Position numbers and translations under genes: made by a program | Notes under the pieces: generated by a model | The model's input: the letters and a program-made list of their open reading frames with translations, nothing else | Told to the model about the DNA's origin: nothing | The model's database searches: none | Source of the DNA: a virus | IMG/VR virus record: IMGVR_UViG_3300020182_000028 | Location: 3,492 to 67,491 of that record | DNA: 64,000 bases | Reading direction: 5' to 3' (one strand) | In this document: positions 1-64,000 of the stretch, piece by piece | Numbering within the stretch: the stretch's first letter is position 1 | How the letters are laid out: every line of letters starts with the position of its first letter

Positions 1-9
1 GTAAATTGG

Positions 10-495
10 ATGGCTTTCGGTAATGGAGGTAGCAATTCTACTTCTACATTAGAATATCGTGCACCTAGAGTTTTTGGTAACTATGATCAATTACCCATAA
101 CGTCAAGTAATTCTACACTTTATTCAAAGATGTATGAACAAGAAACTGTTAATACTGTATACTATGCAGGCCAAGCAATGGATAGCATAGAATCAGTTCC
201 AGAAAATACTGCAAAGATTGTATGTTCAGTTGAAGTAAACCACTCTGCATATGAAGAAGCAGTTAAAACAGTTGATCCAAGTTTATCGTTGCCCGAAACA
301 GATAGTTCACCTGATACACAGAGTACAAATGCTTTTACTATAGATGAAATTGGTCTTATGTCTGGTGTTACCAGTGACAGATTTATGGATGAATCAAAAA
401 CAACAATGTTGACTCATGTTACATTTCACCCTGTTTTATTATCATCTAATAGAACAATTATCATAGACTATACCATAACAATTCAAGTAAATTAA
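10..495 (+). CDS. Phage baseplate/tail-collar-type structural protein (possibly 5'-truncated by the window edge)
   Basis: C-terminal FTIDEIGL...LTHVTFHPVL...RTIIIDYTITI pattern typical of tail-collar/baseplate fibre-attachment proteins; followed by a GGAG SD for the next gene. Confidence 0.5.
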   Translation: MAFGNGGSNSTSTLEYRAPRVFGNYDQLPITSSNSTLYSKMYEQETVNTVYYAGQAMDSIESVPENTAKIVCSVEVNHSAYEEAVKTVDPSLSLPETDSSPDTQSTNAFTIDEIGLMSGVTSDRFMDESKTTMLTHVTFHPVLLSSNRTIIIDYTITIQVN

Positions 496-505
496 GGAGT
501 GGTGG

Positions 506-1579
506 ATGTCCCCGCAAAGTTATCCCCTAAGTAGCCAATTCACATCTGATGATTTTAATTTGTTAGCAAATGATATTAATGAAATCGTTGGTATTGGTGC
601 AGGCGATGCAGGTTATGGTCAAAATCAATTATTTGTTAATCATGTCAACAAAGGACAAAGATTAATGAAGAAAAACTGGATGGACCTTTTTTACGCTATA
701 ACTTTTGCAGCATCACATCAAGGAACAGAACTTACAACTCCTGCTAATATATATGAAGGTGATTTTGAAACACTTGATGATATAGTTTATCATAAAGATA
801 CTATCGAAGCAGATATAAAAACTATTAGGCAAAATAAACTTCAATCTGATATAGGAAAAATGTCACTACAGAATAACGTGTCTAGTGTATTACAGACTTA
901 TGGAAATCCTACTGAAATTTCAGATCCAGATATGATATGGCTAACTTCAAATATTGGCAAGAACATGGTATTTAAAACTTCATTTGATACCGATGATGCA
1001 CGAAGATGGCACTTTAATGCAGGCGGTGATATTAGAATTTCTGCAGAATTATTGATAGACAGTGCACTATTATATATTCCTAGTATTGCTTGGTATAATC
1101 TTTTTAACTCAATCGGCGTTGTAATCATTAAACATTCCGAAACTGTTTCTTCTAATCAGATTGGTTTGCCCGGACCTGGATTTAACGGACTAACTACAGA
1201 ATGGCAAACTATTTACACACGTGTTTATTCTGAATTAGAAAGTCCAAGTTTCTTTGGTAATTCTGTTACGATTTATGCAAAACTTTCAGATAATGGCGGT
1301 ATAGAAATAGATTTGACATTAACCAATTGTGACACAATTGGCGGTAATAATGGATATAATGGATATAATGGATATAATGAATACAGTGATTATTATTGCG
1401 GCGCAGGTGTATTAGATACTGATCCAATAGGAACTACAAATGGACCATTTGTATCTGGTGAACTATCTGTTAGAATTTCACAAAAAAGAGCGGATGATGC
1501 ACACAGTAGTAATTTGGGAGTTGTTACTGAAATGCCAATTTATAGCATACTATCTTATATCTCAGAAATAAACAGTTAA
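506..1579 (+). CDS. Virion structural protein, tail-fibre/baseplate-associated
   Basis: 357 aa; N-terminal F..DDFN.L..DINEIVG.G.GD.GYGQ and G/S/T-rich beta-type C-terminus resemble jumbo-myophage fibre proteins; SD AAGGAG upstream. Confidence 0.5.
   Translation: MSPQSYPLSSQFTSDDFNLLANDINEIVGIGAGDAGYGQNQLFVNHVNKGQRLMKKNWMDLFYAITFAASHQGTELTTPANIYEGDFETLDDIVYHKDTIEADIKTIRQNKLQSDIGKMSLQNNVSSVLQTYGNPTEISDPDMIWLTSNIGKNMVFKTSFDTDDARRWHFNAGGDIRISAELLIDSALLYIPSIAWYNLFNSIGVVIIKHSETVSSNQIGLPGPGFNGLTTEWQTIYTRVYSELESPSFFGNSVTIYAKLSDNGGIEIDLTLTNCDTIGGNNGYNGYNGYNEYSDYYCGAGVLDTDPIGTTNGPFVSGELSVRISQKRADDAHSSNLGVVTEMPIYSILSYISEINS
1349..1384 (+). repeat. 9-bp tandem repeat (AATGGATAT x3 + AATGAATAC) encoding NGY-NGY-NGY-NEY
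   Basis: Read directly in the sequence. Confidence 0.9.
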
Positions 1580-1595
1580 TTATTTTAAATTAGTA

Positions 1596-1624
1596 TTGAC
1601 ATTTTAACCTTGTTATGCTATTAT
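1596..1624 (+). promoter_or_regulatory. Sigma70-type promoter upstream of the glycosyltransferase/radical-SAM cluster
   Basis: TTGACA-17 nt-TATTAT in the intergenic gap before ORF 1654. Confidence 0.7.
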
Positions 1625-1653
1625 TGATAGTATTAATATAGTGGAATTATGCA

Positions 1654-1998
1654 ATGGATGATTTGGAAGATATATTATCGTATAGAAATACGATGCGAAC
1701 ATTTAACCTAAATAAAAAGGTTATGCAAGATAAAGTTTCTAGTATTCTAATACATCATGAAAATGGTGGATCGTTTGATATTACTCAGGAACTTATTGGG
1801 TTCTTAAACTATGCAGTACAAAATAACAAGACAAGTATCGTTGTTCTTGATAGGAATAATTTGCCTATAAAAATAAATGATATTAGTAAATTATTGGAAA
1901 CCATATCTAGTAAATATTTTGAAGCAATCAATGACTTTTATATACAGTATGAACAATTGCGTAGTTCATCTAATATTAAGGTAGCATTAGAAATATAA
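1654..1998 (+). CDS. Hypothetical protein
   Basis: 114 aa ORF, coupled to the next gene (TAATG overlap). Confidence 0.6.
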   Translation: MDDLEDILSYRNTMRTFNLNKKVMQDKVSSILIHHENGGSFDITQELIGFLNYAVQNNKTSIVVLDRNNLPIKINDISKLLETISSKYFEAINDFYIQYEQLRSSSNIKVALEI

Positions 1999-2858
1999 TG
2001 AATGGTATAATAATATTTTCACACAACAATGGATATATTGATTATGTAAAGATAGCATGTGCAAGTGCAGGCTATGCTAGAAGAAATTTGTCTGGATTTG
2101 ATGAAATATGTTTAATTACAGATGAAGAATCATTATCAGATAATAAAGAATTAGTTGATATGTATTTTGATAGAGTTATAAAAATACCAGTCCCTAAAGA
2201 TTCTACTATGCGTATGTATCATGACACTCATAGTAATAAAGAACCAGCTAAATTTATCAATACTAATAGAGGCAATGTATATGACTTATCACCATATGAT
2301 GAAACTCTAGTAATCGATTGCGATTACTTTGCCATGACCAATGTATTAGATGGTGTATGGGGAAGTAAAAATGATTTTATGATTACTAAGAATTACTCTG
2401 ATATTAGTAATGATACTAAAAATGATATTACTAAAATATCTGATACTAGTATTGATATGTATTGGGCAACAATACTTTACTTTCGAAAGAGTGAATTTTC
2501 TAAAACATTATTTAAATTGGTTGATATCATAAAAAATAATTGGCAGTGGTATTATATAAGATACTCATGTAATATAAAGTTATACAGAAATGATCATACA
2601 TTTTCAATAGCATTGCATATTATTACCAATGGTAGTAATGATACTGTGCCGGAATTGCCCATGCATCGATTAATGAATAGTTTTGATACAGATAAAATTT
2701 TTAGAATTGATGGACCTGCTAATATATTAATGTTAACTGCGATGAATAAAAAATCCAAAAACATGGTCAGACTTCAACAATCTGATTTGCATATTATGAA
2801 CAAACAAAGCATTCTGAATCATATAGATAATTTCTTTGAATACGGTGATTGTAAATGA
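1998..2858 (+). CDS. Glycosyltransferase-like protein (GT-A fold)
   Basis: CLITD start strand, SPYDETLVIDCDY (DxD), WATILYF, RNDHTFSIALH and late H motif (LHIMNK) as in GT8-like enzymes. Confidence 0.65.
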   Translation: MNGIIIFSHNNGYIDYVKIACASAGYARRNLSGFDEICLITDEESLSDNKELVDMYFDRVIKIPVPKDSTMRMYHDTHSNKEPAKFINTNRGNVYDLSPYDETLVIDCDYFAMTNVLDGVWGSKNDFMITKNYSDISNDTKNDITKISDTSIDMYWATILYFRKSEFSKTLFKLVDIIKNNWQWYYIRYSCNIKLYRNDHTFSIALHIITNGSNDTVPELPMHRLMNSFDTDKIFRIDGPANILMLTAMNKKSKNMVRLQQSDLHIMNKQSILNHIDNFFEYGDCK

Positions 2859-3703
2859 GTAAAGGTTATATTATAATTGCACAAAATTCTGATGTTGATT
2901 ATTTACGTATGGCATATGCATTAGCGTTGAGCATTAAGGCAACGCAAGATGTGAATTCTGTATGTTTATGTGTTGATAATACAACAAATGACAGATTGGA
3001 ACAAAAGCATTTTGATGTATTTGATTACGTTATTGATATACCCTGGGATGATGATGCGTTATCTTCTAAATGGAAAATAGAAAACAAATGGAAGTATATT
3101 CATATGTCGCCATTTGACCAAACTATTATACTTGATTCAGACCAGTTGTTCACTGCATCAGTTGATCATTGGTGGGATATTTTAAACAAATATGATCTGT
3201 GCTTATGTTCAAACCCAAGAACATTTAGAGACCAACCCATAACAAGTGATTACTATCGTAAAAAGTTCACATCTTGTGATTTACCTGATGTATATAGTAA
3301 TTTTACTTACTTTAACAAATCTACAAAGTCATTCAGTTATTTCCGTTTGGTACAAGATATTATGGAAAATTGGAACTATTATTATACTATATTTTTGAAT
3401 GATCAAGGACAGGATTGGATAAGTGCAGATGTTGCATTTTCTCTTGCTGCAAAGTTGCTACAAATAGATTCTATTAATACTGACATTCCAGTGCTTAAAT
3501 TTATACATATGAAAAGTTATGTACAAGATATACCAAAAAAAAGTATATCCTCTAATTGGAATAAAACACTACCAAGTTATGTAACAGATGATTTGAGAAT
3601 TTTCGTTAACAACCAGGAACTATTATTGCCGTTTCATTATGTAGAAAAGGATTGGCTTACAGATACTATTATTAAAAAGTATGAGGACATTTTCTATGTT
3701 TGA
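2855..3703 (+). CDS. Glycosyltransferase-like protein (GT-A fold), paralogue of 1998..2858
   Basis: SPFDQTIILDSDQ (DxD), ISADVAFSLAAK, FIHMK, PFHYVEK. Confidence 0.65.
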   Translation: MSKGYIIIAQNSDVDYLRMAYALALSIKATQDVNSVCLCVDNTTNDRLEQKHFDVFDYVIDIPWDDDALSSKWKIENKWKYIHMSPFDQTIILDSDQLFTASVDHWWDILNKYDLCLCSNPRTFRDQPITSDYYRKKFTSCDLPDVYSNFTYFNKSTKSFSYFRLVQDIMENWNYYYTIFLNDQGQDWISADVAFSLAAKLLQIDSINTDIPVLKFIHMKSYVQDIPKKSISSNWNKTLPSYVTDDLRIFVNNQELLLPFHYVEKDWLTDTIIKKYEDIFYV

Positions 3704-4271
3704 GTGCGTAAATAATTCAAATAATTTAGATGATTGTAAGATAGTATATTTTGATACTACTGGGAATATCCAATCAATTGAAAACCGTATAATACAAGAC
3801 AGTGAAAATATATATGTATATTTCAGAACATCTGACATTAGTATTTTCTTAGATGGGACTACGAACATAGATGATTATCATATCATTTATAAAAATGACA
3901 CAATGAGTTACCACATTGTTCGTAAAGATAGCAAAAAACTTATATCTATAAAAAATAACTTTACAAAAAAATTAGAAATACATAAAGAGCCTACTATTAT
4001 GATTGACATTACATACAGAGGATTTTCATTTCAATTAGTTGAAGATATTTTAGGTCAAACTGAGTTGCTAAAAAGACTTAATCAAAATTTTTATGTTACA
4101 TTATATGAAGAACCAGATTTTATTATTGACACAATAAATTTAAACTATGAAAATTTAATTTCTGGCGAAAGATATCTAATTGATTACCAACATAAATATA
4201 ACAAGATAAGTATGTATATAACTCAAGAATTATTAAAAACTTACTCACTGGAGGATAAAAGAATAGCATGA
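3681..4271 (+). CDS. Hypothetical protein
   Basis: 196 aa ORF overlapping both neighbours in the operon. Confidence 0.55.
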   Translation: MRTFSMFECVNNSNNLDDCKIVYFDTTGNIQSIENRIIQDSENIYVYFRTSDISIFLDGTTNIDDYHIIYKNDTMSYHIVRKDSKKLISIKNNFTKKLEIHKEPTIMIDITYRGFSFQLVEDILGQTELLKRLNQNFYVTLYEEPDFIIDTINLNYENLISGERYLIDYQHKYNKISMYITQELLKTYSLEDKRIA

Positions 4272-5224
4272 CTACAATTACCATAAAACACTTAGATATA
4301 TTTTATCTTAGCTATGATGAACCCAACAAAGAAGAACATTATGCTGACTTATTAAAAAAATATCCACAAGCAAAACGTATTGATGGAGTTAAAGGATTTG
4401 ACAACGCACATAAAGCTTGTGCACGTGCTAGTAATACAGACAGATTTATAACTATTGATGGTGATAATATTGTTGACAAAAAATTCTTTGATCTTGTATT
4501 GAATTTTCCTGAGAATACAGATTTAAGCCGCAGTGTCATATCCTGGGGAGCAAAGAATTTAACCAATGGCCTAGTATATGGCAACGGTGGCATTAAATGT
4601 TGGCCTGTTAAACTTGTATTAGATATGAAGACACATGAAAATGCAGATAATGAAACTAAGAAACTAGATTTCTGCTGGGACTTAGATTACAAGCAAATGA
4701 ATAATACTTATTCAATGATATTCAACAGTGGATCTCCATTCCAAGCGTTTCGTAGCGGATTCCGAGAAGGTGTTAAGATGTCTCTGGATGAAGGCAAAAT
4801 TATTGATCCCTCTAAATTTAAAACTAAAGTTTGGCCAAAGAATTATCATAGATTACTTACCTGGTGTAACATTGGGGCAGATATAGAAAATGGGCTATGG
4901 TCAATATACGGAGCACGATTAGGGTGTTATAATATAAATTTTGATGGTAATTTTACTGCTGAAAGTATTAGTGACTATGATTGGTTCAAATCATATTTTC
5001 ATAACGAAATATATCCACAGTTTGTATCGGATGATTCTGAAACTGATTTTGACTTATTATATGATAAAACATTAGAATTGGGAGACAGTCTAGTAGATAA
5101 GTTGGGAATGGAATTATGTGATCCAACTGTAGAAATGTCAAACTTTTTTAAATTAGTATACGTAAATCCCAAACGTGTATGGAATCCACTGGCAACTGAA
5201 AAATCAACCGGTTGGGACAAATAA
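4268..5224 (+). CDS. Glycosyltransferase-like protein (GT-A, DGDN motif)
   Basis: DIFYLSYDEP...GVKGFDNAHKA...FITIDGDN (DxD), LVYGNGGIK; clear paralogue of 18662..19753. Confidence 0.6.
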   Translation: MTTITIKHLDIFYLSYDEPNKEEHYADLLKKYPQAKRIDGVKGFDNAHKACARASNTDRFITIDGDNIVDKKFFDLVLNFPENTDLSRSVISWGAKNLTNGLVYGNGGIKCWPVKLVLDMKTHENADNETKKLDFCWDLDYKQMNNTYSMIFNSGSPFQAFRSGFREGVKMSLDEGKIIDPSKFKTKVWPKNYHRLLTWCNIGADIENGLWSIYGARLGCYNINFDGNFTAESISDYDWFKSYFHNEIYPQFVSDDSETDFDLLYDKTLELGDSLVDKLGMELCDPTVEMSNFFKLVYVNPKRVWNPLATEKSTGWDK

Positions 5225-5311
5225 TATTATACACCGTACGATAATTATGGTTAAGAAAATCAGATTATTGTATAAACCAGTAGATGAAGTAGCAAAAAGA
5301 AAATACTAAAC

Positions 5312-5401
5312 ATGGATATTATTTTAATTGCAGTAATCTTTTCAGCATTGATCGGATACTGGGCAGAGAGGGTACTGCTAAGGCTAAGAAAGAACAAATG
5401 A
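5312..5401 (+). CDS. Possible small membrane peptide (29 aa; not in ORF track)
   Basis: Hand-translated MDIILIAVIFSALIGYWAERVLLRLRKNK: hydrophobic helix plus basic tail; no clear SD. Confidence 0.3.
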   Translation: MDIILIAVIFSALIGYWAERVLLRLRKNK

Positions 5402-5427
5402 AAAATAAAAAAGATAAGAGTATATAA

Positions 5428-7002
5428 ATGGGACAATATGAAGACGAAGCAATTGATGCGAGAGAATCACTGAACAAGATATCGGCATCAATGTGTATGG
5501 CCAAATGGTTACAAGTAAGTTTACATTTACCTCAGGGTAGAACCCACAGTTGCTATCACCCACCAACACACTCAATTCCATTAAATGAACTAAAAAAAGA
5601 TGTGGGCGCACTACATAACACTGAGTTTAAAATGCAAGAGCGCAAGCAAATGTTAAACGGTGAAAGACCTGCCGGATGCCAGTATTGCTGGAATGTAGAA
5701 GATGCGCCGGATGCACCGTCGGGTGGACGATTGAGTGATCGGCATTATCGTTCAAGTGAATGGTGGGCACAAGAAGCGTGGAATGAAGTAGTTAATAATC
5801 CATTCGATCACAAAATTACTCCACGATATGTAGAAGTTAATTTTAATCAAGCATGTAATCTTAAATGCAGTTATTGTGCACCACACTTGAGCACCGCCTG
5901 GGAAGACGATATTAAAAAACACGGTAATTTTAAATTTGCTAGTGGAACAGTACATAATGATATTCCTACATTAAAAAAAGCGGGTTGGATGCCACTTGAT
6001 GTTGCACGAAAGGATAACCCATACGTTTCTGCGTTTTGGGAATGGTTCCCTGTGGTATACAAGGATTTGAAAGTCTTTCGTATGACAGGCGGCGAACCTC
6101 TTATGGATAAAAATACATTTAAGATTTTAGATTATGTGAATAGTAATCCCAATTCTTCATTAGACTTGAGCATCACATCTAATATGTCACCGCCGGATCC
6201 AAAACTGTTTGATAGGTTTATAGAAAAGATAAAAACACTAGAAGAAGTTAGAGTATGGGAAGATCCAGATAAATTTAATTCAGATTCTGGTAATAATTGG
6301 TATGTAGCACCTGCTTGTAAACACTTTAGTTTATTTGTAAGTGTTGACAGTGTGGGTAAGCAAGCAGAATACTTACGTGACGGACTAGACTTTGATACAA
6401 TGTATGAAAACTGTCGAAGATTTCTAAGAGAGACTAGTGGCACTGAAATATCATTTATTAACACATTTAATTTACTAAGTATTCCAAATTTAAGGGGATT
6501 CTTACAAATGATATTAGATTTAAGAGAAGAGTTTGGTTATGATAACCAAGATGACTTTTCATTTCAACCACCAGACCATAATGGATATGTTCACCCACCG
6601 TTTATACGAAAAAAAAGACAGAGAATATGGTTTGATATTCCATACTTACGCTTTCCAGACTGGATGACAATTCAATTAGCAGACGATATGCTACTTGATA
6701 TGATACAAGACAATATCAACTTTATGAAACAGAATGTACTGTCAAATGAGGATTATAATATATCATATAATGGGTTTAAAAATTACGAAGTCCTAAAACT
6801 TGAACGAGATTTATCTTGGGCAAAACAAGGAATAAACATGAGTGATGAACAATTAAGTATAAATATTATTAAATTCTATGAATACTTTACTGAGTATGAT
6901 CGTAGGCGTGGTAAAAACTTTTTAGATACGTTTCCAGAAATGACTGAATTTTGGAATGAATCTAAAGAAGAATATGAGGAAAATCATGGCAAGAGACTTT
7001 AA
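5428..7002 (+). CDS. Radical SAM protein with N-terminal twitch/SPASM-like domain (rSAM 1)
   Basis: CNLKCSYC (CxxxCxxC), MTGGEPL, N-terminal CMAKW...SCYHP...GCQYCW. Confidence 0.9.
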   Translation: MGQYEDEAIDARESLNKISASMCMAKWLQVSLHLPQGRTHSCYHPPTHSIPLNELKKDVGALHNTEFKMQERKQMLNGERPAGCQYCWNVEDAPDAPSGGRLSDRHYRSSEWWAQEAWNEVVNNPFDHKITPRYVEVNFNQACNLKCSYCAPHLSTAWEDDIKKHGNFKFASGTVHNDIPTLKKAGWMPLDVARKDNPYVSAFWEWFPVVYKDLKVFRMTGGEPLMDKNTFKILDYVNSNPNSSLDLSITSNMSPPDPKLFDRFIEKIKTLEEVRVWEDPDKFNSDSGNNWYVAPACKHFSLFVSVDSVGKQAEYLRDGLDFDTMYENCRRFLRETSGTEISFINTFNLLSIPNLRGFLQMILDLREEFGYDNQDDFSFQPPDHNGYVHPPFIRKKRQRIWFDIPYLRFPDWMTIQLADDMLLDMIQDNINFMKQNVLSNEDYNISYNGFKNYEVLKLERDLSWAKQGINMSDEQLSINIIKFYEYFTEYDRRRGKNFLDTFPEMTEFWNESKEEYEENHGKRL

Positions 7003-8476
7003 AAATGGCGAAACACTACACCAATTCAAAGAACGTGTAATTGATACTATAAGTGATAGTTATTGTGCTGCAAAATGGTACAATGCAACTATTTGGTTAG
7101 GCCACGGCCAAACTGCAAGTTGCCATCATCCCCCTAGTCATAAAATTCCTTTGGAAGAATTGAAAGATAATCCATCCGCAATTCATAATACTATGCATAA
7201 GAAAAAGTTGCGTAAAATGATGCTTAATGGTGATCGTCCCAGTGAATGCGAATATTGTTGGAAAATTGAAGATATGGGAAAAAATCACATCAGTGATCGT
7301 ACCTTCAAAACAGAAACAGTTCCAGAAGATAAAATTTTAGAAAGTGTGTCGGCGAAATGGGATGATAATCCGACACTGACAACACTTGAAATATCGTTTG
7401 ATAGAGCATGCAATCTCAAATGTAGTTATTGTAATCCTACATTCAGCACTGCGTGGGTAAAAGATATTAATACATATGGACCATATGTTGATATTCAGAG
7501 TGATGGCCGCGGACACTTTGAAACAAACGCTCCCTGGGCTGAACCTCCAACCAAGAGAGAAGAAGATAATCCATATATCCAAGCCTTTCATAAATGGTGG
7601 GATGATGAATTATCTGAAACATTGGATGAAATTAGATTGACTGGTGGCGAACCAATAATGCACACTGGTACTTGGAAACTATTTGATTGGTTCGAAGCTA
7701 ATCAAGATTCTGAAATGAGATTTGCTATTAATAGTAATCTTTCGCCTGATTCACCTAAGGTATTAGACAAACTAATTGAAAAGGCACAGTTTATAAAAAA
7801 ATTATATATATATACATCAGCAGAAGCGACAAAAGATGCTGCTGAATATATTCGTGATGGGCTAAACTATGATCTATGGAAAAATAATATGGATCGTGTT
7901 ATGAATGAAACAAATGCCGGAATGCACATGATGATGACAATTAATTCATTATGCTTGCCGACAATAACTGATTTCTTAGATGAAATGTTAGATCTAAAAG
8001 AAAAATGGGGACACAGGGCACCGATGTTGAGTTTAAATATACTTAGATTCCCATCATTCCAAAGTGCTGCTATTCTGCCTCCAGAATTGAAATCTATATA
8101 CAAAGAACAATTACAAGATTGGTTTTTAGGAGAACGTGCACAAAAATTATGTGGCGACATCGAAAAAGCTAATATTGCAAGACTTATTGATTATCTAGAT
8201 ATAGTAAAGACTCCTCATAAGAATACATCTGAAACTGAAAAATTACACCATGACTTTAAAACGTTTTATACGCAATATGATATTAGAAGAGGCAAGAATT
8301 TTTCCGAAACATTCAAGGGGCCGTTAGCAGACTGGTTCGAATCTATCGATATTATAGTTCCAACAAAGAAAGAAATCTTAGATCGTACATTTGTTTCTAG
8401 TATGCCTGCAAGACTCAGAACTAGCCCATCAACTGTTGAACAATATTCTGGCGGCGACGATGATCATGAGATTTAG
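6986..8476 (+). CDS. Radical SAM protein with N-terminal twitch/SPASM-like domain (rSAM 2), paralogue of rSAM 1
   Basis: CNLKCSYC, LTGGEPI, CAAKW...SCHHP...ECEYCW; start moved to MARDFK (GAGGA SD) from ORF-track 6956. Confidence 0.9.
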   Translation: MARDFKNGETLHQFKERVIDTISDSYCAAKWYNATIWLGHGQTASCHHPPSHKIPLEELKDNPSAIHNTMHKKKLRKMMLNGDRPSECEYCWKIEDMGKNHISDRTFKTETVPEDKILESVSAKWDDNPTLTTLEISFDRACNLKCSYCNPTFSTAWVKDINTYGPYVDIQSDGRGHFETNAPWAEPPTKREEDNPYIQAFHKWWDDELSETLDEIRLTGGEPIMHTGTWKLFDWFEANQDSEMRFAINSNLSPDSPKVLDKLIEKAQFIKKLYIYTSAEATKDAAEYIRDGLNYDLWKNNMDRVMNETNAGMHMMMTINSLCLPTITDFLDEMLDLKEKWGHRAPMLSLNILRFPSFQSAAILPPELKSIYKEQLQDWFLGERAQKLCGDIEKANIARLIDYLDIVKTPHKNTSETEKLHHDFKTFYTQYDIRRGKNFSETFKGPLADWFESIDIIVPTKKEILDRTFVSSMPARLRTSPSTVEQYSGGDDDHEI

Positions 8477-8480
8477 ATAG

Positions 8481-10592
8481 ATGTTTATCCATATTGATTA
8501 TACTCTTCGTGAATGTATCATTGAATTTGTACTATCTGAATTTAAAAATAAAAGAATATATGAATTGGATTCTGTTGCAAAACAACAAATGGATGACATT
8601 GTTGATTCATTGGTAGATGATATCATACTTCTGATAGGGGGAAATAACGATCTATATGCTTATAAGAGTAGAGAATTTAATACAACACTTGTTGGTAATC
8701 ATTTTAAAATAAAAATATATACCGGTATATCTAAAAAAATTGCAAAAAATAATTACAAGTTAGCAGAACAATATTTGACAAATAGTTTTGCTGTACTTGA
8801 GCCAATTGAATTTGAAAATGACTGGTGCCGTGTCGAAGTTTATCGTTACATCGATGCTCCGAACGTTGAAAATTTATTATACTCAGATGCAATAATAGAT
8901 ATTGATGATATTAATAACAAGTTTGTTAGGTATGTTATTAATACCTATTATTCATCTATTGACGAACATGAGGATTGTTACTATTGTTATGATAGTAATA
9001 TGAGCAATTTTGTACTATCAACCGATGGCGAATTGACAAATATTGATTTTGATTTTATTTCCAAATATTCTTATCATCAGATGATACACGATGTTGTCTG
9101 GCAATGGTGCACATTCATGTTCTTAGATAATGATAATCCTCGACACGATAATAAAAATTCATATACATTGTCTTACATAGAAAATGGCAATGATATTTTT
9201 TCATTGGCAAACAGATTAATAGATGAAATCTATAAGAAAATTAGTAAAAATAGGCCTGATAAAAAGTTACAAATACCGTTACCATCAGCACCATATACAG
9301 ACTCAGTTCAAAATGAAATAACTGAATATAATAAAAAACAATTGATGGCTCAATACAAATTTAATTATCTGGGAAACCAGAATGCAAATCCAATGTTTGA
9401 ACATATGGCAAACTTTATAATGGATCATGATTGTACTAATATTCTAGATATAGCGTGTGGACATTCTAGAATTAATGAATTCCTAACTGATCACCAGTAT
9501 ACGCTACACGGAATAGATAATGATACTGGTGCTGTAGAATACGCAAATATTTTGTATCAAGACGATGATAATATCAATATATTTAATGATGATATTATGG
9601 AGATGATAGAAAGAGACACTGATGATAATTTTGATTGCATAGTTATATCAGGATTTTTGTATTATATGAAACCCGGAGCATTTAAATATTCTCCTAATGA
9701 GTTCATTGAAAAACTGGTTGAGAAGTTCAGTCCACAATACATTTTGGTATGTGAACCTCGCCCTAGTAAATCTTATTTAACCAGTGACTTATCTGAAGTA
9801 TTCAGTTCTTGGCGTTATCAAAGTAAATTCTTTGATTTGAATATACGTATGGGAGAACGAGTTGTGTATGCTTTACATACAGATACCAGACGATCAATAT
9901 ACGAAAGGGATATAGTAGCAGAATTTAATCCAGACAGTATACATAATCATCGTAAAGAACCCGATTATGATGATTCATTATTGTATAATAATGTTTATTT
10001 GACTAATACTGAAACACTTAAAGATGTAATACCATCTGATGCAACACATTATATTAGTGTGTGTGGTGGACTTAAATGTGTATACCAAGCGTGTATGGAT
10101 TGGGAGCCAGGAAGAGATTTCAAAATGACGTATATTGATGTTGTTCCAACTGCATTGGACTTTAGAATGTATTTTGATTTTCTGTACCCAAAAATTAGAA
10201 ATCTAACAGATGTTGCAAAATTCTATAAAAAAGACATTAATTCAGATGTATGGTTTGCAATGGGCGAAGGTAGACATCTATCAGAAGCAAATAATGTGTT
10301 ATACGAGCAACTTGAATATTTGAATATACAAGATAAATGGGATGATTTTATTCAAGCATATAACAAAATTGATAAAGAATACATAAGAATAGATGCGGTT
10401 AGTGATATTATTACACTTAATAATATTATTAAGAATGATACATCATCTAAACTATTTTGGTATAGTAATATACATGATTGGCATCAGTTTAGATACACGG
10501 AGGAAGACTTTGCTAGGTGGAAAGAAATACTACTGACATCTAACAATATAAAATTATTAGGTAAGGTACCTCCGTTTACGAGTTCTCCATAA
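8481..10592 (+). CDS. Multidomain protein: degenerate kinase-like N-terminus + class I SAM-dependent methyltransferase + unknown C-terminal domain
   Basis: ILDIACGHS (motif I) and GIDND (motif II) in the central part; DSNMSNFVL...IDFD resembles APH/choline-kinase catalytic and metal loops. Confidence 0.55.
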   Translation: MFIHIDYTLRECIIEFVLSEFKNKRIYELDSVAKQQMDDIVDSLVDDIILLIGGNNDLYAYKSREFNTTLVGNHFKIKIYTGISKKIAKNNYKLAEQYLTNSFAVLEPIEFENDWCRVEVYRYIDAPNVENLLYSDAIIDIDDINNKFVRYVINTYYSSIDEHEDCYYCYDSNMSNFVLSTDGELTNIDFDFISKYSYHQMIHDVVWQWCTFMFLDNDNPRHDNKNSYTLSYIENGNDIFSLANRLIDEIYKKISKNRPDKKLQIPLPSAPYTDSVQNEITEYNKKQLMAQYKFNYLGNQNANPMFEHMANFIMDHDCTNILDIACGHSRINEFLTDHQYTLHGIDNDTGAVEYANILYQDDDNINIFNDDIMEMIERDTDDNFDCIVISGFLYYMKPGAFKYSPNEFIEKLVEKFSPQYILVCEPRPSKSYLTSDLSEVFSSWRYQSKFFDLNIRMGERVVYALHTDTRRSIYERDIVAEFNPDSIHNHRKEPDYDDSLLYNNVYLTNTETLKDVIPSDATHYISVCGGLKCVYQACMDWEPGRDFKMTYIDVVPTALDFRMYFDFLYPKIRNLTDVAKFYKKDINSDVWFAMGEGRHLSEANNVLYEQLEYLNIQDKWDDFIQAYNKIDKEYIRIDAVSDIITLNNIIKNDTSSKLFWYSNIHDWHQFRYTEEDFARWKEILLTSNNIKLLGKVPPFTSSP

Positions 10593-10594
10593 AT

Positions 10595-10602
10595 AATAAA
10601 TA
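10595..10602 (+). promoter_or_regulatory. T4-like late promoter (AATAAATA), 5 nt before the ATG
   Basis: AATAAATA-ATTAT-ATG at 10608. Confidence 0.5.
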
Positions 10603-10607
10603 ATTAT

Positions 10608-11594
10608 ATGAGTAATATTATTAATAATACAACATCTTGGTCACTTTTTTCCAATGCAAAAAAATCTTATAATAGTAACTACGGCCTTTGTGGCCAAATA
10701 ATACATCATGGTGATCCAAATATTGAAGAACGTTATACTAGTGATTATGATACTAGAACCGATCTGTCAGATGTGAACTATATAAAATCTAAAAAACATA
10801 TATTGTTTTTTGGTGATAGTTTCACATACGGACACGGCATCAGTGGAAAACACACCATTACTAATGTAATGCAACACAAGATGAATGATGATTATATATT
10901 AATTAATCTAGGTAAGCCTGGGGCAAGCGGCGATAAAGTAGTAGAAATTTTTTGCCAATGGATGAATTGCGAATATGCTGATAACGTACATACAGTTGTT
11001 GTCAATTTTCCAGATCATTCTCGGAATACATTGACACGGACAGTAAATTTTAAAGAATGGGGAAATAAGAGATTACAATTGTATGATGATATGGTTAACC
11101 CCAATGCTGACATGAGTTTATTGCCAAAATTTGTAGCATCTGGCTATGCCGACATAATAAAAGAGGAAGAGGCAAAAGAAATTCACGCCGCCTATTATAA
11201 AAATTTTTGTACTCCAGTACTAGATTTAAAACGATATGAAAAAAATTTATTATTATTAACAACATTGTGTAAGCTCAACAATTTAAATTTAATTTCATGG
11301 CATTGGTATAGTTATTTAAATGCTTTTGAACCACCCTATCATGAGTATGCTATAAGTGATAATAAAATTTTTGAAAACATAATACAAAATTTACAGAAAT
11401 CTTTTTCTGAACAAGGATTAATTTACAAAACCATCATTGATATTCGTGAAAAAGTTAAATTAGAATATAACACTCAATATGGAAAAGAAGATCCAAACAA
11501 ACTGCATCTGCGCCTCGAAGATGGACACTTTAGTAATAAAGGGAACAAGATATTATCTGAAATAATTTATGACACACTTAAAGGAATTATTTAA
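10608..11594 (+). CDS. SGNH/GDSL hydrolase-like protein
   Basis: FFGDSFTYG (block I), NLGKPGAS (block II), EDGHFS (block V). Confidence 0.7.
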   Translation: MSNIINNTTSWSLFSNAKKSYNSNYGLCGQIIHHGDPNIEERYTSDYDTRTDLSDVNYIKSKKHILFFGDSFTYGHGISGKHTITNVMQHKMNDDYILINLGKPGASGDKVVEIFCQWMNCEYADNVHTVVVNFPDHSRNTLTRTVNFKEWGNKRLQLYDDMVNPNADMSLLPKFVASGYADIIKEEEAKEIHAAYYKNFCTPVLDLKRYEKNLLLLTTLCKLNNLNLISWHWYSYLNAFEPPYHEYAISDNKIFENIIQNLQKSFSEQGLIYKTIIDIREKVKLEYNTQYGKEDPNKLHLRLEDGHFSNKGNKILSEIIYDTLKGII

Positions 11595-12206
11595 ATGACT
11601 ACTAGCAATACCAAGTACATTGTTAACGCATTGCAAAAATCTAATATCAATATATTGCCATATGAATGGATGCACATCGAAAATATATTTTCAGATGAAT
11701 ATTATAAACTATTAAAATCCACCCCATTAGAAGAAGTACAAAAAATGTTGATAGATGATTTTAATGATCCAGATGTATTCGACACTGTTATTGAAAAATT
11801 TACTGGTGCACCGTTAAATGGTGATACAATTAATAGTATATATGCTTTTTGGCAATCACACGGCAAAGGCTACACTTTGAAACCACATGAAGATGGTGAA
11901 ACTCGTATTTTTACTTTCACTATATATCTTGCTGATAATAATGATTATCCTGAAGCCGGCACTGCTGTATATGAAGTAAACGAGAATACAAAAGAGTACA
12001 AAACTGTGAGTATGATACCATATACCATGAATAGTGCAATGCTTATTGCGCCGTGTAAAAAGAGAACGTGGCACGGTGTTAATATGTTAGAACACAATAT
12101 AAAAAGAGATAGTATAGTTTTAGTATTTGCAACACATAAATGGGAGCCTGGCCAAATGCATTATGCTGATTGGAAATCTGGGATAAGTGTGACACATGTT
12201 ATATGA
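11595..12206 (+). CDS. 2OG-Fe(II) oxygenase
   Basis: PHED (HxD), FTIYL, GTAVY, WHGV facial-triad His, distal R-x-S (RDS). Confidence 0.75.
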   Translation: MTTSNTKYIVNALQKSNINILPYEWMHIENIFSDEYYKLLKSTPLEEVQKMLIDDFNDPDVFDTVIEKFTGAPLNGDTINSIYAFWQSHGKGYTLKPHEDGETRIFTFTIYLADNNDYPEAGTAVYEVNENTKEYKTVSMIPYTMNSAMLIAPCKKRTWHGVNMLEHNIKRDSIVLVFATHKWEPGQMHYADWKSGISVTHVI

Positions 12207-12648
12207 AGAAATAGATGGATGGCGTTGTGTTGTAGTTGTGAGTAGCGATTCTAGATTACACTTGAATCAAAATGCAGTTGATGGTGTAAAAATATCAGAT
12301 GATGATATAAATTTAATGCGAAGCGATGTATATTATAACTTTAAAGTACTAGCAAATGATTTTGACGGTGTTAAAAATCAATGGTTGGATTACCCTCACA
12401 TCCAATATTTAACTAATGCATATGAATTCAATTCGGTGGAACGAGCCGTAAATATTCCATATAGTAATCTTATATCATTGGACTTGGATAGTAATCCAAT
12501 GGCTATACATCAAAAAATGGGAAGTATATCTTTTGGTTGTGGTGATTGTGGTGATACATTTTTTTCGTATGGGTCATCAGAATTAATCTTCAATGGACTG
12601 TTTCAAAGCTTTTCGGGCAGCGGTTCTGGAAGTATTTGGGTGAGATGA
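12196..12648 (+). CDS. Hypothetical protein
   Basis: 150 aa ORF, last plus-strand gene before the inverted island. Confidence 0.5.
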   Translation: MLYEEIDGWRCVVVVSSDSRLHLNQNAVDGVKISDDDINLMRSDVYYNFKVLANDFDGVKNQWLDYPHIQYLTNAYEFNSVERAVNIPYSNLISLDLDSNPMAIHQKMGSISFGCGDCGDTFFSYGSSELIFNGLFQSFSGSGSGSIWVR

Positions 12649-12661
12649 TTGTTATCTTTCT

Positions 12662-13447
12662 TTAAATAATTTTCACATAATTCAATCTAGTCTCTTTAAT
12701 GTCAGGATTCCCCCAAACAGTGCTGCAATCTTTGACTTTTGCAGTAATACTAAAAATTCCAGTCATATCTGATAATTCATCTTTGGTAGTAAAGAATGAA
12801 ACGCGATTACCATCGGGAGTAATAGCATTTATATTCCATCCAGCCCAAGCAGTTGCCTGACGTTTAGACATAATCTCAATATCTATAGTAACTTTATCAT
12901 CTTTACTTCCAACGTATTCAGAACCAACCGAACGTTCTTCTAATTTCTTTTTATTAGTATCACGTTTTACATATTCAGGAATAAAAGCAATAATGCCCAT
13001 ATGCTTTTGAATATATAATTCATCATCATTTTCTGCCAAAAATTCATGAATACTGGTTTCAAAATCGTTCATATTATCACCGAGAACTTTGAACATAAAT
13101 TCCATATTCAGATTATCAAGCATTGATTGTGCGGCATTCAATAACTCAGTATCTTCTAGAATATTTGGAACTACCTCTTCTAATGTTTGAATAACATGTC
13201 GATTACTTTCTTTAATACGTGTGTACCGCTGGACTTTTTCACCATCTTCAATTTTAGTAACAAAGTCAGACTTTCCACCACGTTTTAAATATTCGCCGTT
13301 AATACGTTGTGCTGCAATGGCCAAAGCAAGAACTTCTTGTTTTGTTTTTGGTTTAATATAAGCACCATTTTCTTTTAATTCTGGATTACAAAACTTGATA
13401 GGATCAATCATTTTATAAAGGTCGTTTATTTTATTAAGATTGTTCAT
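12662..13447 (-). CDS. Conserved phage protein with probable C-terminal OB-fold
   Basis: C-terminal YVGSKDDKVTIDIEI...VSFFT...ITAKVK...ETRLNYVK strand pattern. Confidence 0.45.
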   Translation of the reverse strand: MNNLNKINDLYKMIDPIKFCNPELKENGAYIKPKTKQEVLALAIAAQRINGEYLKRGGKSDFVTKIEDGEKVQRYTRIKESNRHVIQTLEEVVPNILEDTELLNAAQSMLDNLNMEFMFKVLGDNMNDFETSIHEFLAENDDELYIQKHMGIIAFIPEYVKRDTNKKKLEERSVGSEYVGSKDDKVTIDIEIMSKRQATAWAGWNINAITPDGNRVSFFTTKDELSDMTGIFSITAKVKDCSTVWGNPDIKETRLNYVKII

Positions 13448-14502
13448 TATTTATCCTTTTTAATTTCGTTGTGATACGCTTTATTTTTTGCACATGTTTT
13501 TATACATCCAGGTAAATGTAAATCATTATAAGGATGCCAACTTTCTACTAATAATTTTTTATACCACGGATGTTCTAGAACTTCATCTATGCTTTTATCT
13601 TTTAAACTATTCCACTCATTACCTTGTGTTGCTAATTTTTCTAACATTTTATCATTGTTGTATAAAGTATTATCCCAAAGAAAACAACATGGCCATAAAG
13701 TTAGATCATTTGCTATAAAAATTTCGCCTTCGTGTATATATTTACAAATAATACTATTAGTTACAGTTGAGATCTTTTCTTCATCAAGGCGGTTGCGTTG
13801 ATATTCTTCAATAAAATTATCTAATTCTTTGACTACATCTACTTTACTATGTTGTTTTTTACCTGTTGTGGTAATTGTTTTTTCTATTTTCTTATTTTTC
13901 TTACCTAATTTAACAAGCCAATCATCCTCACTATTACGCATACCGGTACGAATACCAAAATTAAAACCTAAAGATTCTGCATGTTTTCTGGCAGTTTCAA
14001 GTTCATGTTCGTTATGATCAAATACAATATATATCCACCCTGCTGAATCACTTGCCGCTGTTTTTGCAAAAGCTTCCATATTGCGTTTTACAACATTCCA
14101 TTTTGTATTTACACGATATATGTGATTTGTTTCTTTGTGTCCGTCTACACAAAAATGAATATGTAACCTACCAGGATTTTCTGCTGAAATGCGTCCTAAT
14201 TCTTCCCACCATTCAACAGTATTATATCCTCCGTTTGTACTATACTGTACATAGCCGCCGCAGCTAATAAGATATCTAGTCATTTCTAAACAATCAGGAT
14301 TTACAATAGGGTCACCTAATACTCCGCAAAATTTGAATTTTACTCCTGAATAGTCATCCACTGGAAATAGTCTTTGTAAATCTTGCAATGAAAAACTATT
14401 TACTACTAATTTATCTATGTTTAATGTTCTAGAACAACCCGGACACGCTGCATTACAATCGCTTGTAATTTCAAGCTCGACTTTTTTTAAATCTTTTAAC
14501 AT
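13447..14502 (-). CDS. Radical SAM protein with C-terminal SPASM-like domain (rSAM 3)
   Basis: ELEITSDCNAACPGC, CGVLGDP, C-terminal CKY...WPCCF...CIKTC; paralogue of 22065..23150. Confidence 0.9.
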   Translation of the reverse strand: MLKDLKKVELEITSDCNAACPGCSRTLNIDKLVVNSFSLQDLQRLFPVDDYSGVKFKFCGVLGDPIVNPDCLEMTRYLISCGGYVQYSTNGGYNTVEWWEELGRISAENPGRLHIHFCVDGHKETNHIYRVNTKWNVVKRNMEAFAKTAASDSAGWIYIVFDHNEHELETARKHAESLGFNFGIRTGMRNSEDDWLVKLGKKNKKIEKTITTTGKKQHSKVDVVKELDNFIEEYQRNRLDEEKISTVTNSIICKYIHEGEIFIANDLTLWPCCFLWDNTLYNNDKMLEKLATQGNEWNSLKDKSIDEVLEHPWYKKLLVESWHPYNDLHLPGCIKTCAKNKAYHNEIKKDK

Positions 14503-14518
14503 TATTTAATAGGACCAA

Positions 14519-14716
14519 TCATTGAATCTTCTCCACCATATCAGCCGCACGATCAAAATATTCAGAATATGTTTCTCCGTCTAAGAGAACTTGCCACTTT
14601 TCGAAAAGATCACTATCGACAAAATTCCAATTAATTTCACCGCTTTCTTTTTTGTTTTCTGGGATATAGGTTAGATTAATCAAATCATTGCAAAACCAAG
14701 CGAATGTAGCATCCAT
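14519..14716 (-). CDS. Small hypothetical early protein
   Basis: 65 aa acidic ORF, GGAGG SD, TAATG coupling to the upstream ORF. Confidence 0.6.
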   Translation of the reverse strand: MDATFAWFCNDLINLTYIPENKKESGEINWNFVDSDLFEKWQVLLDGETYSEYFDRAADMVEKIQ

Positions 14717-14868
14717 TATACTGCCTCCACTTTGTAACTACGAACTTCAGCCCATTCACCACTGTTACTAAGACTAGAATGTAATGAACGTGCATTTTCA
14801 TATGTCAAACCACTGACATGCATACTGTCTGCATTTTCACCAAAGTTCTTTGCTGCTACTGACCACAT
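14716..14868 (-). CDS. Small hypothetical early protein (50 aa; not in ORF track)
   Basis: Hand-translated MWSVAAKNFGENADSMHVSGLTYENARSLHSSLSNSGEWAEVRSYKVEAV; AAGGAG SD; downstream of promoter 14902..14930. Confidence 0.65.
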   Translation of the reverse strand: MWSVAAKNFGENADSMHVSGLTYENARSLHSSLSNSGEWAEVRSYKVEAV

Positions 14869-14901
14869 AATGTTCTCCTTAACTATCTAACTTATACATT
14901 C

Positions 14902-14930
14902 TTTATAGAGTGATTCGCAATGATTGTCAA
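14902..14930 (-). promoter_or_regulatory. Sigma70-type early promoter with CGAATCACT (GANTC) spacer box
   Basis: TTGACA-ATCATTG-CGAATCACT-C-TATAAA. Confidence 0.85.
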
Positions 14931-14933
14931 GAT

Positions 14934-15128
14934 TTAATACAACCATTCCTGTAGTTTTTCGTAAACAAACGAATAGTCATTGTTGATTACGTCAAGTTCT
15001 TCTTCTGTGGCTTCAACGCCATTGATAACAGCAGATTCAATATACGCATCGCAGAACTTAGGATAGTCTGCCATGTCAACACCTTCAAATTCGATATCAG
15101 TTACTTTTGTGAAATCTATAATATTCAT
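14934..15128 (-). CDS. Small hypothetical early protein
   Basis: 64 aa acidic ORF downstream of promoter 15160..15188. Confidence 0.65.
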   Translation of the reverse strand: MNIIDFTKVTDIEFEGVDMADYPKFCDAYIESAVINGVEATEEELDVINNDYSFVYEKLQEWLY

Positions 15129-15159
15129 ATTATCTTCTCTTTCTTTTGATTACTTAACT

Positions 15160-15188
15160 AGTATAAAGTGATTCGTTGGATATGTCAA
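15160..15188 (-). promoter_or_regulatory. Sigma70-type early promoter with CGAATCACT (GANTC) spacer box
   Basis: TTGACA-TATCCAA-CGAATCACT-T-TATACT. Confidence 0.85.
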
Positions 15189-15225
15189 CCAAATAAAAAC
15201 TCAAAATGTTTGTTCATCTTTTTCA

Positions 15226-15387
15226 TCAATTTATTCTCACTGCTTTTATATTATCTAAACTCGCACCAGTATACTTACTCGCACTGCCGCCTATCATAAA
15301 TGCTTTTTCACGTGCTGAGTATTCTGTCATTGCATATTGATATCCAAGAAAGATATTATTGTAAAATATTTGCCAAGTATAAATCAT
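15226..15387 (-). CDS. Small hypothetical early protein (53 aa; not in ORF track)
   Basis: Hand-translated MIYTWQIFYNNIFLGYQYAMTEYSAREKAFMIGGSASKYTGASLDNIKAVRIN; GGTGGAG SD. Confidence 0.6.
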   Translation of the reverse strand: MIYTWQIFYNNIFLGYQYAMTEYSAREKAFMIGGSASKYTGASLDNIKAVRIN

Positions 15388-15398
15388 CAAACTCCACC

Positions 15399-15596
15399 TT
15401 AACTATATTTTTCTACATGAACAACAAATCCAACTTGACGATTTGGATCATCGGCATCATGCCCGCTATCGTGTGCAATTGGCCCACGAATGTGCGTATC
15501 GCGGTCTGGCCGCCCAGTTTCTTTTGTATTGAAACCTTCGATATACGAAAGAGCCTCTTCTTTTGTTTTGAAGAAATAACTGTTTTTCTTGTGCAT
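15399..15596 (-). CDS. Small hypothetical early protein
   Basis: 65 aa ORF with AGGA SD downstream of promoter 15625..15653. Confidence 0.6.
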   Translation of the reverse strand: MHKKNSYFFKTKEEALSYIEGFNTKETGRPDRDTHIRGPIAHDSGHDADDPNRQVGFVVHVEKYS

Positions 15597-15624
15597 GATG
15601 ATTTCCTATCTAACTTATACATTC

Positions 15625-15653
15625 TTTATAAAGTGATTCGTCAATAATGTCAA
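15625..15653 (-). promoter_or_regulatory. Sigma70-type early promoter with CGAATCACT (GANTC) spacer box
   Basis: TTGACA-TTATTGA-CGAATCACT-T-TATAAA; -10 and leader (plus-strand CTATCTAACTTATACATTCTTTATA, 25 nt) identical at 14883..14907 and 15606..15630. Confidence 0.85.
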
Positions 15654-15665
15654 CCTTTTTCCCAA

Positions 15666-15673
15666 GATAAATA
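15666..15673 (+). promoter_or_regulatory. T4-like late promoter (GATAAATA)
   Basis: GATAAATA in the divergent intergenic gap upstream of ORF 15707. Confidence 0.5.
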
Positions 15674-15706
15674 ACTACGAATATAATAAAGAAGGATTTA
15701 TAAAAT

Positions 15707-16438
15707 ATGTTATATGCGAATGGATGTAGTTTTACATACGGTACTGGTCTAGCAAACAAAGTAGATGCTTGGCCTTATGAATTGGCAGAACTATTAGGAT
15801 TTGATAGAGAACAAACACAAACTGAAGCAGACCGTGGAGTTTCAAATGGTTACATTGTACGAACCACTATTAAAACAGTCAGCGATTTACTTGCAGATGG
15901 TGAGAAACCATTTGTTGCTATTGGTCTAACATCTCCCAGTAGAAGGGAGCATTTTATTGAATCAGCAAATTTATTAATACATAATATACCTTCACCTGAG
16001 TATCAGGGCAATGTTAGATTAGATGAAAATACGAACAAAGAACTAGCATTATTAAATTCACTTTATATGAAGCATTTTTGGTCGCCGGTATACGATTTTC
16101 ATCAATATATAATTCATATTATTACTGTACAAAATTTTTTAGAGAATGCTGGATTGGAATATGTTATATTTAATTCATTAAATTTATCTCCCAATCTTAT
16201 TGATCCTACAAAATTTTCAAAAATATGTGAAGATTTTGAAATGAGTAATGTAATGAAACAATTAGACATGACCCATATATACGAAGAACAAACATTTTTT
16301 ACATATATGTATGACAAGGGACTATTTTTTGAAGCAATTGACGATGAAAGATATATGCATCCCAATGCCGAAGCACATAAAGATTGGGCTAAAATTATAT
16401 TCAATGATATAGAACGAACAAGATCGGGTAATGGATAA
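15707..16438 (+). CDS. SGNH hydrolase-like protein (GCS variant)
   Basis: ANGCSFTYG, GVSNGYIVRT, YMHPNAEAH. Confidence 0.65.
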   Translation: MLYANGCSFTYGTGLANKVDAWPYELAELLGFDREQTQTEADRGVSNGYIVRTTIKTVSDLLADGEKPFVAIGLTSPSRREHFIESANLLIHNIPSPEYQGNVRLDENTNKELALLNSLYMKHFWSPVYDFHQYIIHIITVQNFLENAGLEYVIFNSLNLSPNLIDPTKFSKICEDFEMSNVMKQLDMTHIYEEQTFFTYMYDKGLFFEAIDDERYMHPNAEAHKDWAKIIFNDIERTRSGNG

Positions 16439-16707
16439 TGTATATATATTGTATATCAGATGGTAGCGATTTATGTAAGTTTGGTTTCAGTAATAATCCA
16501 GAAAAAAGGCTCAAAGCATTACAGACTGGAAATGCAAAAAAATTAAATATTATTGAAACAATTTATATAGATGGTGATGTTAATAAATTAGAGAAAAAAC
16601 TACACAGGGAATATTCACACCGTCGTGTACATGGTGAATGGTTTAATGCTACTCCAGAAGAAGGAAAAGAAATGTTAACCTGGTTTGAAATACATTACAT
16701 TAATTGA
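16438..16707 (+). CDS. GIY-YIG superfamily (T5orf172-like) nuclease-domain protein
   Basis: YIYCI...KFGFSNNPEKRLKALQTGN...EKKLH...GEWF. Confidence 0.75.
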   Translation: MYIYCISDGSDLCKFGFSNNPEKRLKALQTGNAKKLNIIETIYIDGDVNKLEKKLHREYSHRRVHGEWFNATPEEGKEMLTWFEIHYIN

Positions 16708-16973
16708 GAATTATTATGGGAATTAAGACTATTTTTGAAATATTAGATGCGTGGCATACTGAACGCAAGAGACACGATGACAAAACGTTTAAGCAATGGC
16801 TCAAACATGTCGGTGGATTGTGGACATCTAAAGAAGAATGGAAAAAAATAGGCAGATTAGAAACTTGGAAGCCAGTAGTTGAAGATACTGGAAAAGGTAT
16901 AGGCAAAATGTTTATAATAAAAGTTCTCACTGTAATAATATTAATAATACTAGTAAATTTAGGAATAGAATAA
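16704..16973 (+). CDS. Hypothetical protein with C-terminal membrane anchor
   Basis: C-terminal FIIKVLTVIILIILVNLGI hydrophobic helix; real start may be ATG 16716. Confidence 0.5.
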   Translation: MRIIMGIKTIFEILDAWHTERKRHDDKTFKQWLKHVGGLWTSKEEWKKIGRLETWKPVVEDTGKGIGKMFIIKVLTVIILIILVNLGIE

Positions 16974-16975
16974 GA

Positions 16976-17089
16976 ATGAAAAAAATATGGCAAATAATAA
17001 TTTATCCTTATACATTGTATAAAGAGAAAAAACGATTAAAAAAACGTTTAGCAGAACTACGTAAGCGTGATCCGTTTATATATAAATGA
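16976..17089 (+). CDS. Small basic peptide coupled to the carbamoyltransferase (37 aa; not in ORF track)
   Basis: Hand-translated MKKIWQIIIYPYTLYKEKKRLKKRLAELRKRDPFIYK; ATGA overlap with the next gene. Confidence 0.6.
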   Translation: MKKIWQIIIYPYTLYKEKKRLKKRLAELRKRDPFIYK

Positions 17090-18621
17090 TTGTATTAGGT
17101 ATATCAGGTGCATTAAACCATGATGCTGCGGTCAGCGTCATTGATGATGGTAAAATTCTTTTTGCCAGTCATAGTGAACGCTATTCTAAAATAAAAAATG
17201 ACCCTAACTTGAATGCAGAAATAATTCAAGAAGCTCTCTCGTATGGTCGCCCTGACGTTATAGCGTGGTACGAACGTCCTGTAATAAAGAAGTTTAGACA
17301 ATTTGTATCTGGTCAATACAATCTTGCGTTTGATATAAATGAATTACCCAGTAAGTATCTTAAACAATTTACCGAGTTAAAAGATATTCCAATTAAATAT
17401 CAATCACACCATTACACTCACGCGGCCAGTGGATACTTCACTAGTGGATATAATGATGCAGTTATTGCTGTTATTGATAGTATAGGTGAATATGAAACTC
17501 TTACTATATGGAAAGGTGTGGGAGAAACACTAACTAAAAAATATACACAATCGTATCCCAACTCAGTTGGTTTATTTTATAGTGCTATGACACAACGTCT
17601 TGGCTTAAAGCCTCAGGAAGATGAGTATATACTTATGGGTATGGCTGCATATGGCGACCATACAAGACAGGTTAGAGGTCGTACAATAGTTCAGCACATT
17701 TATGATACGCTAGATATACGTTTAAATGACACTAATCCTCCATTATTTAATATTGTAAGTTTCAAAAAAAATTTACATCGTGGATGTAAATGGTTCTTGC
17801 CAGAGTTAACTACCGAACAAGATTATTTTGATATTGCTGCAGCAACACAAAAAGTTTATGAAGATATATTAAGTGAAATAATAAACTATATAACAACTAA
17901 ATTTGGTTATCATAATAATTTAGTTATTATGGGAGGTTGCTCTCTTAACTGTAGTGCGAATAATTTAATAACAGGAAGATTTAAAAATGTTTGGATAATG
18001 CCAAATCCAGGCGATGCTGGTAGTTGTATTGGCGCATCGCAAAAATTCTTCGATACTAGAATCAAATGGGAAACTCCTTATCTAGGTCATAATATAGAAG
18101 GTAGTTATCCAGTAGAGAAAGCATTGAATGCATTACTTAATGGTGATATTATTGGCATTGCAAATGGTCGTGCAGAGTTTGGTCCACGTGCATTAGGTAA
18201 TCGTACTCTTACTGCTGACCCACGTGGAGAAACAATTAAGGATAGAATGAATGAAATTAAACGTAGGCAAAAGTTTAGACCATTCGCACCAATGATACTA
18301 GAAGAAGATGTACACGATTATTTCATTATGCCAGAAAACATTAATAGTTCGCCTTATATGCAATTTGTTGCTAAGTGTAAACATCCACTTGATTTTCCTG
18401 CAATTATACACGAAGATGGAACCTCACGTGTGCAGACAGTTAACAAACAACAGCATCCAGGATTATATACATTGTTGACCAAGTTTAAAGAAAAGACTGG
18501 TTGTCCCATGCTTGTGAATACATCATTAAATATTAAAGGTCAACCTATAGTTAATGATATAAACGATGCTCAAGAATTTTCCAAGCATTATGGTATAAAA
18601 GTCTTTACATCAGATGATTAA
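17086..18621 (+). CDS. O-carbamoyltransferase (NodU/CmcH/TobZ family)
   Basis: HDAAVSVI...SERYSKIKND, HHYTHAASG, GGCSLNCSAN, PGDAGSCIG, EFGPRALGNR, RQKFRPFAP, DGTSRVQTV, NTSLN. Confidence 0.92.
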   Translation: MIVLGISGALNHDAAVSVIDDGKILFASHSERYSKIKNDPNLNAEIIQEALSYGRPDVIAWYERPVIKKFRQFVSGQYNLAFDINELPSKYLKQFTELKDIPIKYQSHHYTHAASGYFTSGYNDAVIAVIDSIGEYETLTIWKGVGETLTKKYTQSYPNSVGLFYSAMTQRLGLKPQEDEYILMGMAAYGDHTRQVRGRTIVQHIYDTLDIRLNDTNPPLFNIVSFKKNLHRGCKWFLPELTTEQDYFDIAAATQKVYEDILSEIINYITTKFGYHNNLVIMGGCSLNCSANNLITGRFKNVWIMPNPGDAGSCIGASQKFFDTRIKWETPYLGHNIEGSYPVEKALNALLNGDIIGIANGRAEFGPRALGNRTLTADPRGETIKDRMNEIKRRQKFRPFAPMILEEDVHDYFIMPENINSSPYMQFVAKCKHPLDFPAIIHEDGTSRVQTVNKQQHPGLYTLLTKFKEKTGCPMLVNTSLNIKGQPIVNDINDAQEFSKHYGIKVFTSDD

Positions 18622-18632
18622 TATGTTATAAT
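18604..18632 (+). promoter_or_regulatory. Sigma70-type promoter for the second half of the tailoring cluster
   Basis: TTTACA-17 nt-TATAAT with TG extension. Confidence 0.6.
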
Positions 18633-18661
18633 GATATTAACTGTTAATTTATGGGTTACCT

Positions 18662-19753
18662 ATGGCATACGATTGTTTTTTTATTACTGATGAATTATCT
18701 GTTCAATCAATTGAACAGTATAAAAAAGTATTGACACAGATTCCAAATGCACAGTTGGTAAAATCAAATGACCCATCTGATATCAACAGTTTATATACAG
18801 AAATAAAAAAGAATGTTAATACTGAATACTATTGGGCAATTGATAGTGAAATAGATACATTTGACTTTGATTGGGAATTTAAACCTTCAGATTGGGATAA
18901 CGAATTACCGCATATATGGAGTACTGGCACCAGAAATATTTATGGCACGGATGTGGGTATTAGATTAATACATAAAAATCACGATGCAGGTATGATTGAA
19001 AATGATTTATACTTATTATCTGGTAAGTATGTTATGCATGATATGTTAAAATATAATCCTATTGGTAAACAACATGATATAATTTATCTAAGTTATGATG
19101 AAGAATTTGCTGATGAACACTATCAAAAATTATTAGAAAGATTTCCTTTTGCAAAAAGAGTTCATGGTGTTTCTGGGATTTTCAATGCACATAAAAAAGC
19201 AGCATTTCTCGCTGAAACTGATATGTTTTATGTGGTTGATGCAGATGCAATAATAACTTCAGATTTTAATTTTGATTATTATGCACCAAAATGGGATAGA
19301 GAAACTGTGCATGTATGGCATTCATTGAATCCAATTAATGATCTAGTATATGGCTATGGTGGTGTTAAATTATTTCCAACTAACTTACTACGTAATGCAA
19401 ATGATTGGAACATAGATTTTACTACTAGCATATCTAGCAGTTTTAAGTTGATGGAAGAAATATCTAATATAACTAATTTTAATACTGATCCTTTTAGCAC
19501 TTGGAAAAGTGCGTTTAGAGAATGTGCTAAATTATCAAGTAAGAGTATTAAAGGACAGGTTGATAGTGAAACCAATGACAGGTTACAGACTTGGAAACAA
19601 GTTGGAAAAGGCAAAACATTTGGAGAATATGCCGTAGAAGGAGCAATCGCAGGCTGCGATTATGGGGAAGAAAACAAAGAAGATATCGTTAAATTAAATA
19701 AGATAAATGATTATACATGGTTAAAAGAAAGGTTTGATATATATTATGAGTAA
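18662..19753 (+). CDS. Glycosyltransferase-like protein (GT-A, DADA motif) with a degenerate N-terminal duplicate domain
   Basis: HDIIYLSYDE...GVSGIFNAHK...VVDADA, LVYGYGGVK, SAFRECAKL; paralogue of 4268..5224. Confidence 0.6.
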   Translation: MAYDCFFITDELSVQSIEQYKKVLTQIPNAQLVKSNDPSDINSLYTEIKKNVNTEYYWAIDSEIDTFDFDWEFKPSDWDNELPHIWSTGTRNIYGTDVGIRLIHKNHDAGMIENDLYLLSGKYVMHDMLKYNPIGKQHDIIYLSYDEEFADEHYQKLLERFPFAKRVHGVSGIFNAHKKAAFLAETDMFYVVDADAIITSDFNFDYYAPKWDRETVHVWHSLNPINDLVYGYGGVKLFPTNLLRNANDWNIDFTTSISSSFKLMEEISNITNFNTDPFSTWKSAFRECAKLSSKSIKGQVDSETNDRLQTWKQVGKGKTFGEYAVEGAIAGCDYGEENKEDIVKLNKINDYTWLKERFDIYYE

Positions 19754-20669
19754 CGTTAGGAGTAAAAGAGTAGCACGGAGAAAACTTGTATTACCGAAAT
19801 CAACGTCAGTATTATATGATGAATTAATTGATGGTTCAAATCCAACACTAATAATAGAAGATTCGATTGAAGAAAAAACACATGATGTGGTAGAGTCTTC
19901 AACTGGAATACAAAACTATGATTATCATAGAATGATTAATCTTTATACAGAAAATAATCCTTCTCAGCAACTCGGTAATTATCGTTCAGCAATGGACTAT
20001 CTTTGTTACTATAATACGAATGTTACCAGGGAAAATATGTTAGTCGATAGACTTAAAGATTTAGTATATGACTACCCTAACTATGATATATCATCTTACG
20101 CTAATAAACAGAATGGTGCAATACATAGTTGGGTAATATCACAGATGACAAATGTATTTGCAAAAAAATATCTAGGGACTGTTTACATCTTAGATGGTGG
20201 GATTGGACTATTAGGTGCAGGCTTTTTAGATAGTTCATTAGTATTTCAAAACATTCGTAGTTTTGATCTTAATCCTTCTGGACAATTTATGGCAGATTCA
20301 ATGATGAAAAATGAATTACTTGAAGATTGGAAATTTAAATCTACTACACAAGATATATTTAATTTGGATTATATAAAGAATGAATTTATTACCACTCTCC
20401 CTGACGGTAGTTTAAGCAATCCATTTGACGAAATTCCAAATGTAGTAATTAATACCAACATAAGTTATATTGAAAATTATGAAGATTGGTGGAAGATGGT
20501 TCCAACCACTCGTTATGTAGTATTAGTTTCTACTAGTGATGAAAATTCAGCAAGACCATTTCTAAGTTCAATTGCGTTTAACCGTAAATTTCAATTGGAA
20601 ACTGAGTTTTATTCGGGTAATCAAAAAATAAATGGAATAAATTATTATATGAAAATTGGTATCAAGTAA
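19734..20669 (+). CDS. Class I SAM-methyltransferase-like protein (degenerate paralogue of 20670..21515)
   Basis: VYILDGGIGLL, IRSFDLN, WKFKSTTQDI, PNVVINTN; likely start at MSNVRSK (19746). Confidence 0.5.
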   Translation: MIYIMSNVRSKRVARRKLVLPKSTSVLYDELIDGSNPTLIIEDSIEEKTHDVVESSTGIQNYDYHRMINLYTENNPSQQLGNYRSAMDYLCYYNTNVTRENMLVDRLKDLVYDYPNYDISSYANKQNGAIHSWVISQMTNVFAKKYLGTVYILDGGIGLLGAGFLDSSLVFQNIRSFDLNPSGQFMADSMMKNELLEDWKFKSTTQDIFNLDYIKNEFITTLPDGSLSNPFDEIPNVVINTNISYIENYEDWWKMVPTTRYVVLVSTSDENSARPFLSSIAFNRKFQLETEFYSGNQKINGINYYMKIGIK

Positions 20670-21515
20670 ATGCTTCCTACCTTTGAATTATTAGATAGAT
20701 ATGAACTACTATATCCTACGAATAGTAATCTCTCAGATTTGCGTAGAGCATATATTGATAAGGATTTAAGTAGTATTTTTCGACTAGTAAACGATAATAA
20801 TAAAGAAGATTTACGTAAATTAATTATGGAAGATAACACGTGGAAGTTATGGCCGGTATTAGATAGTTATGTTGACACACAGTTTACGGCTGCGTTTAAA
20901 AGTTTCTTTGTTAATGAAACAGAAATTTGGAATGACTGTTTTTCTAGAGGCCAATTACGGAGCAAATTGTGGTTAGTACATGAACTTAAAAAATGCAATG
21001 TAGAACTTGGCACAGTATTTTTATGTGCAGGATGGTATGCTACACTTGCTACAATGTTATTTCAGAGTAACATTAAGTTACTTAATGTTAGATCTTTTGA
21101 CATTGACGATACTTGCGTAGACATTGCTGAAACATTTAACAAGCCATGGTTTGTTGATCAATGGCGCTTTAAAAGTATCACACAAGATATAATGGATGTC
21201 GATTATGACGAACATACATGGCAGTATTGGAGTAATGCTAACAATAGAATGAGCAAACCTATTACTGATACTCCAAATACTATTATAAATACAAGTTGTG
21301 AACACATTGAAAACTTTGCAGAATGGTATGATCTAATACCAGATGGCAAATTAGTTGTACTACAAGGCAATAACTTTTTTGAAGTAGAAGAACATGTAAA
21401 TTGTTCAACAAGTATTTCGCAATTTAGTAGAAGTTGTCCTATGAAAGAAACATTATTTGAAGGCGAATTATTTTTATCAGATTATACAAGGTTTATGAAA
21501 ATTGGATATAAATAA
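20670..21515 (+). CDS. Class I SAM-methyltransferase-like protein
   Basis: GQLRSKLWL, VFLCAGWYA, VRSFDID, INTSCEH, VLQGNN. Confidence 0.6.
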   Translation: MLPTFELLDRYELLYPTNSNLSDLRRAYIDKDLSSIFRLVNDNNKEDLRKLIMEDNTWKLWPVLDSYVDTQFTAAFKSFFVNETEIWNDCFSRGQLRSKLWLVHELKKCNVELGTVFLCAGWYATLATMLFQSNIKLLNVRSFDIDDTCVDIAETFNKPWFVDQWRFKSITQDIMDVDYDEHTWQYWSNANNRMSKPITDTPNTIINTSCEHIENFAEWYDLIPDGKLVVLQGNNFFEVEEHVNCSTSISQFSRSCPMKETLFEGELFLSDYTRFMKIGYK

Positions 21516-21538
21516 TTTATTAGTTAAACAACACAGCA

Positions 21539-22072
21539 TTGGATGTTCAGATGAAAAGAATACATGAATCCAGAAACAGTGTTATAGAACTTGATACAGA
21601 AACTAGATTACTTTATAAGACTCTAAAGCATAGGGAGGTATCTGATGACTGGCTACATAATTACAACCTAGTACGCAATGATAATAGCATGTATGTAAAA
21701 GTTCATAATGTGATTGATAATAAAACATTTACTATGGATTATATTGATGCTATTGGTGACCTAGAATATATTATCAAAGATCCTTCTAATTGGCAAATGA
21801 TTGATAAGGACTTCGTTATACAATCCATTCAGTCTTATACTAATGCTTACTTGGACGGATTGAGGGTCAGCAAAAATAGAACTGATAAACATTATTTTAT
21901 GCACACTGATCTAACACTTGATAACATATTAGTTGACAACAATAAACAAATTAGGATAATTGATCCCGACTCATACACTTGGGTGCCCAATCTACAATGG
22001 ACAGAAAAATATTATATAACTCATATAAATATGATGTTCTGTTTGCAAAGGTATTTTTACGAATATGTATAA
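21539..22072 (+). CDS. APH/choline-kinase-like phosphotransferase
   Basis: HTDLTLDNILV (HxDxxxxN) followed by IIDPD. Confidence 0.6.
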   Translation: MDVQMKRIHESRNSVIELDTETRLLYKTLKHREVSDDWLHNYNLVRNDNSMYVKVHNVIDNKTFTMDYIDAIGDLEYIIKDPSNWQMIDKDFVIQSIQSYTNAYLDGLRVSKNRTDKHYFMHTDLTLDNILVDNNKQIRIIDPDSYTWVPNLQWTEKYYITHINMMFCLQRYFYEYV

Positions 22073-23150
22073 TTATAATGATATCAAAGAAGTTCACTTA
22101 GAGATTACACAAAAATGTCAAGCAGCATGTCCGATGTGTGACCGAAATGAGAATGGTGGAAAAGACAATAGACACATTATAAATGCTGAACTTAGTCTTG
22201 CGGATTGCAAACGTATCTTTGAGCCAGAGTTTATTGCACAGTTACGCACAATGTATATGTGTGGTAATCTTGGTGATCCTATTGTTGCCAGGGATACATT
22301 AGAAGTATTTAAATACTTTAGAGAACATAATCCAACAATGTGGCTAAGTATGAATACAAATGCTGGTGCAAAGAATCCAGAATGGTGGGAAGAATTAGCT
22401 GGTGTTATCAACAATAACGGTGCAGTAATATTTAGTGTTGATGGTCTTCGTGATACCAATCATCTTTACAGACAAAATGTTGTTTGGGATAATGTAGAAC
22501 GTAATATGAAAGCATTTATTTCTGCCGGTGGCAGAGCGAGATGGGATTTTTTGATATTTCAACACAATGAACATCAGGTTGCAGAAGCAGAATCACTTGC
22601 GATTGAATGGGGTGTTGAGCGTTTTGTTAAAAAGAAAAGCGCACGTTTCATTAGTAGTATCACTAGCGAAGCAAAGGATTGGCATCAGAGTAGAAACCGT
22701 AACGGTGAGCAAACACAAGTCATAGCCAAGCCTAACAAAATGGACAACCAGAATTTAATACTACACAAGCAAAAAGAAATAGAAAAGACATATGGTAGTA
22801 TGATGGAGTTTTACAATCAATGTGATATTGAGTGTAAGGTTGCAAAACAAAAGAGTATTTTTATTACTGCAGAAGGTTTATTTTTGCCATGCTGTTGGAC
22901 TGCTGGTAGAATGTACAAGTGGTGGCACAAGGACTATCGTGTAGAACAGATATGGGATTACATTGACGCCGCCGGAGGCAAAAAAGGTCTTGATGTTATT
23001 AACAATAGTTTACAGAGTGTTATTGACGGTACACTAGTAGATGATATTGAAAGCAGTTGGAAAAAGCAAAGTATCAAAGAAGGTAAGATCGGAGTATGCG
23101 CTCAAAAATGTAGTGTAGGGTTTGACGTATTCGAGGCACAGTTCACATGA
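22065..23150 (+). CDS. Radical SAM/SPASM protein (rSAM 4)
   Basis: EITQKCQAACPMC, CGNLGDP, C-terminal CKV...LPCCW...CAQKC. Confidence 0.9.
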   Translation: MYNYNDIKEVHLEITQKCQAACPMCDRNENGGKDNRHIINAELSLADCKRIFEPEFIAQLRTMYMCGNLGDPIVARDTLEVFKYFREHNPTMWLSMNTNAGAKNPEWWEELAGVINNNGAVIFSVDGLRDTNHLYRQNVVWDNVERNMKAFISAGGRARWDFLIFQHNEHQVAEAESLAIEWGVERFVKKKSARFISSITSEAKDWHQSRNRNGEQTQVIAKPNKMDNQNLILHKQKEIEKTYGSMMEFYNQCDIECKVAKQKSIFITAEGLFLPCCWTAGRMYKWWHKDYRVEQIWDYIDAAGGKKGLDVINNSLQSVIDGTLVDDIESSWKKQSIKEGKIGVCAQKCSVGFDVFEAQFT

Positions 23151-24370
23151 GTAAAACTTTTTGCCCCATACCTTGGATATTTCAAGCGCCCCGCAGTAAC
23201 GGTGACTTGCGTGTTTGTTGTCAAGCAAATAGTAGTGAGGACTATGGTCTGATACGCAAGACAGATGGCACTCCTTATAATGCCGCTGGCGATTATTTGG
23301 AAGAAAGCCGTAATGCAAACATTATGAAATCAATGCGACTGAACATGCTAGAAGGCAAGTGGAGCAGCCAGTGTGTTCGTTGCCGCACAGATGAAGATAA
23401 TGGACATCACAGTAGGCGTATGGCTGAAAACAAAGACTGGTGGTTTGACATTGACGAAGCACGTAAAGTAACAGCGGAAGATGGAACAATTGATGGTGTT
23501 GCTATACAGTATTATGATTTTAGATTTGGAAACAAATGTAATCTAGCTTGTAGAATGTGCGGTCCTAGTGATAGTGACAAGTGGTACGAAGATTGGGAAA
23601 AGTTAGTAGGACCAAAGTTCTTTGACAACGGCGGCGAAGAAATAACAATCGGTGACAATAGTGCGTTCAATTGGCATGAGAGCGAATACTTTTGGAAACA
23701 AGTAGAAAACAATATGCGTAATATCAAGCGTGTATATTTTGCAGGTGGAGAGCCTACACTGATACAAAAGCACTATACCTTTTTAGAAAAGTGTGTAGAA
23801 TCTGGACAATCTAGTAAGATGACTATTGAATACAATACAAACATCACCACATTGCCTGCCCGATTACTTGAACTATGGACTCACTTTAAACGAGTAATTA
23901 TTGGTGCCAGTATCGATGGATATGGGGATGTGTTAGAGTATCAGCGTTATCCAGTGAAGTGGGATAAAGTTTATAATAACATGTTGAAGATTGATAAACT
24001 GCCCGATAATGTTCGCTGCTGGTTTTCTTACACCGTAACCGTATTTAATGTACATCACACTACTGATTTTATAAACTGGGTAGATGAACAACAGTTCTCA
24101 AAACTAAATCGTGTCAAACATCATATGGCATACAATCCTCCTTACTTGAATGTACAAGTGTTACCTGATGAATACAAAAAATATGTCACCGATAGACTAG
24201 ACATGAACAACGCTATTTGTAAAAGCATAAGTAGTTATATGAATTCCAAGTCATTGAATAAGTTACACTGGCATGAATTTGAAGCTATAACAACCAAATT
24301 AGACAAGATAAGAAATCAAGATATAAAAATAATATTACCGGAACTAGGAAAATATGTCAAAAAAATCTGA
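23147..24370 (+). CDS. Radical SAM protein with N-terminal twitch domain (rSAM 5)
   Basis: FCPIPW...RVCC...CVRC, CNLACRMC, FAGGEP. Confidence 0.9.
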   Translation: MSKTFCPIPWIFQAPRSNGDLRVCCQANSSEDYGLIRKTDGTPYNAAGDYLEESRNANIMKSMRLNMLEGKWSSQCVRCRTDEDNGHHSRRMAENKDWWFDIDEARKVTAEDGTIDGVAIQYYDFRFGNKCNLACRMCGPSDSDKWYEDWEKLVGPKFFDNGGEEITIGDNSAFNWHESEYFWKQVENNMRNIKRVYFAGGEPTLIQKHYTFLEKCVESGQSSKMTIEYNTNITTLPARLLELWTHFKRVIIGASIDGYGDVLEYQRYPVKWDKVYNNMLKIDKLPDNVRCWFSYTVTVFNVHHTTDFINWVDEQQFSKLNRVKHHMAYNPPYLNVQVLPDEYKKYVTDRLDMNNAICKSISSYMNSKSLNKLHWHEFEAITTKLDKIRNQDIKIILPELGKYVKKI

Positions 24371-25760
24371 TACATTTTGTATTCTACCATGGGTACATCT
24401 AAGCACAAGACCAGACGGCAGTATGCGAGTCTGTTGTACTGCAAATGCAAGCAGTGTTGGACCAACCAATGATAAAGAACACGGCGGGCAAGTGGGCATT
24501 TTAAAAGATGACGAAGGTCGTCCTAATAACTTAAATGTTAGTGACTTTGAAACTGCTTGGAATTCTAATTATATGAAGAATGTGCGACTACAAATGCTTA
24601 ATGGCGAAAAGCCCCCCAGTTGTTTAAAATGCTTCAAAGAAGAAGAAGCAGGCCATAATTCAAAAAGAATGTGGGAAACTGCATATTGGAGTGAGAGGGT
24701 CGATGTAGAAAAAATTCTAAAAGAAACGAATGAAGATGGAAGTGTTCCTCCTAATCTTGCATATATTGATTTGCGTTTTGGTACTAAGTGTCAATTGGCT
24801 TGTGTGATGTGTAGTCCACATGATAGTAGTGGTTGGATTAAAGATTACAAAAAGATTTTTCCTGATGTCAAAAATGAATCTCTTAAAGAAACAATGCAAT
24901 GGAATAATAAAGGTAGTTCCAATGGTAGTAGTTACAATTGGCATAAGCAGAATCCAACTTTTTGGAAACAGTTTTATGAACAGATGTCTAGTATGCAACA
25001 AATTTATTTTGCTGGAGGCGAAAGTCTTATCATTGACGAACATTATGAAATACTTGAACACGCAATTAAAATGGGTTATGCAAAAGACTTGGAACTGCGT
25101 TATAACAGTAACGGAGTCGAATGGCGTGATGATTTATTTGATCTATGGAAAGAATTTAAACTAGTACGTTTTCATTACAGTATAGACAGTATTAAAGAAA
25201 TGAATGACTATATTCGTTATCCTAGTACTTGGGCACGACAAGAAGAAGTATTTCATATTTTAGATAATGAAACTAGTGATAATGTTGAAATAACTGTTGC
25301 TTGTGCAGTACAAGCACTTAATATATATTATATTCCAGACCTTATTAAATGGAAAGTTCAACAAAAATTTCGTAAAATAAATATGTGGCCTTTTGGTGCT
25401 GGTATGATAAACTATCACTTTGTGTATTGGCCTGCGCATTTAAATGTAAAAGTATTGCCTGCGTGGTTTAAAGCAGAATGTCGGCGTAAGTATGAGGAAT
25501 TTTATCCATGGATGGAAGAGAACTGGGAATTATGTATCCCATCATGGCATAAAGATAAAGTGGATTATGACACATGGCGTAATAGCTCGTATGGCATGAA
25601 ACGACTAGATGGCATGTTAAGCTTTATGGAAAGTGAAGACTGGAGTGTTAGACTTCCAGAGATGAAAGAATTTATTGGATTATGCGACAGACAGCGAAAC
25701 AACAGCTTTAGTGCAACGTTCCCAGAAATGAAAGAGATATTTGATGGCCTTACATCCTAA
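24354..25760 (+). CDS. Radical SAM protein with N-terminal twitch domain (rSAM 6)
   Basis: FCILPW...RVCC...CLKC, CQLACVMC, FAGGES. Confidence 0.9.
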   Translation: MSKKSDTFCILPWVHLSTRPDGSMRVCCTANASSVGPTNDKEHGGQVGILKDDEGRPNNLNVSDFETAWNSNYMKNVRLQMLNGEKPPSCLKCFKEEEAGHNSKRMWETAYWSERVDVEKILKETNEDGSVPPNLAYIDLRFGTKCQLACVMCSPHDSSGWIKDYKKIFPDVKNESLKETMQWNNKGSSNGSSYNWHKQNPTFWKQFYEQMSSMQQIYFAGGESLIIDEHYEILEHAIKMGYAKDLELRYNSNGVEWRDDLFDLWKEFKLVRFHYSIDSIKEMNDYIRYPSTWARQEEVFHILDNETSDNVEITVACAVQALNIYYIPDLIKWKVQQKFRKINMWPFGAGMINYHFVYWPAHLNVKVLPAWFKAECRRKYEEFYPWMEENWELCIPSWHKDKVDYDTWRNSSYGMKRLDGMLSFMESEDWSVRLPEMKEFIGLCDRQRNNSFSATFPEMKEIFDGLTS

Positions 25761-27147
25761 ACAGAAACAATACAAAGATGACTTAAATTCTGGGGTAAGA
25801 AAGATTGATGATAAGTTATTAGATTGTGGACAGTCATATACTGTGTTCAAGTTTCAGCCTGAGATTGGAGCGTTCTCTGCTTGTTGCGATGCTGATCTGA
25901 TCAACTATGATCATGAAAGCTTTTTGGAGTTAGGATCGGACTACTTTGATAAACATCCTGATTTGATACAACGTAAAATAGATTTACGAAATAACATAAA
26001 AAATAAACAGTGTTCACTGTGCTGGAAAAAAGAAGATCAAGGCATAAAGAGTATGCGACAGACACTAGCACCAACTGACAGTAGATTTAATCATCAAAAT
26101 CCATACCTAGACATTGACAAAAGTTATCCTAATCGAATTGAACTTTGGATGAACAGCACGTGTAACCTAGGATGCTTTATGTGTCATCTAGGTAATAGTA
26201 ATACTCTTAGAAAGATATGGCACGAAGATCACGATACATATGGCAACGATGGTATAGGCTTTACACAGTGGCTTGACAAGTCTGATTTCACAAAAAACAA
26301 CATGCAGGATGCATTTATCAAGACACTACATACATGGACAGTGAAGAACATTGGTGATCAACTAAATGATGTCTTGACTATTGCATACTTAGGTGGCGAG
26401 CCGACATTACACAGCGAAATGTTTGATCATGCGGATTCTTTCATTGAAGCTAGCAAAGACGCTATTGCTGCAGGTTGTAGAAGAAAAATTAGTATCACAA
26501 CCAACGGCACTAGTAAAGACAAACTAAATGAACGTTTCTATACGATGTTTCAAAAGTACAAACGCGCAGGTTGGATAACTGATATTATGCTAAGCCAAGA
26601 CGGTGTTGATGAAGCAGCACAAGTAAGACACGGTGCAAACTCAGTACAAATTATGAAAAACTATAATAAATGGATTTCACCAGATAGTGTGCTTGACAGT
26701 GTAAATCACTTTACAGTATTGAGTAATCTCAATTTTCCATACGCTCATAATTTGTTTTATCAACTTAGAGATTCAATTGATAATAACTATGCAAGCATTG
26801 GGACAATTGAAAAAAGATTGTCTCTGTCTTTCAATGCATGTATGGCACCAACTTGGATGCAGATAAAATACTTGCCTAAACGATTTGCTACACATTCAGC
26901 AGAGGAGTGTATAAAGGTATATGAATACCTTAGGACCAACTACAACATATTTATGAATACAAGTGTATTTGATAGTGTACTAAATCGTATCGAGGATAAT
27001 CCAACACAGGATGAAATTGAATATTATTTTCAGACGCTACATTATGTACAAGATGTATATAGAAAAACATATCCAACTTGGAGCTTCTATAAAAACTTTC
27101 CGCATTTGGTGGAGTTTGCAAACGACTATGGAATAGAAAGAGAATAA
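25741..27147 (+). CDS. Radical SAM protein with N-terminal twitch domain (rSAM 7)
   Basis: SACC...CSLCW, CNLGCFMC, LGGEPT, ITTNG. Confidence 0.9.
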   Translation: MMALHPKQKQYKDDLNSGVRKIDDKLLDCGQSYTVFKFQPEIGAFSACCDADLINYDHESFLELGSDYFDKHPDLIQRKIDLRNNIKNKQCSLCWKKEDQGIKSMRQTLAPTDSRFNHQNPYLDIDKSYPNRIELWMNSTCNLGCFMCHLGNSNTLRKIWHEDHDTYGNDGIGFTQWLDKSDFTKNNMQDAFIKTLHTWTVKNIGDQLNDVLTIAYLGGEPTLHSEMFDHADSFIEASKDAIAAGCRRKISITTNGTSKDKLNERFYTMFQKYKRAGWITDIMLSQDGVDEAAQVRHGANSVQIMKNYNKWISPDSVLDSVNHFTVLSNLNFPYAHNLFYQLRDSIDNNYASIGTIEKRLSLSFNACMAPTWMQIKYLPKRFATHSAEECIKVYEYLRTNYNIFMNTSVFDSVLNRIEDNPTQDEIEYYFQTLHYVQDVYRKTYPTWSFYKNFPHLVEFANDYGIERE

Positions 27148-27148
27148 A

Positions 27149-28540
27149 ATGGGACTATGTAGCATTGACGATAAAACTGAAAAGCAGTTGATGGTTATTT
27201 GGGATCTAGGACGCAGATGCACATTTGCTTGTTCTTATTGCCCACCACATAGAAAAAATAGCTGGAGTACTCTAGCAAGTTTTGATGAACTTGTTAAGAC
27301 CGCAGATAGCTTAGAGCGTTACAGTGAGATTTATAATTCAAAGAGAAACAAACGCTTTAGAGTAGCAGCAAGTTTCACGGGCGGTGAGCCAACTGTAAAT
27401 CCAGAGTTCTTTAGATTTCTAGAATACTTACAAGAAAAGTATCCGCATTGGAAACGCACACTGACTACAAACGGATTTTACAGCAAGCGTAGACTTGAAA
27501 TTGTTATGAAGAACACAGACTTTACAACAGTAAGTTATCATTGTGAGGGCAGTGAAGAACAAAAGAAACAAGTTAGAGAAAACTTACAAACAATGCATGA
27601 CGCTGGATATGGATTCAAGATCAATATTATGTTTCATGAAAATGCTGATTACTTCAATGAGTGTGTGTATATTGCACAGTGGTGTGATGATAGAGGTATA
27701 CAGTACACTCCACGTGTTATAGGTGACCAAGGAGATATCAACTCAGGAATAAAGAACAAGACAGTACACACTTACACTAAAACTCAAATGAGTTGGTTCA
27801 AGAACTATTGGAAAGCAAAACAAAACAAAGAGTCTAAGCCTGCTTATTATGCTAGTAATCCGCCTAAGCCTGTTGTTACATCGAATGAAACAAAAGATGT
27901 GATTAGTAATCCGCCTAAGCCTGTTGTTACATCGAATGAAACAAAAGATGTGATTAGTAATCAGCCTAAGCCTGTTGTTACATCGAATGAAACAAAAGAT
28001 GTGATTAGTAATCAGCCAGAACCAAAAAAAGAAATAGGACAAAATATTGGGCGACCGTGCTGTGGCGGCAGACAGTTAGACCTAAGTTTTGACGATGGAT
28101 CAGTAAGTGAAGGCTCGTTTGTAACAAACAACAACTTCCAAAACTGGAGTTGTATGGTAAACTGGTACTTCCTGTATATACATCAAGAAGTAGATAGAAT
28201 TTATCATCATCAAACATGTCAAGTAAATCTTGATGGTGAAATTGGAAGTATCTGTAAAGTAAGTACCTTTGACGAATACTGCGATACACTAGAAGCACAG
28301 TTTAACACTGGGCGTATACCATTTATTAGATGTCCGAAAACACATTGTGGTTGCGGATTGTGTGTACCAAAGGCAAGAGTTGATAAAGTTGCAACATCGT
28401 TGTTTAACTACCATGCTCCGGGTATTGTACCAGAGCAAATGGAAATGAAAGATATAGGTGGGGCTAAAGGCTCACTGAAAGCAGAAGTATATAAGTTTGA
28501 TGAATCAAACGGAGATTTAGAAAGGGAAGAATGGGGATGA
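27149..28540 (+). CDS. Radical SAM/SPASM protein with internal tandem repeat (rSAM 8)
   Basis: CTFACSYC, FTGGEPT, TTNG, C-terminal CCGG...WSC...C...CPKTHCGCGLC. Confidence 0.9.
   Translation: MGLCSIDDKTEKQLMVIWDLGRRCTFACSYCPPHRKNSWSTLASFDELVKTADSLERYSEIYNSKRNKRFRVAASFTGGEPTVNPEFFRFLEYLQEKYPHWKRTLTTNGFYSKRRLEIVMKNTDFTTVSYHCEGSEEQKKQVRENLQTMHDAGYGFKINIMFHENADYFNECVYIAQWCDDRGIQYTPRVIGDQGDINSGIKNKTVHTYTKTQMSWFKNYWKAKQNKESKPAYYASNPPKPVVTSNETKDVISNPPKPVVTSNETKDVISNQPKPVVTSNETKDVISNQPEPKKEIGQNIGRPCCGGRQLDLSFDDGSVSEGSFVTNNNFQNWSCMVNWYFLYIHQEVDRIYHHQTCQVNLDGEIGSICKVSTFDEYCDTLEAQFNTGRIPFIRCPKTHCGCGLCVPKARVDKVATSLFNYHAPGIVPEQMEMKDIGGAKGSLKAEVYKFDESNGDLEREEWG
27854..28017 (+). repeat. 51-bp in-frame tandem repeat, about 3.2 copies (SN[P/Q]PKPVVTSNETKDVI)
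   Basis: Units start at 27854, 27905, 27956 and 28007 (partial); nearly identical at nucleotide level. Confidence 0.95.
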
Positions 28541-29238
28541 TACTACATAGTGATGACGGAACACAAAGTATAAACTTTGATATTCATGAGAAATATAATA
28601 AAATTTTAGTAAACTGCAGTGGAGGTGCTGACAGTGGAATACTACTTTACATGGTTGTTGATTACCTAATGAAGAACAATCGAACGGATACTACAGTAAG
28701 TGTAGCAACATGTGCTAACGATTTCAAGCATCGTTGGAATGCTCGTAAAGCAGCAGATGTTATAAATTGGACCATTGCTCATACAGGCTTTACTAATTTT
28801 GATATGCATTATACATATTATAGAGATAGACAAGATACGAGTTATTTTCATGAAATTGAAGCTAAATTGTTTAAAGAAGGCCGAACAAATTTGATAATTA
28901 GTGGTATTACTAACAATCCGGTAGTTGAAGCTAATGTAATTGACATTGACGGCAAAGAGGTTGATTTGATAGAAACCGGATTGTCAGAAAGAAACGTAGG
29001 AGATGACGAAAAGGATTTCATGGGAGGAGTAGGTTATGCATACTACACACCATTTCACAAAGTTGATAAAAGGTTTATATCGTCAATGTACAACCAATAC
29101 AATGTTATGCCATTATTTGATCTTACACGAAGCTGTGAAGTAATACCAGAAGGTGAGTTTGATCCAGAGTTTGAAAAAAATCCATGCGGTAGATGTTGGT
29201 GGTGTCTGGAACGCAAGTGGGCATTTGGCAGATGGTAA
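28531..29238 (+). CDS. QueC-like PP-loop ATPase (7-cyano-7-deazaguanine synthase-like)
   Basis: SGGADS PP-loop; C-terminal TRSC...CGRCWWCLER Zn motif as in QueC. Confidence 0.7.
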   Translation: MGMILHSDDGTQSINFDIHEKYNKILVNCSGGADSGILLYMVVDYLMKNNRTDTTVSVATCANDFKHRWNARKAADVINWTIAHTGFTNFDMHYTYYRDRQDTSYFHEIEAKLFKEGRTNLIISGITNNPVVEANVIDIDGKEVDLIETGLSERNVGDDEKDFMGGVGYAYYTPFHKVDKRFISSMYNQYNVMPLFDLTRSCEVIPEGEFDPEFEKNPCGRCWWCLERKWAFGRW

Positions 29239-30486
29239 ATGGAAGATAATGCTCGATTCATTTGTAGCAAGATGTTTACAAATCTAAATATTAAGATTCC
29301 GTATCAAAGTATAAAAAATTGTTGTAAGGCATGTGATACACATATATCTTATGAAGAAATCAACAATCAAAAAGTTATACCAGATCCATTTATACAAAAT
29401 CCTGATTACTTATCTCGTAAGTCTGAAATGCTATTCATGAACAGGCTACCTAAGCATGGTTGTAAAACCTGTGTACAGACTGAACCTAACAGCCTGTTTC
29501 GTTCATGGAACGGCTGGAAGAATAGGACATACACACAGCAAGACTTACACGACTTATATGACAATGACCATCTAACCTATTATGAGATCATGCTGAGTAG
29601 CAGTTGTGATTTGAAGTGTGTGTATTGTGGACCTGATGATAGCTCTAGTTGGGCGCTAGAACTAAACGAACCTAGAACAAAAGCACCAGATAAGTGGGAA
29701 GAAAAAGTAAAACACCGACTAGAAGAACACCTGCATAATAAGAAGTGGGATCCTGATACGACATATGAGTTTACCTTTAGTGGCGGTGAGCCTACGTATA
29801 ATATGGAGACTATTGACTTCATTGAAAAGATTGTAAAGATTACAACAGGTAACAAAGTTATTATAGGTATCAACACTAACTTAAACTCAAAACCTAAAAT
29901 ATTTGAAAAATTTATGAATATTGTTGATAGGTACAGTGAAACAAAGTTTTATCTTTATTGTAGCCTAGAAGACATAGGTGAACGATGCGAAGCAGTACGC
30001 ACAGGTATCAACTGGCACCGCGCAATACAGAATTTTGAAATTGCATTGCAAAAAGATAACTTGTTAGTACAAATGTTACCAACTCCTAACATGTATAGTT
30101 TACCTAGTATGTTAGACTATGTTACATACTTTTCAAGTAAACTTAAAGAGTACGATAAGTTTATACCCGAAGGAGAACAAATAGATGGTAGGCGTTACAC
30201 ATTGTTTTCATACAACATGGTACAAGAAGCACCATTGTCTCCTGCTAGTATGCCGGCGCATTACAAGAGCATGCTAGATCCTGCTATTGAATACTGCAAC
30301 AACAATCAAATGACATACTTTGCAAGACATCTAATGCAAATACAAAATCTAATTGGAACAAAAATAGATAATAGTACAGCAACGAAGATTGAAAACAAGT
30401 TCAACTACTTCAAGCTAGTGCGCCCTGGCTATGACTGGGATCGACTATTTCCACATGTAAACGACATTATCAAGGAACTTAAATGA
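29239..30486 (+). CDS. Radical SAM protein with N-terminal twitch domain (rSAM 9)
   Basis: NCCK...CKTC, CDLKCVYC, FSGGEPT, INTN. Confidence 0.9.
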   Translation: MEDNARFICSKMFTNLNIKIPYQSIKNCCKACDTHISYEEINNQKVIPDPFIQNPDYLSRKSEMLFMNRLPKHGCKTCVQTEPNSLFRSWNGWKNRTYTQQDLHDLYDNDHLTYYEIMLSSSCDLKCVYCGPDDSSSWALELNEPRTKAPDKWEEKVKHRLEEHLHNKKWDPDTTYEFTFSGGEPTYNMETIDFIEKIVKITTGNKVIIGINTNLNSKPKIFEKFMNIVDRYSETKFYLYCSLEDIGERCEAVRTGINWHRAIQNFEIALQKDNLLVQMLPTPNMYSLPSMLDYVTYFSSKLKEYDKFIPEGEQIDGRRYTLFSYNMVQEAPLSPASMPAHYKSMLDPAIEYCNNNQMTYFARHLMQIQNLIGTKIDNSTATKIENKFNYFKLVRPGYDWDRLFPHVNDIIKELK

Positions 30487-31115
30487 GAATCGTAGCATTT
30501 GGATGTAGTATAACATACGGACAAAGTATGGAAGACAATCATCCTGAAAACATTGTTCCAAGTCAATATGCTTGGCCGCAACAATTGGCTAACATTGTTG
30601 GTACCGAAGCAATCAACAAAGGGCAAATGGGAGCAGGCTGTAAAGAAATTTTAAATATAATTCTTGATTTTGAATTCAAGCCGAGTGATGTGGTTGTAAT
30701 AGCTTGGTCATATCCGGAACGTTGGTCTATCATAAGCGAAGATAACAATGTAAAACAAATTGGTCCGTGGATGTGGGAAAACTATAAAAAGCCTTTACTA
30801 GATAAAGTAACAGCGACCGCTAATGTGTATTATGAATATATATGGAATGAGTACGATAGTTTCTTAGATCAAAGAAGAAACATAAAATTTGCTAAATTAT
30901 ATCTTGACAGCATCGGAATAAAAAGTTATCATACAACTATAATAGATGAGGAATATCAAAACAAAAAATGGTTTGACATTTCGTTACTTGACATAGGTAT
31001 AAGAAATTATATTAAAAGCAATACAAGAGCATTAGACGGATTACATCCAGGACAAGAGGCGCATCATAAGATAGCAAATGAGTTTTGGAATAAAACAAAC
31101 GGACTAAAAATATGA
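30483..31115 (+). CDS. SGNH hydrolase-like protein (GCS variant)
   Basis: AFGCSITYG, NKGQMGAG, DGLHPG. Confidence 0.7.
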   Translation: MRIVAFGCSITYGQSMEDNHPENIVPSQYAWPQQLANIVGTEAINKGQMGAGCKEILNIILDFEFKPSDVVVIAWSYPERWSIISEDNNVKQIGPWMWENYKKPLLDKVTATANVYYEYIWNEYDSFLDQRRNIKFAKLYLDSIGIKSYHTTIIDEEYQNKKWFDISLLDIGIRNYIKSNTRALDGLHPGQEAHHKIANEFWNKTNGLKI

Positions 31116-32224
31116 ATGAAGATTTAAAATGGTCAAATTATGACTTTACTAAAATACCCTTTGATGACATTGTTAGTGTTGGTCAGCGTACTTTGCTGTA
31201 TCGTGACCTATTTACTGTTAGTTGGTTACTCGGCAGATTCTGCAACTACAAATGCTCCTACTGTTGGCCTTATGCCCGCAGTGACCGTAAAGACCACCGT
31301 CCTACCGAATTATGTCTACAAACCATAGATGAAATAAAGAGACAAGCACGTGAAAATGGATTTAATAGTTTTCATTTTTCATTGTCTGGTGGCGAACCAA
31401 CCTTTCATCCAGGATATTTAGATATTCTGGGACATCTTGCAGACGATGTATCAAATACTAACTACACTAGTGTTCATATGACAACTAATATGTCACGTAA
31501 TGTTAAATGGCATGAGGATTATGTAGAGCGAGTTAAACCATTTCATCGTGCAAGTATCACTGCTAGTTTGCATACTGAGCATCTTAACACCAAAGATAAG
31601 ATGCAAGAGTTTGCAGATAAACTTATATTATGTCAGGAAAATGATGTACAAATTACAGTGAATATGGTTATGGTTCCAGATTGGTTTGAAAGAGATTGGG
31701 AAAACGCCCTGTTCTTCCACGAACAAGGAATCAACGTTACACTCAAACCTCAATCAGACCCTACTGCAAGTCGTGTGGTTGATGGATATACAGAAGAACA
31801 GATGAAAAGATTGTGGAATGGTATGCCACAACTTGCTTACACTGAGGTTAAACGTAAATGGAATGATAGACCAAAACCCAATTTCCAAGTTCCAGAATAT
31901 GCGATTGGTCAAAATGATAAGAGTGTACCTTGGCATATGCAAGTAGAGTTTACAGACTCAAAAGGTAAGAAATGGTATATGGATCAGGCTGAGCGTTTTA
32001 ATGCATTTAACTTTAATAACTTCGAAGGTTGGAGTTGTAACAGTGGCTATCAGGGTATCATAATACGTGAACCAGATGGTAGTATAAAACGTAGTTATAG
32101 TTGTGCAGACCAGCCATTGGGATATATCGAAAGTGGATTTAAACTATTTGACAAACCAATGCCATGTATAAGTAAGAGTTGTGTTAGTAGTGCAGATAGC
32201 AAAATACCAAAACGTAAGACATAA
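31112..32224 (+). CDS. Radical SAM/SPASM protein (rSAM 10)
   Basis: CNYKCSYC, LSGGEPT, C-terminal WSCNSG...SC...CISKSCVSSAD. Confidence 0.9.
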   Translation: MNEDLKWSNYDFTKIPFDDIVSVGQRTLLYRDLFTVSWLLGRFCNYKCSYCWPYARSDRKDHRPTELCLQTIDEIKRQARENGFNSFHFSLSGGEPTFHPGYLDILGHLADDVSNTNYTSVHMTTNMSRNVKWHEDYVERVKPFHRASITASLHTEHLNTKDKMQEFADKLILCQENDVQITVNMVMVPDWFERDWENALFFHEQGINVTLKPQSDPTASRVVDGYTEEQMKRLWNGMPQLAYTEVKRKWNDRPKPNFQVPEYAIGQNDKSVPWHMQVEFTDSKGKKWYMDQAERFNAFNFNNFEGWSCNSGYQGIIIREPDGSIKRSYSCADQPLGYIESGFKLFDKPMPCISKSCVSSADSKIPKRKT

Positions 32225-32225
32225 A

Positions 32226-32247
32226 AAAAGCACCCTAGGGTGCTTTT
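32226..32247. terminator. Bidirectional intrinsic terminator between convergent blocks
   Basis: Perfect palindrome AAAAGCACCCTAGGGTGCTTTT. Confidence 0.85.
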
Positions 32248-32251
32248 CTTT

Positions 32252-33121
32252 TTATACTGCCATTGGTGCTCGAATAGTTTCTCCCGGTTCATATCCTATA
32301 ACTTCGAAATCATCCATTTTAAAATCAAAGATAGATTGTATGTCACGTTTTATCATTAACTTTGGAAAGGCTCTTGTAGGGCGCTGTAGTTGCGCCTCAA
32401 CTGCTTCTATATGGTTATTATATATATGTCCATCTCCTATAACGTGAATAAATTCACCCACATCGTATTTACAAACATGTGCAAGCATATGAGTTAATAA
32501 TGAATAACTTGCAATATTAAATGGAACACCTAAGAATAAGTCTGCACTACGTTGATATAAACTACAACTTAATCTTCCATTGTTGTCTACATAGAACTGT
32601 GACATAACATGGCATGGAGGTAGTGCCATTTTATCTAAGTCACCAACATTCCATGAATTTAAAATATGCCTGCGTGATTGTGGATTATTTTTTAATCCTT
32701 GCACTAACTGATCTATTTGATCTATTCCATTAAAGTTTCGCCATTGTACTCCGTAGACTGGGCCCAAGTCTTTATTAGTGTCACTATTATAGTGTCCTAA
32801 TGCTTTGCCTTGTGCGTCTGCGTTGGCAGTCCATATTGTTGTTTTGCCAATAAGTTCTGCCCTAGGTTTACCATAATGAATTTCAGCAAGTCTTCGTTCA
32901 TTCATTGACCCTTCTAAGAACCAAAGTAATTCACTTAATACTGATTTAAATGGCACACGTTTGGTTGTTAAAAGAGGAAATCCATTACTAAGATTATATC
33001 TATTTGTAGTCATAAAAATAGAGCGTGTGCCAACACCAGTGCGCTCGGCACCACGTATTTCTCCTTTTTCTAGTGTATGATGCAGTAAATCTAAGTATTC
33101 ATCTTCTTCATAGTTTGTCAT
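32252..33121 (-). CDS. thyA: Thymidylate synthase
   Basis: RTGVGT, FPLLTTK, ELLWFL, LGPVYGVQWR, LPPCH, QRSADLFLGVPFNIASY, HIYNNH. Confidence 0.97.
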   Translation of the reverse strand: MTNYEEDEYLDLLHHTLEKGEIRGAERTGVGTRSIFMTTNRYNLSNGFPLLTTKRVPFKSVLSELLWFLEGSMNERRLAEIHYGKPRAELIGKTTIWTANADAQGKALGHYNSDTNKDLGPVYGVQWRNFNGIDQIDQLVQGLKNNPQSRRHILNSWNVGDLDKMALPPCHVMSQFYVDNNGRLSCSLYQRSADLFLGVPFNIASYSLLTHMLAHVCKYDVGEFIHVIGDGHIYNNHIEAVEAQLQRPTRAFPKLMIKRDIQSIFDFKMDDFEVIGYEPGETIRAPMAV

Positions 33122-33436
33122 TTATTCACTTTGGTCCCTATAACTTTGAAAATGTTGTTTTAAAATTTCTTTTACACTTTTTACTACACTCTCACGTAGG
33201 CTTGGTATATCTAGTAATATTTCAACATCATCAATTGAATCGAAATTTTTTGCCATATCTGCCCAACTGAAGTCACCACTAAGTGGCAGCGGCGATAATA
33301 GATCATCTCCATTCAGTGTAACCTCATGTCCATTTCGCATGATAACTTTAATACCTTTAATAAATGAAGATGGAATACTGATGGGAACCACTTCTTCCAT
33401 TATTCTATCAAATTCTTTTTCTCTATCGAATTCCAT
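33122..33436 (-). CDS. Hypothetical protein
   Basis: 104 aa ORF in operon. Confidence 0.6.
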   Translation of the reverse strand: MEFDREKEFDRIMEEVVPISIPSSFIKGIKVIMRNGHEVTLNGDDLLSPLPLSGDFSWADMAKNFDSIDDVEILLDIPSLRESVVKSVKEILKQHFQSYRDQSE

Positions 33437-33444
33437 ATTTATTC

Positions 33445-33723
33445 CTAACTTAGATGCCCATGTTCCTTCATTACCTCTATGTGTTCAAGCGATGCTAATA
33501 TAACTGCCGCCGCCTTCACTAATTCTCTTTCAAATTCTACAGAATTTGGAGGAGTAAGCATAGTTGCACGTTTGGTTTCCTGGGCCAAATAATATGATGT
33601 TATTGCAATCCAATCATTTGGAGAGTTTTTTGCATCATATTCACTGCCCGCCAAATCATATTGGCGAACACGTTCTTGCTCAATTCTACTTAGAATGCTA
33701 CTACGCTTACTATTAACAGACAT
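33445..33723 (-). CDS. Small all-alpha protein, possibly MazG-like NTP pyrophosphohydrolase fold
   Basis: EQERVRQ...NDW...ERELVKAAAVILASLE pattern; weak. Confidence 0.35.
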   Translation of the reverse strand: MSVNSKRSSILSRIEQERVRQYDLAGSEYDAKNSPNDWIAITSYYLAQETKRATMLTPPNSVEFERELVKAAAVILASLEHIEVMKEHGHLS

Positions 33724-34370
33724 TATGTTGCAGACTTCCTTGGACGGCCACGCTTCTTAGGAACATTTGGAACTGCAGATGTTTCTACTGACGCCTTCGC
33801 TTTTGGTTTCGCTGCTTTTTTTGCTTTAGGTTTCAGACTAGGATCATAATTATATGCTTCCTGTCTTTTTGCTTCTGCGTCTGCAGCCAACAAGTTTGCT
33901 TGTACCAAAAGATTCTGCGCAATTTGTTTATTTTCATCTGCCTTTGACGATTTAACATTTGAATCAATACGTGATTCTTGTGGTTCTACAGATTTGACTG
34001 TTTCTTGTTCTGTAGAATTCATTGCGGCATTGATTTCATTCAATGGTACATTTGTTTGTGTATTTGGAGTCATAATAATCTGATCTGTTGGGATCTTTGA
34101 AAGATGTCCTTCAGCGTGGAGTGTATCTAACATGACTTTGCCATGCCAAAATACTTTGCGTGAAAGAACTTCATATAGATTATTAGTTGTTTGGCCTTCA
34201 TTAGACTCAATTGCTTCCATATACGAATCGTGATAGCGATCCGGCAATGAATCACTGTACACTGCTAGAGCATTTTCTGGTTCATCAGGAAGAGACATGA
34301 AAACAACACTTAGTCTTTGTCCTGTTCCCTTATGTCTGCCAACGTGTTTTATAAATGGTGCAGTTGCCAT
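33723..34370 (-). CDS. Conserved large-phage hypothetical protein with basic C-terminal tail
   Basis: 215 aa; KKRGRPRK AT-hook-like tail. Confidence 0.6.
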   Translation of the reverse strand: MATAPFIKHVGRHKGTGQRLSVVFMSLPDEPENALAVYSDSLPDRYHDSYMEAIESNEGQTTNNLYEVLSRKVFWHGKVMLDTLHAEGHLSKIPTDQIIMTPNTQTNVPLNEINAAMNSTEQETVKSVEPQESRIDSNVKSSKADENKQIAQNLLVQANLLAADAEAKRQEAYNYDPSLKPKAKKAAKPKAKASVETSAVPNVPKKRGRPRKSAT

Positions 34371-34375
34371 AATTG

Positions 34376-34633
34376 TTAACCTGCTTCTTCGGGTGTTTCA
34401 GTTTCACCAGTTACTTCTGCTGCCGCTGCATTTTGTGCCTGTACGTGATCCACAAATGCTTTAACACGATTTGCAGTATTTCCTACTGCAGATAGTTCAC
34501 CTGCTTGGAATGCTCCGCGCTTTGATGCTAGATCAATAATAGCATATACATTAACAAGATCGTTAACTGTAACCGCTGGTACTTCTGCTGGTGCTTCTGC
34601 AGCAACTTCAGGTGCTTGAGTTTCTTCTGACAT
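34376..34633 (-). CDS. Small acidic conserved viral protein
   Basis: DL..V..IIDLASKRGAF...E...VG helical motif; GGAG SD. Confidence 0.6.
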   Translation of the reverse strand: MSEETQAPEVAAEAPAEVPAVTVNDLVNVYAIIDLASKRGAFQAGELSAVGNTANRVKAFVDHVQAQNAAAAEVTGETETPEEAG

Positions 34634-34698
34634 ATTAAGTTTCTCCTATTTTGTCAATTTATTATATATAATATGAATAAACTCTTATTCATACTACA

Positions 34699-34727
34699 AT
34701 TATACTATATTAAGTGATTGTTGTCAA
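34699..34727 (-). promoter_or_regulatory. Sigma70-type promoter
   Basis: TTGACA-17 nt-TATAAT. Confidence 0.8.
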
Positions 34728-34733
34728 GTGATT

Positions 34734-35273
34734 TTATGCAACCATATTTACATATTCATCTGGCCAGTTTAGATATTTTAGCCAAATTTCATGCTTTATG
34801 TTTAATGTAAAATTTTTACTTCCATACATTTGATAAAAACTGGGTTTATCTGGCATAACTTTGGGTACAATATTTGAATTATTTCCTTTACTATGATTGC
34901 ATTTTTTACACGCACTTACGATATTATGCCAATTTGTTCTGCCACCCTTACTTCTTGGTAATATATGATCAAGTGTTAAATCTTTCTTATTGAATGTATT
35001 ATGACAATATTGACATGTATATCTGTCACGTATAAAAACATTTGCTCGGCAGAAATTAATTGTGCCAGAGTGTGGCATGTATTCCCTAACACAAATAACA
35101 CTAGGTACATGCATACTATGATTAACTGACCTTACAGTCCAATCATGCCATTCAAGTACATTTATCTTATCTAACCAGATAAGTTTTATACTCTCTTGCC
35201 AGGTTAAAGTTGATAACGGTGTCACGCTTAACGGCGCACCATTAGCATTCAATAATAGTGTATCATTGCTCAT
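34734..35273 (-). CDS. HNH endonuclease (McrA-like)
   Basis: RDRYTCQYC...TLDHILPRSKGG...CKKCNHSK. Confidence 0.9.
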   Translation of the reverse strand: MSNDTLLLNANGAPLSVTPLSTLTWQESIKLIWLDKINVLEWHDWTVRSVNHSMHVPSVICVREYMPHSGTINFCRANVFIRDRYTCQYCHNTFNKKDLTLDHILPRSKGGRTNWHNIVSACKKCNHSKGNNSNIVPKVMPDKPSFYQMYGSKNFTLNIKHEIWLKYLNWPDEYVNMVA

Positions 35274-35278
35274 AATTA

Positions 35279-35286
35279 TATTTATA
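35279..35286 (-). promoter_or_regulatory. T4-type late promoter TATAAATA, 5 nt before the HNH ATG
   Basis: TATAAATA-TAATT-ATG. Confidence 0.55.
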
Positions 35287-35297
35287 CTTATATTTTA

Positions 35298-36632
35298 CTA
35301 TGATTCGTAATATGTGTATTCGCCAAATGGTGGCACAATATGCTGTGAGCCATGAATAACAAACAAAGTTTCACAATACGCAGGATTACCCCAACTACCA
35401 AATGGCATACCATCAGTAAACATGATAAACTTATCCGGTTCAATTTGATTTTCTTCCATGAAGTCCCAATTACAAGCAAAATCTGTTCCTCCGCAGCCAA
35501 TAATTTCATACTCTTTTAATTCTTCTGAATTCATTGGTGTAAATTCTTTAAATGATTCGGGATATACATGAGTATCAAAAGTCCATATTTTTAAACGGAA
35601 ATCTTGAAATTGTTGCATGATTCCATAAATTTCTCCCAAGAAGTCACGGATCATATCTTTAGATATAGAACCAGATACATCAATACCTATTGCAGCATCT
35701 ACCATAACTTCATTGTCCATACCTGGTAGATAGATACCCATACTACGTGATTTGCGAGATTGCCGCATCCATGTAAAATCTGCTTTTTGAGAACTTTGGA
35801 TACTTAGATTAATATATTCACGCCAGTCCATTTTCGGTTCTGTCATATCTTTAATCATACGCTTGATATCACCAGGAAGATTGCCAGCACCAGATGCTTG
35901 AGCGGCCTGTAATACAGCCTGTTTCATTTGGTCTTTAATTTCTTTGGCTTCTTCTTTTGAAATTTTGATAGGAGCTTTACGTCCAGTGGGATCATTTTCG
36001 CCACTGCCATTACCTTCACTATCACCGAACATATGTTCATCAAGTGTGTCAGTATCACTAAAATCTTTTCCATCTTTTTGTTGTTGTAAGAGGTCACGAT
36101 ATATTTCTTCGGTATATGATTTGTAATATTTGCGGTCATACAATGCTTGCTTTGGCATTGTGCCGATTTTTGATTCTACTGTTGCCTGATTGACTTTATA
36201 ATCAGCAGCAATATTCCACAACTTTGCATCACGCTCGTCTTCTACGAAGTCCATTAAACGACTGCCAATACCACAATGATCATATACACAGTGAAATACC
36301 TCATGTCCTACAATGAAGTCAATTTCTTCGGGTGTCATAGTGCGGAAGAAATCTGAATTATAATAGAAATGTTTACCATCTACTGCGGCTGTTGGGCACC
36401 ATTCTGCCTCAACAAGTTTCAAACGTGTAGCAAGTGTACCAAAGAAGGGATGTTTAATCAATAGACGAACACGTCCTGAAACAATCATTTCTTTAACTTC
36501 ATTATCAGTATATTCGAATACTACAGGTTCTTCAGAATTTTCATCGATTTCTATACCGTTTTCCTTTAAAAGGTCATCAAATACTGCATTGAAATCATCT
36601 TCAGTTGTAATTTTTTCTGGTTCGATACGCAT
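35298..36632 (-). CDS. Metallopeptidase + VWA-like domain protein (DUF2201-type)
   Basis: PFFG.LA, TAAVDG, HEVFH (HExxH), DVSGS MIDAS, GGTDF, FTDG. Confidence 0.85.
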   Translation of the reverse strand: MRIEPEKITTEDDFNAVFDDLLKENGIEIDENSEEPVVFEYTDNEVKEMIVSGRVRLLIKHPFFGTLATRLKLVEAEWCPTAAVDGKHFYYNSDFFRTMTPEEIDFIVGHEVFHCVYDHCGIGSRLMDFVEDERDAKLWNIAADYKVNQATVESKIGTMPKQALYDRKYYKSYTEEIYRDLLQQQKDGKDFSDTDTLDEHMFGDSEGNGSGENDPTGRKAPIKISKEEAKEIKDQMKQAVLQAAQASGAGNLPGDIKRMIKDMTEPKMDWREYINLSIQSSQKADFTWMRQSRKSRSMGIYLPGMDNEVMVDAAIGIDVSGSISKDMIRDFLGEIYGIMQQFQDFRLKIWTFDTHVYPESFKEFTPMNSEELKEYEIIGCGGTDFACNWDFMEENQIEPDKFIMFTDGMPFGSWGNPAYCETLFVIHGSQHIVPPFGEYTYYES

Positions 36633-36662
36633 GTAATTTCCCTTTTCATTTACTCAAATAGT

Positions 36663-36691
36663 AATATAGCATCTATTATTTAGATTGTCAA
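36663..36691 (-). promoter_or_regulatory. Sigma70-type promoter for the VWA gene
   Basis: TTGACA-17 nt-TATATT. Confidence 0.7.
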
Positions 36692-36693
36692 GA

Positions 36694-36718
36694 AAAAAGG
36701 GCATCTAGTGCCCTTTTT
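36694..36718. terminator. Intrinsic terminator after the AAA ATPase gene
   Basis: AAAAAGGGCA-TCTAG-TGCCCTTTTT. Confidence 0.8.
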
Positions 36719-36723
36719 ATTAA

Positions 36724-37851
36724 TTAAGTATTATGAGCATCAATAATTAGTTTACCATACTTTTTGAAAAACTTTTCAATACAAGGAACTTTGCGTGGCT
36801 CTAGTGGAAGTTTATAAACTTTAAGTGCAGTCCGACCACCAAGTACGGTCATTTCTGTTTCAAAGTTATCCATCATAAAGTTGAAGAAATTGTTAGCCAT
36901 TTTGTATAACTCATCCATTTTTTCTTTGCCGTTACGGTCTAAAAAATCTTTAAGTTCGTAGCATAGTGAAGCAGTTAGTGAGAACATGGCAGATATTTCA
37001 CGTGCTTCCGGTGTTAATGTAGTAACTGTGCCATTTAAGATGTCAGTTGGATTAGGAAGTTTGCCTGCAATTGCACGATGTGCCATAAACTTAGTAGCGA
37101 TACCATCGCCCACTGTGCCAGAAATCAAGTCATGCAAACGACTATCAGTGATTTGCTCACCTGGCATTGGGAGCATTTGAGATACGAAAGTCCATGAACG
37201 AGGAGTTGCAAATGCCCGCGATGCAGTGCGAGGATCAAAGCTCATTAGATCCATTTTATTAGCAGTAACATAACCTACGACTTCTGCATCTATATTATTC
37301 TCAAGTGCCCAAGTCTGCCAATCTTCAAAATCAGTTGTCATTTCAAGGTGAACAAAGCGGTTAGCAAGTGCAGTAGGCATACGATACGCAACCCCACGGT
37401 CACTTTCACGGTTACCTGCAGCAACGATTAGAACATTTTCAGGAAGTTTATAGTTACCTAGACGCCGATTAAGAATTAACTGATATGCTGCTGCTTGTAC
37501 TGATTGCGGTGCCTGATTCATTTCATCTAAGAATAAAACAATACAATCAAACTGGTCAGCAAGTTCTTGAGTGGGAAGATCAGCAGGCGGTAACCATTCC
37601 ATCAGTCCAGTCTCAATATTTGGAACAGGAATACCACGCAAGTCTGTGGGCTCCATAAGTGCAAGCCGCATATCAATCATATATCCTGATCGTTCTTGTG
37701 TAATAGAACTTACAATTTCAGATTTTCCAATGCCCGGAGGTCCCCAAATAAAGACAGGACGCTTTCGATTCATTGCATAGTTAACTTCTTCACGAATATC
37801 ACTTGGGCGAACTAAACGAACATCCATATCATGAGTTGAAACTTGTACCAT
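36724..37851 (-). CDS. MoxR-like AAA+ ATPase
   Basis: WGPPGIGKS (Walker A), LFLDEMN (Walker B), AAGN, ALANRF. Confidence 0.9.
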   Translation of the reverse strand: MVQVSTHDMDVRLVRPSDIREEVNYAMNRKRPVFIWGPPGIGKSEIVSSITQERSGYMIDMRLALMEPTDLRGIPVPNIETGLMEWLPPADLPTQELADQFDCIVLFLDEMNQAPQSVQAAAYQLILNRRLGNYKLPENVLIVAAGNRESDRGVAYRMPTALANRFVHLEMTTDFEDWQTWALENNIDAEVVGYVTANKMDLMSFDPRTASRAFATPRSWTFVSQMLPMPGEQITDSRLHDLISGTVGDGIATKFMAHRAIAGKLPNPTDILNGTVTTLTPEAREISAMFSLTASLCYELKDFLDRNGKEKMDELYKMANNFFNFMMDNFETEMTVLGGRTALKVYKLPLEPRKVPCIEKFFKKYGKLIIDAHNT

Positions 37852-37890
37852 TATGATTCTCTTTCTATTTTGATTACTACTATAACTTAT

Positions 37891-37919
37891 AGTATAGCGT
37901 AGTTGAATTGTACTGTCAA
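37891..37919 (-). promoter_or_regulatory. Sigma70-type promoter
   Basis: TTGACA-17 nt-TATACT. Confidence 0.75.
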
Positions 37920-37926
37920 GAACTTT

Positions 37927-38235
37927 TTAAGACTGGAGAGGAGATGCTGGTATTGCATTTTCTACTAGAAAAGCACGGTAACCTTCGTCAACATCCATTA
38001 ACTCATTTTGCCATTCTTTCCATGTCATGGCTTCTATCGGAAACTCTTTGCAATACAGATCATTTACCATATATTTTGCAGCAATAAATGCCATAGCATC
38101 TTGTGGACGTTCTACATCTTTCACAATATATTCATTGCCGCCCTTCATTTTCCAGTAAGCATTACCATTTGAAAATTTGCCATCTGCTGAATGTGCACCA
38201 TAATTTTCTAGAATTTGTGTTTTAACAACAAACAT
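37927..38235 (-). CDS. Small hypothetical early protein
   Basis: 102 aa; under GANTC-box promoter 38267..38295. Confidence 0.65.
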   Translation of the reverse strand: MFVVKTQILENYGAHSADGKFSNGNAYWKMKGGNEYIVKDVERPQDAMAFIAAKYMVNDLYCKEFPIEAMTWKEWQNELMDVDEGYRAFLVENAIPASPLQS

Positions 38236-38266
38236 ATCATATCCCTTTATTACTGTCTATATATTC

Positions 38267-38295
38267 TTTATATAGTGATTCGTTTAGAATGTCAA
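38267..38295 (-). promoter_or_regulatory. Sigma70-type early promoter with CGAATCACT (GANTC) spacer box
   Basis: TTGACA-TTCTAAA-CGAATCACT-A-TATAAA. Confidence 0.85.
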
Positions 38296-38307
38296 GAGGA
38301 ATATTTA

Positions 38308-38670
38308 TTATTGTGTGTATTTTTTATTTTCGATCCATAAATCGAAATCGCTATCAAGTAATAAAAACTCTGCCGCTAATGATTCTTCAAAAATTATAAG
38401 TTTACCATTACGCAAATAATATGGGGTAGACATATATCTATCCAATTGTATTATTTGTGTTCCGGTTTCTATCATGTAAGCGGTTTGTAATTTAATAGTA
38501 TAGGTATCAAATTGCCTAGACATTATATCCTTGCCCATCGTGGTCAATCTGAAATTATGATTTTCTTTTGTTGAACTAATAAAAATATCATTGGTTTTAT
38601 ATTCTTTTCTACCAGCACATTTACCTTTTGTATTTAAGTTTAGGTATGTTATTAATTCAGTTTTAGTCAT
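38308..38670 (-). CDS. Hypothetical protein
   Basis: 120 aa ORF. Confidence 0.6.
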   Translation of the reverse strand: MTKTELITYLNLNTKGKCAGRKEYKTNDIFISSTKENHNFRLTTMGKDIMSRQFDTYTIKLQTAYMIETGTQIIQLDRYMSTPYYLRNGKLIIFEESLAAEFLLLDSDFDLWIENKKYTQ

Positions 38671-38682
38671 TGTAATGTTATG

Positions 38683-38973
38683 TTATTTCGGAGATAACTT
38701 TTGTCCCTTATCAAGCAAATAAACTTCAAAATCATCACATTTAAATAAATCATTTAGTTTTTCTGCTAAGTTATAAGCATGTCCAGGATTTGAAAAAGAG
38801 CACTTTTTATATTTCGGTCCCGGAAAGTTAATTAGACTATTAAGTGACCGTAAGTTGATTGCCTCACCTTTGTAAAATACAGCATATATTGCAGTCGCTT
38901 TAAGAACTTGTTCGCTTCTATATGTTTTAGAGTCTGTATACTCTAATATTATTGTTGGTTTAGGTCTTGCCAT
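38683..38973 (-). CDS. Conserved large-phage hypothetical protein
   Basis: 96 aa, MARPKP...FSNPGHAYNLA; AAGGA SD. Confidence 0.65.
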   Translation of the reverse strand: MARPKPTIILEYTDSKTYRSEQVLKATAIYAVFYKGEAINLRSLNSLINFPGPKYKKCSFSNPGHAYNLAEKLNDLFKCDDFEVYLLDKGQKLSPK

Positions 38974-39000
38974 GATATTTTATTCCTTAATTGTTAAGTA

Positions 39001-39008
39001 TATTTATC
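39001..39008 (-). promoter_or_regulatory. T4-like late promoter GATAAATA
   Basis: GATAAATA-TACT, same context as 41062 and 62847. Confidence 0.55.
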
Positions 39009-39040
39009 TAAATTTAACTATTATATGCTGATATAACGTA

Positions 39041-39067
39041 AAAAAAGCGCCCTAAAAGACGCTTTTT
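39041..39067 (-). terminator. Intrinsic terminator after the SbmA-like gene
   Basis: Minus strand AAAAAGCGTCT-TTT-AGGGCGC-TTTTTT. Confidence 0.7.
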
Positions 39068-39090
39068 AATTTTATATTGTAGTACTGTTA

Positions 39091-40128
39091 TTATGTCACA
39101 GCGTTATTATCTGCTTCATCAAGTACCTTGTTAAACTCTCTTAATCGTTTAATTACAGATTGAAAATCAACAATTGTTGTCCATCTATCGATAAAGAATG
39201 TTAATGCACCTTCTACTCTGCCAAATGCATTAAGCACTTGTATAAGCACACCGAATGTAATTAACTGTGCAAAGTAACTTGGTGCTAATATTACAATAGC
39301 AACATTACCTGCTAGTAATGAAAAGCCAGTCTGCCAGATACCAAAGCCCATATAGTAATTGAACAGGCGATAATAGTTACGTTTGATTGATGCAAACATT
39401 GGAAACAAGTCTTCTGATAAACGTTCTTTGAAATCATCTTCGCTGTGTACCAATTTTTTACGAAACTTTGCTTCGACAACTTGGTTTTTATACTCTAAGC
39501 CTGGTAATTTGATACCCAGTAAGAATGATAATAGTGTGCCGCCTATACTCATAATAAGTGCAGCCCATACTAGAAAGCCAGGAATAATTTGACCATTCCA
39601 AACCGGTAGACCCTCACTTAATGTCCACAATACGGGTAAGAAAGCAGCAAGAATGAAAATCTTATTGACAAAACCAGTGAATAGTGATTGTAACGTTTTA
39701 CCAAAGATCATTAGATCCTCTTGAATACGCTGTGAACCACCTTCGATTTTCGCTGTTGAGTTTTCCCAACGCTTTAGATAGTAGTGTGTATTTGCTTCTC
39801 TCCAACGGAATGTAAATCGCTGTGTTTGCCATGTGGCATATGTTGCCATTGGTACATAGATAAGAAGTATTTCTAAGAAACTAGGAACAGTGGTTGTTTC
39901 GTCCATACTGAACGTGATAAACTCCCATAGTCTAACTGGATTGAAACTCCAGAACAGCTCCCAAAATCTTGCTTCTTGTAGTGTTTGTATAGCATCATAA
40001 AACTCGCGGTTCCATGCGTTATAATAAACTAGAATTTGAACATTATACCATCCAATAAATAACAGCCAAGCAAGCATTAGCCAAGCATATAGAAATTGCG
40101 ATGGAGTCCAAAAGAAACTCTTTAGCAT
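39091..40128 (-). CDS. sbmA: SbmA/BacA-like inner-membrane peptide transporter
   Basis: NAWNREFYDAIQ, FRWREA..YYL, EGGSQRIQED, QVVEAKFRKKLV, ITFGVLIQVLNAFGRV; multiple TM helices; no ATPase domain. Confidence 0.8.
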   Translation of the reverse strand: MLKSFFWTPSQFLYAWLMLAWLLFIGWYNVQILVYYNAWNREFYDAIQTLQEARFWELFWSFNPVRLWEFITFSMDETTTVPSFLEILLIYVPMATYATWQTQRFTFRWREANTHYYLKRWENSTAKIEGGSQRIQEDLMIFGKTLQSLFTGFVNKIFILAAFLPVLWTLSEGLPVWNGQIIPGFLVWAALIMSIGGTLLSFLLGIKLPGLEYKNQVVEAKFRKKLVHSEDDFKERLSEDLFPMFASIKRNYYRLFNYYMGFGIWQTGFSLLAGNVAIVILAPSYFAQLITFGVLIQVLNAFGRVEGALTFFIDRWTTIVDFQSVIKRLREFNKVLDEADNNAVT

Positions 40129-40159
40129 TTTGTAGTCCTCCTATTAGGCAACCTTATCC

Positions 40160-41032
40160 TTATACTGGATCAAGTGTTGCGGTAGTCAACCCCCAAAAAT
40201 TTACATAGTTTGTTGCTAAAGAAATTAGTGCCGGTTTAGCTTCAAAATCAGTTGGTTTCAACCAATACATTGTTTGATTTGGGATTTGTATGAACAATTT
40301 ACGAACTTCTGGATCATCCACACCTAGTTCTTCCAATAATCCCAAGAGATTACTAGCAGTGCGATATGCTCCTGATTCTGCCTGTCTTGCCGGCATTCTA
40401 TTAATAAATTGTTCTGGCGTGCCGGGTCCGTGAATACCAAACCATACATCGCCTATAAGATATCTTCTATCTCCGCCCAAAAATATAAGACCACATGCAC
40501 TTGCACATACTGTTTTATTTTTTAGGTGGTCGATATCTAATTCATCTCCTACGTTGCCAGGAGAGTATATAATTTTGCCTTCGGCATTCATTACTGGTGT
40601 ATCACGAACTACTGTTACAACATTTCTTAGTTTGAAATGTGCTGCAATACATGAACCTTCTGCAAGATTGCCGCCAGGGCTTTCTAAAATAACAGTAAAG
40701 TCCATCGGCATATTAAGTACAATACGGTCACAGTCGCCACTACCAACACTACCAGTTAATGTGTATAAGAAATCATCTATCTTAGTAAAATTTAAATGCT
40801 TTTCTTGTTCTGCTTGTAGTTTTTCTGCCTGGACAGATGCATCATTTAGTCTTTTATATTCTACTATATATAAATTTACATAATTTTTTATATGCATTCC
40901 GCCCAGTACTATAACTGCTAAAATTAGTAATAAGTATAACGGTTTAGAAATAAGTTTTCTTAATTGTTTATAAATCCAAGTTGATTTTATTGTTAAAATT
41001 ACGACTTCACGTGCTTTACTTAGATATTTCAT
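40160..41032 (-). CDS. Membrane-anchored ClpP/crotonase-like protein
   Basis: N-terminal TM helix; LESPGG, CASACGLIFLGG, GIHGP. Confidence 0.6.
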   Translation of the reverse strand: MKYLSKAREVVILTIKSTWIYKQLRKLISKPLYLLLILAVIVLGGMHIKNYVNLYIVEYKRLNDASVQAEKLQAEQEKHLNFTKIDDFLYTLTGSVGSGDCDRIVLNMPMDFTVILESPGGNLAEGSCIAAHFKLRNVVTVVRDTPVMNAEGKIIYSPGNVGDELDIDHLKNKTVCASACGLIFLGGDRRYLIGDVWFGIHGPGTPEQFINRMPARQAESGAYRTASNLLGLLEELGVDDPEVRKLFIQIPNQTMYWLKPTDFEAKPALISLATNYVNFWGLTTATLDPV

Positions 41033-41061
41033 AAACTATATTCCTTATTGGTATTATAGTA

Positions 41062-41069
41062 TATTTATC
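41062..41069 (-). promoter_or_regulatory. T4-like late promoter GATAAATA
   Basis: GATAAATA-TACT upstream of 41032. Confidence 0.5.
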
Positions 41070-41372
41070 TTAATTCCATCCATCGTTATTGTCTTCTGGT
41101 AATTCTGGAGTTGATGGTGCTGCATTTTGTTTATTATACAATTCCATTTGTCTTTGGAATTCTTCTTTTGTAACACATTGTGCTGTCTTATACATTTTGT
41201 ATTCTAGATCCATAGTGAAACCTGCTGGTGGTGTTACTACATATTGTACATATTCTTGGCATCTATCCATACTTGGAAATGGCATAAATTGATATAGTGG
41301 TTGTCCTAATGGAATTTGAAATATAGAAACTACAAAGTGTCCTATAATCATAACTGCGTTAAAATCTGGCAT
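41070..41372 (-). CDS. Hypothetical protein
   Basis: 100 aa; hydrophobic N-terminus, two Cys. Confidence 0.5.
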   Translation of the reverse strand: MPDFNAVMIIGHFVVSIFQIPLGQPLYQFMPFPSMDRCQEYVQYVVTPPAGFTMDLEYKMYKTAQCVTKEEFQRQMELYNKQNAAPSTPELPEDNNDGWN

Positions 41373-41563
41373 TAAAATTTTCCTCCGTCAAATGTGACTG
41401 TTTTTGGTTCTGTGTTTGTATCTTTTAATTCCATAAGAAGTAGAGATAATTCTGTTTGTAATTTAACTGCATCTTCTATACTTATACGAATATGTTTATC
41501 TTTTCTAACTGCAGATTTATTAATCGACAGCAAGAAACTTTTTATTTGGTTATAATCATTCAT
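41372..41563 (-). CDS. Small conserved phage protein
   Basis: 63 aa ending DGGKF; coupled ORFs. Confidence 0.55.
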   Translation of the reverse strand: MNDYNQIKSFLLSINKSAVRKDKHIRISIEDAVKLQTELSLLLMELKDTNTEPKTVTFDGGKF

Positions 41564-42042
41564 TTGTTAATTCTAGCAATTTCTGCTTCCAGTTGTGTCT
41601 TTGTTTTAAATGGACCTATATATTCGTATGTATCTAGCGTTTCACGCTTTACACAGTATGCGTTCTTCCAACCTGCGCCTGGGAATGCAAGGCCATAATA
41701 ACCTGCAGCATACAACACTTTTGATTTATCTGTTTTTGTATATATTGGTATGTTATTCTTATCAAGTCCTTTGTTAAATGCTTTATGCTTGGATGGATAA
41801 CTTTCAACTTCATCTATATCTTTGCCATAATCAACACTTACAGTTTTCTTTACTTGTTTTGATTCAAGAATTTTACGTCCAAATTTTAAGGTTAGAGAAT
41901 CTAAATTCAGAGTTTCTACATCTACAGCATCTTGCATGATTACTTCAAAGTCAGAAGATTCAGTCTTACGGATAAGACCAAGTTTTATACCTGAGTCTTC
42001 TACAATCCAGAACTTATCTTTTATTATTTCAACTGTATACAT
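41560..42042 (-). CDS. Conserved large-phage hypothetical protein
   Basis: 160 aa; YAAGYY...YIGPFKT. Confidence 0.6.
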   Translation of the reverse strand: MYTVEIIKDKFWIVEDSGIKLGLIRKTESSDFEVIMQDAVDVETLNLDSLTLKFGRKILESKQVKKTVSVDYGKDIDEVESYPSKHKAFNKGLDKNNIPIYTKTDKSKVLYAAGYYGLAFPGAGWKNAYCVKRETLDTYEYIGPFKTKTQLEAEIARINK

Positions 42043-42745
42043 TCTTTAAAATCTCATATGTTTCTTCCCATCTGGATACCTTATGGGTTCTACCTACGCC
42101 TTTTTTCTTAATTGCTTGTGCTAATGTGTAGTCATTTCCGCCATCAAAGATACCGTCACCGAAGAATATAATTATATCACTTTTATTGAAGTCTTTAAGT
42201 ATCTGGCTCTTATCAGAACCAGTGGGACCTATATCAATACCAGTCTCACCACCCACAGTTGCAGTTACATCTTTAAATTCATCATCGTTGTAATTAATAT
42301 ACAATGCCATGTTTTCACGTTCATTGTATTCTTTATCCCACTTTACATACTCTGCACGTTGTTCAGTATTAGCACCCCGTCCTACAATTGAGAAGTTAAC
42401 CATACCTGGACGTTCTTCAATGTGTGTACCGGTAAGATGTGGAAATTGTGTATTTTCTAACCAGTATCTTAATGTTTGATGCGCTGGCACTTTTATCTTC
42501 CATGGGTTATTATGTATATTTACACCCTTTTCCCATACAGAGTTTCCATTACAGTTATAGGAGCGTTTTACAGTATTGAATAGTTTATTACCTATCTGTT
42601 CAATTGTTTTAGGCGCATCACTTCCTGTTGCAAGATATACATTATTGGATTTACAGAACTTTAACATGAAACGCAAGAAAGAGGCATTGATTGCCCCTCT
42701 ACTTGGTGTTAGTGTTCCATCTACATCAAATATATATCTAAGCAT
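42029..42745 (-). CDS. HAD-IIB hydrolase, eukaryote-type phosphomannomutase-like
   Basis: FDVDGTLT (DxDxT), LATGSD, IEERPGMVNFSIVGR, GGETGIDI, FFGD...GGND; start moved to MLRYIFD from ORF-track 42820. Confidence 0.8.
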   Translation of the reverse strand: MLRYIFDVDGTLTPSRGAINASFLRFMLKFCKSNNVYLATGSDAPKTIEQIGNKLFNTVKRSYNCNGNSVWEKGVNIHNNPWKIKVPAHQTLRYWLENTQFPHLTGTHIEERPGMVNFSIVGRGANTEQRAEYVKWDKEYNERENMALYINYNDDEFKDVTATVGGETGIDIGPTGSDKSQILKDFNKSDIIIFFGDGIFDGGNDYTLAQAIKKKGVGRTHKVSRWEETYEILKNVYS

Positions 42746-43739
42746 GTGGATATGCTTTGTTAAGAATTGCAGCCATTTCATCCGGTGCTTTAGCCAGATT
42801 TTGTAAGTCCCATTCTCCACACCAACGTAGGAAGTTAATCCCTACACCTGCTTTTGTCTTAGGTATACTGCGTTCCGCAATGGTTTCGATAAACTTTATC
42901 TTTAAATCTTGTGGCTGCGCAGTAAGGTCAATCAATTTTTTATTACGTTCATACATATCACGTACTGTATGTTCTTCACCATTATGATCTGTCCATCGTT
43001 GTAACATGAAGTTATTCCAATTAAAACCACCCGTGTTTCGGTCTTCAAATGCTTCGATCATGCCAACTTTATTCTTTGTACCTTTCTTGCGACATCCAGG
43101 ATAGGCACTGAATATGTTATCACTTGTGTCACCACGAATGCACTTTTCAAATAGCAACCATTCGGGATCAGGCGCAGCTAATACTTCTTTAGTTTTCTTA
43201 TCTTTTATAGGAGTGCGTTTCTTATCATCTTTGAAGAATCCGTCAGGTGTAATAATACGATTTTGAACACCATCATATATTGTTACATTGTTACAAATCA
43301 ACTGCTGGTAATCGCTATCACTGCTAATAATAACATGATGATCATTTGGATGTGATTCAATAAACAGCGCAATCATATCATCTGCTTCTGCTTCTGGGTT
43401 CTGCAATAGAGTACAATTAGTACGTTCATCTAGAAACTTAATCATACTATCATATGCGCCAAACATAATAGCGTCTTCCTCTTGCTCACGCTCACTTTTT
43501 GCCATTTGTGCGGCTCTACGCTGTGCTTTATATGGTGTATAAAAGTCTTTGCGCCAGCTTCTGCCTTCTAAGCAAAATACTGCATGGTCTGCGTTAAACA
43601 TATTATAACACATTTTTACACTTGACATCATAATGTGAAATGACATGCCAATTTTAGTATCGATATCCGCACCACGGTGAGTTACATGTTTTGCACGATG
43701 ATACATATTAAGACTGTCAACGAGAATGAAAGTAGCCAT
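42738..43739 (-). CDS. rnh: T4 RNase H-like 5'-3' flap exonuclease
   Basis: LVDSLN, LEGRSWRK, EADD, SSDSDYQQL, GDTSDNI. Confidence 0.85.
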   Translation of the reverse strand: MATFILVDSLNMYHRAKHVTHRGADIDTKIGMSFHIMMSSVKMCYNMFNADHAVFCLEGRSWRKDFYTPYKAQRRAAQMAKSEREQEEDAIMFGAYDSMIKFLDERTNCTLLQNPEAEADDMIALFIESHPNDHHVIISSDSDYQQLICNNVTIYDGVQNRIITPDGFFKDDKKRTPIKDKKTKEVLAAPDPEWLLFEKCIRGDTSDNIFSAYPGCRKKGTKNKVGMIEAFEDRNTGGFNWNNFMLQRWTDHNGEEHTVRDMYERNKKLIDLTAQPQDLKIKFIETIAERSIPKTKAGVGINFLRWCGEWDLQNLAKAPDEMAAILNKAYPHA

Positions 43740-43768
43740 TATTACCTCTGTTTTTAAATTATGATTCT

Positions 43769-43797
43769 ATAATAGATGATTTAAATACTAATGTCAA
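43769..43797 (-). promoter_or_regulatory. Sigma70-type promoter; GAATC directly after the -10
   Basis: TTGACA-17 nt-TATTAT-AGAATCAT. Confidence 0.7.
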
Positions 43798-44264
43798 GAG
43801 TATTCTGAATTGCCATCATCAGTTTTTAATTTTTGAATGATTAAGCCTTCTTTGCTAGAAGAATCGACACTTTTTGTAATACCTTCACTATCTTCAAGTC
43901 CTTCCATTACAATATTTTGACATAAATCATTAAACCAATTATCTACAATTTCACCTGGTTCTATGCCCGCATATCCGCTGTTGGCAAGATATTCAACAAA
44001 GTGTTCATTGAAATCCAGTTCAAAGTATCCTGCACTTGGTGATGTTGGATCCATTTCTAAACTTACAACACGTATATATGGTTCTTCATTTAATGTTGCA
44101 GTAGACTTATCAAATTCATCTGATGAAATTTCTTTATGCTTTAATTTATAATCTAATAGTTTTCTTTCTTTTGTATCACTATCTATAACTTTTTCAATGA
44201 TATATTTTTCTTTACTTTTTGAATCCATAAGCATTGTTATGAACCAGTCTTTGACTTTACTCAT
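43794..44264 (-). CDS. Conserved large-phage hypothetical protein
   Basis: 156 aa; EPYIRVVS...GYFELDFNE.FVEYL. Confidence 0.6.
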   Translation of the reverse strand: MSKVKDWFITMLMDSKSKEKYIIEKVIDSDTKERKLLDYKLKHKEISSDEFDKSTATLNEEPYIRVVSLEMDPTSPSAGYFELDFNEHFVEYLANSGYAGIEPGEIVDNWFNDLCQNIVMEGLEDSEGITKSVDSSSKEGLIIQKLKTDDGNSEYS

Positions 44265-44268
44265 AATA

Positions 44269-44451
44269 TTAATACTCCACTTTTTGTTGTAGATGTCTTA
44301 TTTCAACTAGTTTTGCATTTTGGTCATCATCAAACCCATCGTTCAATCTATATGACACTCCTTGCTTATACAACTTCTTATTGAGTTTGTTTATACTATC
44401 TACATATAAACGTAACTCTTTAACCATATCTGATACTTTTGGGTCTTTCAT
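44269..44451 (-). CDS. Small hypothetical protein
   Basis: 60 aa ORF in operon position. Confidence 0.5.
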   Translation of the reverse strand: MKDPKVSDMVKELRLYVDSINKLNKKLYKQGVSYRLNDGFDDDQNAKLVEIRHLQQKVEY

Positions 44452-44517
44452 AATTTTTTCCTAATATTCTCTAGTTGTTCCTCTGATGTAATACCACGAT
44501 TATATTTCGTAACCTCG

Positions 44518-45390
44518 TCAAGTCCCCCAGGCATTTCCGAATAAAGATATGTGGAGTCTGGGTGTGAATCTCCATCCTTTTGCCATGCAGAGTTCCGCCA
44601 CTTCTTGTACGTTGAGGGAATATTCTTCACTGCGTCCCCCCATCGGCATAAGATATACTGGACATTCCAACCCGGCATCCCGGTATTGCTGAACAGCCCT
44701 AGTAACTTCGTCAACATCGTTTCTATCAGCAACAACAAACTTGAGGTAAACGTCACTAGTGTCCAAAATATTATACTCATAAGCAATATTAGGCTTAATA
44801 GCATCATCCCAAGACTCGCCTGAAACGGATAGTTTCGGTGAGCAACTAAAAGTGACTTGAAGTTTTTCATTATTGTTGAAATAATTAAAGAGTTCATCGT
44901 AAAGATGCTGCGTAGTGTTGGTTTCGAAAGTGACATTTTTTAGATCCTGCATACGTGGGTGTTCGAATAATTCTACATACAATTTTTGCCAGGCAAGTAA
45001 AGGTTCACCGCCTGTTAGAATTAGATGAATATCTTGACCATTATCTTGTGTCCACTTTCCTTCTGGAGTTAAAGACAATAAATGATCAACTACTTCATCA
45101 ATTGTTCTATCAAACACAAGGTGTTTAAACTCTGGGTAGATACTAGCATATGTATCACAACCTGTGTGAATAATAGGCAAGTCTTCAAACTTTTTTACTG
45201 TCTCATGTACGCCATCTTTGATAAGTTGTTCAACTTCTGGATTATAACGAGACTTTTCTCTATCTTTATTTAGTCCAAAGTTTTGACAACGAAAGTTGCA
45301 ACCAAAGGTACGTAGGAATACACTAGGTACTCCTACAAACTTGCCTTCGCCTTGCACACTATAAAATGCTTCACTATATCTTAGTTTCAT
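44518..45390 (-). CDS. queE: 7-carboxy-7-deazaguanine synthase (radical SAM)
   Basis: YSEAFYSVQGEG...VFLRTFGCNFRC...GCDT, LTGGEPLL, ETNTT, SPKL, YLMP, RFTPRLH; TAATG overlap with folE. Confidence 0.9.
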   Translation of the reverse strand: MKLRYSEAFYSVQGEGKFVGVPSVFLRTFGCNFRCQNFGLNKDREKSRYNPEVEQLIKDGVHETVKKFEDLPIIHTGCDTYASIYPEFKHLVFDRTIDEVVDHLLSLTPEGKWTQDNGQDIHLILTGGEPLLAWQKLYVELFEHPRMQDLKNVTFETNTTQHLYDELFNYFNNNEKLQVTFSCSPKLSVSGESWDDAIKPNIAYEYNILDTSDVYLKFVVADRNDVDEVTRAVQQYRDAGLECPVYLMPMGGRSEEYSLNVQEVAELCMAKGWRFTPRLHISLFGNAWGT

Positions 45391-46088
45391 TAGCAACTAA
45401 ACTCCTGTTGTAGTTTAATATTGTCCATGAATTCTTGTTTTACATGTGGATTATCAAAGAATGATCCTTTAAGAACTGTTGTCTGGGTAAGTGAACTATG
45501 TGCCATAATTCCACGATTTTCACAGCAACCGTGTGTCGCTTGAATATAAACACCAACATCGTTTGAGCCTGTAGCATTACGGATTTCTCTGTTAATATCC
45601 ATAGCAAGTTCCTCTTGTAGTGTCCCTCTTCGTGCACACCATTGTGCAATCCTCGTATATTTGCTAAGACCAATCAAAGTATCTGCCGCAATGATTCCAA
45701 TATAAGCAATGCCATTAACTGGCTGATGATGATGCGAACATACACTGGTCAGTTCTGAACGGACAACTAGCATGCCTTCATATTTGTCACCTGTAACATT
45801 ATCTGGTTCATTTGGAAATGCAGTAGCAGGCGGAGGCGGATTATAACGTCCAGCCATAAGTTCATTTATATACATCTTGGCTAACCGTCTACCAGTATCC
45901 ATTGAGTTAGGATCGGTCCATCTATCGATTAGTAGTGAATCTAATACACCTTCAAACTTTTCAGTAAGTTCGTCTATCAGATTACATTTATCATTTTCAT
46001 CTATTACTGCAGAGATATTATCTCCTGCCCAGTAACGTATGCCTTCTTTTTCTAAACGTGATTTGATAATTTCGGAAGTCTTTGTCAT
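45390..46088 (-). CDS. folE: GTP cyclohydrolase I
   Basis: DPNS..TGRRLAKMY, SVCSHH, GLSKY.R, QEEL, ATHGC...RG. Confidence 0.93.
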   Translation of the reverse strand: MTKTSEIIKSRLEKEGIRYWAGDNISAVIDENDKCNLIDELTEKFEGVLDSLLIDRWTDPNSMDTGRRLAKMYINELMAGRYNPPPPATAFPNEPDNVTGDKYEGMLVVRSELTSVCSHHHQPVNGIAYIGIIAADTLIGLSKYTRIAQWCARRGTLQEELAMDINREIRNATGSNDVGVYIQATHGCCENRGIMAHSSLTQTTVLKGSFFDNPHVKQEFMDNIKLQQEFSC

Positions 46089-46129
46089 ATACTATGTTCC
46101 TTTCTATTTTATTAATTTGCTTGTATATA

Positions 46130-46158
46130 ATATTACTATATATTAATTAGTGTGTCAA
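46130..46158 (-). promoter_or_regulatory. Sigma70-type promoter for folE-queE
   Basis: TTGACA-17 nt-TAATAT. Confidence 0.6.
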
Positions 46159-47225
46159 GTATTATTATTTAGGTGTTTTATTAAATCACCACCTGAATAA
46201 AAACTTGCAACTCTATTAATTTCTTCTTGTAGTATAGGTTGAATATCAGAATTCTTATTCATTTGGGTACGAATATATGCTTTAATATTCTCTATGTTCT
46301 TTTTTGTTGAATCCAATGAAGTAGTCCAGTCACTTGGATACTTGAATTGTTCACTCCACATTTCACTGTATGATAATCTATCTGGTACCATTGGCACACT
46401 TCCAACTACAATTCCTTCATACATTGATATACCTAATGTTTCTTGTAAGTTGGCACTAAATACCATCTTTGATTTACTTAATAAGTCATGGTAATCTGGT
46501 TTGGATAACTCAAGTTCTTGACATTTGATGAACTTATATTCGGGCATTTGTTCAGCAATATAATCAAAAACTTCTGGCTGTTTCTCAGGTGCGATACGAT
46601 GTGGAAATAGTATTATGTCCTCTTTCGCTTTATTATTTTTATATGCACCAAGATCAGTTTCGATATACTCCATCGGCCAACCCACTTGTCTAATAGAGTG
46701 AAGTAGTTGCCTGTCGATGTCACGATCATTATCCCAAAACGTATTTGTAAAGAGATCAATATGAAAGCGAGTAGCAAAGAAGTTATCATTGTAACAGTCA
46801 TACATTGACATTTCTGCTTTTCGAACCCATGAGGCATCACCAATTAAGCGACCTAGAAAATCTTGGGGATCATAACTACCAGCATGCCATAATCCACCTA
46901 TACGGATTTTTATCCCAAGTAATTCTGCCATATATTTCAACTGGATGACAGTGGGATTCCACGCATCAGTATAAAGAAAGTAATCGCCATCATGGATTTT
47001 ACCATCACAGAACAATTTCGCTATTTGTTCTAACTGTGCGCTCTTATAGATATTTGTACCTCCAAAGTTAAGAAATGCACCCGGTGTAGTAGATGCTGGG
47101 ATATCAGTTGGACCTTCAATCACATTAACATCAATGCCGTTGCTTCGTAACAATGTGGGGAGATGTGTTTTCCACTGCTTAGTATAGCGAGATTCAACAC
47201 TTTCCAAGTCTATAAGATATAACAT
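46155..47225 (-). CDS. GT-B fold glycosyltransferase (GT4-like) inside the deazaguanine locus
   Basis: ILFPHRIAPEKQPE, YHDLLSKSK, LQETLGISMYEG (E-x7-E), PDRLSYSEM. Confidence 0.75.
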   Translation of the reverse strand: MLYLIDLESVESRYTKQWKTHLPTLLRSNGIDVNVIEGPTDIPASTTPGAFLNFGGTNIYKSAQLEQIAKLFCDGKIHDGDYFLYTDAWNPTVIQLKYMAELLGIKIRIGGLWHAGSYDPQDFLGRLIGDASWVRKAEMSMYDCYNDNFFATRFHIDLFTNTFWDNDRDIDRQLLHSIRQVGWPMEYIETDLGAYKNNKAKEDIILFPHRIAPEKQPEVFDYIAEQMPEYKFIKCQELELSKPDYHDLLSKSKMVFSANLQETLGISMYEGIVVGSVPMVPDRLSYSEMWSEQFKYPSDWTTSLDSTKKNIENIKAYIRTQMNKNSDIQPILQEEINRVASFYSGGDLIKHLNNNT

Positions 47226-47296
47226 TCGTTTTGCCCTTTTAATGAATGTGTAGATATTCTAGTACTAGTTATTAATATCCAAACCAGATACCATTA

Positions 47297-47320
47297 TTCA
47301 TTACCATATATGGTAATGAA
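47297..47320. repeat. Perfect 24-bp palindrome TTCATTACCATATATGGTAATGAA
   Basis: Read directly; intergenic between the QueD-like and GT genes. Confidence 0.9.
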
Positions 47321-47326
47321 ATTCTT

Positions 47327-47803
47327 TTAGATATTGTATTCAATCAATGCTCCGTTTTCACCATCTTCGGAGATTTCAATTTTGATATCTCGTCCGGGAT
47401 ATTTCGCAACGATTTGATTGAACAAATCATCAGACATCATTTCACATGATTTGTGATCAAGTTGAATAACATCATCTTTATACAAGTTCTCTAGCCAACG
47501 TTGAAATTGAATAAATTCAATGTCTCTATCGTTGTGTGTTACTTTGATTGCTACTCGAAAGTGAAATTGATGGCGATGCGGATATCCCAAGAATGACACA
47601 TCATATTCATCACCTGTAGCAAGTGCAGGATCTTCTAGTGCTGCTGGATAGCAGTGAATACCTTCACGTTTAAATGTAACCCAAATCCAACGTTTTGCTG
47701 TTGTCATGGGTACATTAATAGTTGTACTTGTTTCTGTCAATTTAGCGTCCTCTTCTCTGTTGCGCCGTTTCATATAATCATAATAACTAGCCATTAGTTT
47801 CAA
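47327..47803 (-). CDS. QueD-like T-fold metalloprotein (DpdL-like)
   Basis: GIHCYP...LGYPHRHQF (LxxxHRHxF), SCEMMS, ISEDGENG; likely start MASYYDY (47791). Confidence 0.7.
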   Translation of the reverse strand: MKLMASYYDYMKRRNREEDAKLTETSTTINVPMTTAKRWIWVTFKREGIHCYPAALEDPALATGDEYDVSFLGYPHRHQFHFRVAIKVTHNDRDIEFIQFQRWLENLYKDDVIQLDHKSCEMMSDDLFNQIVAKYPGRDIKIEISEDGENGALIEYNI

Positions 47804-47972
47804 GTTCTCTTTCCATTGCTAAAATTGATTGTTTCAATTTTAATTTTTTCATTTTAAGTTCACTAACATCTAGTCTGAGATTATAATCTTTTTGTATCTT
47901 ATCGTCAAGTGTCCTATGTTCGATTTTTAGTTGTTCTAGTCTTGCTATTTTTTTATCAATTTTCATTTTCAA
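47787..47972 (-). CDS. Small coiled-coil protein (DUF465-like)
   Basis: L..EHR.LDDKI...LKMKKLKLK. Confidence 0.6.
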   Translation of the reverse strand: MKMKIDKKIARLEQLKIEHRTLDDKIQKDYNLRLDVSELKMKKLKLKQSILAMERELETNG

Positions 47973-47981
47973 TCCTTATTG

Positions 47982-49544
47982 TTATCCAAATAAAGCATCA
48001 ACACTTTCTGGATGTTTATATTCTTTTTTCTTTCCTTTAACTGCATTAATATATTCTTCTGTCTTAACCCCCGCCTCTTCAAATTTCATAAAGTCTGGAG
48101 TAGTAGAAATATTTTGAACACGTGACCCTTCACACTTACGAAGAAAGGCTTTATAATTAGTAAGCATATCCATTGGATCTTTTGTATTAGGATCAAACAA
48201 TACTTCAACAAACTTTGCAAAATATAAAACTCTATCTGGGACTACGTCTGATAGTACATTTGTTTTCCCTAAATTTATTGTATTAATGTCAATCTTGTCT
48301 CTTAACATCTCATACTCATGATCGAACCTACGGATTGCATCTTGCATCCCGCGTATATGATATTCAGTATTATGTGCTTGAATAAGAATATATGAAAGGC
48401 TATCCCAACTTGATTTTGCTTCTTTTTTATTACGATTTAGCATTCCAGGTTGCATGTAGTTAATATCACGCATGTTTAATCTTGAGCCAATTTCACCTTC
48501 ATATAACCAGGGCTGGGTATCATTGGTAATATCTTGTCTCCAGTTTAACTTCTTAGTTTTGTAACTCCAAGCGTTGCCATTCAAGTCGGGGTAGTCATAA
48601 GCCAATCCCTTTGACGCTGTAATGTAAGGAGACGCAGCATCAAATGAGATTGTAATGTTTGGATTAACATGTTTTCTTAGTTGTCGTTGGATTGCAGTCA
48701 ACATTGCACCCCATGGGAGAACGCTAATACCTAGCGTGTGAATCCAAACATCGTCTTGGTCTGCCTGACCAAGAAGACCATCATCACGTAAACGAATAAG
48801 TCTACGCAATAACAATTCAGCATCACCTGCATGATCACCAGCCATCGCATAACCTTCAAATGCTCTATCGCCATATACTGACTTGTCATTGAAGTGCTTG
48901 ACCTTCTCATACCACTTTTCACTAGTGTCCCAATTAGAACCGTGTAGAGTGTTTAAGAACTTAGTCTTACCAGGTGTTCGGTGTTTAATAAAGTATTCAT
49001 GATTAAAGATTGTCTTATCTACGCATTCTTCCCAGTTTTTAATACCGTTCTTATCACGGTACTGTGGCAAACATGCCCAACCTGGAATATCAAGTGTCAT
49101 AGAGTAATCACAATATTCTTCAAGCCATGCCATAATACCATGCCGTGCATCATGCCAACTCCCATCAGCATCATAGAATTTATTCCAATCAAGTTTCCAC
49201 GCACCAGTACCAATCTGATACCCGCCTGAATCCCCAACTAGAACAGTGTTTTCACGGTCACGGTTCACAACCATGCCATCTTCGATTTTAGTTTTCTCTA
49301 AATCTAGTTCAGCATGACCAGCAGAATAAAGACCATGTGAATAATACACATAGCCTTTATCTTTGTCTAAGATGTTTAGACCATCTAGCCCATATTCAAA
49401 CCCCTCAGGGATACGCTCAGGAGGAAACATGTCTGTCGTACCTGCATAATGCTGTGATACTTTGCGAACATAGAAGTTAGAGATAGCGGGTAGAAATACT
49501 GCATATCCGCTATTGATATTGTTTTTACCTAAGTCTTTTACCAT
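47982..49544 (-). CDS. dpdA: Guanine transglycosylase (TGT fold), DpdA-like
   Basis: GDSGGYQI catalytic motif, MTLDIP, LNTLHG, GYAMAG, WIHTLGIS, ISFDAASP; adjacent to folE/queE; start moved to MVKDLG from ORF-track 49607. Confidence 0.75.
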   Translation of the reverse strand: MVKDLGKNNINSGYAVFLPAISNFYVRKVSQHYAGTTDMFPPERIPEGFEYGLDGLNILDKDKGYVYYSHGLYSAGHAELDLEKTKIEDGMVVNRDRENTVLVGDSGGYQIGTGAWKLDWNKFYDADGSWHDARHGIMAWLEEYCDYSMTLDIPGWACLPQYRDKNGIKNWEECVDKTIFNHEYFIKHRTPGKTKFLNTLHGSNWDTSEKWYEKVKHFNDKSVYGDRAFEGYAMAGDHAGDAELLLRRLIRLRDDGLLGQADQDDVWIHTLGISVLPWGAMLTAIQRQLRKHVNPNITISFDAASPYITASKGLAYDYPDLNGNAWSYKTKKLNWRQDITNDTQPWLYEGEIGSRLNMRDINYMQPGMLNRNKKEAKSSWDSLSYILIQAHNTEYHIRGMQDAIRRFDHEYEMLRDKIDINTINLGKTNVLSDVVPDRVLYFAKFVEVLFDPNTKDPMDMLTNYKAFLRKCEGSRVQNISTTPDFMKFEEAGVKTEEYINAVKGKKKEYKHPESVDALFG

Positions 49545-49548
49545 TATG

Positions 49549-50304
49549 TTAGTTTCCAGATTTTGCTGGCAAAATGTATTCATAAAGACCCATACCTGAA
49601 TCAACATGAATTGCCATTGCCCCTTGATCAGAAATTTTTATACTCATAGATGAAGTATCACCTAGTCTCAAAATTGTTAAAACTGTTGAGAGTGGGAAAC
49701 TCCAACCGGTACTAAGGGTTCCTTCTACATTTGAGGCAAATGTCAAACTTAATTTATCAGTTGATGCATCACCGATATAAAACATTAAATCATTGCCATC
49801 AGTTTTTACTGTAAATAATGGATCATATGCGCTAAGAATACCAGCAAATGTTTGTAAATCTTTTACTGCTTTGGCTGAAGGAATTACTTCGACATCCCAT
49901 TTTGCACCTTTAAAGTTTGCTGTTTTAATCTGAGCATCAACATAGCTGCTTGCAATAACACGATAAGTTGAGTCAAATACACCTTTCATTGAGAACCCTA
50001 GTTCTGTTGGGACAACTTCACCATTTTGTTCTGAGGTTCTCACTGTGATATCAGCGCCGCGCATTTTACCATCATCATCAATATTTTCATATGATAGATA
50101 TCCATTAAGAACGCCCAATCGTCCCATACCAAACTTACCATCAAATTCGTCTACACGTTTATGCATTTTGGCACGAAGAACAACAGTTCTATCATCATCC
50201 ATTGCATCTAGCATTGTACTTGTATCATCTGTTGTTACTTTTACTGCTTGAATAATACCAAGTGAGTGTGTGTGTTTTACAATATCTTTTAAAATGTCAC
50301 GCAT
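49549..50304 (-). CDS. DNA polymerase sliding clamp (gp45/PCNA-like)
   Basis: 251 aa two-domain size, near the polymerase; ends ...ISDQGAM.I.VDSG.G.YEYILPA. Confidence 0.7.
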   Translation of the reverse strand: MRDILKDIVKHTHSLGIIQAVKVTTDDTSTMLDAMDDDRTVVLRAKMHKRVDEFDGKFGMGRLGVLNGYLSYENIDDDGKMRGADITVRTSEQNGEVVPTELGFSMKGVFDSTYRVIASSYVDAQIKTANFKGAKWDVEVIPSAKAVKDLQTFAGILSAYDPLFTVKTDGNDLMFYIGDASTDKLSLTFASNVEGTLSTGWSFPLSTVLTILRLGDTSSMSIKISDQGAMAIHVDSGMGLYEYILPAKSGN

Positions 50305-50331
50305 TGCGTTCTCCTATGTTTTATACGTTAT

Positions 50332-50360
50332 ATATTATCATAATTAAGTAAAGTTGTCAA
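50332..50360 (-). promoter_or_regulatory. Sigma70-type promoter for the clamp-dpdA operon
   Basis: TTGACA-17 nt-TAATAT; AGGAG SD downstream. Confidence 0.7.
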
Positions 50361-50391
50361 TATAAATCGACAACTTTGTATTTTTATAATC

Positions 50392-52860
50392 TTAGAAAGT
50401 CCAAAGTGCACCCGCAGTAATAGAATTACTGGTGTCATAGTTTGATATATTCCGATTAAACCCTACCATCAAATTTAATTTGTCATTGATGGATTTATTA
50501 ACATCTAGACCAATTCTGGTAGTGTCATATTCGTCAAAGTCCTTGCGAATACTTGCAGTAAATACATCATAATTAACATTCAAACCAACTGTTGGATAAT
50601 TATATGTATCTTTCTCAGTTGCATAATCTAGAACCGCCAATACACTACCAGTTTCAGTGTAGCCTTGTGTTTTTCGTTGTCCAATTGTGTAACCAACGAA
50701 TGGACGAAAATTGCCGGTTTCTTTTTCTAACATAAGACTAATATAATTATCGGTTGATGTAGTTTCACCAGCGGCTGAATAATCACCAACAACTCTAGAA
50801 TATGAAATATCAGATGTGGTATGATTAAATGATGCTGTTAATTTTGTATCATTGTCATTTAATGTTTTACCAATATCAAATCTTACTGCGTCTGAACTAA
50901 TACTGCCATTACTATCGCTGCCGTTCATAGTTGTATTGACTTCATTATATTCTATGCCTGTAACAATATTATCGGTACTTGAGATATCTTCAATTCCAAT
51001 ACTATAAACGGTTGATTTTGCGCTATAGCCATTATTCATTTTGTGTTCTGTTTTAGTAACTGTGATACCTTGCCCAATATCCATATTTCTATGAATATCT
51101 ATTCCTATCAATTGTTCTACTTGGTCGACCCTGCCAACAACAGATTCAATATCACTGGATGTTGTGACAACATCATTTCTTACTAATGTTGTACTAGTTT
51201 CGTCACCATCGGTTACCATAACTGATCCATTATCATATGTTTCAGTAGTACGAACAAATGTGGTTGTTACAATATCCATTGGTGTTGTTACGGTTGTGAT
51301 ATCTTGCTTGGAAATAGTTTGCAAGTTATTGTCAACTGTAGAATCATATAGTGTTATATTATTTACTACTACTGGCAAAGTTGTACTTTGTGTTTCTGTT
51401 GTTGATGAAATAGTTTCATCAGAAGTACTTGTTACAACTGGCGCAGCCATACGTAATACACGAAAAGTTCTAATAACAGGAGAAACTTGTATCACTTCCT
51501 CTTCCACCACCGCCTCTTCTGCTGCAACCCGCGCCGCCTCTTCTGCGGCTGCCTCTTCTGCTGCTACACGTGCTGCCTCTTCTGCGGCTGCCTCTTCTGC
51601 TGCTACACGTGCTGCCTCTTCTGCGGCTGCTACACGTGCTGCCTCTTCTTCCGCTGCAACCCGCGCTGCCTCTTCTTCCGCTGCAACCCGCGCTGCCTCT
51701 TCTGCTGCTACACGTGCTGCCTCTTCTGCTGCTCCACGTGCTGCCTCTTCTGCGGCTGCTACCCGCGCTGCCTCTTCTTCCGCTGCAACCCGCGCTGCCT
51801 CTTCTGCTGCTACACGTGCTGCCTCTTCCTCCGCTGCTACACGTGCTGCCTCTTCTTCCGCTGCTACACGTGCTGCCTCTTCCGCAGCCTCACGCTCTGG
51901 TGCAGCAATTGCTGCCTCTGTTGCGGAACCAATATCTTCTACTGTCCAATCATTATCTGCGCCGCCACCGGAACCTTCTGAATCTTCAATAGCATCAAAG
52001 ATAGATTCACCTAAAATATATGCGTAATTGGCGGTAAGAGTATCCCCTTCCTTGACATCAGTCCACAACCAACTGAGACCAATTGTATTATCGCCATTTC
52101 CATAGTTCAAGGAATTACCATCATCATCAGTATAAATTGTACCGTCATATGCATCTGCTTGAGTCGACCAATTTTGAATACCTGCTGTTGTGTTAGTATC
52201 AGTAGTAGATACACCAATAGCGTAACCTGAAACGGTTGCTTCCCCGATTGCAATATTAGTATCTGGTATCCCTGAATAGCCAATAACATTATTAGTTAAA
52301 TTACTATCTCCTGGATCTCCTTGTGAGTCAGGATCAGTGTGCTTACTATAATAGACTGTATCTGCATCAGCACCTGCTGTGATAGTTGTAGTTACATCAA
52401 CGAATGTATTTCCGGAATCTAATTTAAACGTATTTTCTAATAACCAAGTGGATGAGTTGTTTACTAGACTTCCGTTCCATGTAAGCGTATTAAGTTCATT
52501 TACTAAATCACTGCTTGCAGTGATATCGATCCTAGAAGATGAATTATTATTTCTATAATTTGTACCATCAATTTTGATAGATTGCCCATCAAATGCAATG
52601 CCCGGAGTCAAAAAATCATATGATGTATTAAATGAACCGCCACCATCTGGATCGAACAGTATACCTGGTGAATTACTTTTACCACTACCAAATGAGCCTG
52701 TTTGTCGATTGATGCCAACCTTCACTGACTCATTCTGTAATATTCCATCATTATCCAGTTGCATAAAGCTTGTATCTGCAATCGCAGTTGTGCCTAACAA
52801 AAGTGATAATGTTGCACTGGGTAATGTTATTTTAAGTTGATTACTTACCGATATTGACAT
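50392..52860 (-). CDS. Autotransporter-like outer-membrane protein
   Basis: Signal peptide (LSLLLGTTAIA/D), D/N/T/G-rich beta passenger, EAARVAA coiled-coil repeats, Thr-rich stalk, amphipathic strands and terminal AGALWTF (C-terminal Phe). Confidence 0.75.
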   Translation of the reverse strand: MSISVSNQLKITLPSATLSLLLGTTAIADTSFMQLDNDGILQNESVKVGINRQTGSFGSGKSNSPGILFDPDGGGSFNTSYDFLTPGIAFDGQSIKIDGTNYRNNNSSSRIDITASSDLVNELNTLTWNGSLVNNSSTWLLENTFKLDSGNTFVDVTTTITAGADADTVYYSKHTDPDSQGDPGDSNLTNNVIGYSGIPDTNIAIGEATVSGYAIGVSTTDTNTTAGIQNWSTQADAYDGTIYTDDDGNSLNYGNGDNTIGLSWLWTDVKEGDTLTANYAYILGESIFDAIEDSEGSGGGADNDWTVEDIGSATEAAIAAPEREAAEEAARVAAEEEAARVAAEEEAARVAAEEAARVAAEEEAARVAAAEEAARGAAEEAARVAAEEAARVAAEEEAARVAAEEEAARVAAAEEAARVAAEEAAAEEAARVAAEEAAAEEAARVAAEEAVVEEEVIQVSPVIRTFRVLRMAAPVVTSTSDETISSTTETQSTTLPVVVNNITLYDSTVDNNLQTISKQDITTVTTPMDIVTTTFVRTTETYDNGSVMVTDGDETSTTLVRNDVVTTSSDIESVVGRVDQVEQLIGIDIHRNMDIGQGITVTKTEHKMNNGYSAKSTVYSIGIEDISSTDNIVTGIEYNEVNTTMNGSDSNGSISSDAVRFDIGKTLNDNDTKLTASFNHTTSDISYSRVVGDYSAAGETTSTDNYISLMLEKETGNFRPFVGYTIGQRKTQGYTETGSVLAVLDYATEKDTYNYPTVGLNVNYDVFTASIRKDFDEYDTTRIGLDVNKSINDKLNLMVGFNRNISNYDTSNSITAGALWTF
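51510..51890 (-). repeat. Imperfect GC-rich tandem repeats (24-30 bp units) encoding EAARVAA(E/A)E
   Basis: More than a dozen near-identical units within the autotransporter; ends approximate. Confidence 0.9.
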
Positions 52861-52903
52861 TTATATTTTTCCCATATTAGTTACGAATATAGTTTATGAT
52901 TCG

Positions 52904-52932
52904 TTTATAGCATGTTGATTTTATAATGTCAA
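52904..52932 (-). promoter_or_regulatory. Sigma70-type promoter for the autotransporter; CGAATCA directly after the -10
   Basis: TTGACA-17 nt-TATAAA-CGAATCAT. Confidence 0.75.
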
Positions 52933-52937
52933 GTGTT

Positions 52938-53513
52938 TTATTCAAACAAAATATCGAATTGAGATACTTGCTTTTCTTTAGTTTTTCTTGGGTTTGCTGT
53001 AGATGGATTGTCAACCCAGTAGATAGTGTTGGGCGGTAAGAAACCATGAATAAACCAAGCGTTTCCAAATGGTGGTGAGCCGCCACCAGTAAAGTCAACA
53101 CGATTATTGTAAACTAGCGCAGACATACCATATTCCATAAACATTTTGCCTCTTCCCGCTCCTTGAAAACTTGCAACGGGCAAGAATAATGCAAATGGTT
53201 TGCCCAAATCATAACAATGCCTGATAAACTTATCTTTTAGTGAATAGGGAGGATTTGTAATTACTCCGTCATGTACATCACTTGGGACACATTCAAAGAA
53301 ATTTTTACCTTTGCTTGGCTCAATATTGTAACCAAATTTGGTAAACCCTTCTATAATAAGACCTGACTTGCCACTTGTTGCTTCGTAGTAAGTCGCATCT
53401 TTATCTAAGTACTTCAATAGAGGTTCTATGCTATCAGGCGGAGTATAACATTCGTCTGATGCTGCATTTCTTCCCAAGTTTTGTACTAGTTTTGTATACG
53501 TATTTTTAGCCAT
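52938..53513 (-). CDS. Orphan N6-adenine DNA methyltransferase (phage type)
   Basis: SDECYTP, YEATSG (motif I-like), VITNPPYS (motif IV), ALFLP; start moved to MAKNTY from ORF-track 53561. Confidence 0.8.
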   Translation of the reverse strand: MAKNTYTKLVQNLGRNAASDECYTPPDSIEPLLKYLDKDATYYEATSGKSGLIIEGFTKFGYNIEPSKGKNFFECVPSDVHDGVITNPPYSLKDKFIRHCYDLGKPFALFLPVASFQGAGRGKMFMEYGMSALVYNNRVDFTGGGSPPFGNAWFIHGFLPPNTIYWVDNPSTANPRKTKEKQVSQFDILFE

Positions 53514-53514
53514 T

Positions 53515-56313
53515 TCAAAACTCAAATAAATTTTCAAATTGTTCACTGGTGTTTGCAGCACTAAGATCCCACTTTAGAACACCAATTAGATTATCAATCT
53601 TTTTATCAATGATTGCTACTTCCATAGAATCATGGTCGAATGGAAGATCCTGAAACCATTGTGGAATACGAGGTTCATCAATTGGATATGCAATACTTGT
53701 CATTTTCATTGGATTATCACGCAGTTTGCATACAATAGTTTTCATACCATCAGTTATTTCAATCGAGTACCTATCACTATTCATTTCACGTAAAGTATTC
53801 CAATTTAATGCAGCACTAACGTGTCCTGGCAAACGTGGCTTTTCCAGTTTGTCTTCTGAACTTCGTAATCTAAAATCTGCATTTTTTGCATGTTTATATT
53901 TTGATACATCATTTTTAAACTTAGTTAAATTATTGACACGTTTAGGGGTGCCCTTTTCCCAGCCAGGCTTTTCACGAAACTCTTTTTTGAATTCTTTAAC
54001 CATTTCAATAATATCTTTTTGCTCACCGCCTGTGAGAACTTTAACAAGGCATTCACTAAGAAAGTTTTGCATATAATCAGGAGTATCACTTCGCTTTAGA
54101 TCAAGACCCATTGCTTTTACTTTGCCAGGCTTGCCATCTACATCACGGCGGACACCATCATCGTCATAGATAAGCATAGCATAACGTTTCTTTTTAATAA
54201 AGATAGCCATTGTTGCTAAGTTCTCCCGACCCGCGGCAATGATTTCACCTTGACTACGTGGACAATTAAAAAACTCTTTCATAAAATCTGGAAAACTATC
54301 ATTAACTTGATTAGCGATTTCATCATACATCGTAAGAGCAATTTCTTTATCCCATTTGATATCTCCATTATCAATTTCTTTTTGATATGATGGATACATT
54401 GAATAGTAGATAGAGTCAGTATCGCCATAAATTACAGACTTGCCTTTATAATCATATGTGCCATCGATTACTTCATTTGTTTTCGCACCCATATGTCTTG
54501 TGATGCAACGACCTGATAGAGTAGTAGATTGCCCGATACGCTTATCATAAAATCGACAACCTTGATTTAGAATCGCACCGTATAGACTGTTCAAGTTAAT
54601 TTTCTTAACGAGTTGTCGTTTATCCCAGAACGCAATTTCTTCATCTGTGCCACCGTTTTCTCTAACTTCACGCATATTCTTTTGAAGAACTTTACGTTCA
54701 GCATACCAACGTTCTAATAGACTGGGAATAATACCCTGTATATCTTGTTTAAATATAGTGCCATTCGCACTTATAGCCCATGGAAGACCTGAATTATATA
54801 CTAAGTCGAATGCTTCCGCACCTGATACTTTGTGTACTTCCCCATTTTCCATATCTAAGTTCATAATATTTGCTTTATCTTTTTCATTAAAAAAGCGAAA
54901 CTCTTCAGTTGAAAATGTATCTTCCCATGCTTGCGCAGCACCAAAGCCTTTGTTCTTTCCACCCCGTCCAGCCCTGATACGATTTTGTATCATTTCTTCT
55001 GTATAATCTTGTCTGAGTTGTGCAGTAATAGTTTCAGGCGACATATTCAATGCACGAATAATACTAGGATATAGTGAATTAATATCAATACCTGCTACCC
55101 ATCGTTGTATACCAGTTTGTGGATTCGCAACAAAGGCACCGGCTGCCTTTTGTGCTTCTGCAGCCGCTTCTTCTTCTAGTGTTGGTTCGTAATTTTCATC
55201 TTCAACATCCCAACTACGTTTCTTCCTGTCAGGAACAACCATGCCTCGTCTGTGCGCTTCATTAATAATTGCTTGTTCAGTAACAGCAACAGCGCCCATT
55301 GTGGTCTGAATATTAACAGTATTATCATGTGCAATTTCATTTGCCAGATCGATAAATCGAAGTTTTTTGTCCAGGTTATCAAGTAATGCAACATCCTGTC
55401 TATTATATTCTATAAACTTATAAAAATCTTGATTATATAGTTGGTCTAGTGTGCCTTCATACGCAATTTTACGTTCATTAAGTTCATACTCACCAATAGC
55501 ATCAAGTGAGTATGAATGCATTTCATGATATGTATACTTACGATACAATTCTAGATAATCAAGATGAATGCGTCCACTCAATACATAACTATTTTGTTCC
55601 TTACCATACTTAATAATAGTCTTTGATTTTGGAAGAAGATCCCATAAACATAATTTACGAGTATGTGATTTACTTAAAACCTTAACAATTCGATTCACTG
55701 TATATGGAATATCAAAGCCTTCGCTATTCCATCCACTAAGAACATCTGCATCTTCTATCAATGTTAAGAAGTCGTTTAACATGTCTGCTTCGCTTAGATA
55801 CAGAAATGTATCTGAAAATTTATCACATAGACGCTGTGCTTCTATTAGACCGTCGCCATCCCTCATATGCTCTGGTGGCATAACAAACGTCACAAGTTGG
55901 TCTGTCCATTGTAAATGTACAGTAATTGCAGTGATTGGCATGAACGGATCTTCAGGAGGCGCAAAGCCTTTAGTAGCATCAAAATCAACTTCAATATCGA
56001 AAAATGCTACATTCAATTTTGGTGAATCTAAGTTTAAATAATTTTCAGCAAGACATCTAACCTCTGGCTTAATATCACTTTCATATATTTTTTTATTACT
56101 GCAAAGACGTAATTCCTTATGCATATCTTTGAGTCTCTTGACCTTCACCTGACGAACTTTCTCACCGTGAATGCTAGTGTGTGACCCCCTATCGTCACGC
56201 ACATAGAATGTACGCCACGCAGGAAAATCTTGGTAGATACGCTTGCCGTCTTTGCGTTCAACAACATTTACAATATCTTTGTCTTTGTTGTAGTATGCAT
56301 CTACATAACTCAT
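53515..56313 (-). CDS. Family B DNA polymerase (T4 gp43-like)
   Basis: FFDIEV (Exo I), GWNSEGFDIPY (Exo II), YNRQD (Exo III), DINSLYPS, KINLNSLYG, YGDTDS, KKRYA. Confidence 0.97.
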   Translation of the reverse strand: MSYVDAYYNKDKDIVNVVERKDGKRIYQDFPAWRTFYVRDDRGSHTSIHGEKVRQVKVKRLKDMHKELRLCSNKKIYESDIKPEVRCLAENYLNLDSPKLNVAFFDIEVDFDATKGFAPPEDPFMPITAITVHLQWTDQLVTFVMPPEHMRDGDGLIEAQRLCDKFSDTFLYLSEADMLNDFLTLIEDADVLSGWNSEGFDIPYTVNRIVKVLSKSHTRKLCLWDLLPKSKTIIKYGKEQNSYVLSGRIHLDYLELYRKYTYHEMHSYSLDAIGEYELNERKIAYEGTLDQLYNQDFYKFIEYNRQDVALLDNLDKKLRFIDLANEIAHDNTVNIQTTMGAVAVTEQAIINEAHRRGMVVPDRKKRSWDVEDENYEPTLEEEAAAEAQKAAGAFVANPQTGIQRWVAGIDINSLYPSIIRALNMSPETITAQLRQDYTEEMIQNRIRAGRGGKNKGFGAAQAWEDTFSTEEFRFFNEKDKANIMNLDMENGEVHKVSGAEAFDLVYNSGLPWAISANGTIFKQDIQGIIPSLLERWYAERKVLQKNMREVRENGGTDEEIAFWDKRQLVKKINLNSLYGAILNQGCRFYDKRIGQSTTLSGRCITRHMGAKTNEVIDGTYDYKGKSVIYGDTDSIYYSMYPSYQKEIDNGDIKWDKEIALTMYDEIANQVNDSFPDFMKEFFNCPRSQGEIIAAGRENLATMAIFIKKKRYAMLIYDDDGVRRDVDGKPGKVKAMGLDLKRSDTPDYMQNFLSECLVKVLTGGEQKDIIEMVKEFKKEFREKPGWEKGTPKRVNNLTKFKNDVSKYKHAKNADFRLRSSEDKLEKPRLPGHVSAALNWNTLREMNSDRYSIEITDGMKTIVCKLRDNPMKMTSIAYPIDEPRIPQWFQDLPFDHDSMEVAIIDKKIDNLIGVLKWDLSAANTSEQFENLFEF

Positions 56314-56574
56314 TTATAGTGTACGTCCCACAGTTTCAAGTACTGTTTCTACATCTTCAAAGTCTTGCTTTGCGCCCTGTAGATTTGCTTTGTGTGCTAA
56401 TGAGATGGCTTTATTTAGTACTGACGGTTTGATATCAAGTTCTTCCGCAATTGCCTTAACTGTATCACGTAACCCACCTTTAAGGTCATCTACTTCTTGT
56501 AGAACAGAACATCCTTCGTCTACTAATTGCTTTAGTTTTGCTTTTTCTTCGCTTGTTACTGAATCTAGTGACAT
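56314..56574 (-). CDS. T4 DsbA-like / GapR-like small dsDNA-binding protein
   Basis: 86 aa; KLKQLV...LK..LRDTVK.IAEELDIKPSVLNKAISLAHK...VETV helical pattern. Confidence 0.6.
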   Translation of the reverse strand: MSLDSVTSEEKAKLKQLVDEGCSVLQEVDDLKGGLRDTVKAIAEELDIKPSVLNKAISLAHKANLQGAKQDFEDVETVLETVGRTL

Positions 56575-56600
56575 ATAATAATCTCCTAATTAGATATAAA

Positions 56601-56628
56601 AAATGGAGCTCTATCAAGAACTCCATTT
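56601..56628 (-). terminator. Intrinsic terminator
   Basis: Minus strand AAATGGAGTTCT-TGAT-AGAGCTCCATTT followed by T-run. Confidence 0.75.
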
Positions 56629-56657
56629 AATATAGCATAGTATTGTTAGACTGTCAA
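56629..56657 (-). promoter_or_regulatory. Sigma70-type promoter for dsbA-polymerase
   Basis: TTGACA-17 nt-TATATT. Confidence 0.75.
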
Positions 56658-56666
56658 TAGATTATT

Positions 56667-58220
56667 TTATTTTTTATTTGCCTTATCAATTGCAGAATTC
56701 ATTATATCATCTGCTTTCATTTCTAACCGCCAATCAGTGTGTTCAAGATGCTTGCCGGTAGCGCGTTTGTAAGTTGGATCGTCATAAGCATTTTTCAAAC
56801 CGCCTGCGGCATGAGCTATAGTTTTAGCTCCACTAACAGCCCTAGCCACTTTGGCCACTTTGCCTAAACCTTTGCCTAAACCACCAGCCGCCCGTGCAGC
56901 GCCTGCAACAGCACCAGCCGCCCGTCCAGCGCCTGCAACAGCACCAACCGCCCGCGCAGCGCCGCCAATGAGTGCGGGAATAAACCAATATTCATCAAGT
57001 CTGCCTTCTTTCAGCATTTTCATTGAAAGATTTGCAACTTTCATCATACCTTCTTTTGTTTTCATTAGGTTGTCTAATTTTTCTTTATTTGCATCATTTA
57101 CGTTATCATATACTGATTTAACTGCAGATGCAGTAAACATATCTACCATCATTGTGCCATTATCAAATTTAATTTTCATCGCACTTTTTTCATCTGCAAT
57201 TTTACGAATTGTATCTATTGCGCTTTCTGAAACTGATTCGTCAAACTCGTCGTCATCAAACTCGTCAAATGCTGCATGTTCACCATGACCAAAAAACTTT
57301 TTAGCTTTTTTAGTTGCTTTACCGATTTTCTTGCCAGTCGCTTTTACTGTATCTTTGATGCCTTCATCAACTGACTCTTCCCAGGGTGCTTTCTTTAGAG
57401 ATACTTTCTTTCTCTCTTCGCCACGCTCTGGTTCGTCTGCTGACTGCATTGCACGTTTCATTGCTTTTTCTTTTTCTTCGTCAGACATTGAAGATTCATC
57501 CATGCCGCCTGCCATTTCCTTCTCATCACGGTAATAGTCAGTGCCACGTCTTATAAGATCATTAAAATCTTCATTCTTTGCATCGCACCAGTGTAGTATA
57601 TCAGCAATAATGTCACCTGGATGATCTGCATTCATACTGGTTAGAATACTATCTATATTTCTTACAGAGTCTGGATCGCCTACTGCTTCTTCCACTGCTT
57701 CTGCAACAGCTTCACAACCTTCGCCGCAAGCACTACATCTGCCAGTTCCATTACGCTCATCTTGAACAGGAGCACCGCAACAGTTGCTTACCATACCTTC
57801 TGCGTTTTCATCACCTGGAGAATATGATTCTTCAACTTCCTGCTCATTATCCATTACTGCAGCATAATCTTCCATGTCACTATCACTTGGCATTTCAGAA
57901 CTTGCAGGTGTATTCATTTCCATGCTACCCATTGGATCACTCATCATTTCTGGCTCATCAACACTGCCCATTCCCATATCGGTAGGACTATTCATTTCTA
58001 ACGTGTGCATACGAGCCTCAAGTGAGTCTGCCATACGTTGGTATGCATCATATGATTTATTGTGTTGATCTGCAAAAGTTAATGCCAAATCATGAACTGC
58101 ATCACGTGGATTTTTACCCGATGATAATTCTGATACTAGTTGTTCAGTTGCTCTATTTAAATAATCTTCAAATTCATCATTAGAGATTACAAAAGATTCA
58201 ATTAGTTGTGACAGTTTCAT
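56667..58220 (-). CDS. Putative head-internal modular polyprotein
   Basis: MKLSQLIES start; acidic linkers with repeated (V/L)xE(S/A/G); contains a KIKFDNG...VD..TA...Y...KTKEG module. Confidence 0.55.
   Translation of the reverse strand: MKLSQLIESFVISNDEFEDYLNRATEQLVSELSSGKNPRDAVHDLALTFADQHNKSYDAYQRMADSLEARMHTLEMNSPTDMGMGSVDEPEMMSDPMGSMEMNTPASSEMPSDSDMEDYAAVMDNEQEVEESYSPGDENAEGMVSNCCGAPVQDERNGTGRCSACGEGCEAVAEAVEEAVGDPDSVRNIDSILTSMNADHPGDIIADILHWCDAKNEDFNDLIRRGTDYYRDEKEMAGGMDESSMSDEEKEKAMKRAMQSADEPERGEERKKVSLKKAPWEESVDEGIKDTVKATGKKIGKATKKAKKFFGHGEHAAFDEFDDDEFDESVSESAIDTIRKIADEKSAMKIKFDNGTMMVDMFTASAVKSVYDNVNDANKEKLDNLMKTKEGMMKVANLSMKMLKEGRLDEYWFIPALIGGAARAVGAVAGAGRAAGAVAGAARAAGGLGKGLGKVAKVARAVSGAKTIAHAAGGLKNAYDDPTYKRATGKHLEHTDWRLEMKADDIMNSAIDKANKK
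56881..56970 (-). repeat. 30-bp tandem repeat x3 encoding AARA(V/A)GAVAG
   Basis: Units at 56881, 56911, 56941. Confidence 0.9.
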
Positions 58221-58231
58221 TTTAATCTACC

Positions 58232-58438
58232 TTATCGTTTAATCATTGGGCTTTTTACTGGAGTTGTGTAAGCAAGGTTGCCTACATCTGCACTATATCC
58301 CATCTTTGATTTCTTTTTCTTTTTAGTGGCAGGCTTTTTTGCATACACACTTGCATTTGGATCACCCGCACCCAATCCCATAGGAACACTAGCAAATGCT
58401 CCGGCAAAGTTTTCAGATATGATCTCATTTATTTTCAT
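58232..58438 (-). CDS. Small putative head-internal protein
   Basis: MKINEIISE start (moved from 58453), basic C-terminus; GATAAATA 5 nt upstream. Confidence 0.6.
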   Translation of the reverse strand: MKINEIISENFAGAFASVPMGLGAGDPNASVYAKKPATKKKKKSKMGYSADVGNLAYTTPVKSPMIKR

Positions 58439-58443
58439 AATAG

Positions 58444-58451
58444 TATTTATC
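58444..58451 (-). promoter_or_regulatory. T4-like late promoter GATAAATA, 5 nt before the ATG
   Basis: GATAAATA-CTATT-ATG. Confidence 0.55.
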
Positions 58452-58462
58452 ATTTATGACAA

Positions 58463-58567
58463 TTATATCATTTCCCAACGATTTTTGCTTTTATTCCATC
58501 GTAAAGTTCTACTGCCCACGTTTATTTCTAAACCATCTCTTGGATTTTTTGGTAGACTTATTGGCAT
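58463..58567 (-). CDS. 34-aa peptide (not in ORF track)
   Basis: Hand-translated MPISLPKNPRDGLEINVGSRTLRWNKSKNRWEMI; strong AAGGAG SD. Confidence 0.6.
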   Translation of the reverse strand: MPISLPKNPRDGLEINVGSRTLRWNKSKNRWEMI

Positions 58568-58590
58568 GCTATTTCTCCTTATTATTTTGC

Positions 58591-58617
58591 ATATTATTCC
58601 ATACTATGGAATAATAT
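58591..58617. repeat. 13-bp inverted repeat ATATTATTCCATA-C-TATGGAATAATAT
   Basis: Read directly; just after the stop codon of 58619..60367. Confidence 0.9.
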
Positions 58618-58618
58618 T

Positions 58619-60367
58619 CTATCTTAAATTCTTTTTTGGTTTTCCATCACGATCTACATCGTTGCCGAACTTCTTAACTTGATTAATTATTTCATCAACA
58701 CCTACATCTATAGTTGTATTTACACCTTTTACTACACGACCAACTCCTGCTGATTCAATAACATTTTCTTCAAGTGCGTCCCAATACTCGTCATCACGTG
58801 GTACTGGTTTAGGGTTAGTTAGTCTGAAAAATGCTGTACTATTATTAGCAGTAGTACTTTGCTCTAACTTCCAACCTAGTTGACTGGCAAGTTTTTTAGC
58901 AAATCTTGTGTATAGTTTTTCTCTACCATCACTTGCGTGTTCATCTTTGTTAGCACCAAAGTCAAAACCTTCTACGTGTTCAATGCCAACTGTGCTAATC
59001 CACTTTTTCATCATTGCAACTACAGTAGCAAACACTCTAAACTCATCGCCTGAATCTGTTTTGCCCATGCTATTTCCAACTGCAAAGTCGATACCAAAGT
59101 CATCAAAGTCAGTTGATGAAAATTCCATTATTAGCGGACCATTTGGTGTTTGTGCTGTTGCTACAAATGATTGCGACTCATCGGGACCAGTAAGTTTAAA
59201 CGGATATGGATTATCAAATGCTTCATTGATTGATTCATTTTTAGAAGAATTATATTCATATGTATCTTCGCCTGTTTTTGTCAACCACTCAAACTTATCA
59301 AAAAACTTTTTGTTGGTTACTTTATATATTGTTAGTGGTAGGCCCTTTTGATCTGCATATGACTTTATTGCATTCATAACTTTAACACCAACGCCCCCGC
59401 CACGCTTGGATGTAGATATTTGTGACATTAGAATTTTATCTGGTCTAAAACTCTTACTAGCATCTAATAGGATATGACCGAAATCACCTTTAAGCATATA
59501 TGTGCCACCACCACCGATCATTTCTTTTTCAGACCATGGGACTCCTACTTTGCCCCAACTAGTCCAGCTAGTTGCACCAATTGCTTCGCCGATATGTTTG
59601 ATTAGTGGGTAGTCGCTACTTAAAGGCCACCATTTCTTATCAAACTCAATATCTACGTATCCATTTCGGATAGCATCGAATTCTTCTTTAGACACTTCAT
59701 TTACTGATTCATTACTTTGTGGGTAACGGATCATCAAGTTTCTAAATTCATAATTCTTGTTGCGTCCTTTGTTGTCAATAAATCCAAACTGTTTATAGAA
59801 CTTGCGTAATCTTGATTGTGATGTTGTGCCGTGTTGCTTATCTAATAGTCCTGGATCAAGCACCATAATCTTACCGTTGTCATCTGCATACTTGATAAGT
59901 TCTTGCATTACTTTTGAACCAGTGCCCTTGCCTTGATCTTCTCTGTTAACAATGATACTGTGTAGTTCAATAGCATTTCGACTAGCCATATCACCTAAAA
60001 ACAAAGATTTAAGATTGTATTTTGCTTCCAGATCGGATGCTAATGCTGAAACATTTTCGTTAAATGCTACATCTGTTGCTTTCTTTGCACTAGCACCGTC
60101 TGGGTGTTTAGGGTTGATACCAACAGGTTCACCATTCATTAGATCACTGATATTAGCAGTTTTACTAATCTTATCTAGCAACTGATGTAGTTTGTCATTT
60201 TTATCATAACCATTGGTCTCGTATCCAGGCTTGCCACGCACTTCTGTGCGCTTGCCTGTAGCAGTGTCAGTAATGTTTAACACCATCATATCAGTATCAC
60301 GCTCTAGTTTTAGTTTATATCCTTCACTTATCTTAGATGGGGATGATTGTATTTCATTTATATTCAT
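58619..60367 (-). CDS. Putative head-internal polyprotein with GNAT acetyltransferase domains
   Basis: MNINEI start; GNAT motif A EDQGKGTGSKVM...LRKFYKQFGF and second KRGGGVGVKVM; domains separated by NEN / NESVNE / NESINE / LEENVIES linkers. Confidence 0.65.
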   Translation of the reverse strand: MNINEIQSSPSKISEGYKLKLERDTDMMVLNITDTATGKRTEVRGKPGYETNGYDKNDKLHQLLDKISKTANISDLMNGEPVGINPKHPDGASAKKATDVAFNENVSALASDLEAKYNLKSLFLGDMASRNAIELHSIIVNREDQGKGTGSKVMQELIKYADDNGKIMVLDPGLLDKQHGTTSQSRLRKFYKQFGFIDNKGRNKNYEFRNLMIRYPQSNESVNEVSKEEFDAIRNGYVDIEFDKKWWPLSSDYPLIKHIGEAIGATSWTSWGKVGVPWSEKEMIGGGGTYMLKGDFGHILLDASKSFRPDKILMSQISTSKRGGGVGVKVMNAIKSYADQKGLPLTIYKVTNKKFFDKFEWLTKTGEDTYEYNSSKNESINEAFDNPYPFKLTGPDESQSFVATAQTPNGPLIMEFSSTDFDDFGIDFAVGNSMGKTDSGDEFRVFATVVAMMKKWISTVGIEHVEGFDFGANKDEHASDGREKLYTRFAKKLASQLGWKLEQSTTANNSTAFFRLTNPKPVPRDDEYWDALEENVIESAGVGRVVKGVNTTIDVGVDEIINQVKKFGNDVDRDGKPKKNLR

Positions 60368-60377
60368 TGTTTTATTA

Positions 60378-61802
60378 TTAAATAGGAATATTAAAATCGT
60401 TAATAGCCTGCATAAATCCTTTTTTGGTTTTTATATATTTGTGTATTATATCTCTTTGTTCATCTGCCATTCCATAGTACACGTTCATGAATTTTTTTGC
60501 TTTTTTAGGTGTTACGTTTATTACAGTATCATCATAAAACTTTACTGGGAATTCGTTATTATCACTTCTATCTGATAGTTTATCTAATACTACTAGTGGA
60601 TTACTTTGTGTTGCTTCTTGTAGTTCATCAATTGAATGTTCTTTTTTATAAAACCCTACTAGTGTTTTATAATCCATACCATTGAATGAACGTGCTATAT
60701 CAAATGCATAACTTTCTACTGATCTCTGTAACCCTTTTGAACTTAATAATTTATCTAGTGCACTAAGTGCTGCTAGATAGAAATTACGCTCTTGTCTACT
60801 ACCAACAGTTTTTAATATATCTTCTCTTGCTGATTCATACATATCTGGATTAAGTGTATCATTTATCTTGACACCGGCTGCGTCTGCCATTTTTTTAATT
60901 TTTCTCAATCCCTTGCCAGTTTTCAATGCTGTTTTTAGCATTGTTTTTAATCCAGCAACTGTAGTTTGTGCTACAACTGCGAGGACAATTAAATCTGCTA
61001 GTGGTGGCAATGAACTCAAGTCTTCATCTAGTTTAGATTCATCGTATGCTAATGCTTTTTCAATATGATTGAATAAATTTTTTCCCCAATTTACAATTTT
61101 ATCAAATCTATTTTTGGGCGCCGAGGTTGGCTTCTTAGTTATTGGTGCAACTGCTTTTACACTGGCTGCTGGTGTTGCAGTTCTATTTTGCATGCCGGGA
61201 AAATTAATCTTAGATCCCAATGATGCGTTTTCATTCATTTCCTGATTTATTAAATACATGTAATGTTCTGCCTGTCCATTATTAATTTTGACACGCTTGC
61301 CATTTTGATATGCTTCAATATCTAGATGATCTTTTGACACACTCGGATGATCTATTCGTTTCCAATGAATTTCTACGTTATTCTTTTCATCGGAATACAC
61401 ACCAGATTGGTTATCACTTTCAACTGTAAATTCTTTATTTGGAGTGGTAAAGTTCTTTTTACGCATAACTGTTTTGGCTACTAGTTCTAGTTCTTCGCCA
61501 TTCCAATTAAGAACAAATGGTACATTAATATCACTTGACAAGTCTTTCATTACTGCTTCTGCGTCTGGACCAAGTTGTGCAATTGGTTTGCCATACTTTA
61601 TAAATTCTTTTTTGAATAACATACCAAGTTCTTTAATTGAAATTGGCTTTACATTTCGTTCATCATTCACACGATCAATGAAATGACGAGTGAATTCGAC
61701 ATCAATACCTACTTTTGAAAATACCTTATCTAGTACACTTTCTAGTGTATCAAGCTGGTTTTGTGTCACGCCAGCATTTTTATCTAATTCATTAATTTTC
61801 AT
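60378..61802 (-). CDS. Putative head-internal polyprotein; N-terminal RelE/RegB-like domain candidate
   Basis: MKINEL start; EFTRHFIDRVNDERN...LVAKTVMRK; linkers VES, MNE, LDE, MYES, LQE. Confidence 0.5.
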   Translation of the reverse strand: MKINELDKNAGVTQNQLDTLESVLDKVFSKVGIDVEFTRHFIDRVNDERNVKPISIKELGMLFKKEFIKYGKPIAQLGPDAEAVMKDLSSDINVPFVLNWNGEELELVAKTVMRKKNFTTPNKEFTVESDNQSGVYSDEKNNVEIHWKRIDHPSVSKDHLDIEAYQNGKRVKINNGQAEHYMYLINQEMNENASLGSKINFPGMQNRTATPAASVKAVAPITKKPTSAPKNRFDKIVNWGKNLFNHIEKALAYDESKLDEDLSSLPPLADLIVLAVVAQTTVAGLKTMLKTALKTGKGLRKIKKMADAAGVKINDTLNPDMYESAREDILKTVGSRQERNFYLAALSALDKLLSSKGLQRSVESYAFDIARSFNGMDYKTLVGFYKKEHSIDELQEATQSNPLVVLDKLSDRSDNNEFPVKFYDDTVINVTPKKAKKFMNVYYGMADEQRDIIHKYIKTKKGFMQAINDFNIPI

Positions 61803-61822
61803 ATCATTTTCTCACATATTCT

Positions 61823-62812
61823 TTATTTTCTATTAGTCTTTAAATTTTTCAATTCCTGTGTTAGTGAATCTATTTGTTTCTCTAATTTAGCAATACTATT
61901 ATCTACTTTATCTTCGATTGCTGCAATATCAATGCTGTGTTGCATATCATTTTTCTTACTCACTATTTGTGAATCTTCTACATCAGCAACTAACGCACCC
62001 AATAAGTTATCTGCGGCAGGATATTTGACTCTTAAATTATTTAATGCTTTCGCAGTTTTTACATCAAAACTATCTAAATCAGTTGTGTCTTCTGTAATCA
62101 TCTGATGCTTTAATTCCACTTCAAGCAATATCGAATATAAATCGTCTTCTTCCCAGTTTTCATTTAGAGATTCGCCACCTAATTTTTGTTTAAATATTTC
62201 AACTACATTATTTGGTATATCGGTACGCCCGTATAAATCTTGTAATATTTGATTTAACTCTGTGTCATCAGCGTTTGAAATCATATTGCGAATTTGTGTA
62301 GCACTATTAACTGCTTCGCCACGTATCTTGAATGTAAATGTGGGAACTGTAGTTATATAACTATGTTGGCGTAGTGGCTTCGCGCCTTCAATTCCTCTCC
62401 ACATTTGTATATGTGCTGGATCGCCATTCTTTTTCATTTTTGTACCAACTGACGGAAAATCAAATCTAGGATCTTCTGTCATATCTTTTTCTGATACTGC
62501 ATAAATTACGATTGTATTATCTGGATCAAATCTATCAGTTATTTCACTTGCAACATATGGGATCTTCGCTTGAACTATTGAATTTGGATCAACGCCTGCT
62601 AACATCATCATTTTCTTTTTTTCATCAAACGAAAAAGGTGATTTATGTGCATCGGTTTTACCTGAACTTGCTATAAAAACTTGTGCGCCTTTATATTTTT
62701 GCTTTAAATATTTGAATACCTTGCCATGTCCAATATGAAAAGGATGAAATCTTCCGGGATATATGACGATAACCTTTGTATTTTCATTTTCTATTAAATC
62801 AAATAGTCTCAT
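61823..62812 (-). CDS. HxGH nucleotidyltransferase (cytidyltransferase-like) with C-terminal coiled coil
   Basis: YPGRFHPFHIGH, PFSFDEKK, SATQIR; MRLFDLIE start. Confidence 0.75.
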   Translation of the reverse strand: MRLFDLIENENTKVIVIYPGRFHPFHIGHGKVFKYLKQKYKGAQVFIASSGKTDAHKSPFSFDEKKKMMMLAGVDPNSIVQAKIPYVASEITDRFDPDNTIVIYAVSEKDMTEDPRFDFPSVGTKMKKNGDPAHIQMWRGIEGAKPLRQHSYITTVPTFTFKIRGEAVNSATQIRNMISNADDTELNQILQDLYGRTDIPNNVVEIFKQKLGGESLNENWEEDDLYSILLEVELKHQMITEDTTDLDSFDVKTAKALNNLRVKYPAADNLLGALVADVEDSQIVSKKNDMQHSIDIAAIEDKVDNSIAKLEKQIDSLTQELKNLKTNRK

Positions 62813-62846
62813 TGCATTATAGTTCCCATATTAAATATACTAAGTG

Positions 62847-62854
62847 TATTTATC
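62847..62854 (-). promoter_or_regulatory. T4-like late promoter GATAAATA
   Basis: GATAAATA-CACT upstream of 62812. Confidence 0.55.
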
Positions 62855-62872
62855 TTTTATGTTATATAATAA

Positions 62873-62901
62873 AAAACTCTAGTAGTTACTACTAGAGTTT
62901 T
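62873..62901. terminator. Bidirectional terminator-like hairpin
   Basis: AAAACTCTAGTAG-TTA-CTACTAGAGTTTT. Confidence 0.75.
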
Positions 62902-62932
62902 AATTTTATTGGCTTATTGGCGGCAGTAATTA

Positions 62933-63178
62933 TTATTTCTTTTTGAACATGCCTTTTAAAGGATTATACATTTTAAAAAACTTTTTTGGTTTGTCATGAT
63001 TTTGCATTGCAACTAGCGCATCATCGAATTCTTTCACAGTGTTTATACGATTTAGAGCCTGATGTTTATCTTTTTGAACTTCGATATCATCTGCTGACAG
63101 GTACTTTATATTGCCCGCAACATTATTGAATACTCCAACTAATTTACCTTTTTTGACATCCACATATAAAAATTTCAT
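62933..63178 (-). CDS. Small hypothetical protein
   Basis: 81 aa; AAGGAGG SD and AATAAATA late box at 63207..63214. Confidence 0.65.
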   Translation of the reverse strand: MKFLYVDVKKGKLVGVFNNVAGNIKYLSADDIEVQKDKHQALNRINTVKEFDDALVAMQNHDKPKKFFKMYNPLKGMFKKK

Positions 63179-63294
63179 AGTATGCCTCCTTGTTGTTGTT
63201 ATAGTGTATTTATTTAATTTGTTCCGGCATATTAAATACTCATTTATCAGATAAATGCTATGAAATTATATTATAATGGACTTGAAAATGTTCA

Positions 63295-63369
63295 TGGAGC
63301 GGGCGATGAGATTCGAACTCACGACAGTTTCGTTGGCAACGAAAGGCTCTACCACTGAGCTACGCCCGC
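63295..63369 (-). tRNA. trnG: tRNA-Gly(GCC)
   Basis: GCGGGCGTAGCTCAGTGGTAGAGC...TT-GCC-AA...GTTCGAATC...CCA encoded. Confidence 0.95.
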
Positions 63370-63375
63370 TTATAT

Positions 63376-63460
63376 TGGTATCAACTAAGGACTCGAACCT
63401 TACCGCAGAATTGATATGACGCCTGTAATATCTGTTACTGTTAGCAAACCTGCATTGATA
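63376..63460 (-). ncRNA. Non-canonical tRNA-like RNA
   Basis: Acceptor TATCAAT/GTTGATA, T-arm TAAGG-TTCGAGT-CCTTA, terminal CCA, stem GATAT/ATATC with a 10-nt loop; sits within the tRNA array. Confidence 0.65.
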
Positions 63461-63463
63461 TAT

Positions 63464-63539
63464 TGGTGGAGAATATCGGGCTCGAACCGATCACCTCCTG
63501 CTTGCAAAGCAGGCGCTCTCCCAGATGAGCTAATTCCCC
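63464..63539 (-). tRNA. trnA: tRNA-Ala(UGC)
   Basis: GGGGAATTAGCTCA...TT-TGC-AA..., G3:U70, CCA encoded. Confidence 0.95.
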
Positions 63540-63549
63540 GTTAAACATT

Positions 63550-63634
<85 letters not shown>

Positions 63635-63639
63635 ATTAA

Positions 63640-63715
63640 TGGTGCTCCCACACGGACTTGAACCGCGGACCTACTGATTACAAATCAGTTGCTCTACCAA
63701 CTGAGCTATAGGAGC
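63640..63715 (-). tRNA. trnT: tRNA-Thr(UGU)
   Basis: ACTGA-TT-TGT-AA-TCAGT, CCA encoded. Confidence 0.95.
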
Positions 63716-63735
63716 ATTAACTTCTACTTTTATTT

Positions 63736-63757
63736 ATCACTCAAGATTATGAGTGAT
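63736..63757. other. Intergenic hairpin ATCACTCA-AGATTA-TGAGTGAT between tRNA-Ser and tRNA-Thr
   Basis: 8-bp perfect stem; possible processing signal. Confidence 0.6.
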
Positions 63758-63760
63758 ATA

Positions 63761-63848
63761 TGGCGGAGAGACAGGGATTCGAACCCTGGGAGGCTCTCAC
63801 CTCAACGGTTTTCAAGACCGCCGCATTCGACCACTCTGCCACCTCTCC
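63761..63848 (-). tRNA. trnS: tRNA-Ser(UGA)
   Basis: GCGGT-CT-TGA-AA-ACCGT, long variable arm, CCA encoded. Confidence 0.95.
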
Positions 63849-63857
63849 ATGTTATAT

Positions 63858-63933
63858 TGGCTCCCTGTGCTGGGCTCGAACCAGCGACAAATTGATTAAC
63901 AGTCAATTGCTCTACCAACTGAGCTAACAGGGA
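63858..63933 (-). tRNA. trnN: tRNA-Asn(GUU)
   Basis: ATTGA-CT-GTT-AA-TCAAT, CCA encoded. Confidence 0.95.
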
Positions 63934-64000
63934 ATAAAACTACTTATCTCAATACCCCTAGTATCTTCAATCTTTCCGCACGGTCTTATTGACGATGCCG

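Follow-up and report, generated by a model that had tools for sequence, protein, structure and literature searches.

A GANTC-containing promoter box in a family of uncultured jumbo phages and its likeness to GcrA sites

Promoters of an uncultured estuarine/marine jumbo phage carry a short box with a GANTC site at its core at a fixed distance from the -10 hexamer, and judged from its conservation in relatives this box is a selected element of a family-wide promoter class and not a local repeat. The DNA that was analysed, called the window here, is a stretch of 64,000 nucleotides and represents a 19% fragment of a genome of about 350 kb. Neither nucleotide search nor search with an 822-aa protein encoded at 50392-52860 revealed close cultured relatives. 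GcrA is a cell-cycle factor of Alphaproteobacteria; as a cofactor it binds sigma-70 domain 2 and recognises GANTC in which CcrM has methylated the adenine. In our estimate the chances are about even that these strong promoters of the host primary sigma factor use their CGAATCR box to borrow GcrA and thereby fire small, probably early genes.

The box promoters of the window and of related phages

Four promoters on the minus strand follow the full pattern TTGACA-N7-CGAATCACT-N-TATA(AA/CT). The part TTGACA-N7-CGAATCACT is matched exactly at 14909-14930, 15167-15188, 15632-15653 and 38274-38295, compared with 0.15 matches expected by chance in the window, and none of 100 shuffles reaches four. One base follows CGAATCACT before the -10 hexamer TATAAA or TATACT, and the spacer measures 17 nt in all four. 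The fixed register claimed in an earlier, sequence-only reading of this DNA (which gave the positions 14902, 15160, 15625 and 38267, i.e., the low ends of the -10 hexamers) is borne out by these counts. No further copy of the 9-mer without mismatch is present elsewhere in the window. The same reading had described the rest of the spacer as variable, and the 7 bases separating the -35 hexamer from the box indeed differ in all four copies, which argues against a recent duplication. As these bases also vary across orthologues, a recently duplicated promoter cassette is ruled out.

The first promoter (14902-14930, minus strand) consists of the -35 TTGACA (14925-14930), the box CGAATCACT (14909-14917) and the -10 TATAAA (14902-14907). 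Its predicted start is near 14895 on the same strand, and the ORFs that it drives are, in this order, 14716-14868 (50 aa), 14519-14716 (65 aa), 13447-14502 (radical SAM, 351 aa) and 12662-13447. The second (15160-15188, minus strand; -35 at 15183-15188, box at 15167-15175, -10 TATACT at 15160-15165) has a predicted start near 15153 and drives the ORF 14934-15128 (64 aa). The third (15625-15653, minus strand; -35 at 15648-15653, box at 15632-15640, -10 TATAAA at 15625-15630), with a predicted start near 15618, drives the ORFs 15399-15596 (65 aa) and 15226-15390 (54 aa). The fourth (38267-38295, minus strand; -35 at 38290-38295, box at 38274-38282, -10 TATAAA at 38267-38272) has a predicted start near 38260 and drives the ORF 37927-38235 (102 aa). 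In relatives, the orthologues of this fourth promoter keep the box while the upstream spacer is altered. All start sites are predicted from a conserved purine 7 nt after the -10 hexamer; contigs from four RNA libraries (two studies; 12-17 kb covered) yielded no transcript ends. Downstream of each of the four promoters lies a small ORF (50-102 aa) preceded by a ribosome-binding site, and none of these small ORFs matched a Pfam family. The small ORFs that had been assigned to the boxes were therefore found downstream as described, whereas the early timing that had been assigned along with them is carried here as a probable one.

About 14 well-formed promoters of the form TTGACA-N17-TAnnnT are present in the window, in agreement with the 14 sigma70-type promoters counted before. 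Another class lacks the box and has an extended -10, as exemplified by CTTGACA-N13-ATGC-TATATT at 36663-36691 (minus strand). Further members of this class start at 64181, 56657 and 37919 (minus strand) and at 1596 (plus strand), and the genes under its control are those for the polymerase, the ATPase and tRNAs as well as the radical-SAM cluster. A possible weak box promoter, read from the sequence at 35285-35313 (minus strand), has CGAATC-ATAG-TAAAAT in the family register together with a poor -35 (AATACA); it lies within the 3' end of the gene 35298-36632 and upstream of the ORF 34734-35273.

The box is found far beyond the window. When CGAATC was searched 4 nt before the -10 (CGAATC-N4-TATA), 123 matches were obtained in ten related contigs versus 3 control matches, and within each of the ten contigs the matches are confined to a single strand. 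These contigs share proteins with the window, and where the polymerase was tested its identity is 68-89%. In each of 18 cultured phages, which mostly infect Alphaproteobacteria, the same arrangement occurs 0-2 times. The exact pattern is present in over 117 viral contigs; of 140 matches, about 100 have a TATA -10 in register together with the conserved start region. When the offset was measured from the other side, 99 of the 215 CGAATCR sites in six genomes were located 12-14 nt past the start of TTGAC, with controls at 2 or fewer per offset. The positional enrichment of the motif that had been named as a check on the sequence-only reading is evident in both counts.

A set of 186 unique promoters of the family was compiled with no requirement on the -35, and about 88% of them have TTGACA. 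At position 7 of the box the counts are 162 A, 18 G, 4 T and 2 C (A/G, 97%), while positions 8-9 and the upstream spacer are variable. The free upstream spacer and the purine at position 7 indicate that the selected core is CGAATCR, or YGATTCG on the template strand. The gap between box and -10 is constant at 4 nt in promoters with a 16-nt as well as a 17-nt spacer, and the box is tethered to the -10 hexamer, which is read by sigma domain 2. A second register, TTGACGAATCR, overlaps the -35 and places the box centre near -28. Six genomes contain 12 instances of this register in all, about eight of them with a -10 in place. In one relative a subclass joins the box with an extended -10 (CGAATCATGC-TATATT). 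The start region T-R-T-A is conserved in the 186 promoters as well. The box class makes up about half of the well-formed promoters of the family, and the other, equally strong half has no box.

Conservation of this kind could in principle arise without any trans-acting factor, if the box were an intrinsic spacer element (through DNA shape or through contacts with sigma region 3 or the beta-prime zipper) or part of an inherited promoter cassette. T4 and T5 early promoters conserve positions beyond the hexamers and give a precedent for this, the core promoters of the family are near consensus, and T-R-T-A is a further conserved element in them. However, the box persists amid randomised neighbouring spacer bases in the 186 promoters, its distance to the -10 is kept in two spacer classes, and it reappears in the register overlapping the -35. 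Inheritance of a single cassette would predict neither the fixed distance nor the second register and is disfavoured for this reason. Half of the equally strong promoters do without the box, and we regard an explanation without a trans factor as quite improbable.

Still far less probable, to the point of being negligible, is that the box belongs to a promoter of a T7-like single-subunit RNA polymerase. All that speaks for it is the likeness of CGAATCACTATA to CGACTCACTATA, which we take to be the T7 promoter core and which differs from it in one base (11 of 12 identical). A T7-like promoter is contradicted by the invariant TTGACA 16-17 nt upstream of a TATAAT-like hexamer and by the free box positions 8-9, the CT of 'CACT'. 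The T7-type polymerase domain PF00940 gave no match in five family contigs including a 92%-complete one, in a search run without a positive control.

Agreement with the published GcrA rules

The published GcrA consensus is TGATTCG or YGAKTCK, with sites 'narrowly centered around -20' (PMC4647560), and GcrA boxes have been placed with their centres at -20 ± 1 or -30 ± 2 (PMC9976885). The published rule also allows boxes downstream, from +2 to +30 of the start site. On the non-template strand, the scaffold of the promoter PcsM reads TTGACA-N6-CGAATC-N5-TATAAT (PMC9976885).

By sequence, the box promoters of the window have the core of a primary-sigma promoter, TTGACA-N17-TATAAA/TATACT. Their extended motif agrees with GcrA, and so does the box position, apart from the two boxes directly after a -10 described below. 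All four have TGATTCG on the template strand, which equals the published optimum. Family-wide the Y of YGATTCG is kept in 97%, while T at the K position and the final G are invariant by choice of the promoter set. With +1 set at the predicted start, GAATC occupies -21 to -17 and is centred near -19, and CGAATCR spans about -22 to -16. The orientation of the box is that of the PcsM strand, with a gap to the -10 of 4 nt versus 5 nt in PcsM, i.e., 1 bp closer. The minor register, with its centre near -28, fits the second published window of -30 ± 2. It had been noted before that GAATC is a GANTC site and that its opposite strand fits the GcrA motif; this holds across the relatives as YGATTCG, with strand and position matching as well (PMC4647560, PMC9976885).

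Two further promoters on the minus strand do not follow these rules. At 52897-52932, preceding the gene for the 822-aa protein (50392-52860), an extended -10 (TGC TATAAA) is abutted by CGAATCA (52897-52903), with the first T of TTGACA at 52932. This box is centred near -3 and lies outside every published GcrA window. At 43762-43797, preceding the exonuclease gene 42738-43739, TTGACA-N17-TATTAT is abutted by AGAATCA (43762-43768), with the first T of TTGACA at 43797, and the box position is likewise outside the published windows. The two GAATCA boxes that had been reported just after a -10 are thus both present, but they fit no known GcrA rule and do not belong to the family-wide class.

The box might instead be the site of another sequence-specific protein, such as a phage early/middle activator or repressor, a protein injected from the virion or a host factor other than GcrA, so that the likeness to GcrA sites would be coincidental. 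Several observations are in line with this. In the genomes analysed, the box is confined to one clade (ten contigs sharing proteins) and is found in none of the 18 cultured phages. The two promoter classes, box and extended -10, with replication and tRNA genes free of the box, resemble T4-like temporal classes that are switched by phage factors. In addition, the base preferences extend past the GcrA consensus, with purines favoured immediately 5' of the box and CT at its positions 8-9. However, the 7-base core that is held is exactly TGATTCG/CGATTCG among about 8,000 strand-collapsed 7-mers, the box has the position and orientation of a GcrA site, its second register falls into the second GcrA window, and no candidate factor was found. 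We consider such a protein rather unlikely, although it is the strongest of the competing explanations.

With GcrA as the reader, the proposed mechanism would consist of three steps. The host CcrM, or a phage-encoded beta-class methylase in some relatives, would methylate the adenines of GANTC in the phage DNA. The holoenzyme of GcrA and RNA polymerase would then contact the box through its DNA-binding domain, on the spacer face opposite the polymerase. Promoter capture and opening would be sped up in this way, favouring mostly small, probably early genes. An activator like GcrA is not obviously needed at these promoters, as they are already near consensus at the -35 and the -10.

GANTC frequency, methylases and the host

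In the family, the ratio of observed to expected GANTC is 0.63-0.95, with a slight depletion in the contig of the window itself (0.89) and control pentamers near 1. Nine alphaproteobacterial phages range from 0.01 to 1.02, seven of them below 0.85, and four gammaproteobacterial jumbo relatives, which are the only four non-alphaproteobacterial controls, from 1.07 to 1.15. The depletion elsewhere in the genomes would be left unexplained by a private site of another protein.

A beta-class N6-adenine methylase of 288 aa is encoded in three relatives, and its best match among solved structures and in NCBIfam is CcrM. With 96 bits, where the cut-off is 830, the match is weak and equals that to another adenine methylase family. 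No such methylase is present in the 92%-complete relative, and gcrA was not found in the five family contigs searched. Of the gcrA and ccrM homologues that had been suggested as targets of a search, gcrA was accordingly missing from these contigs, and a weakly CcrM-like methylase was detected in three relatives only.

These methylases bear on the possibility that GANTC methylation matters without GcrA, with the box serving as a sensor of the methylation state, read directly by the polymerase or by some m6A reader other than GcrA. Such a sensor might tell incoming, replicating (hemimethylated) and packaged DNA apart, and it could work with a phage or host methylase and in any class of host. In its favour, two of the methylase-bearing contigs have GANTC ratios of 0.86 and 0.95 versus 0.63 in the relative without methylase. 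However, the third methylase-bearing contig is depleted (0.69), and the correlation between methylase and GANTC depletion is therefore not clean. In YGATTCG the flanking Y and G, like the fixed A at the N of GANTC, are moreover kept as strictly as GANTC itself, which points to a reader with the extended specificity of GcrA rather than to a methylase site alone. We judge this explanation unlikely, more so than another binding protein. The phage also carries the 7-deazaguanine gene FolE, and a modified G inside the box could hinder CcrM or GcrA.

The kinship of the phage is ambiguous. Among cultured phages, the polymerase comes closest to those of two Rhizobiaceae jumbo phages, Phosso of Sinorhizobium and Atu_ph07 of Agrobacterium, at identities of only 49% and 45%, and the closest ATPase is that of Pseudomonas phage PA5oct (51%). 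The box class was not found in any of the cultured alphaproteobacterial phages tested, which were Atu_ph07, Phosso, HTVC008M, phiM12, Cr30, PAU, phiCbK, RDJLphi1, SIO1, DSS3phi2, RcapNL, RcTitan and RcapMu. An alphaproteobacterial host is hinted at indirectly by the kinship of the polymerase and by a GANTC depletion resembling that of most alphaproteobacterial phages measured; the missing box in the cultured ones speaks against it. A nucleotide search for cultured phages of the same design, with a promoter as query, returned AT-rich chance matches only. When 185,579 species genomes were scanned with the pattern to find the host, three chance matches without family context came up. MAG labels on family contigs are mutually discordant (Saprospirales, Gammaproteobacteria, Poseidoniia). 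For an SbmA/BacA-like gene, the homologues retrieved all came from the phage family and the taxa went no deeper than phylum level, and a ClpB-like gene of a relative led to metagenome contigs only. A Bacteroidota host also seems unlikely in view of the phage's promoters of the TTGACA/TATAAT type and its strong Shine-Dalgarno sites.

The sequence-only interpretation is supported in part, namely for the selected promoter element and its match to GcrA sites, while the alphaproteobacterial host, the methylation, the early timing and the coupling to the cell cycle are proposals. Taken as a statement on the whole clade, the conserved box would mean that a widespread group of uncultured marine/estuarine jumbo phages wires its early promoters to the CcrM/GcrA module, with timing tied to the methylation of the incoming DNA and the stage of the host cell cycle. 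We put forward this wider reading tentatively, as its chances fall just short of even. If it is true, the virus exploits an epigenetic reader of its host in cis, without a sigma factor or activator of its own, and the success of an infection is predicted to depend on DNA methylation and on the cell-cycle phase of the host. A -10-anchored CGAATCR would then also be a cheap, sequence-only marker of alphaproteobacterial hosts for abundant uncultured coastal jumbo phages. To our knowledge GcrA boxes have so far been reported only on the chromosomes of Caulobacter and related hosts, and a literature search found no papers that describe them in phage promoters.

Comparison with known systems

The closest counterparts are the GcrA/CcrM promoters of Caulobacter crescentus, e.g., PcsM (PMC4647560, PMC5887438, PMC9976885), which share with the phage promoters the primary-sigma architecture, the 17-nt spacer and a single GANTC box within it. 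Both have CGAATC on the non-template strand, match TGATTCG / YGAKTCK, have the box centre near -20 and include a second class near -30. In contrast to Caulobacter, the boxes lie on phage DNA and not on the host chromosome, with dozens of box promoters per phage genome; the phage hexamers are AT-rich and near the E. coli-type consensus rather than of the Caulobacter type, and the gap between box and -10 is 1 bp shorter than in PcsM. Two phage boxes also lie directly after the -10, where Caulobacter has almost no GcrA sites.

Among T4-type promoters, the early class has extra conserved positions, and in the middle class a MotA box near -30 replaces the -35. The jumbo phage described here is a large T4-related phage, and like T4 it has two promoter classes read by the host polymerase, many small ORFs with a strong promoter of their own and conservation beyond the hexamers. 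A T4 middle (MotA-dependent) promoter is ruled out by the intact -35 TTGACA and by the location of the extra element at -22 to -16 in the spacer.

Extended -10 (TGn) promoters have an added element upstream of the -10 as well, and the ATGC-TATATT class of the window belongs to them. Unlike these, the box promoters of the window have no TG at -15/-14, and their box lies further upstream, at -22 to -16. Some phages of Alphaproteobacteria encode CcrM and GcrA homologues. The phages described here would engage the same module, but through a link in cis by means of promoter boxes, with a beta-class methylase encoded in some of the relatives.

Box promoters in the window and across the phage family

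A pattern search of the window for TTGACA-N7-CGAATCACT found four perfect copies, each on the minus strand (14909-14930, 15167-15188, 15632-15653 and 38274-38295), where 0.15 are expected by chance and none of 100 shuffles reached four or more. The four promoters with an identical box at a fixed spacer position, described in the sequence-only reading, are thus confirmed as written, and the observation proved to be much broader. The box is followed by one free base and then by TATAAA in three promoters and TATACT in the fourth, which gives a spacer of 17 nt; the seven bases separating the -35 from the box differ in each copy. In a search of the whole window the exact 9-mer was absent elsewhere. 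Within 30-40 nt of each promoter lie a purine-rich ribosome-binding site and one of the small ORFs noted earlier (50-102 aa, without a Pfam family), and the operon of the first promoter extends into a radical-SAM gene. The GAATCA reported right after the -10 of two further promoters (52897-52932 and 43762-43797, minus strand) is also present, as (C/A)GAATCA. The sequence CGAATCACTnTA (14909-14920 and 38274-38285) is one base off the T7 promoter core, a likeness that was rejected as coincidence.

Promoters with this box form a class that extends through the family. When 2.9 million viral contigs were scanned, the exact pattern was found at no fewer than 117 loci, the majority of which have proteins in common with the window or with G001, a relative of 342 kb that is 92% complete; polymerase identity was 68-89% at the loci that had this gene. 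In about 100 of the 140 matches listed, a TATA-type -10 stands in register and the start region is conserved. The proposed genome-wide scan for positional enrichment was run with the -10-anchored pattern CGAATC-N4-TATA, which recurred in ten family contigs (4, 28, 15, 21, 13, 14, 12, 6, 5 and 5 matches), nearly always on a single strand within each contig, whereas the reversed control pattern gave three matches in total. The 18 cultured phages had 0-2 matches each. No paper describing this box in phage promoters was found in a literature search.

The box is present in 66 of the 128 well-formed promoters of six family genomes, and the first ORF behind these 66 has a median of 94 aa versus 126 aa behind box-free promoters (p = 0.048). 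By analogy with T4-like phages, these genes are plausibly early; the RNA-library contigs span the region but give no transcript ends. A box-free class with extended -10, CTTGACA-N13-(A/T)(T/C)GC-TATATT, occurs in the window at 64153-64181, 56629-56657, 37891-37919 and 36663-36691 (minus strand) and at 1596-1624 (plus strand), preceding the tRNA array, polymerase operon, ATPase, hydrolase and radical-SAM cluster.

Conserved core, registers and start site

To define the core, 186 unique promoters were gathered by CGAATC-N4-TAnA alone, with no -35 criterion. TTGACA lies upstream of the box in about 88% of them. Since position 7 of the box is mostly a purine (A 162, G 18, T 4, C 2) and positions 8-9 as well as the upstream spacer are free, the core is CGAATCR, or YGATTCG on the template strand. 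The gap from box to -10 is constant at 4 nt in both the 17-nt and the 16-nt spacer class, the latter reading CGAATCATGC-TATATT. In a minor class, TTGACGAATCR, the box overlaps the -35. Measured from the start of TTGAC in six genomes, 99 of 215 CGAATCR sites lie 12-14 nt and 12 of 215 lie 4 nt downstream, versus at most two at any offset for the controls. A T-purine step conserved 6-7 nt 3' of the -10 is likely the -1/+1 of transcription, which would place GAATC at -21 to -17.

In G001 (L128-L145) nine promoters join the box to the extended -10 with a 16-nt spacer, TTGACA-N6-CGAATCATGC-TATATT (e.g., 114469, 116565, 176879 and 330253 on the reverse-complement scale). Their near-identical 20-nt start region suggests a highly expressed, recently spread cassette.

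The phage, its host and GANTC frequency

The IMG/VR viral contig from which the 64-kb window is taken measures 67.7 kb and is rated 19% complete, so the whole genome should be about 350 kb long. GC content in the window is 28-41% (2-kb windows). Besides six tRNA genes, the window has genes for a family B DNA polymerase, an exonuclease, an ATPase, GTP cyclohydrolase I and radical-SAM enzymes. The top cultured matches of the polymerase are Sinorhizobium phage Phosso (49%) and Agrobacterium phage Atu_ph07 (45%), followed by Rak2-like phages of Xanthomonas, Yersinia and Escherichia (about 42%); a second core gene is closest to Pseudomonas phage PA5oct (51%). Near-identical DNA was found in estuary, marine and marsh metagenomes from nine studies. 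Contigs of four RNA-library runs (two studies) skip a 1,111-bp stretch within 13392-14516 with a 351-aa radical-SAM gene (13447-14502), so some strains of this phage do without this gene. The SbmA/BacA-like transporter gene (39091-40128) shows 59-90% identity across more than 100 protein clusters, and since all homologues among the matches listed come from phage-family contigs, it is a stable family gene and no recent host pick-up. In one relative, a 747-aa ClpA/ClpB-type AAA+ chaperone gene lies immediately 3' of that for a 125-aa DnaJ-domain protein (L024 1626-3869; L156 631-3244).

A search for a 20-base promoter word in species-representative bacterial genomes returned three chance matches only. 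The MAGs in which family proteins occur bear the conflicting labels Saprospirales, Gammaproteobacteria and Poseidoniia, which shows mis-binning and gives no host indication. The box class was not found in any cultured alphaproteobacterial phage tested.

In the suggested search for gcrA or ccrM homologues, a GcrA domain was not found in five family contigs. Genes for beta-class N6-adenine DNA methylases occur in three relatives (G002:C1:123394-124032, G004:C1:117037-117675 and G003:C1:143271-144536; L124-L127); the best solved (6pbd) and NCBIfam match of these enzymes is CcrM. This match is weak, scoring 96 bits where the cut-off is 830, and a different adenine methylase family matches just as well. 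The 92%-complete G001 lacks the gene. Two of the methylases have 288 aa; the third, of 483 aa, carries an additional methylase-like portion at its N terminus.

Relative to a third-order Markov expectation, GANTC is under-represented in the family (observed/expected 0.63, 0.69, 0.75, 0.86, 0.89 and 0.95; slight, at 0.89, in the window's contig) and depleted in seven of nine alphaproteobacterial phages, but not in four gammaproteobacterial jumbo relatives (1.07-1.15); control pentamers were near 1. From this small sample, and with the slight value of the window's contig, the depletion is an independent hint toward the alphaproteobacterial reading. Avoidance is extreme in RDJLphi1 (NC_015466, L154; 2 sites versus 257 expected in 50 kb, 0.01) and HTVC008M (NC_020484, L193-L200; 86 versus 504, 0.17).

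Comparison with published GcrA sites

GcrA recognizes TGATTCG, more broadly YGAKTCK, and its regulon sites are "narrowly centered around -20" or scattered between +2 and +30, and hardly any lie around the -10 (Haakonsen et al., PMC4647560). Upstream boxes were placed at -20 ± 1 and -30 ± 2 (Wu et al., PMC9976885). When the fit to GcrA claimed for the box was tested against these rules, sequence, strand, position and second register all held, the minor register TTGACGAATCR falling in the -30 ± 2 window. The boxes after the -10 do not fit; they are centred near -3, where Caulobacter has almost no sites, and do not recur as a class in the family contigs examined.

The main rival is that a different protein reads the same DNA word, which we consider rather improbable. 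The GcrA/CcrM reading, in which host, methylation and factor are inferred, is the best explanation, one to which we give an even chance: it accounts at once for the sequence, strand, position and second register of the box and for the depletion of GANTC.

In the Caulobacter PcsM scaffold, whose non-template strand reads TTGACA-N6-CG(m6A)ATC-N5-TATAAT, GcrA has one domain on sigma-70 domain 2 and places the other, which binds DNA, on the face of the spacer that lies opposite the polymerase (Wu et al., PMC9976885). The phage box is tied to the -10, the element read by sigma domain 2. Compared with PcsM, it presents the GcrA optimum site on the same strand, but 1 bp nearer to the -10.
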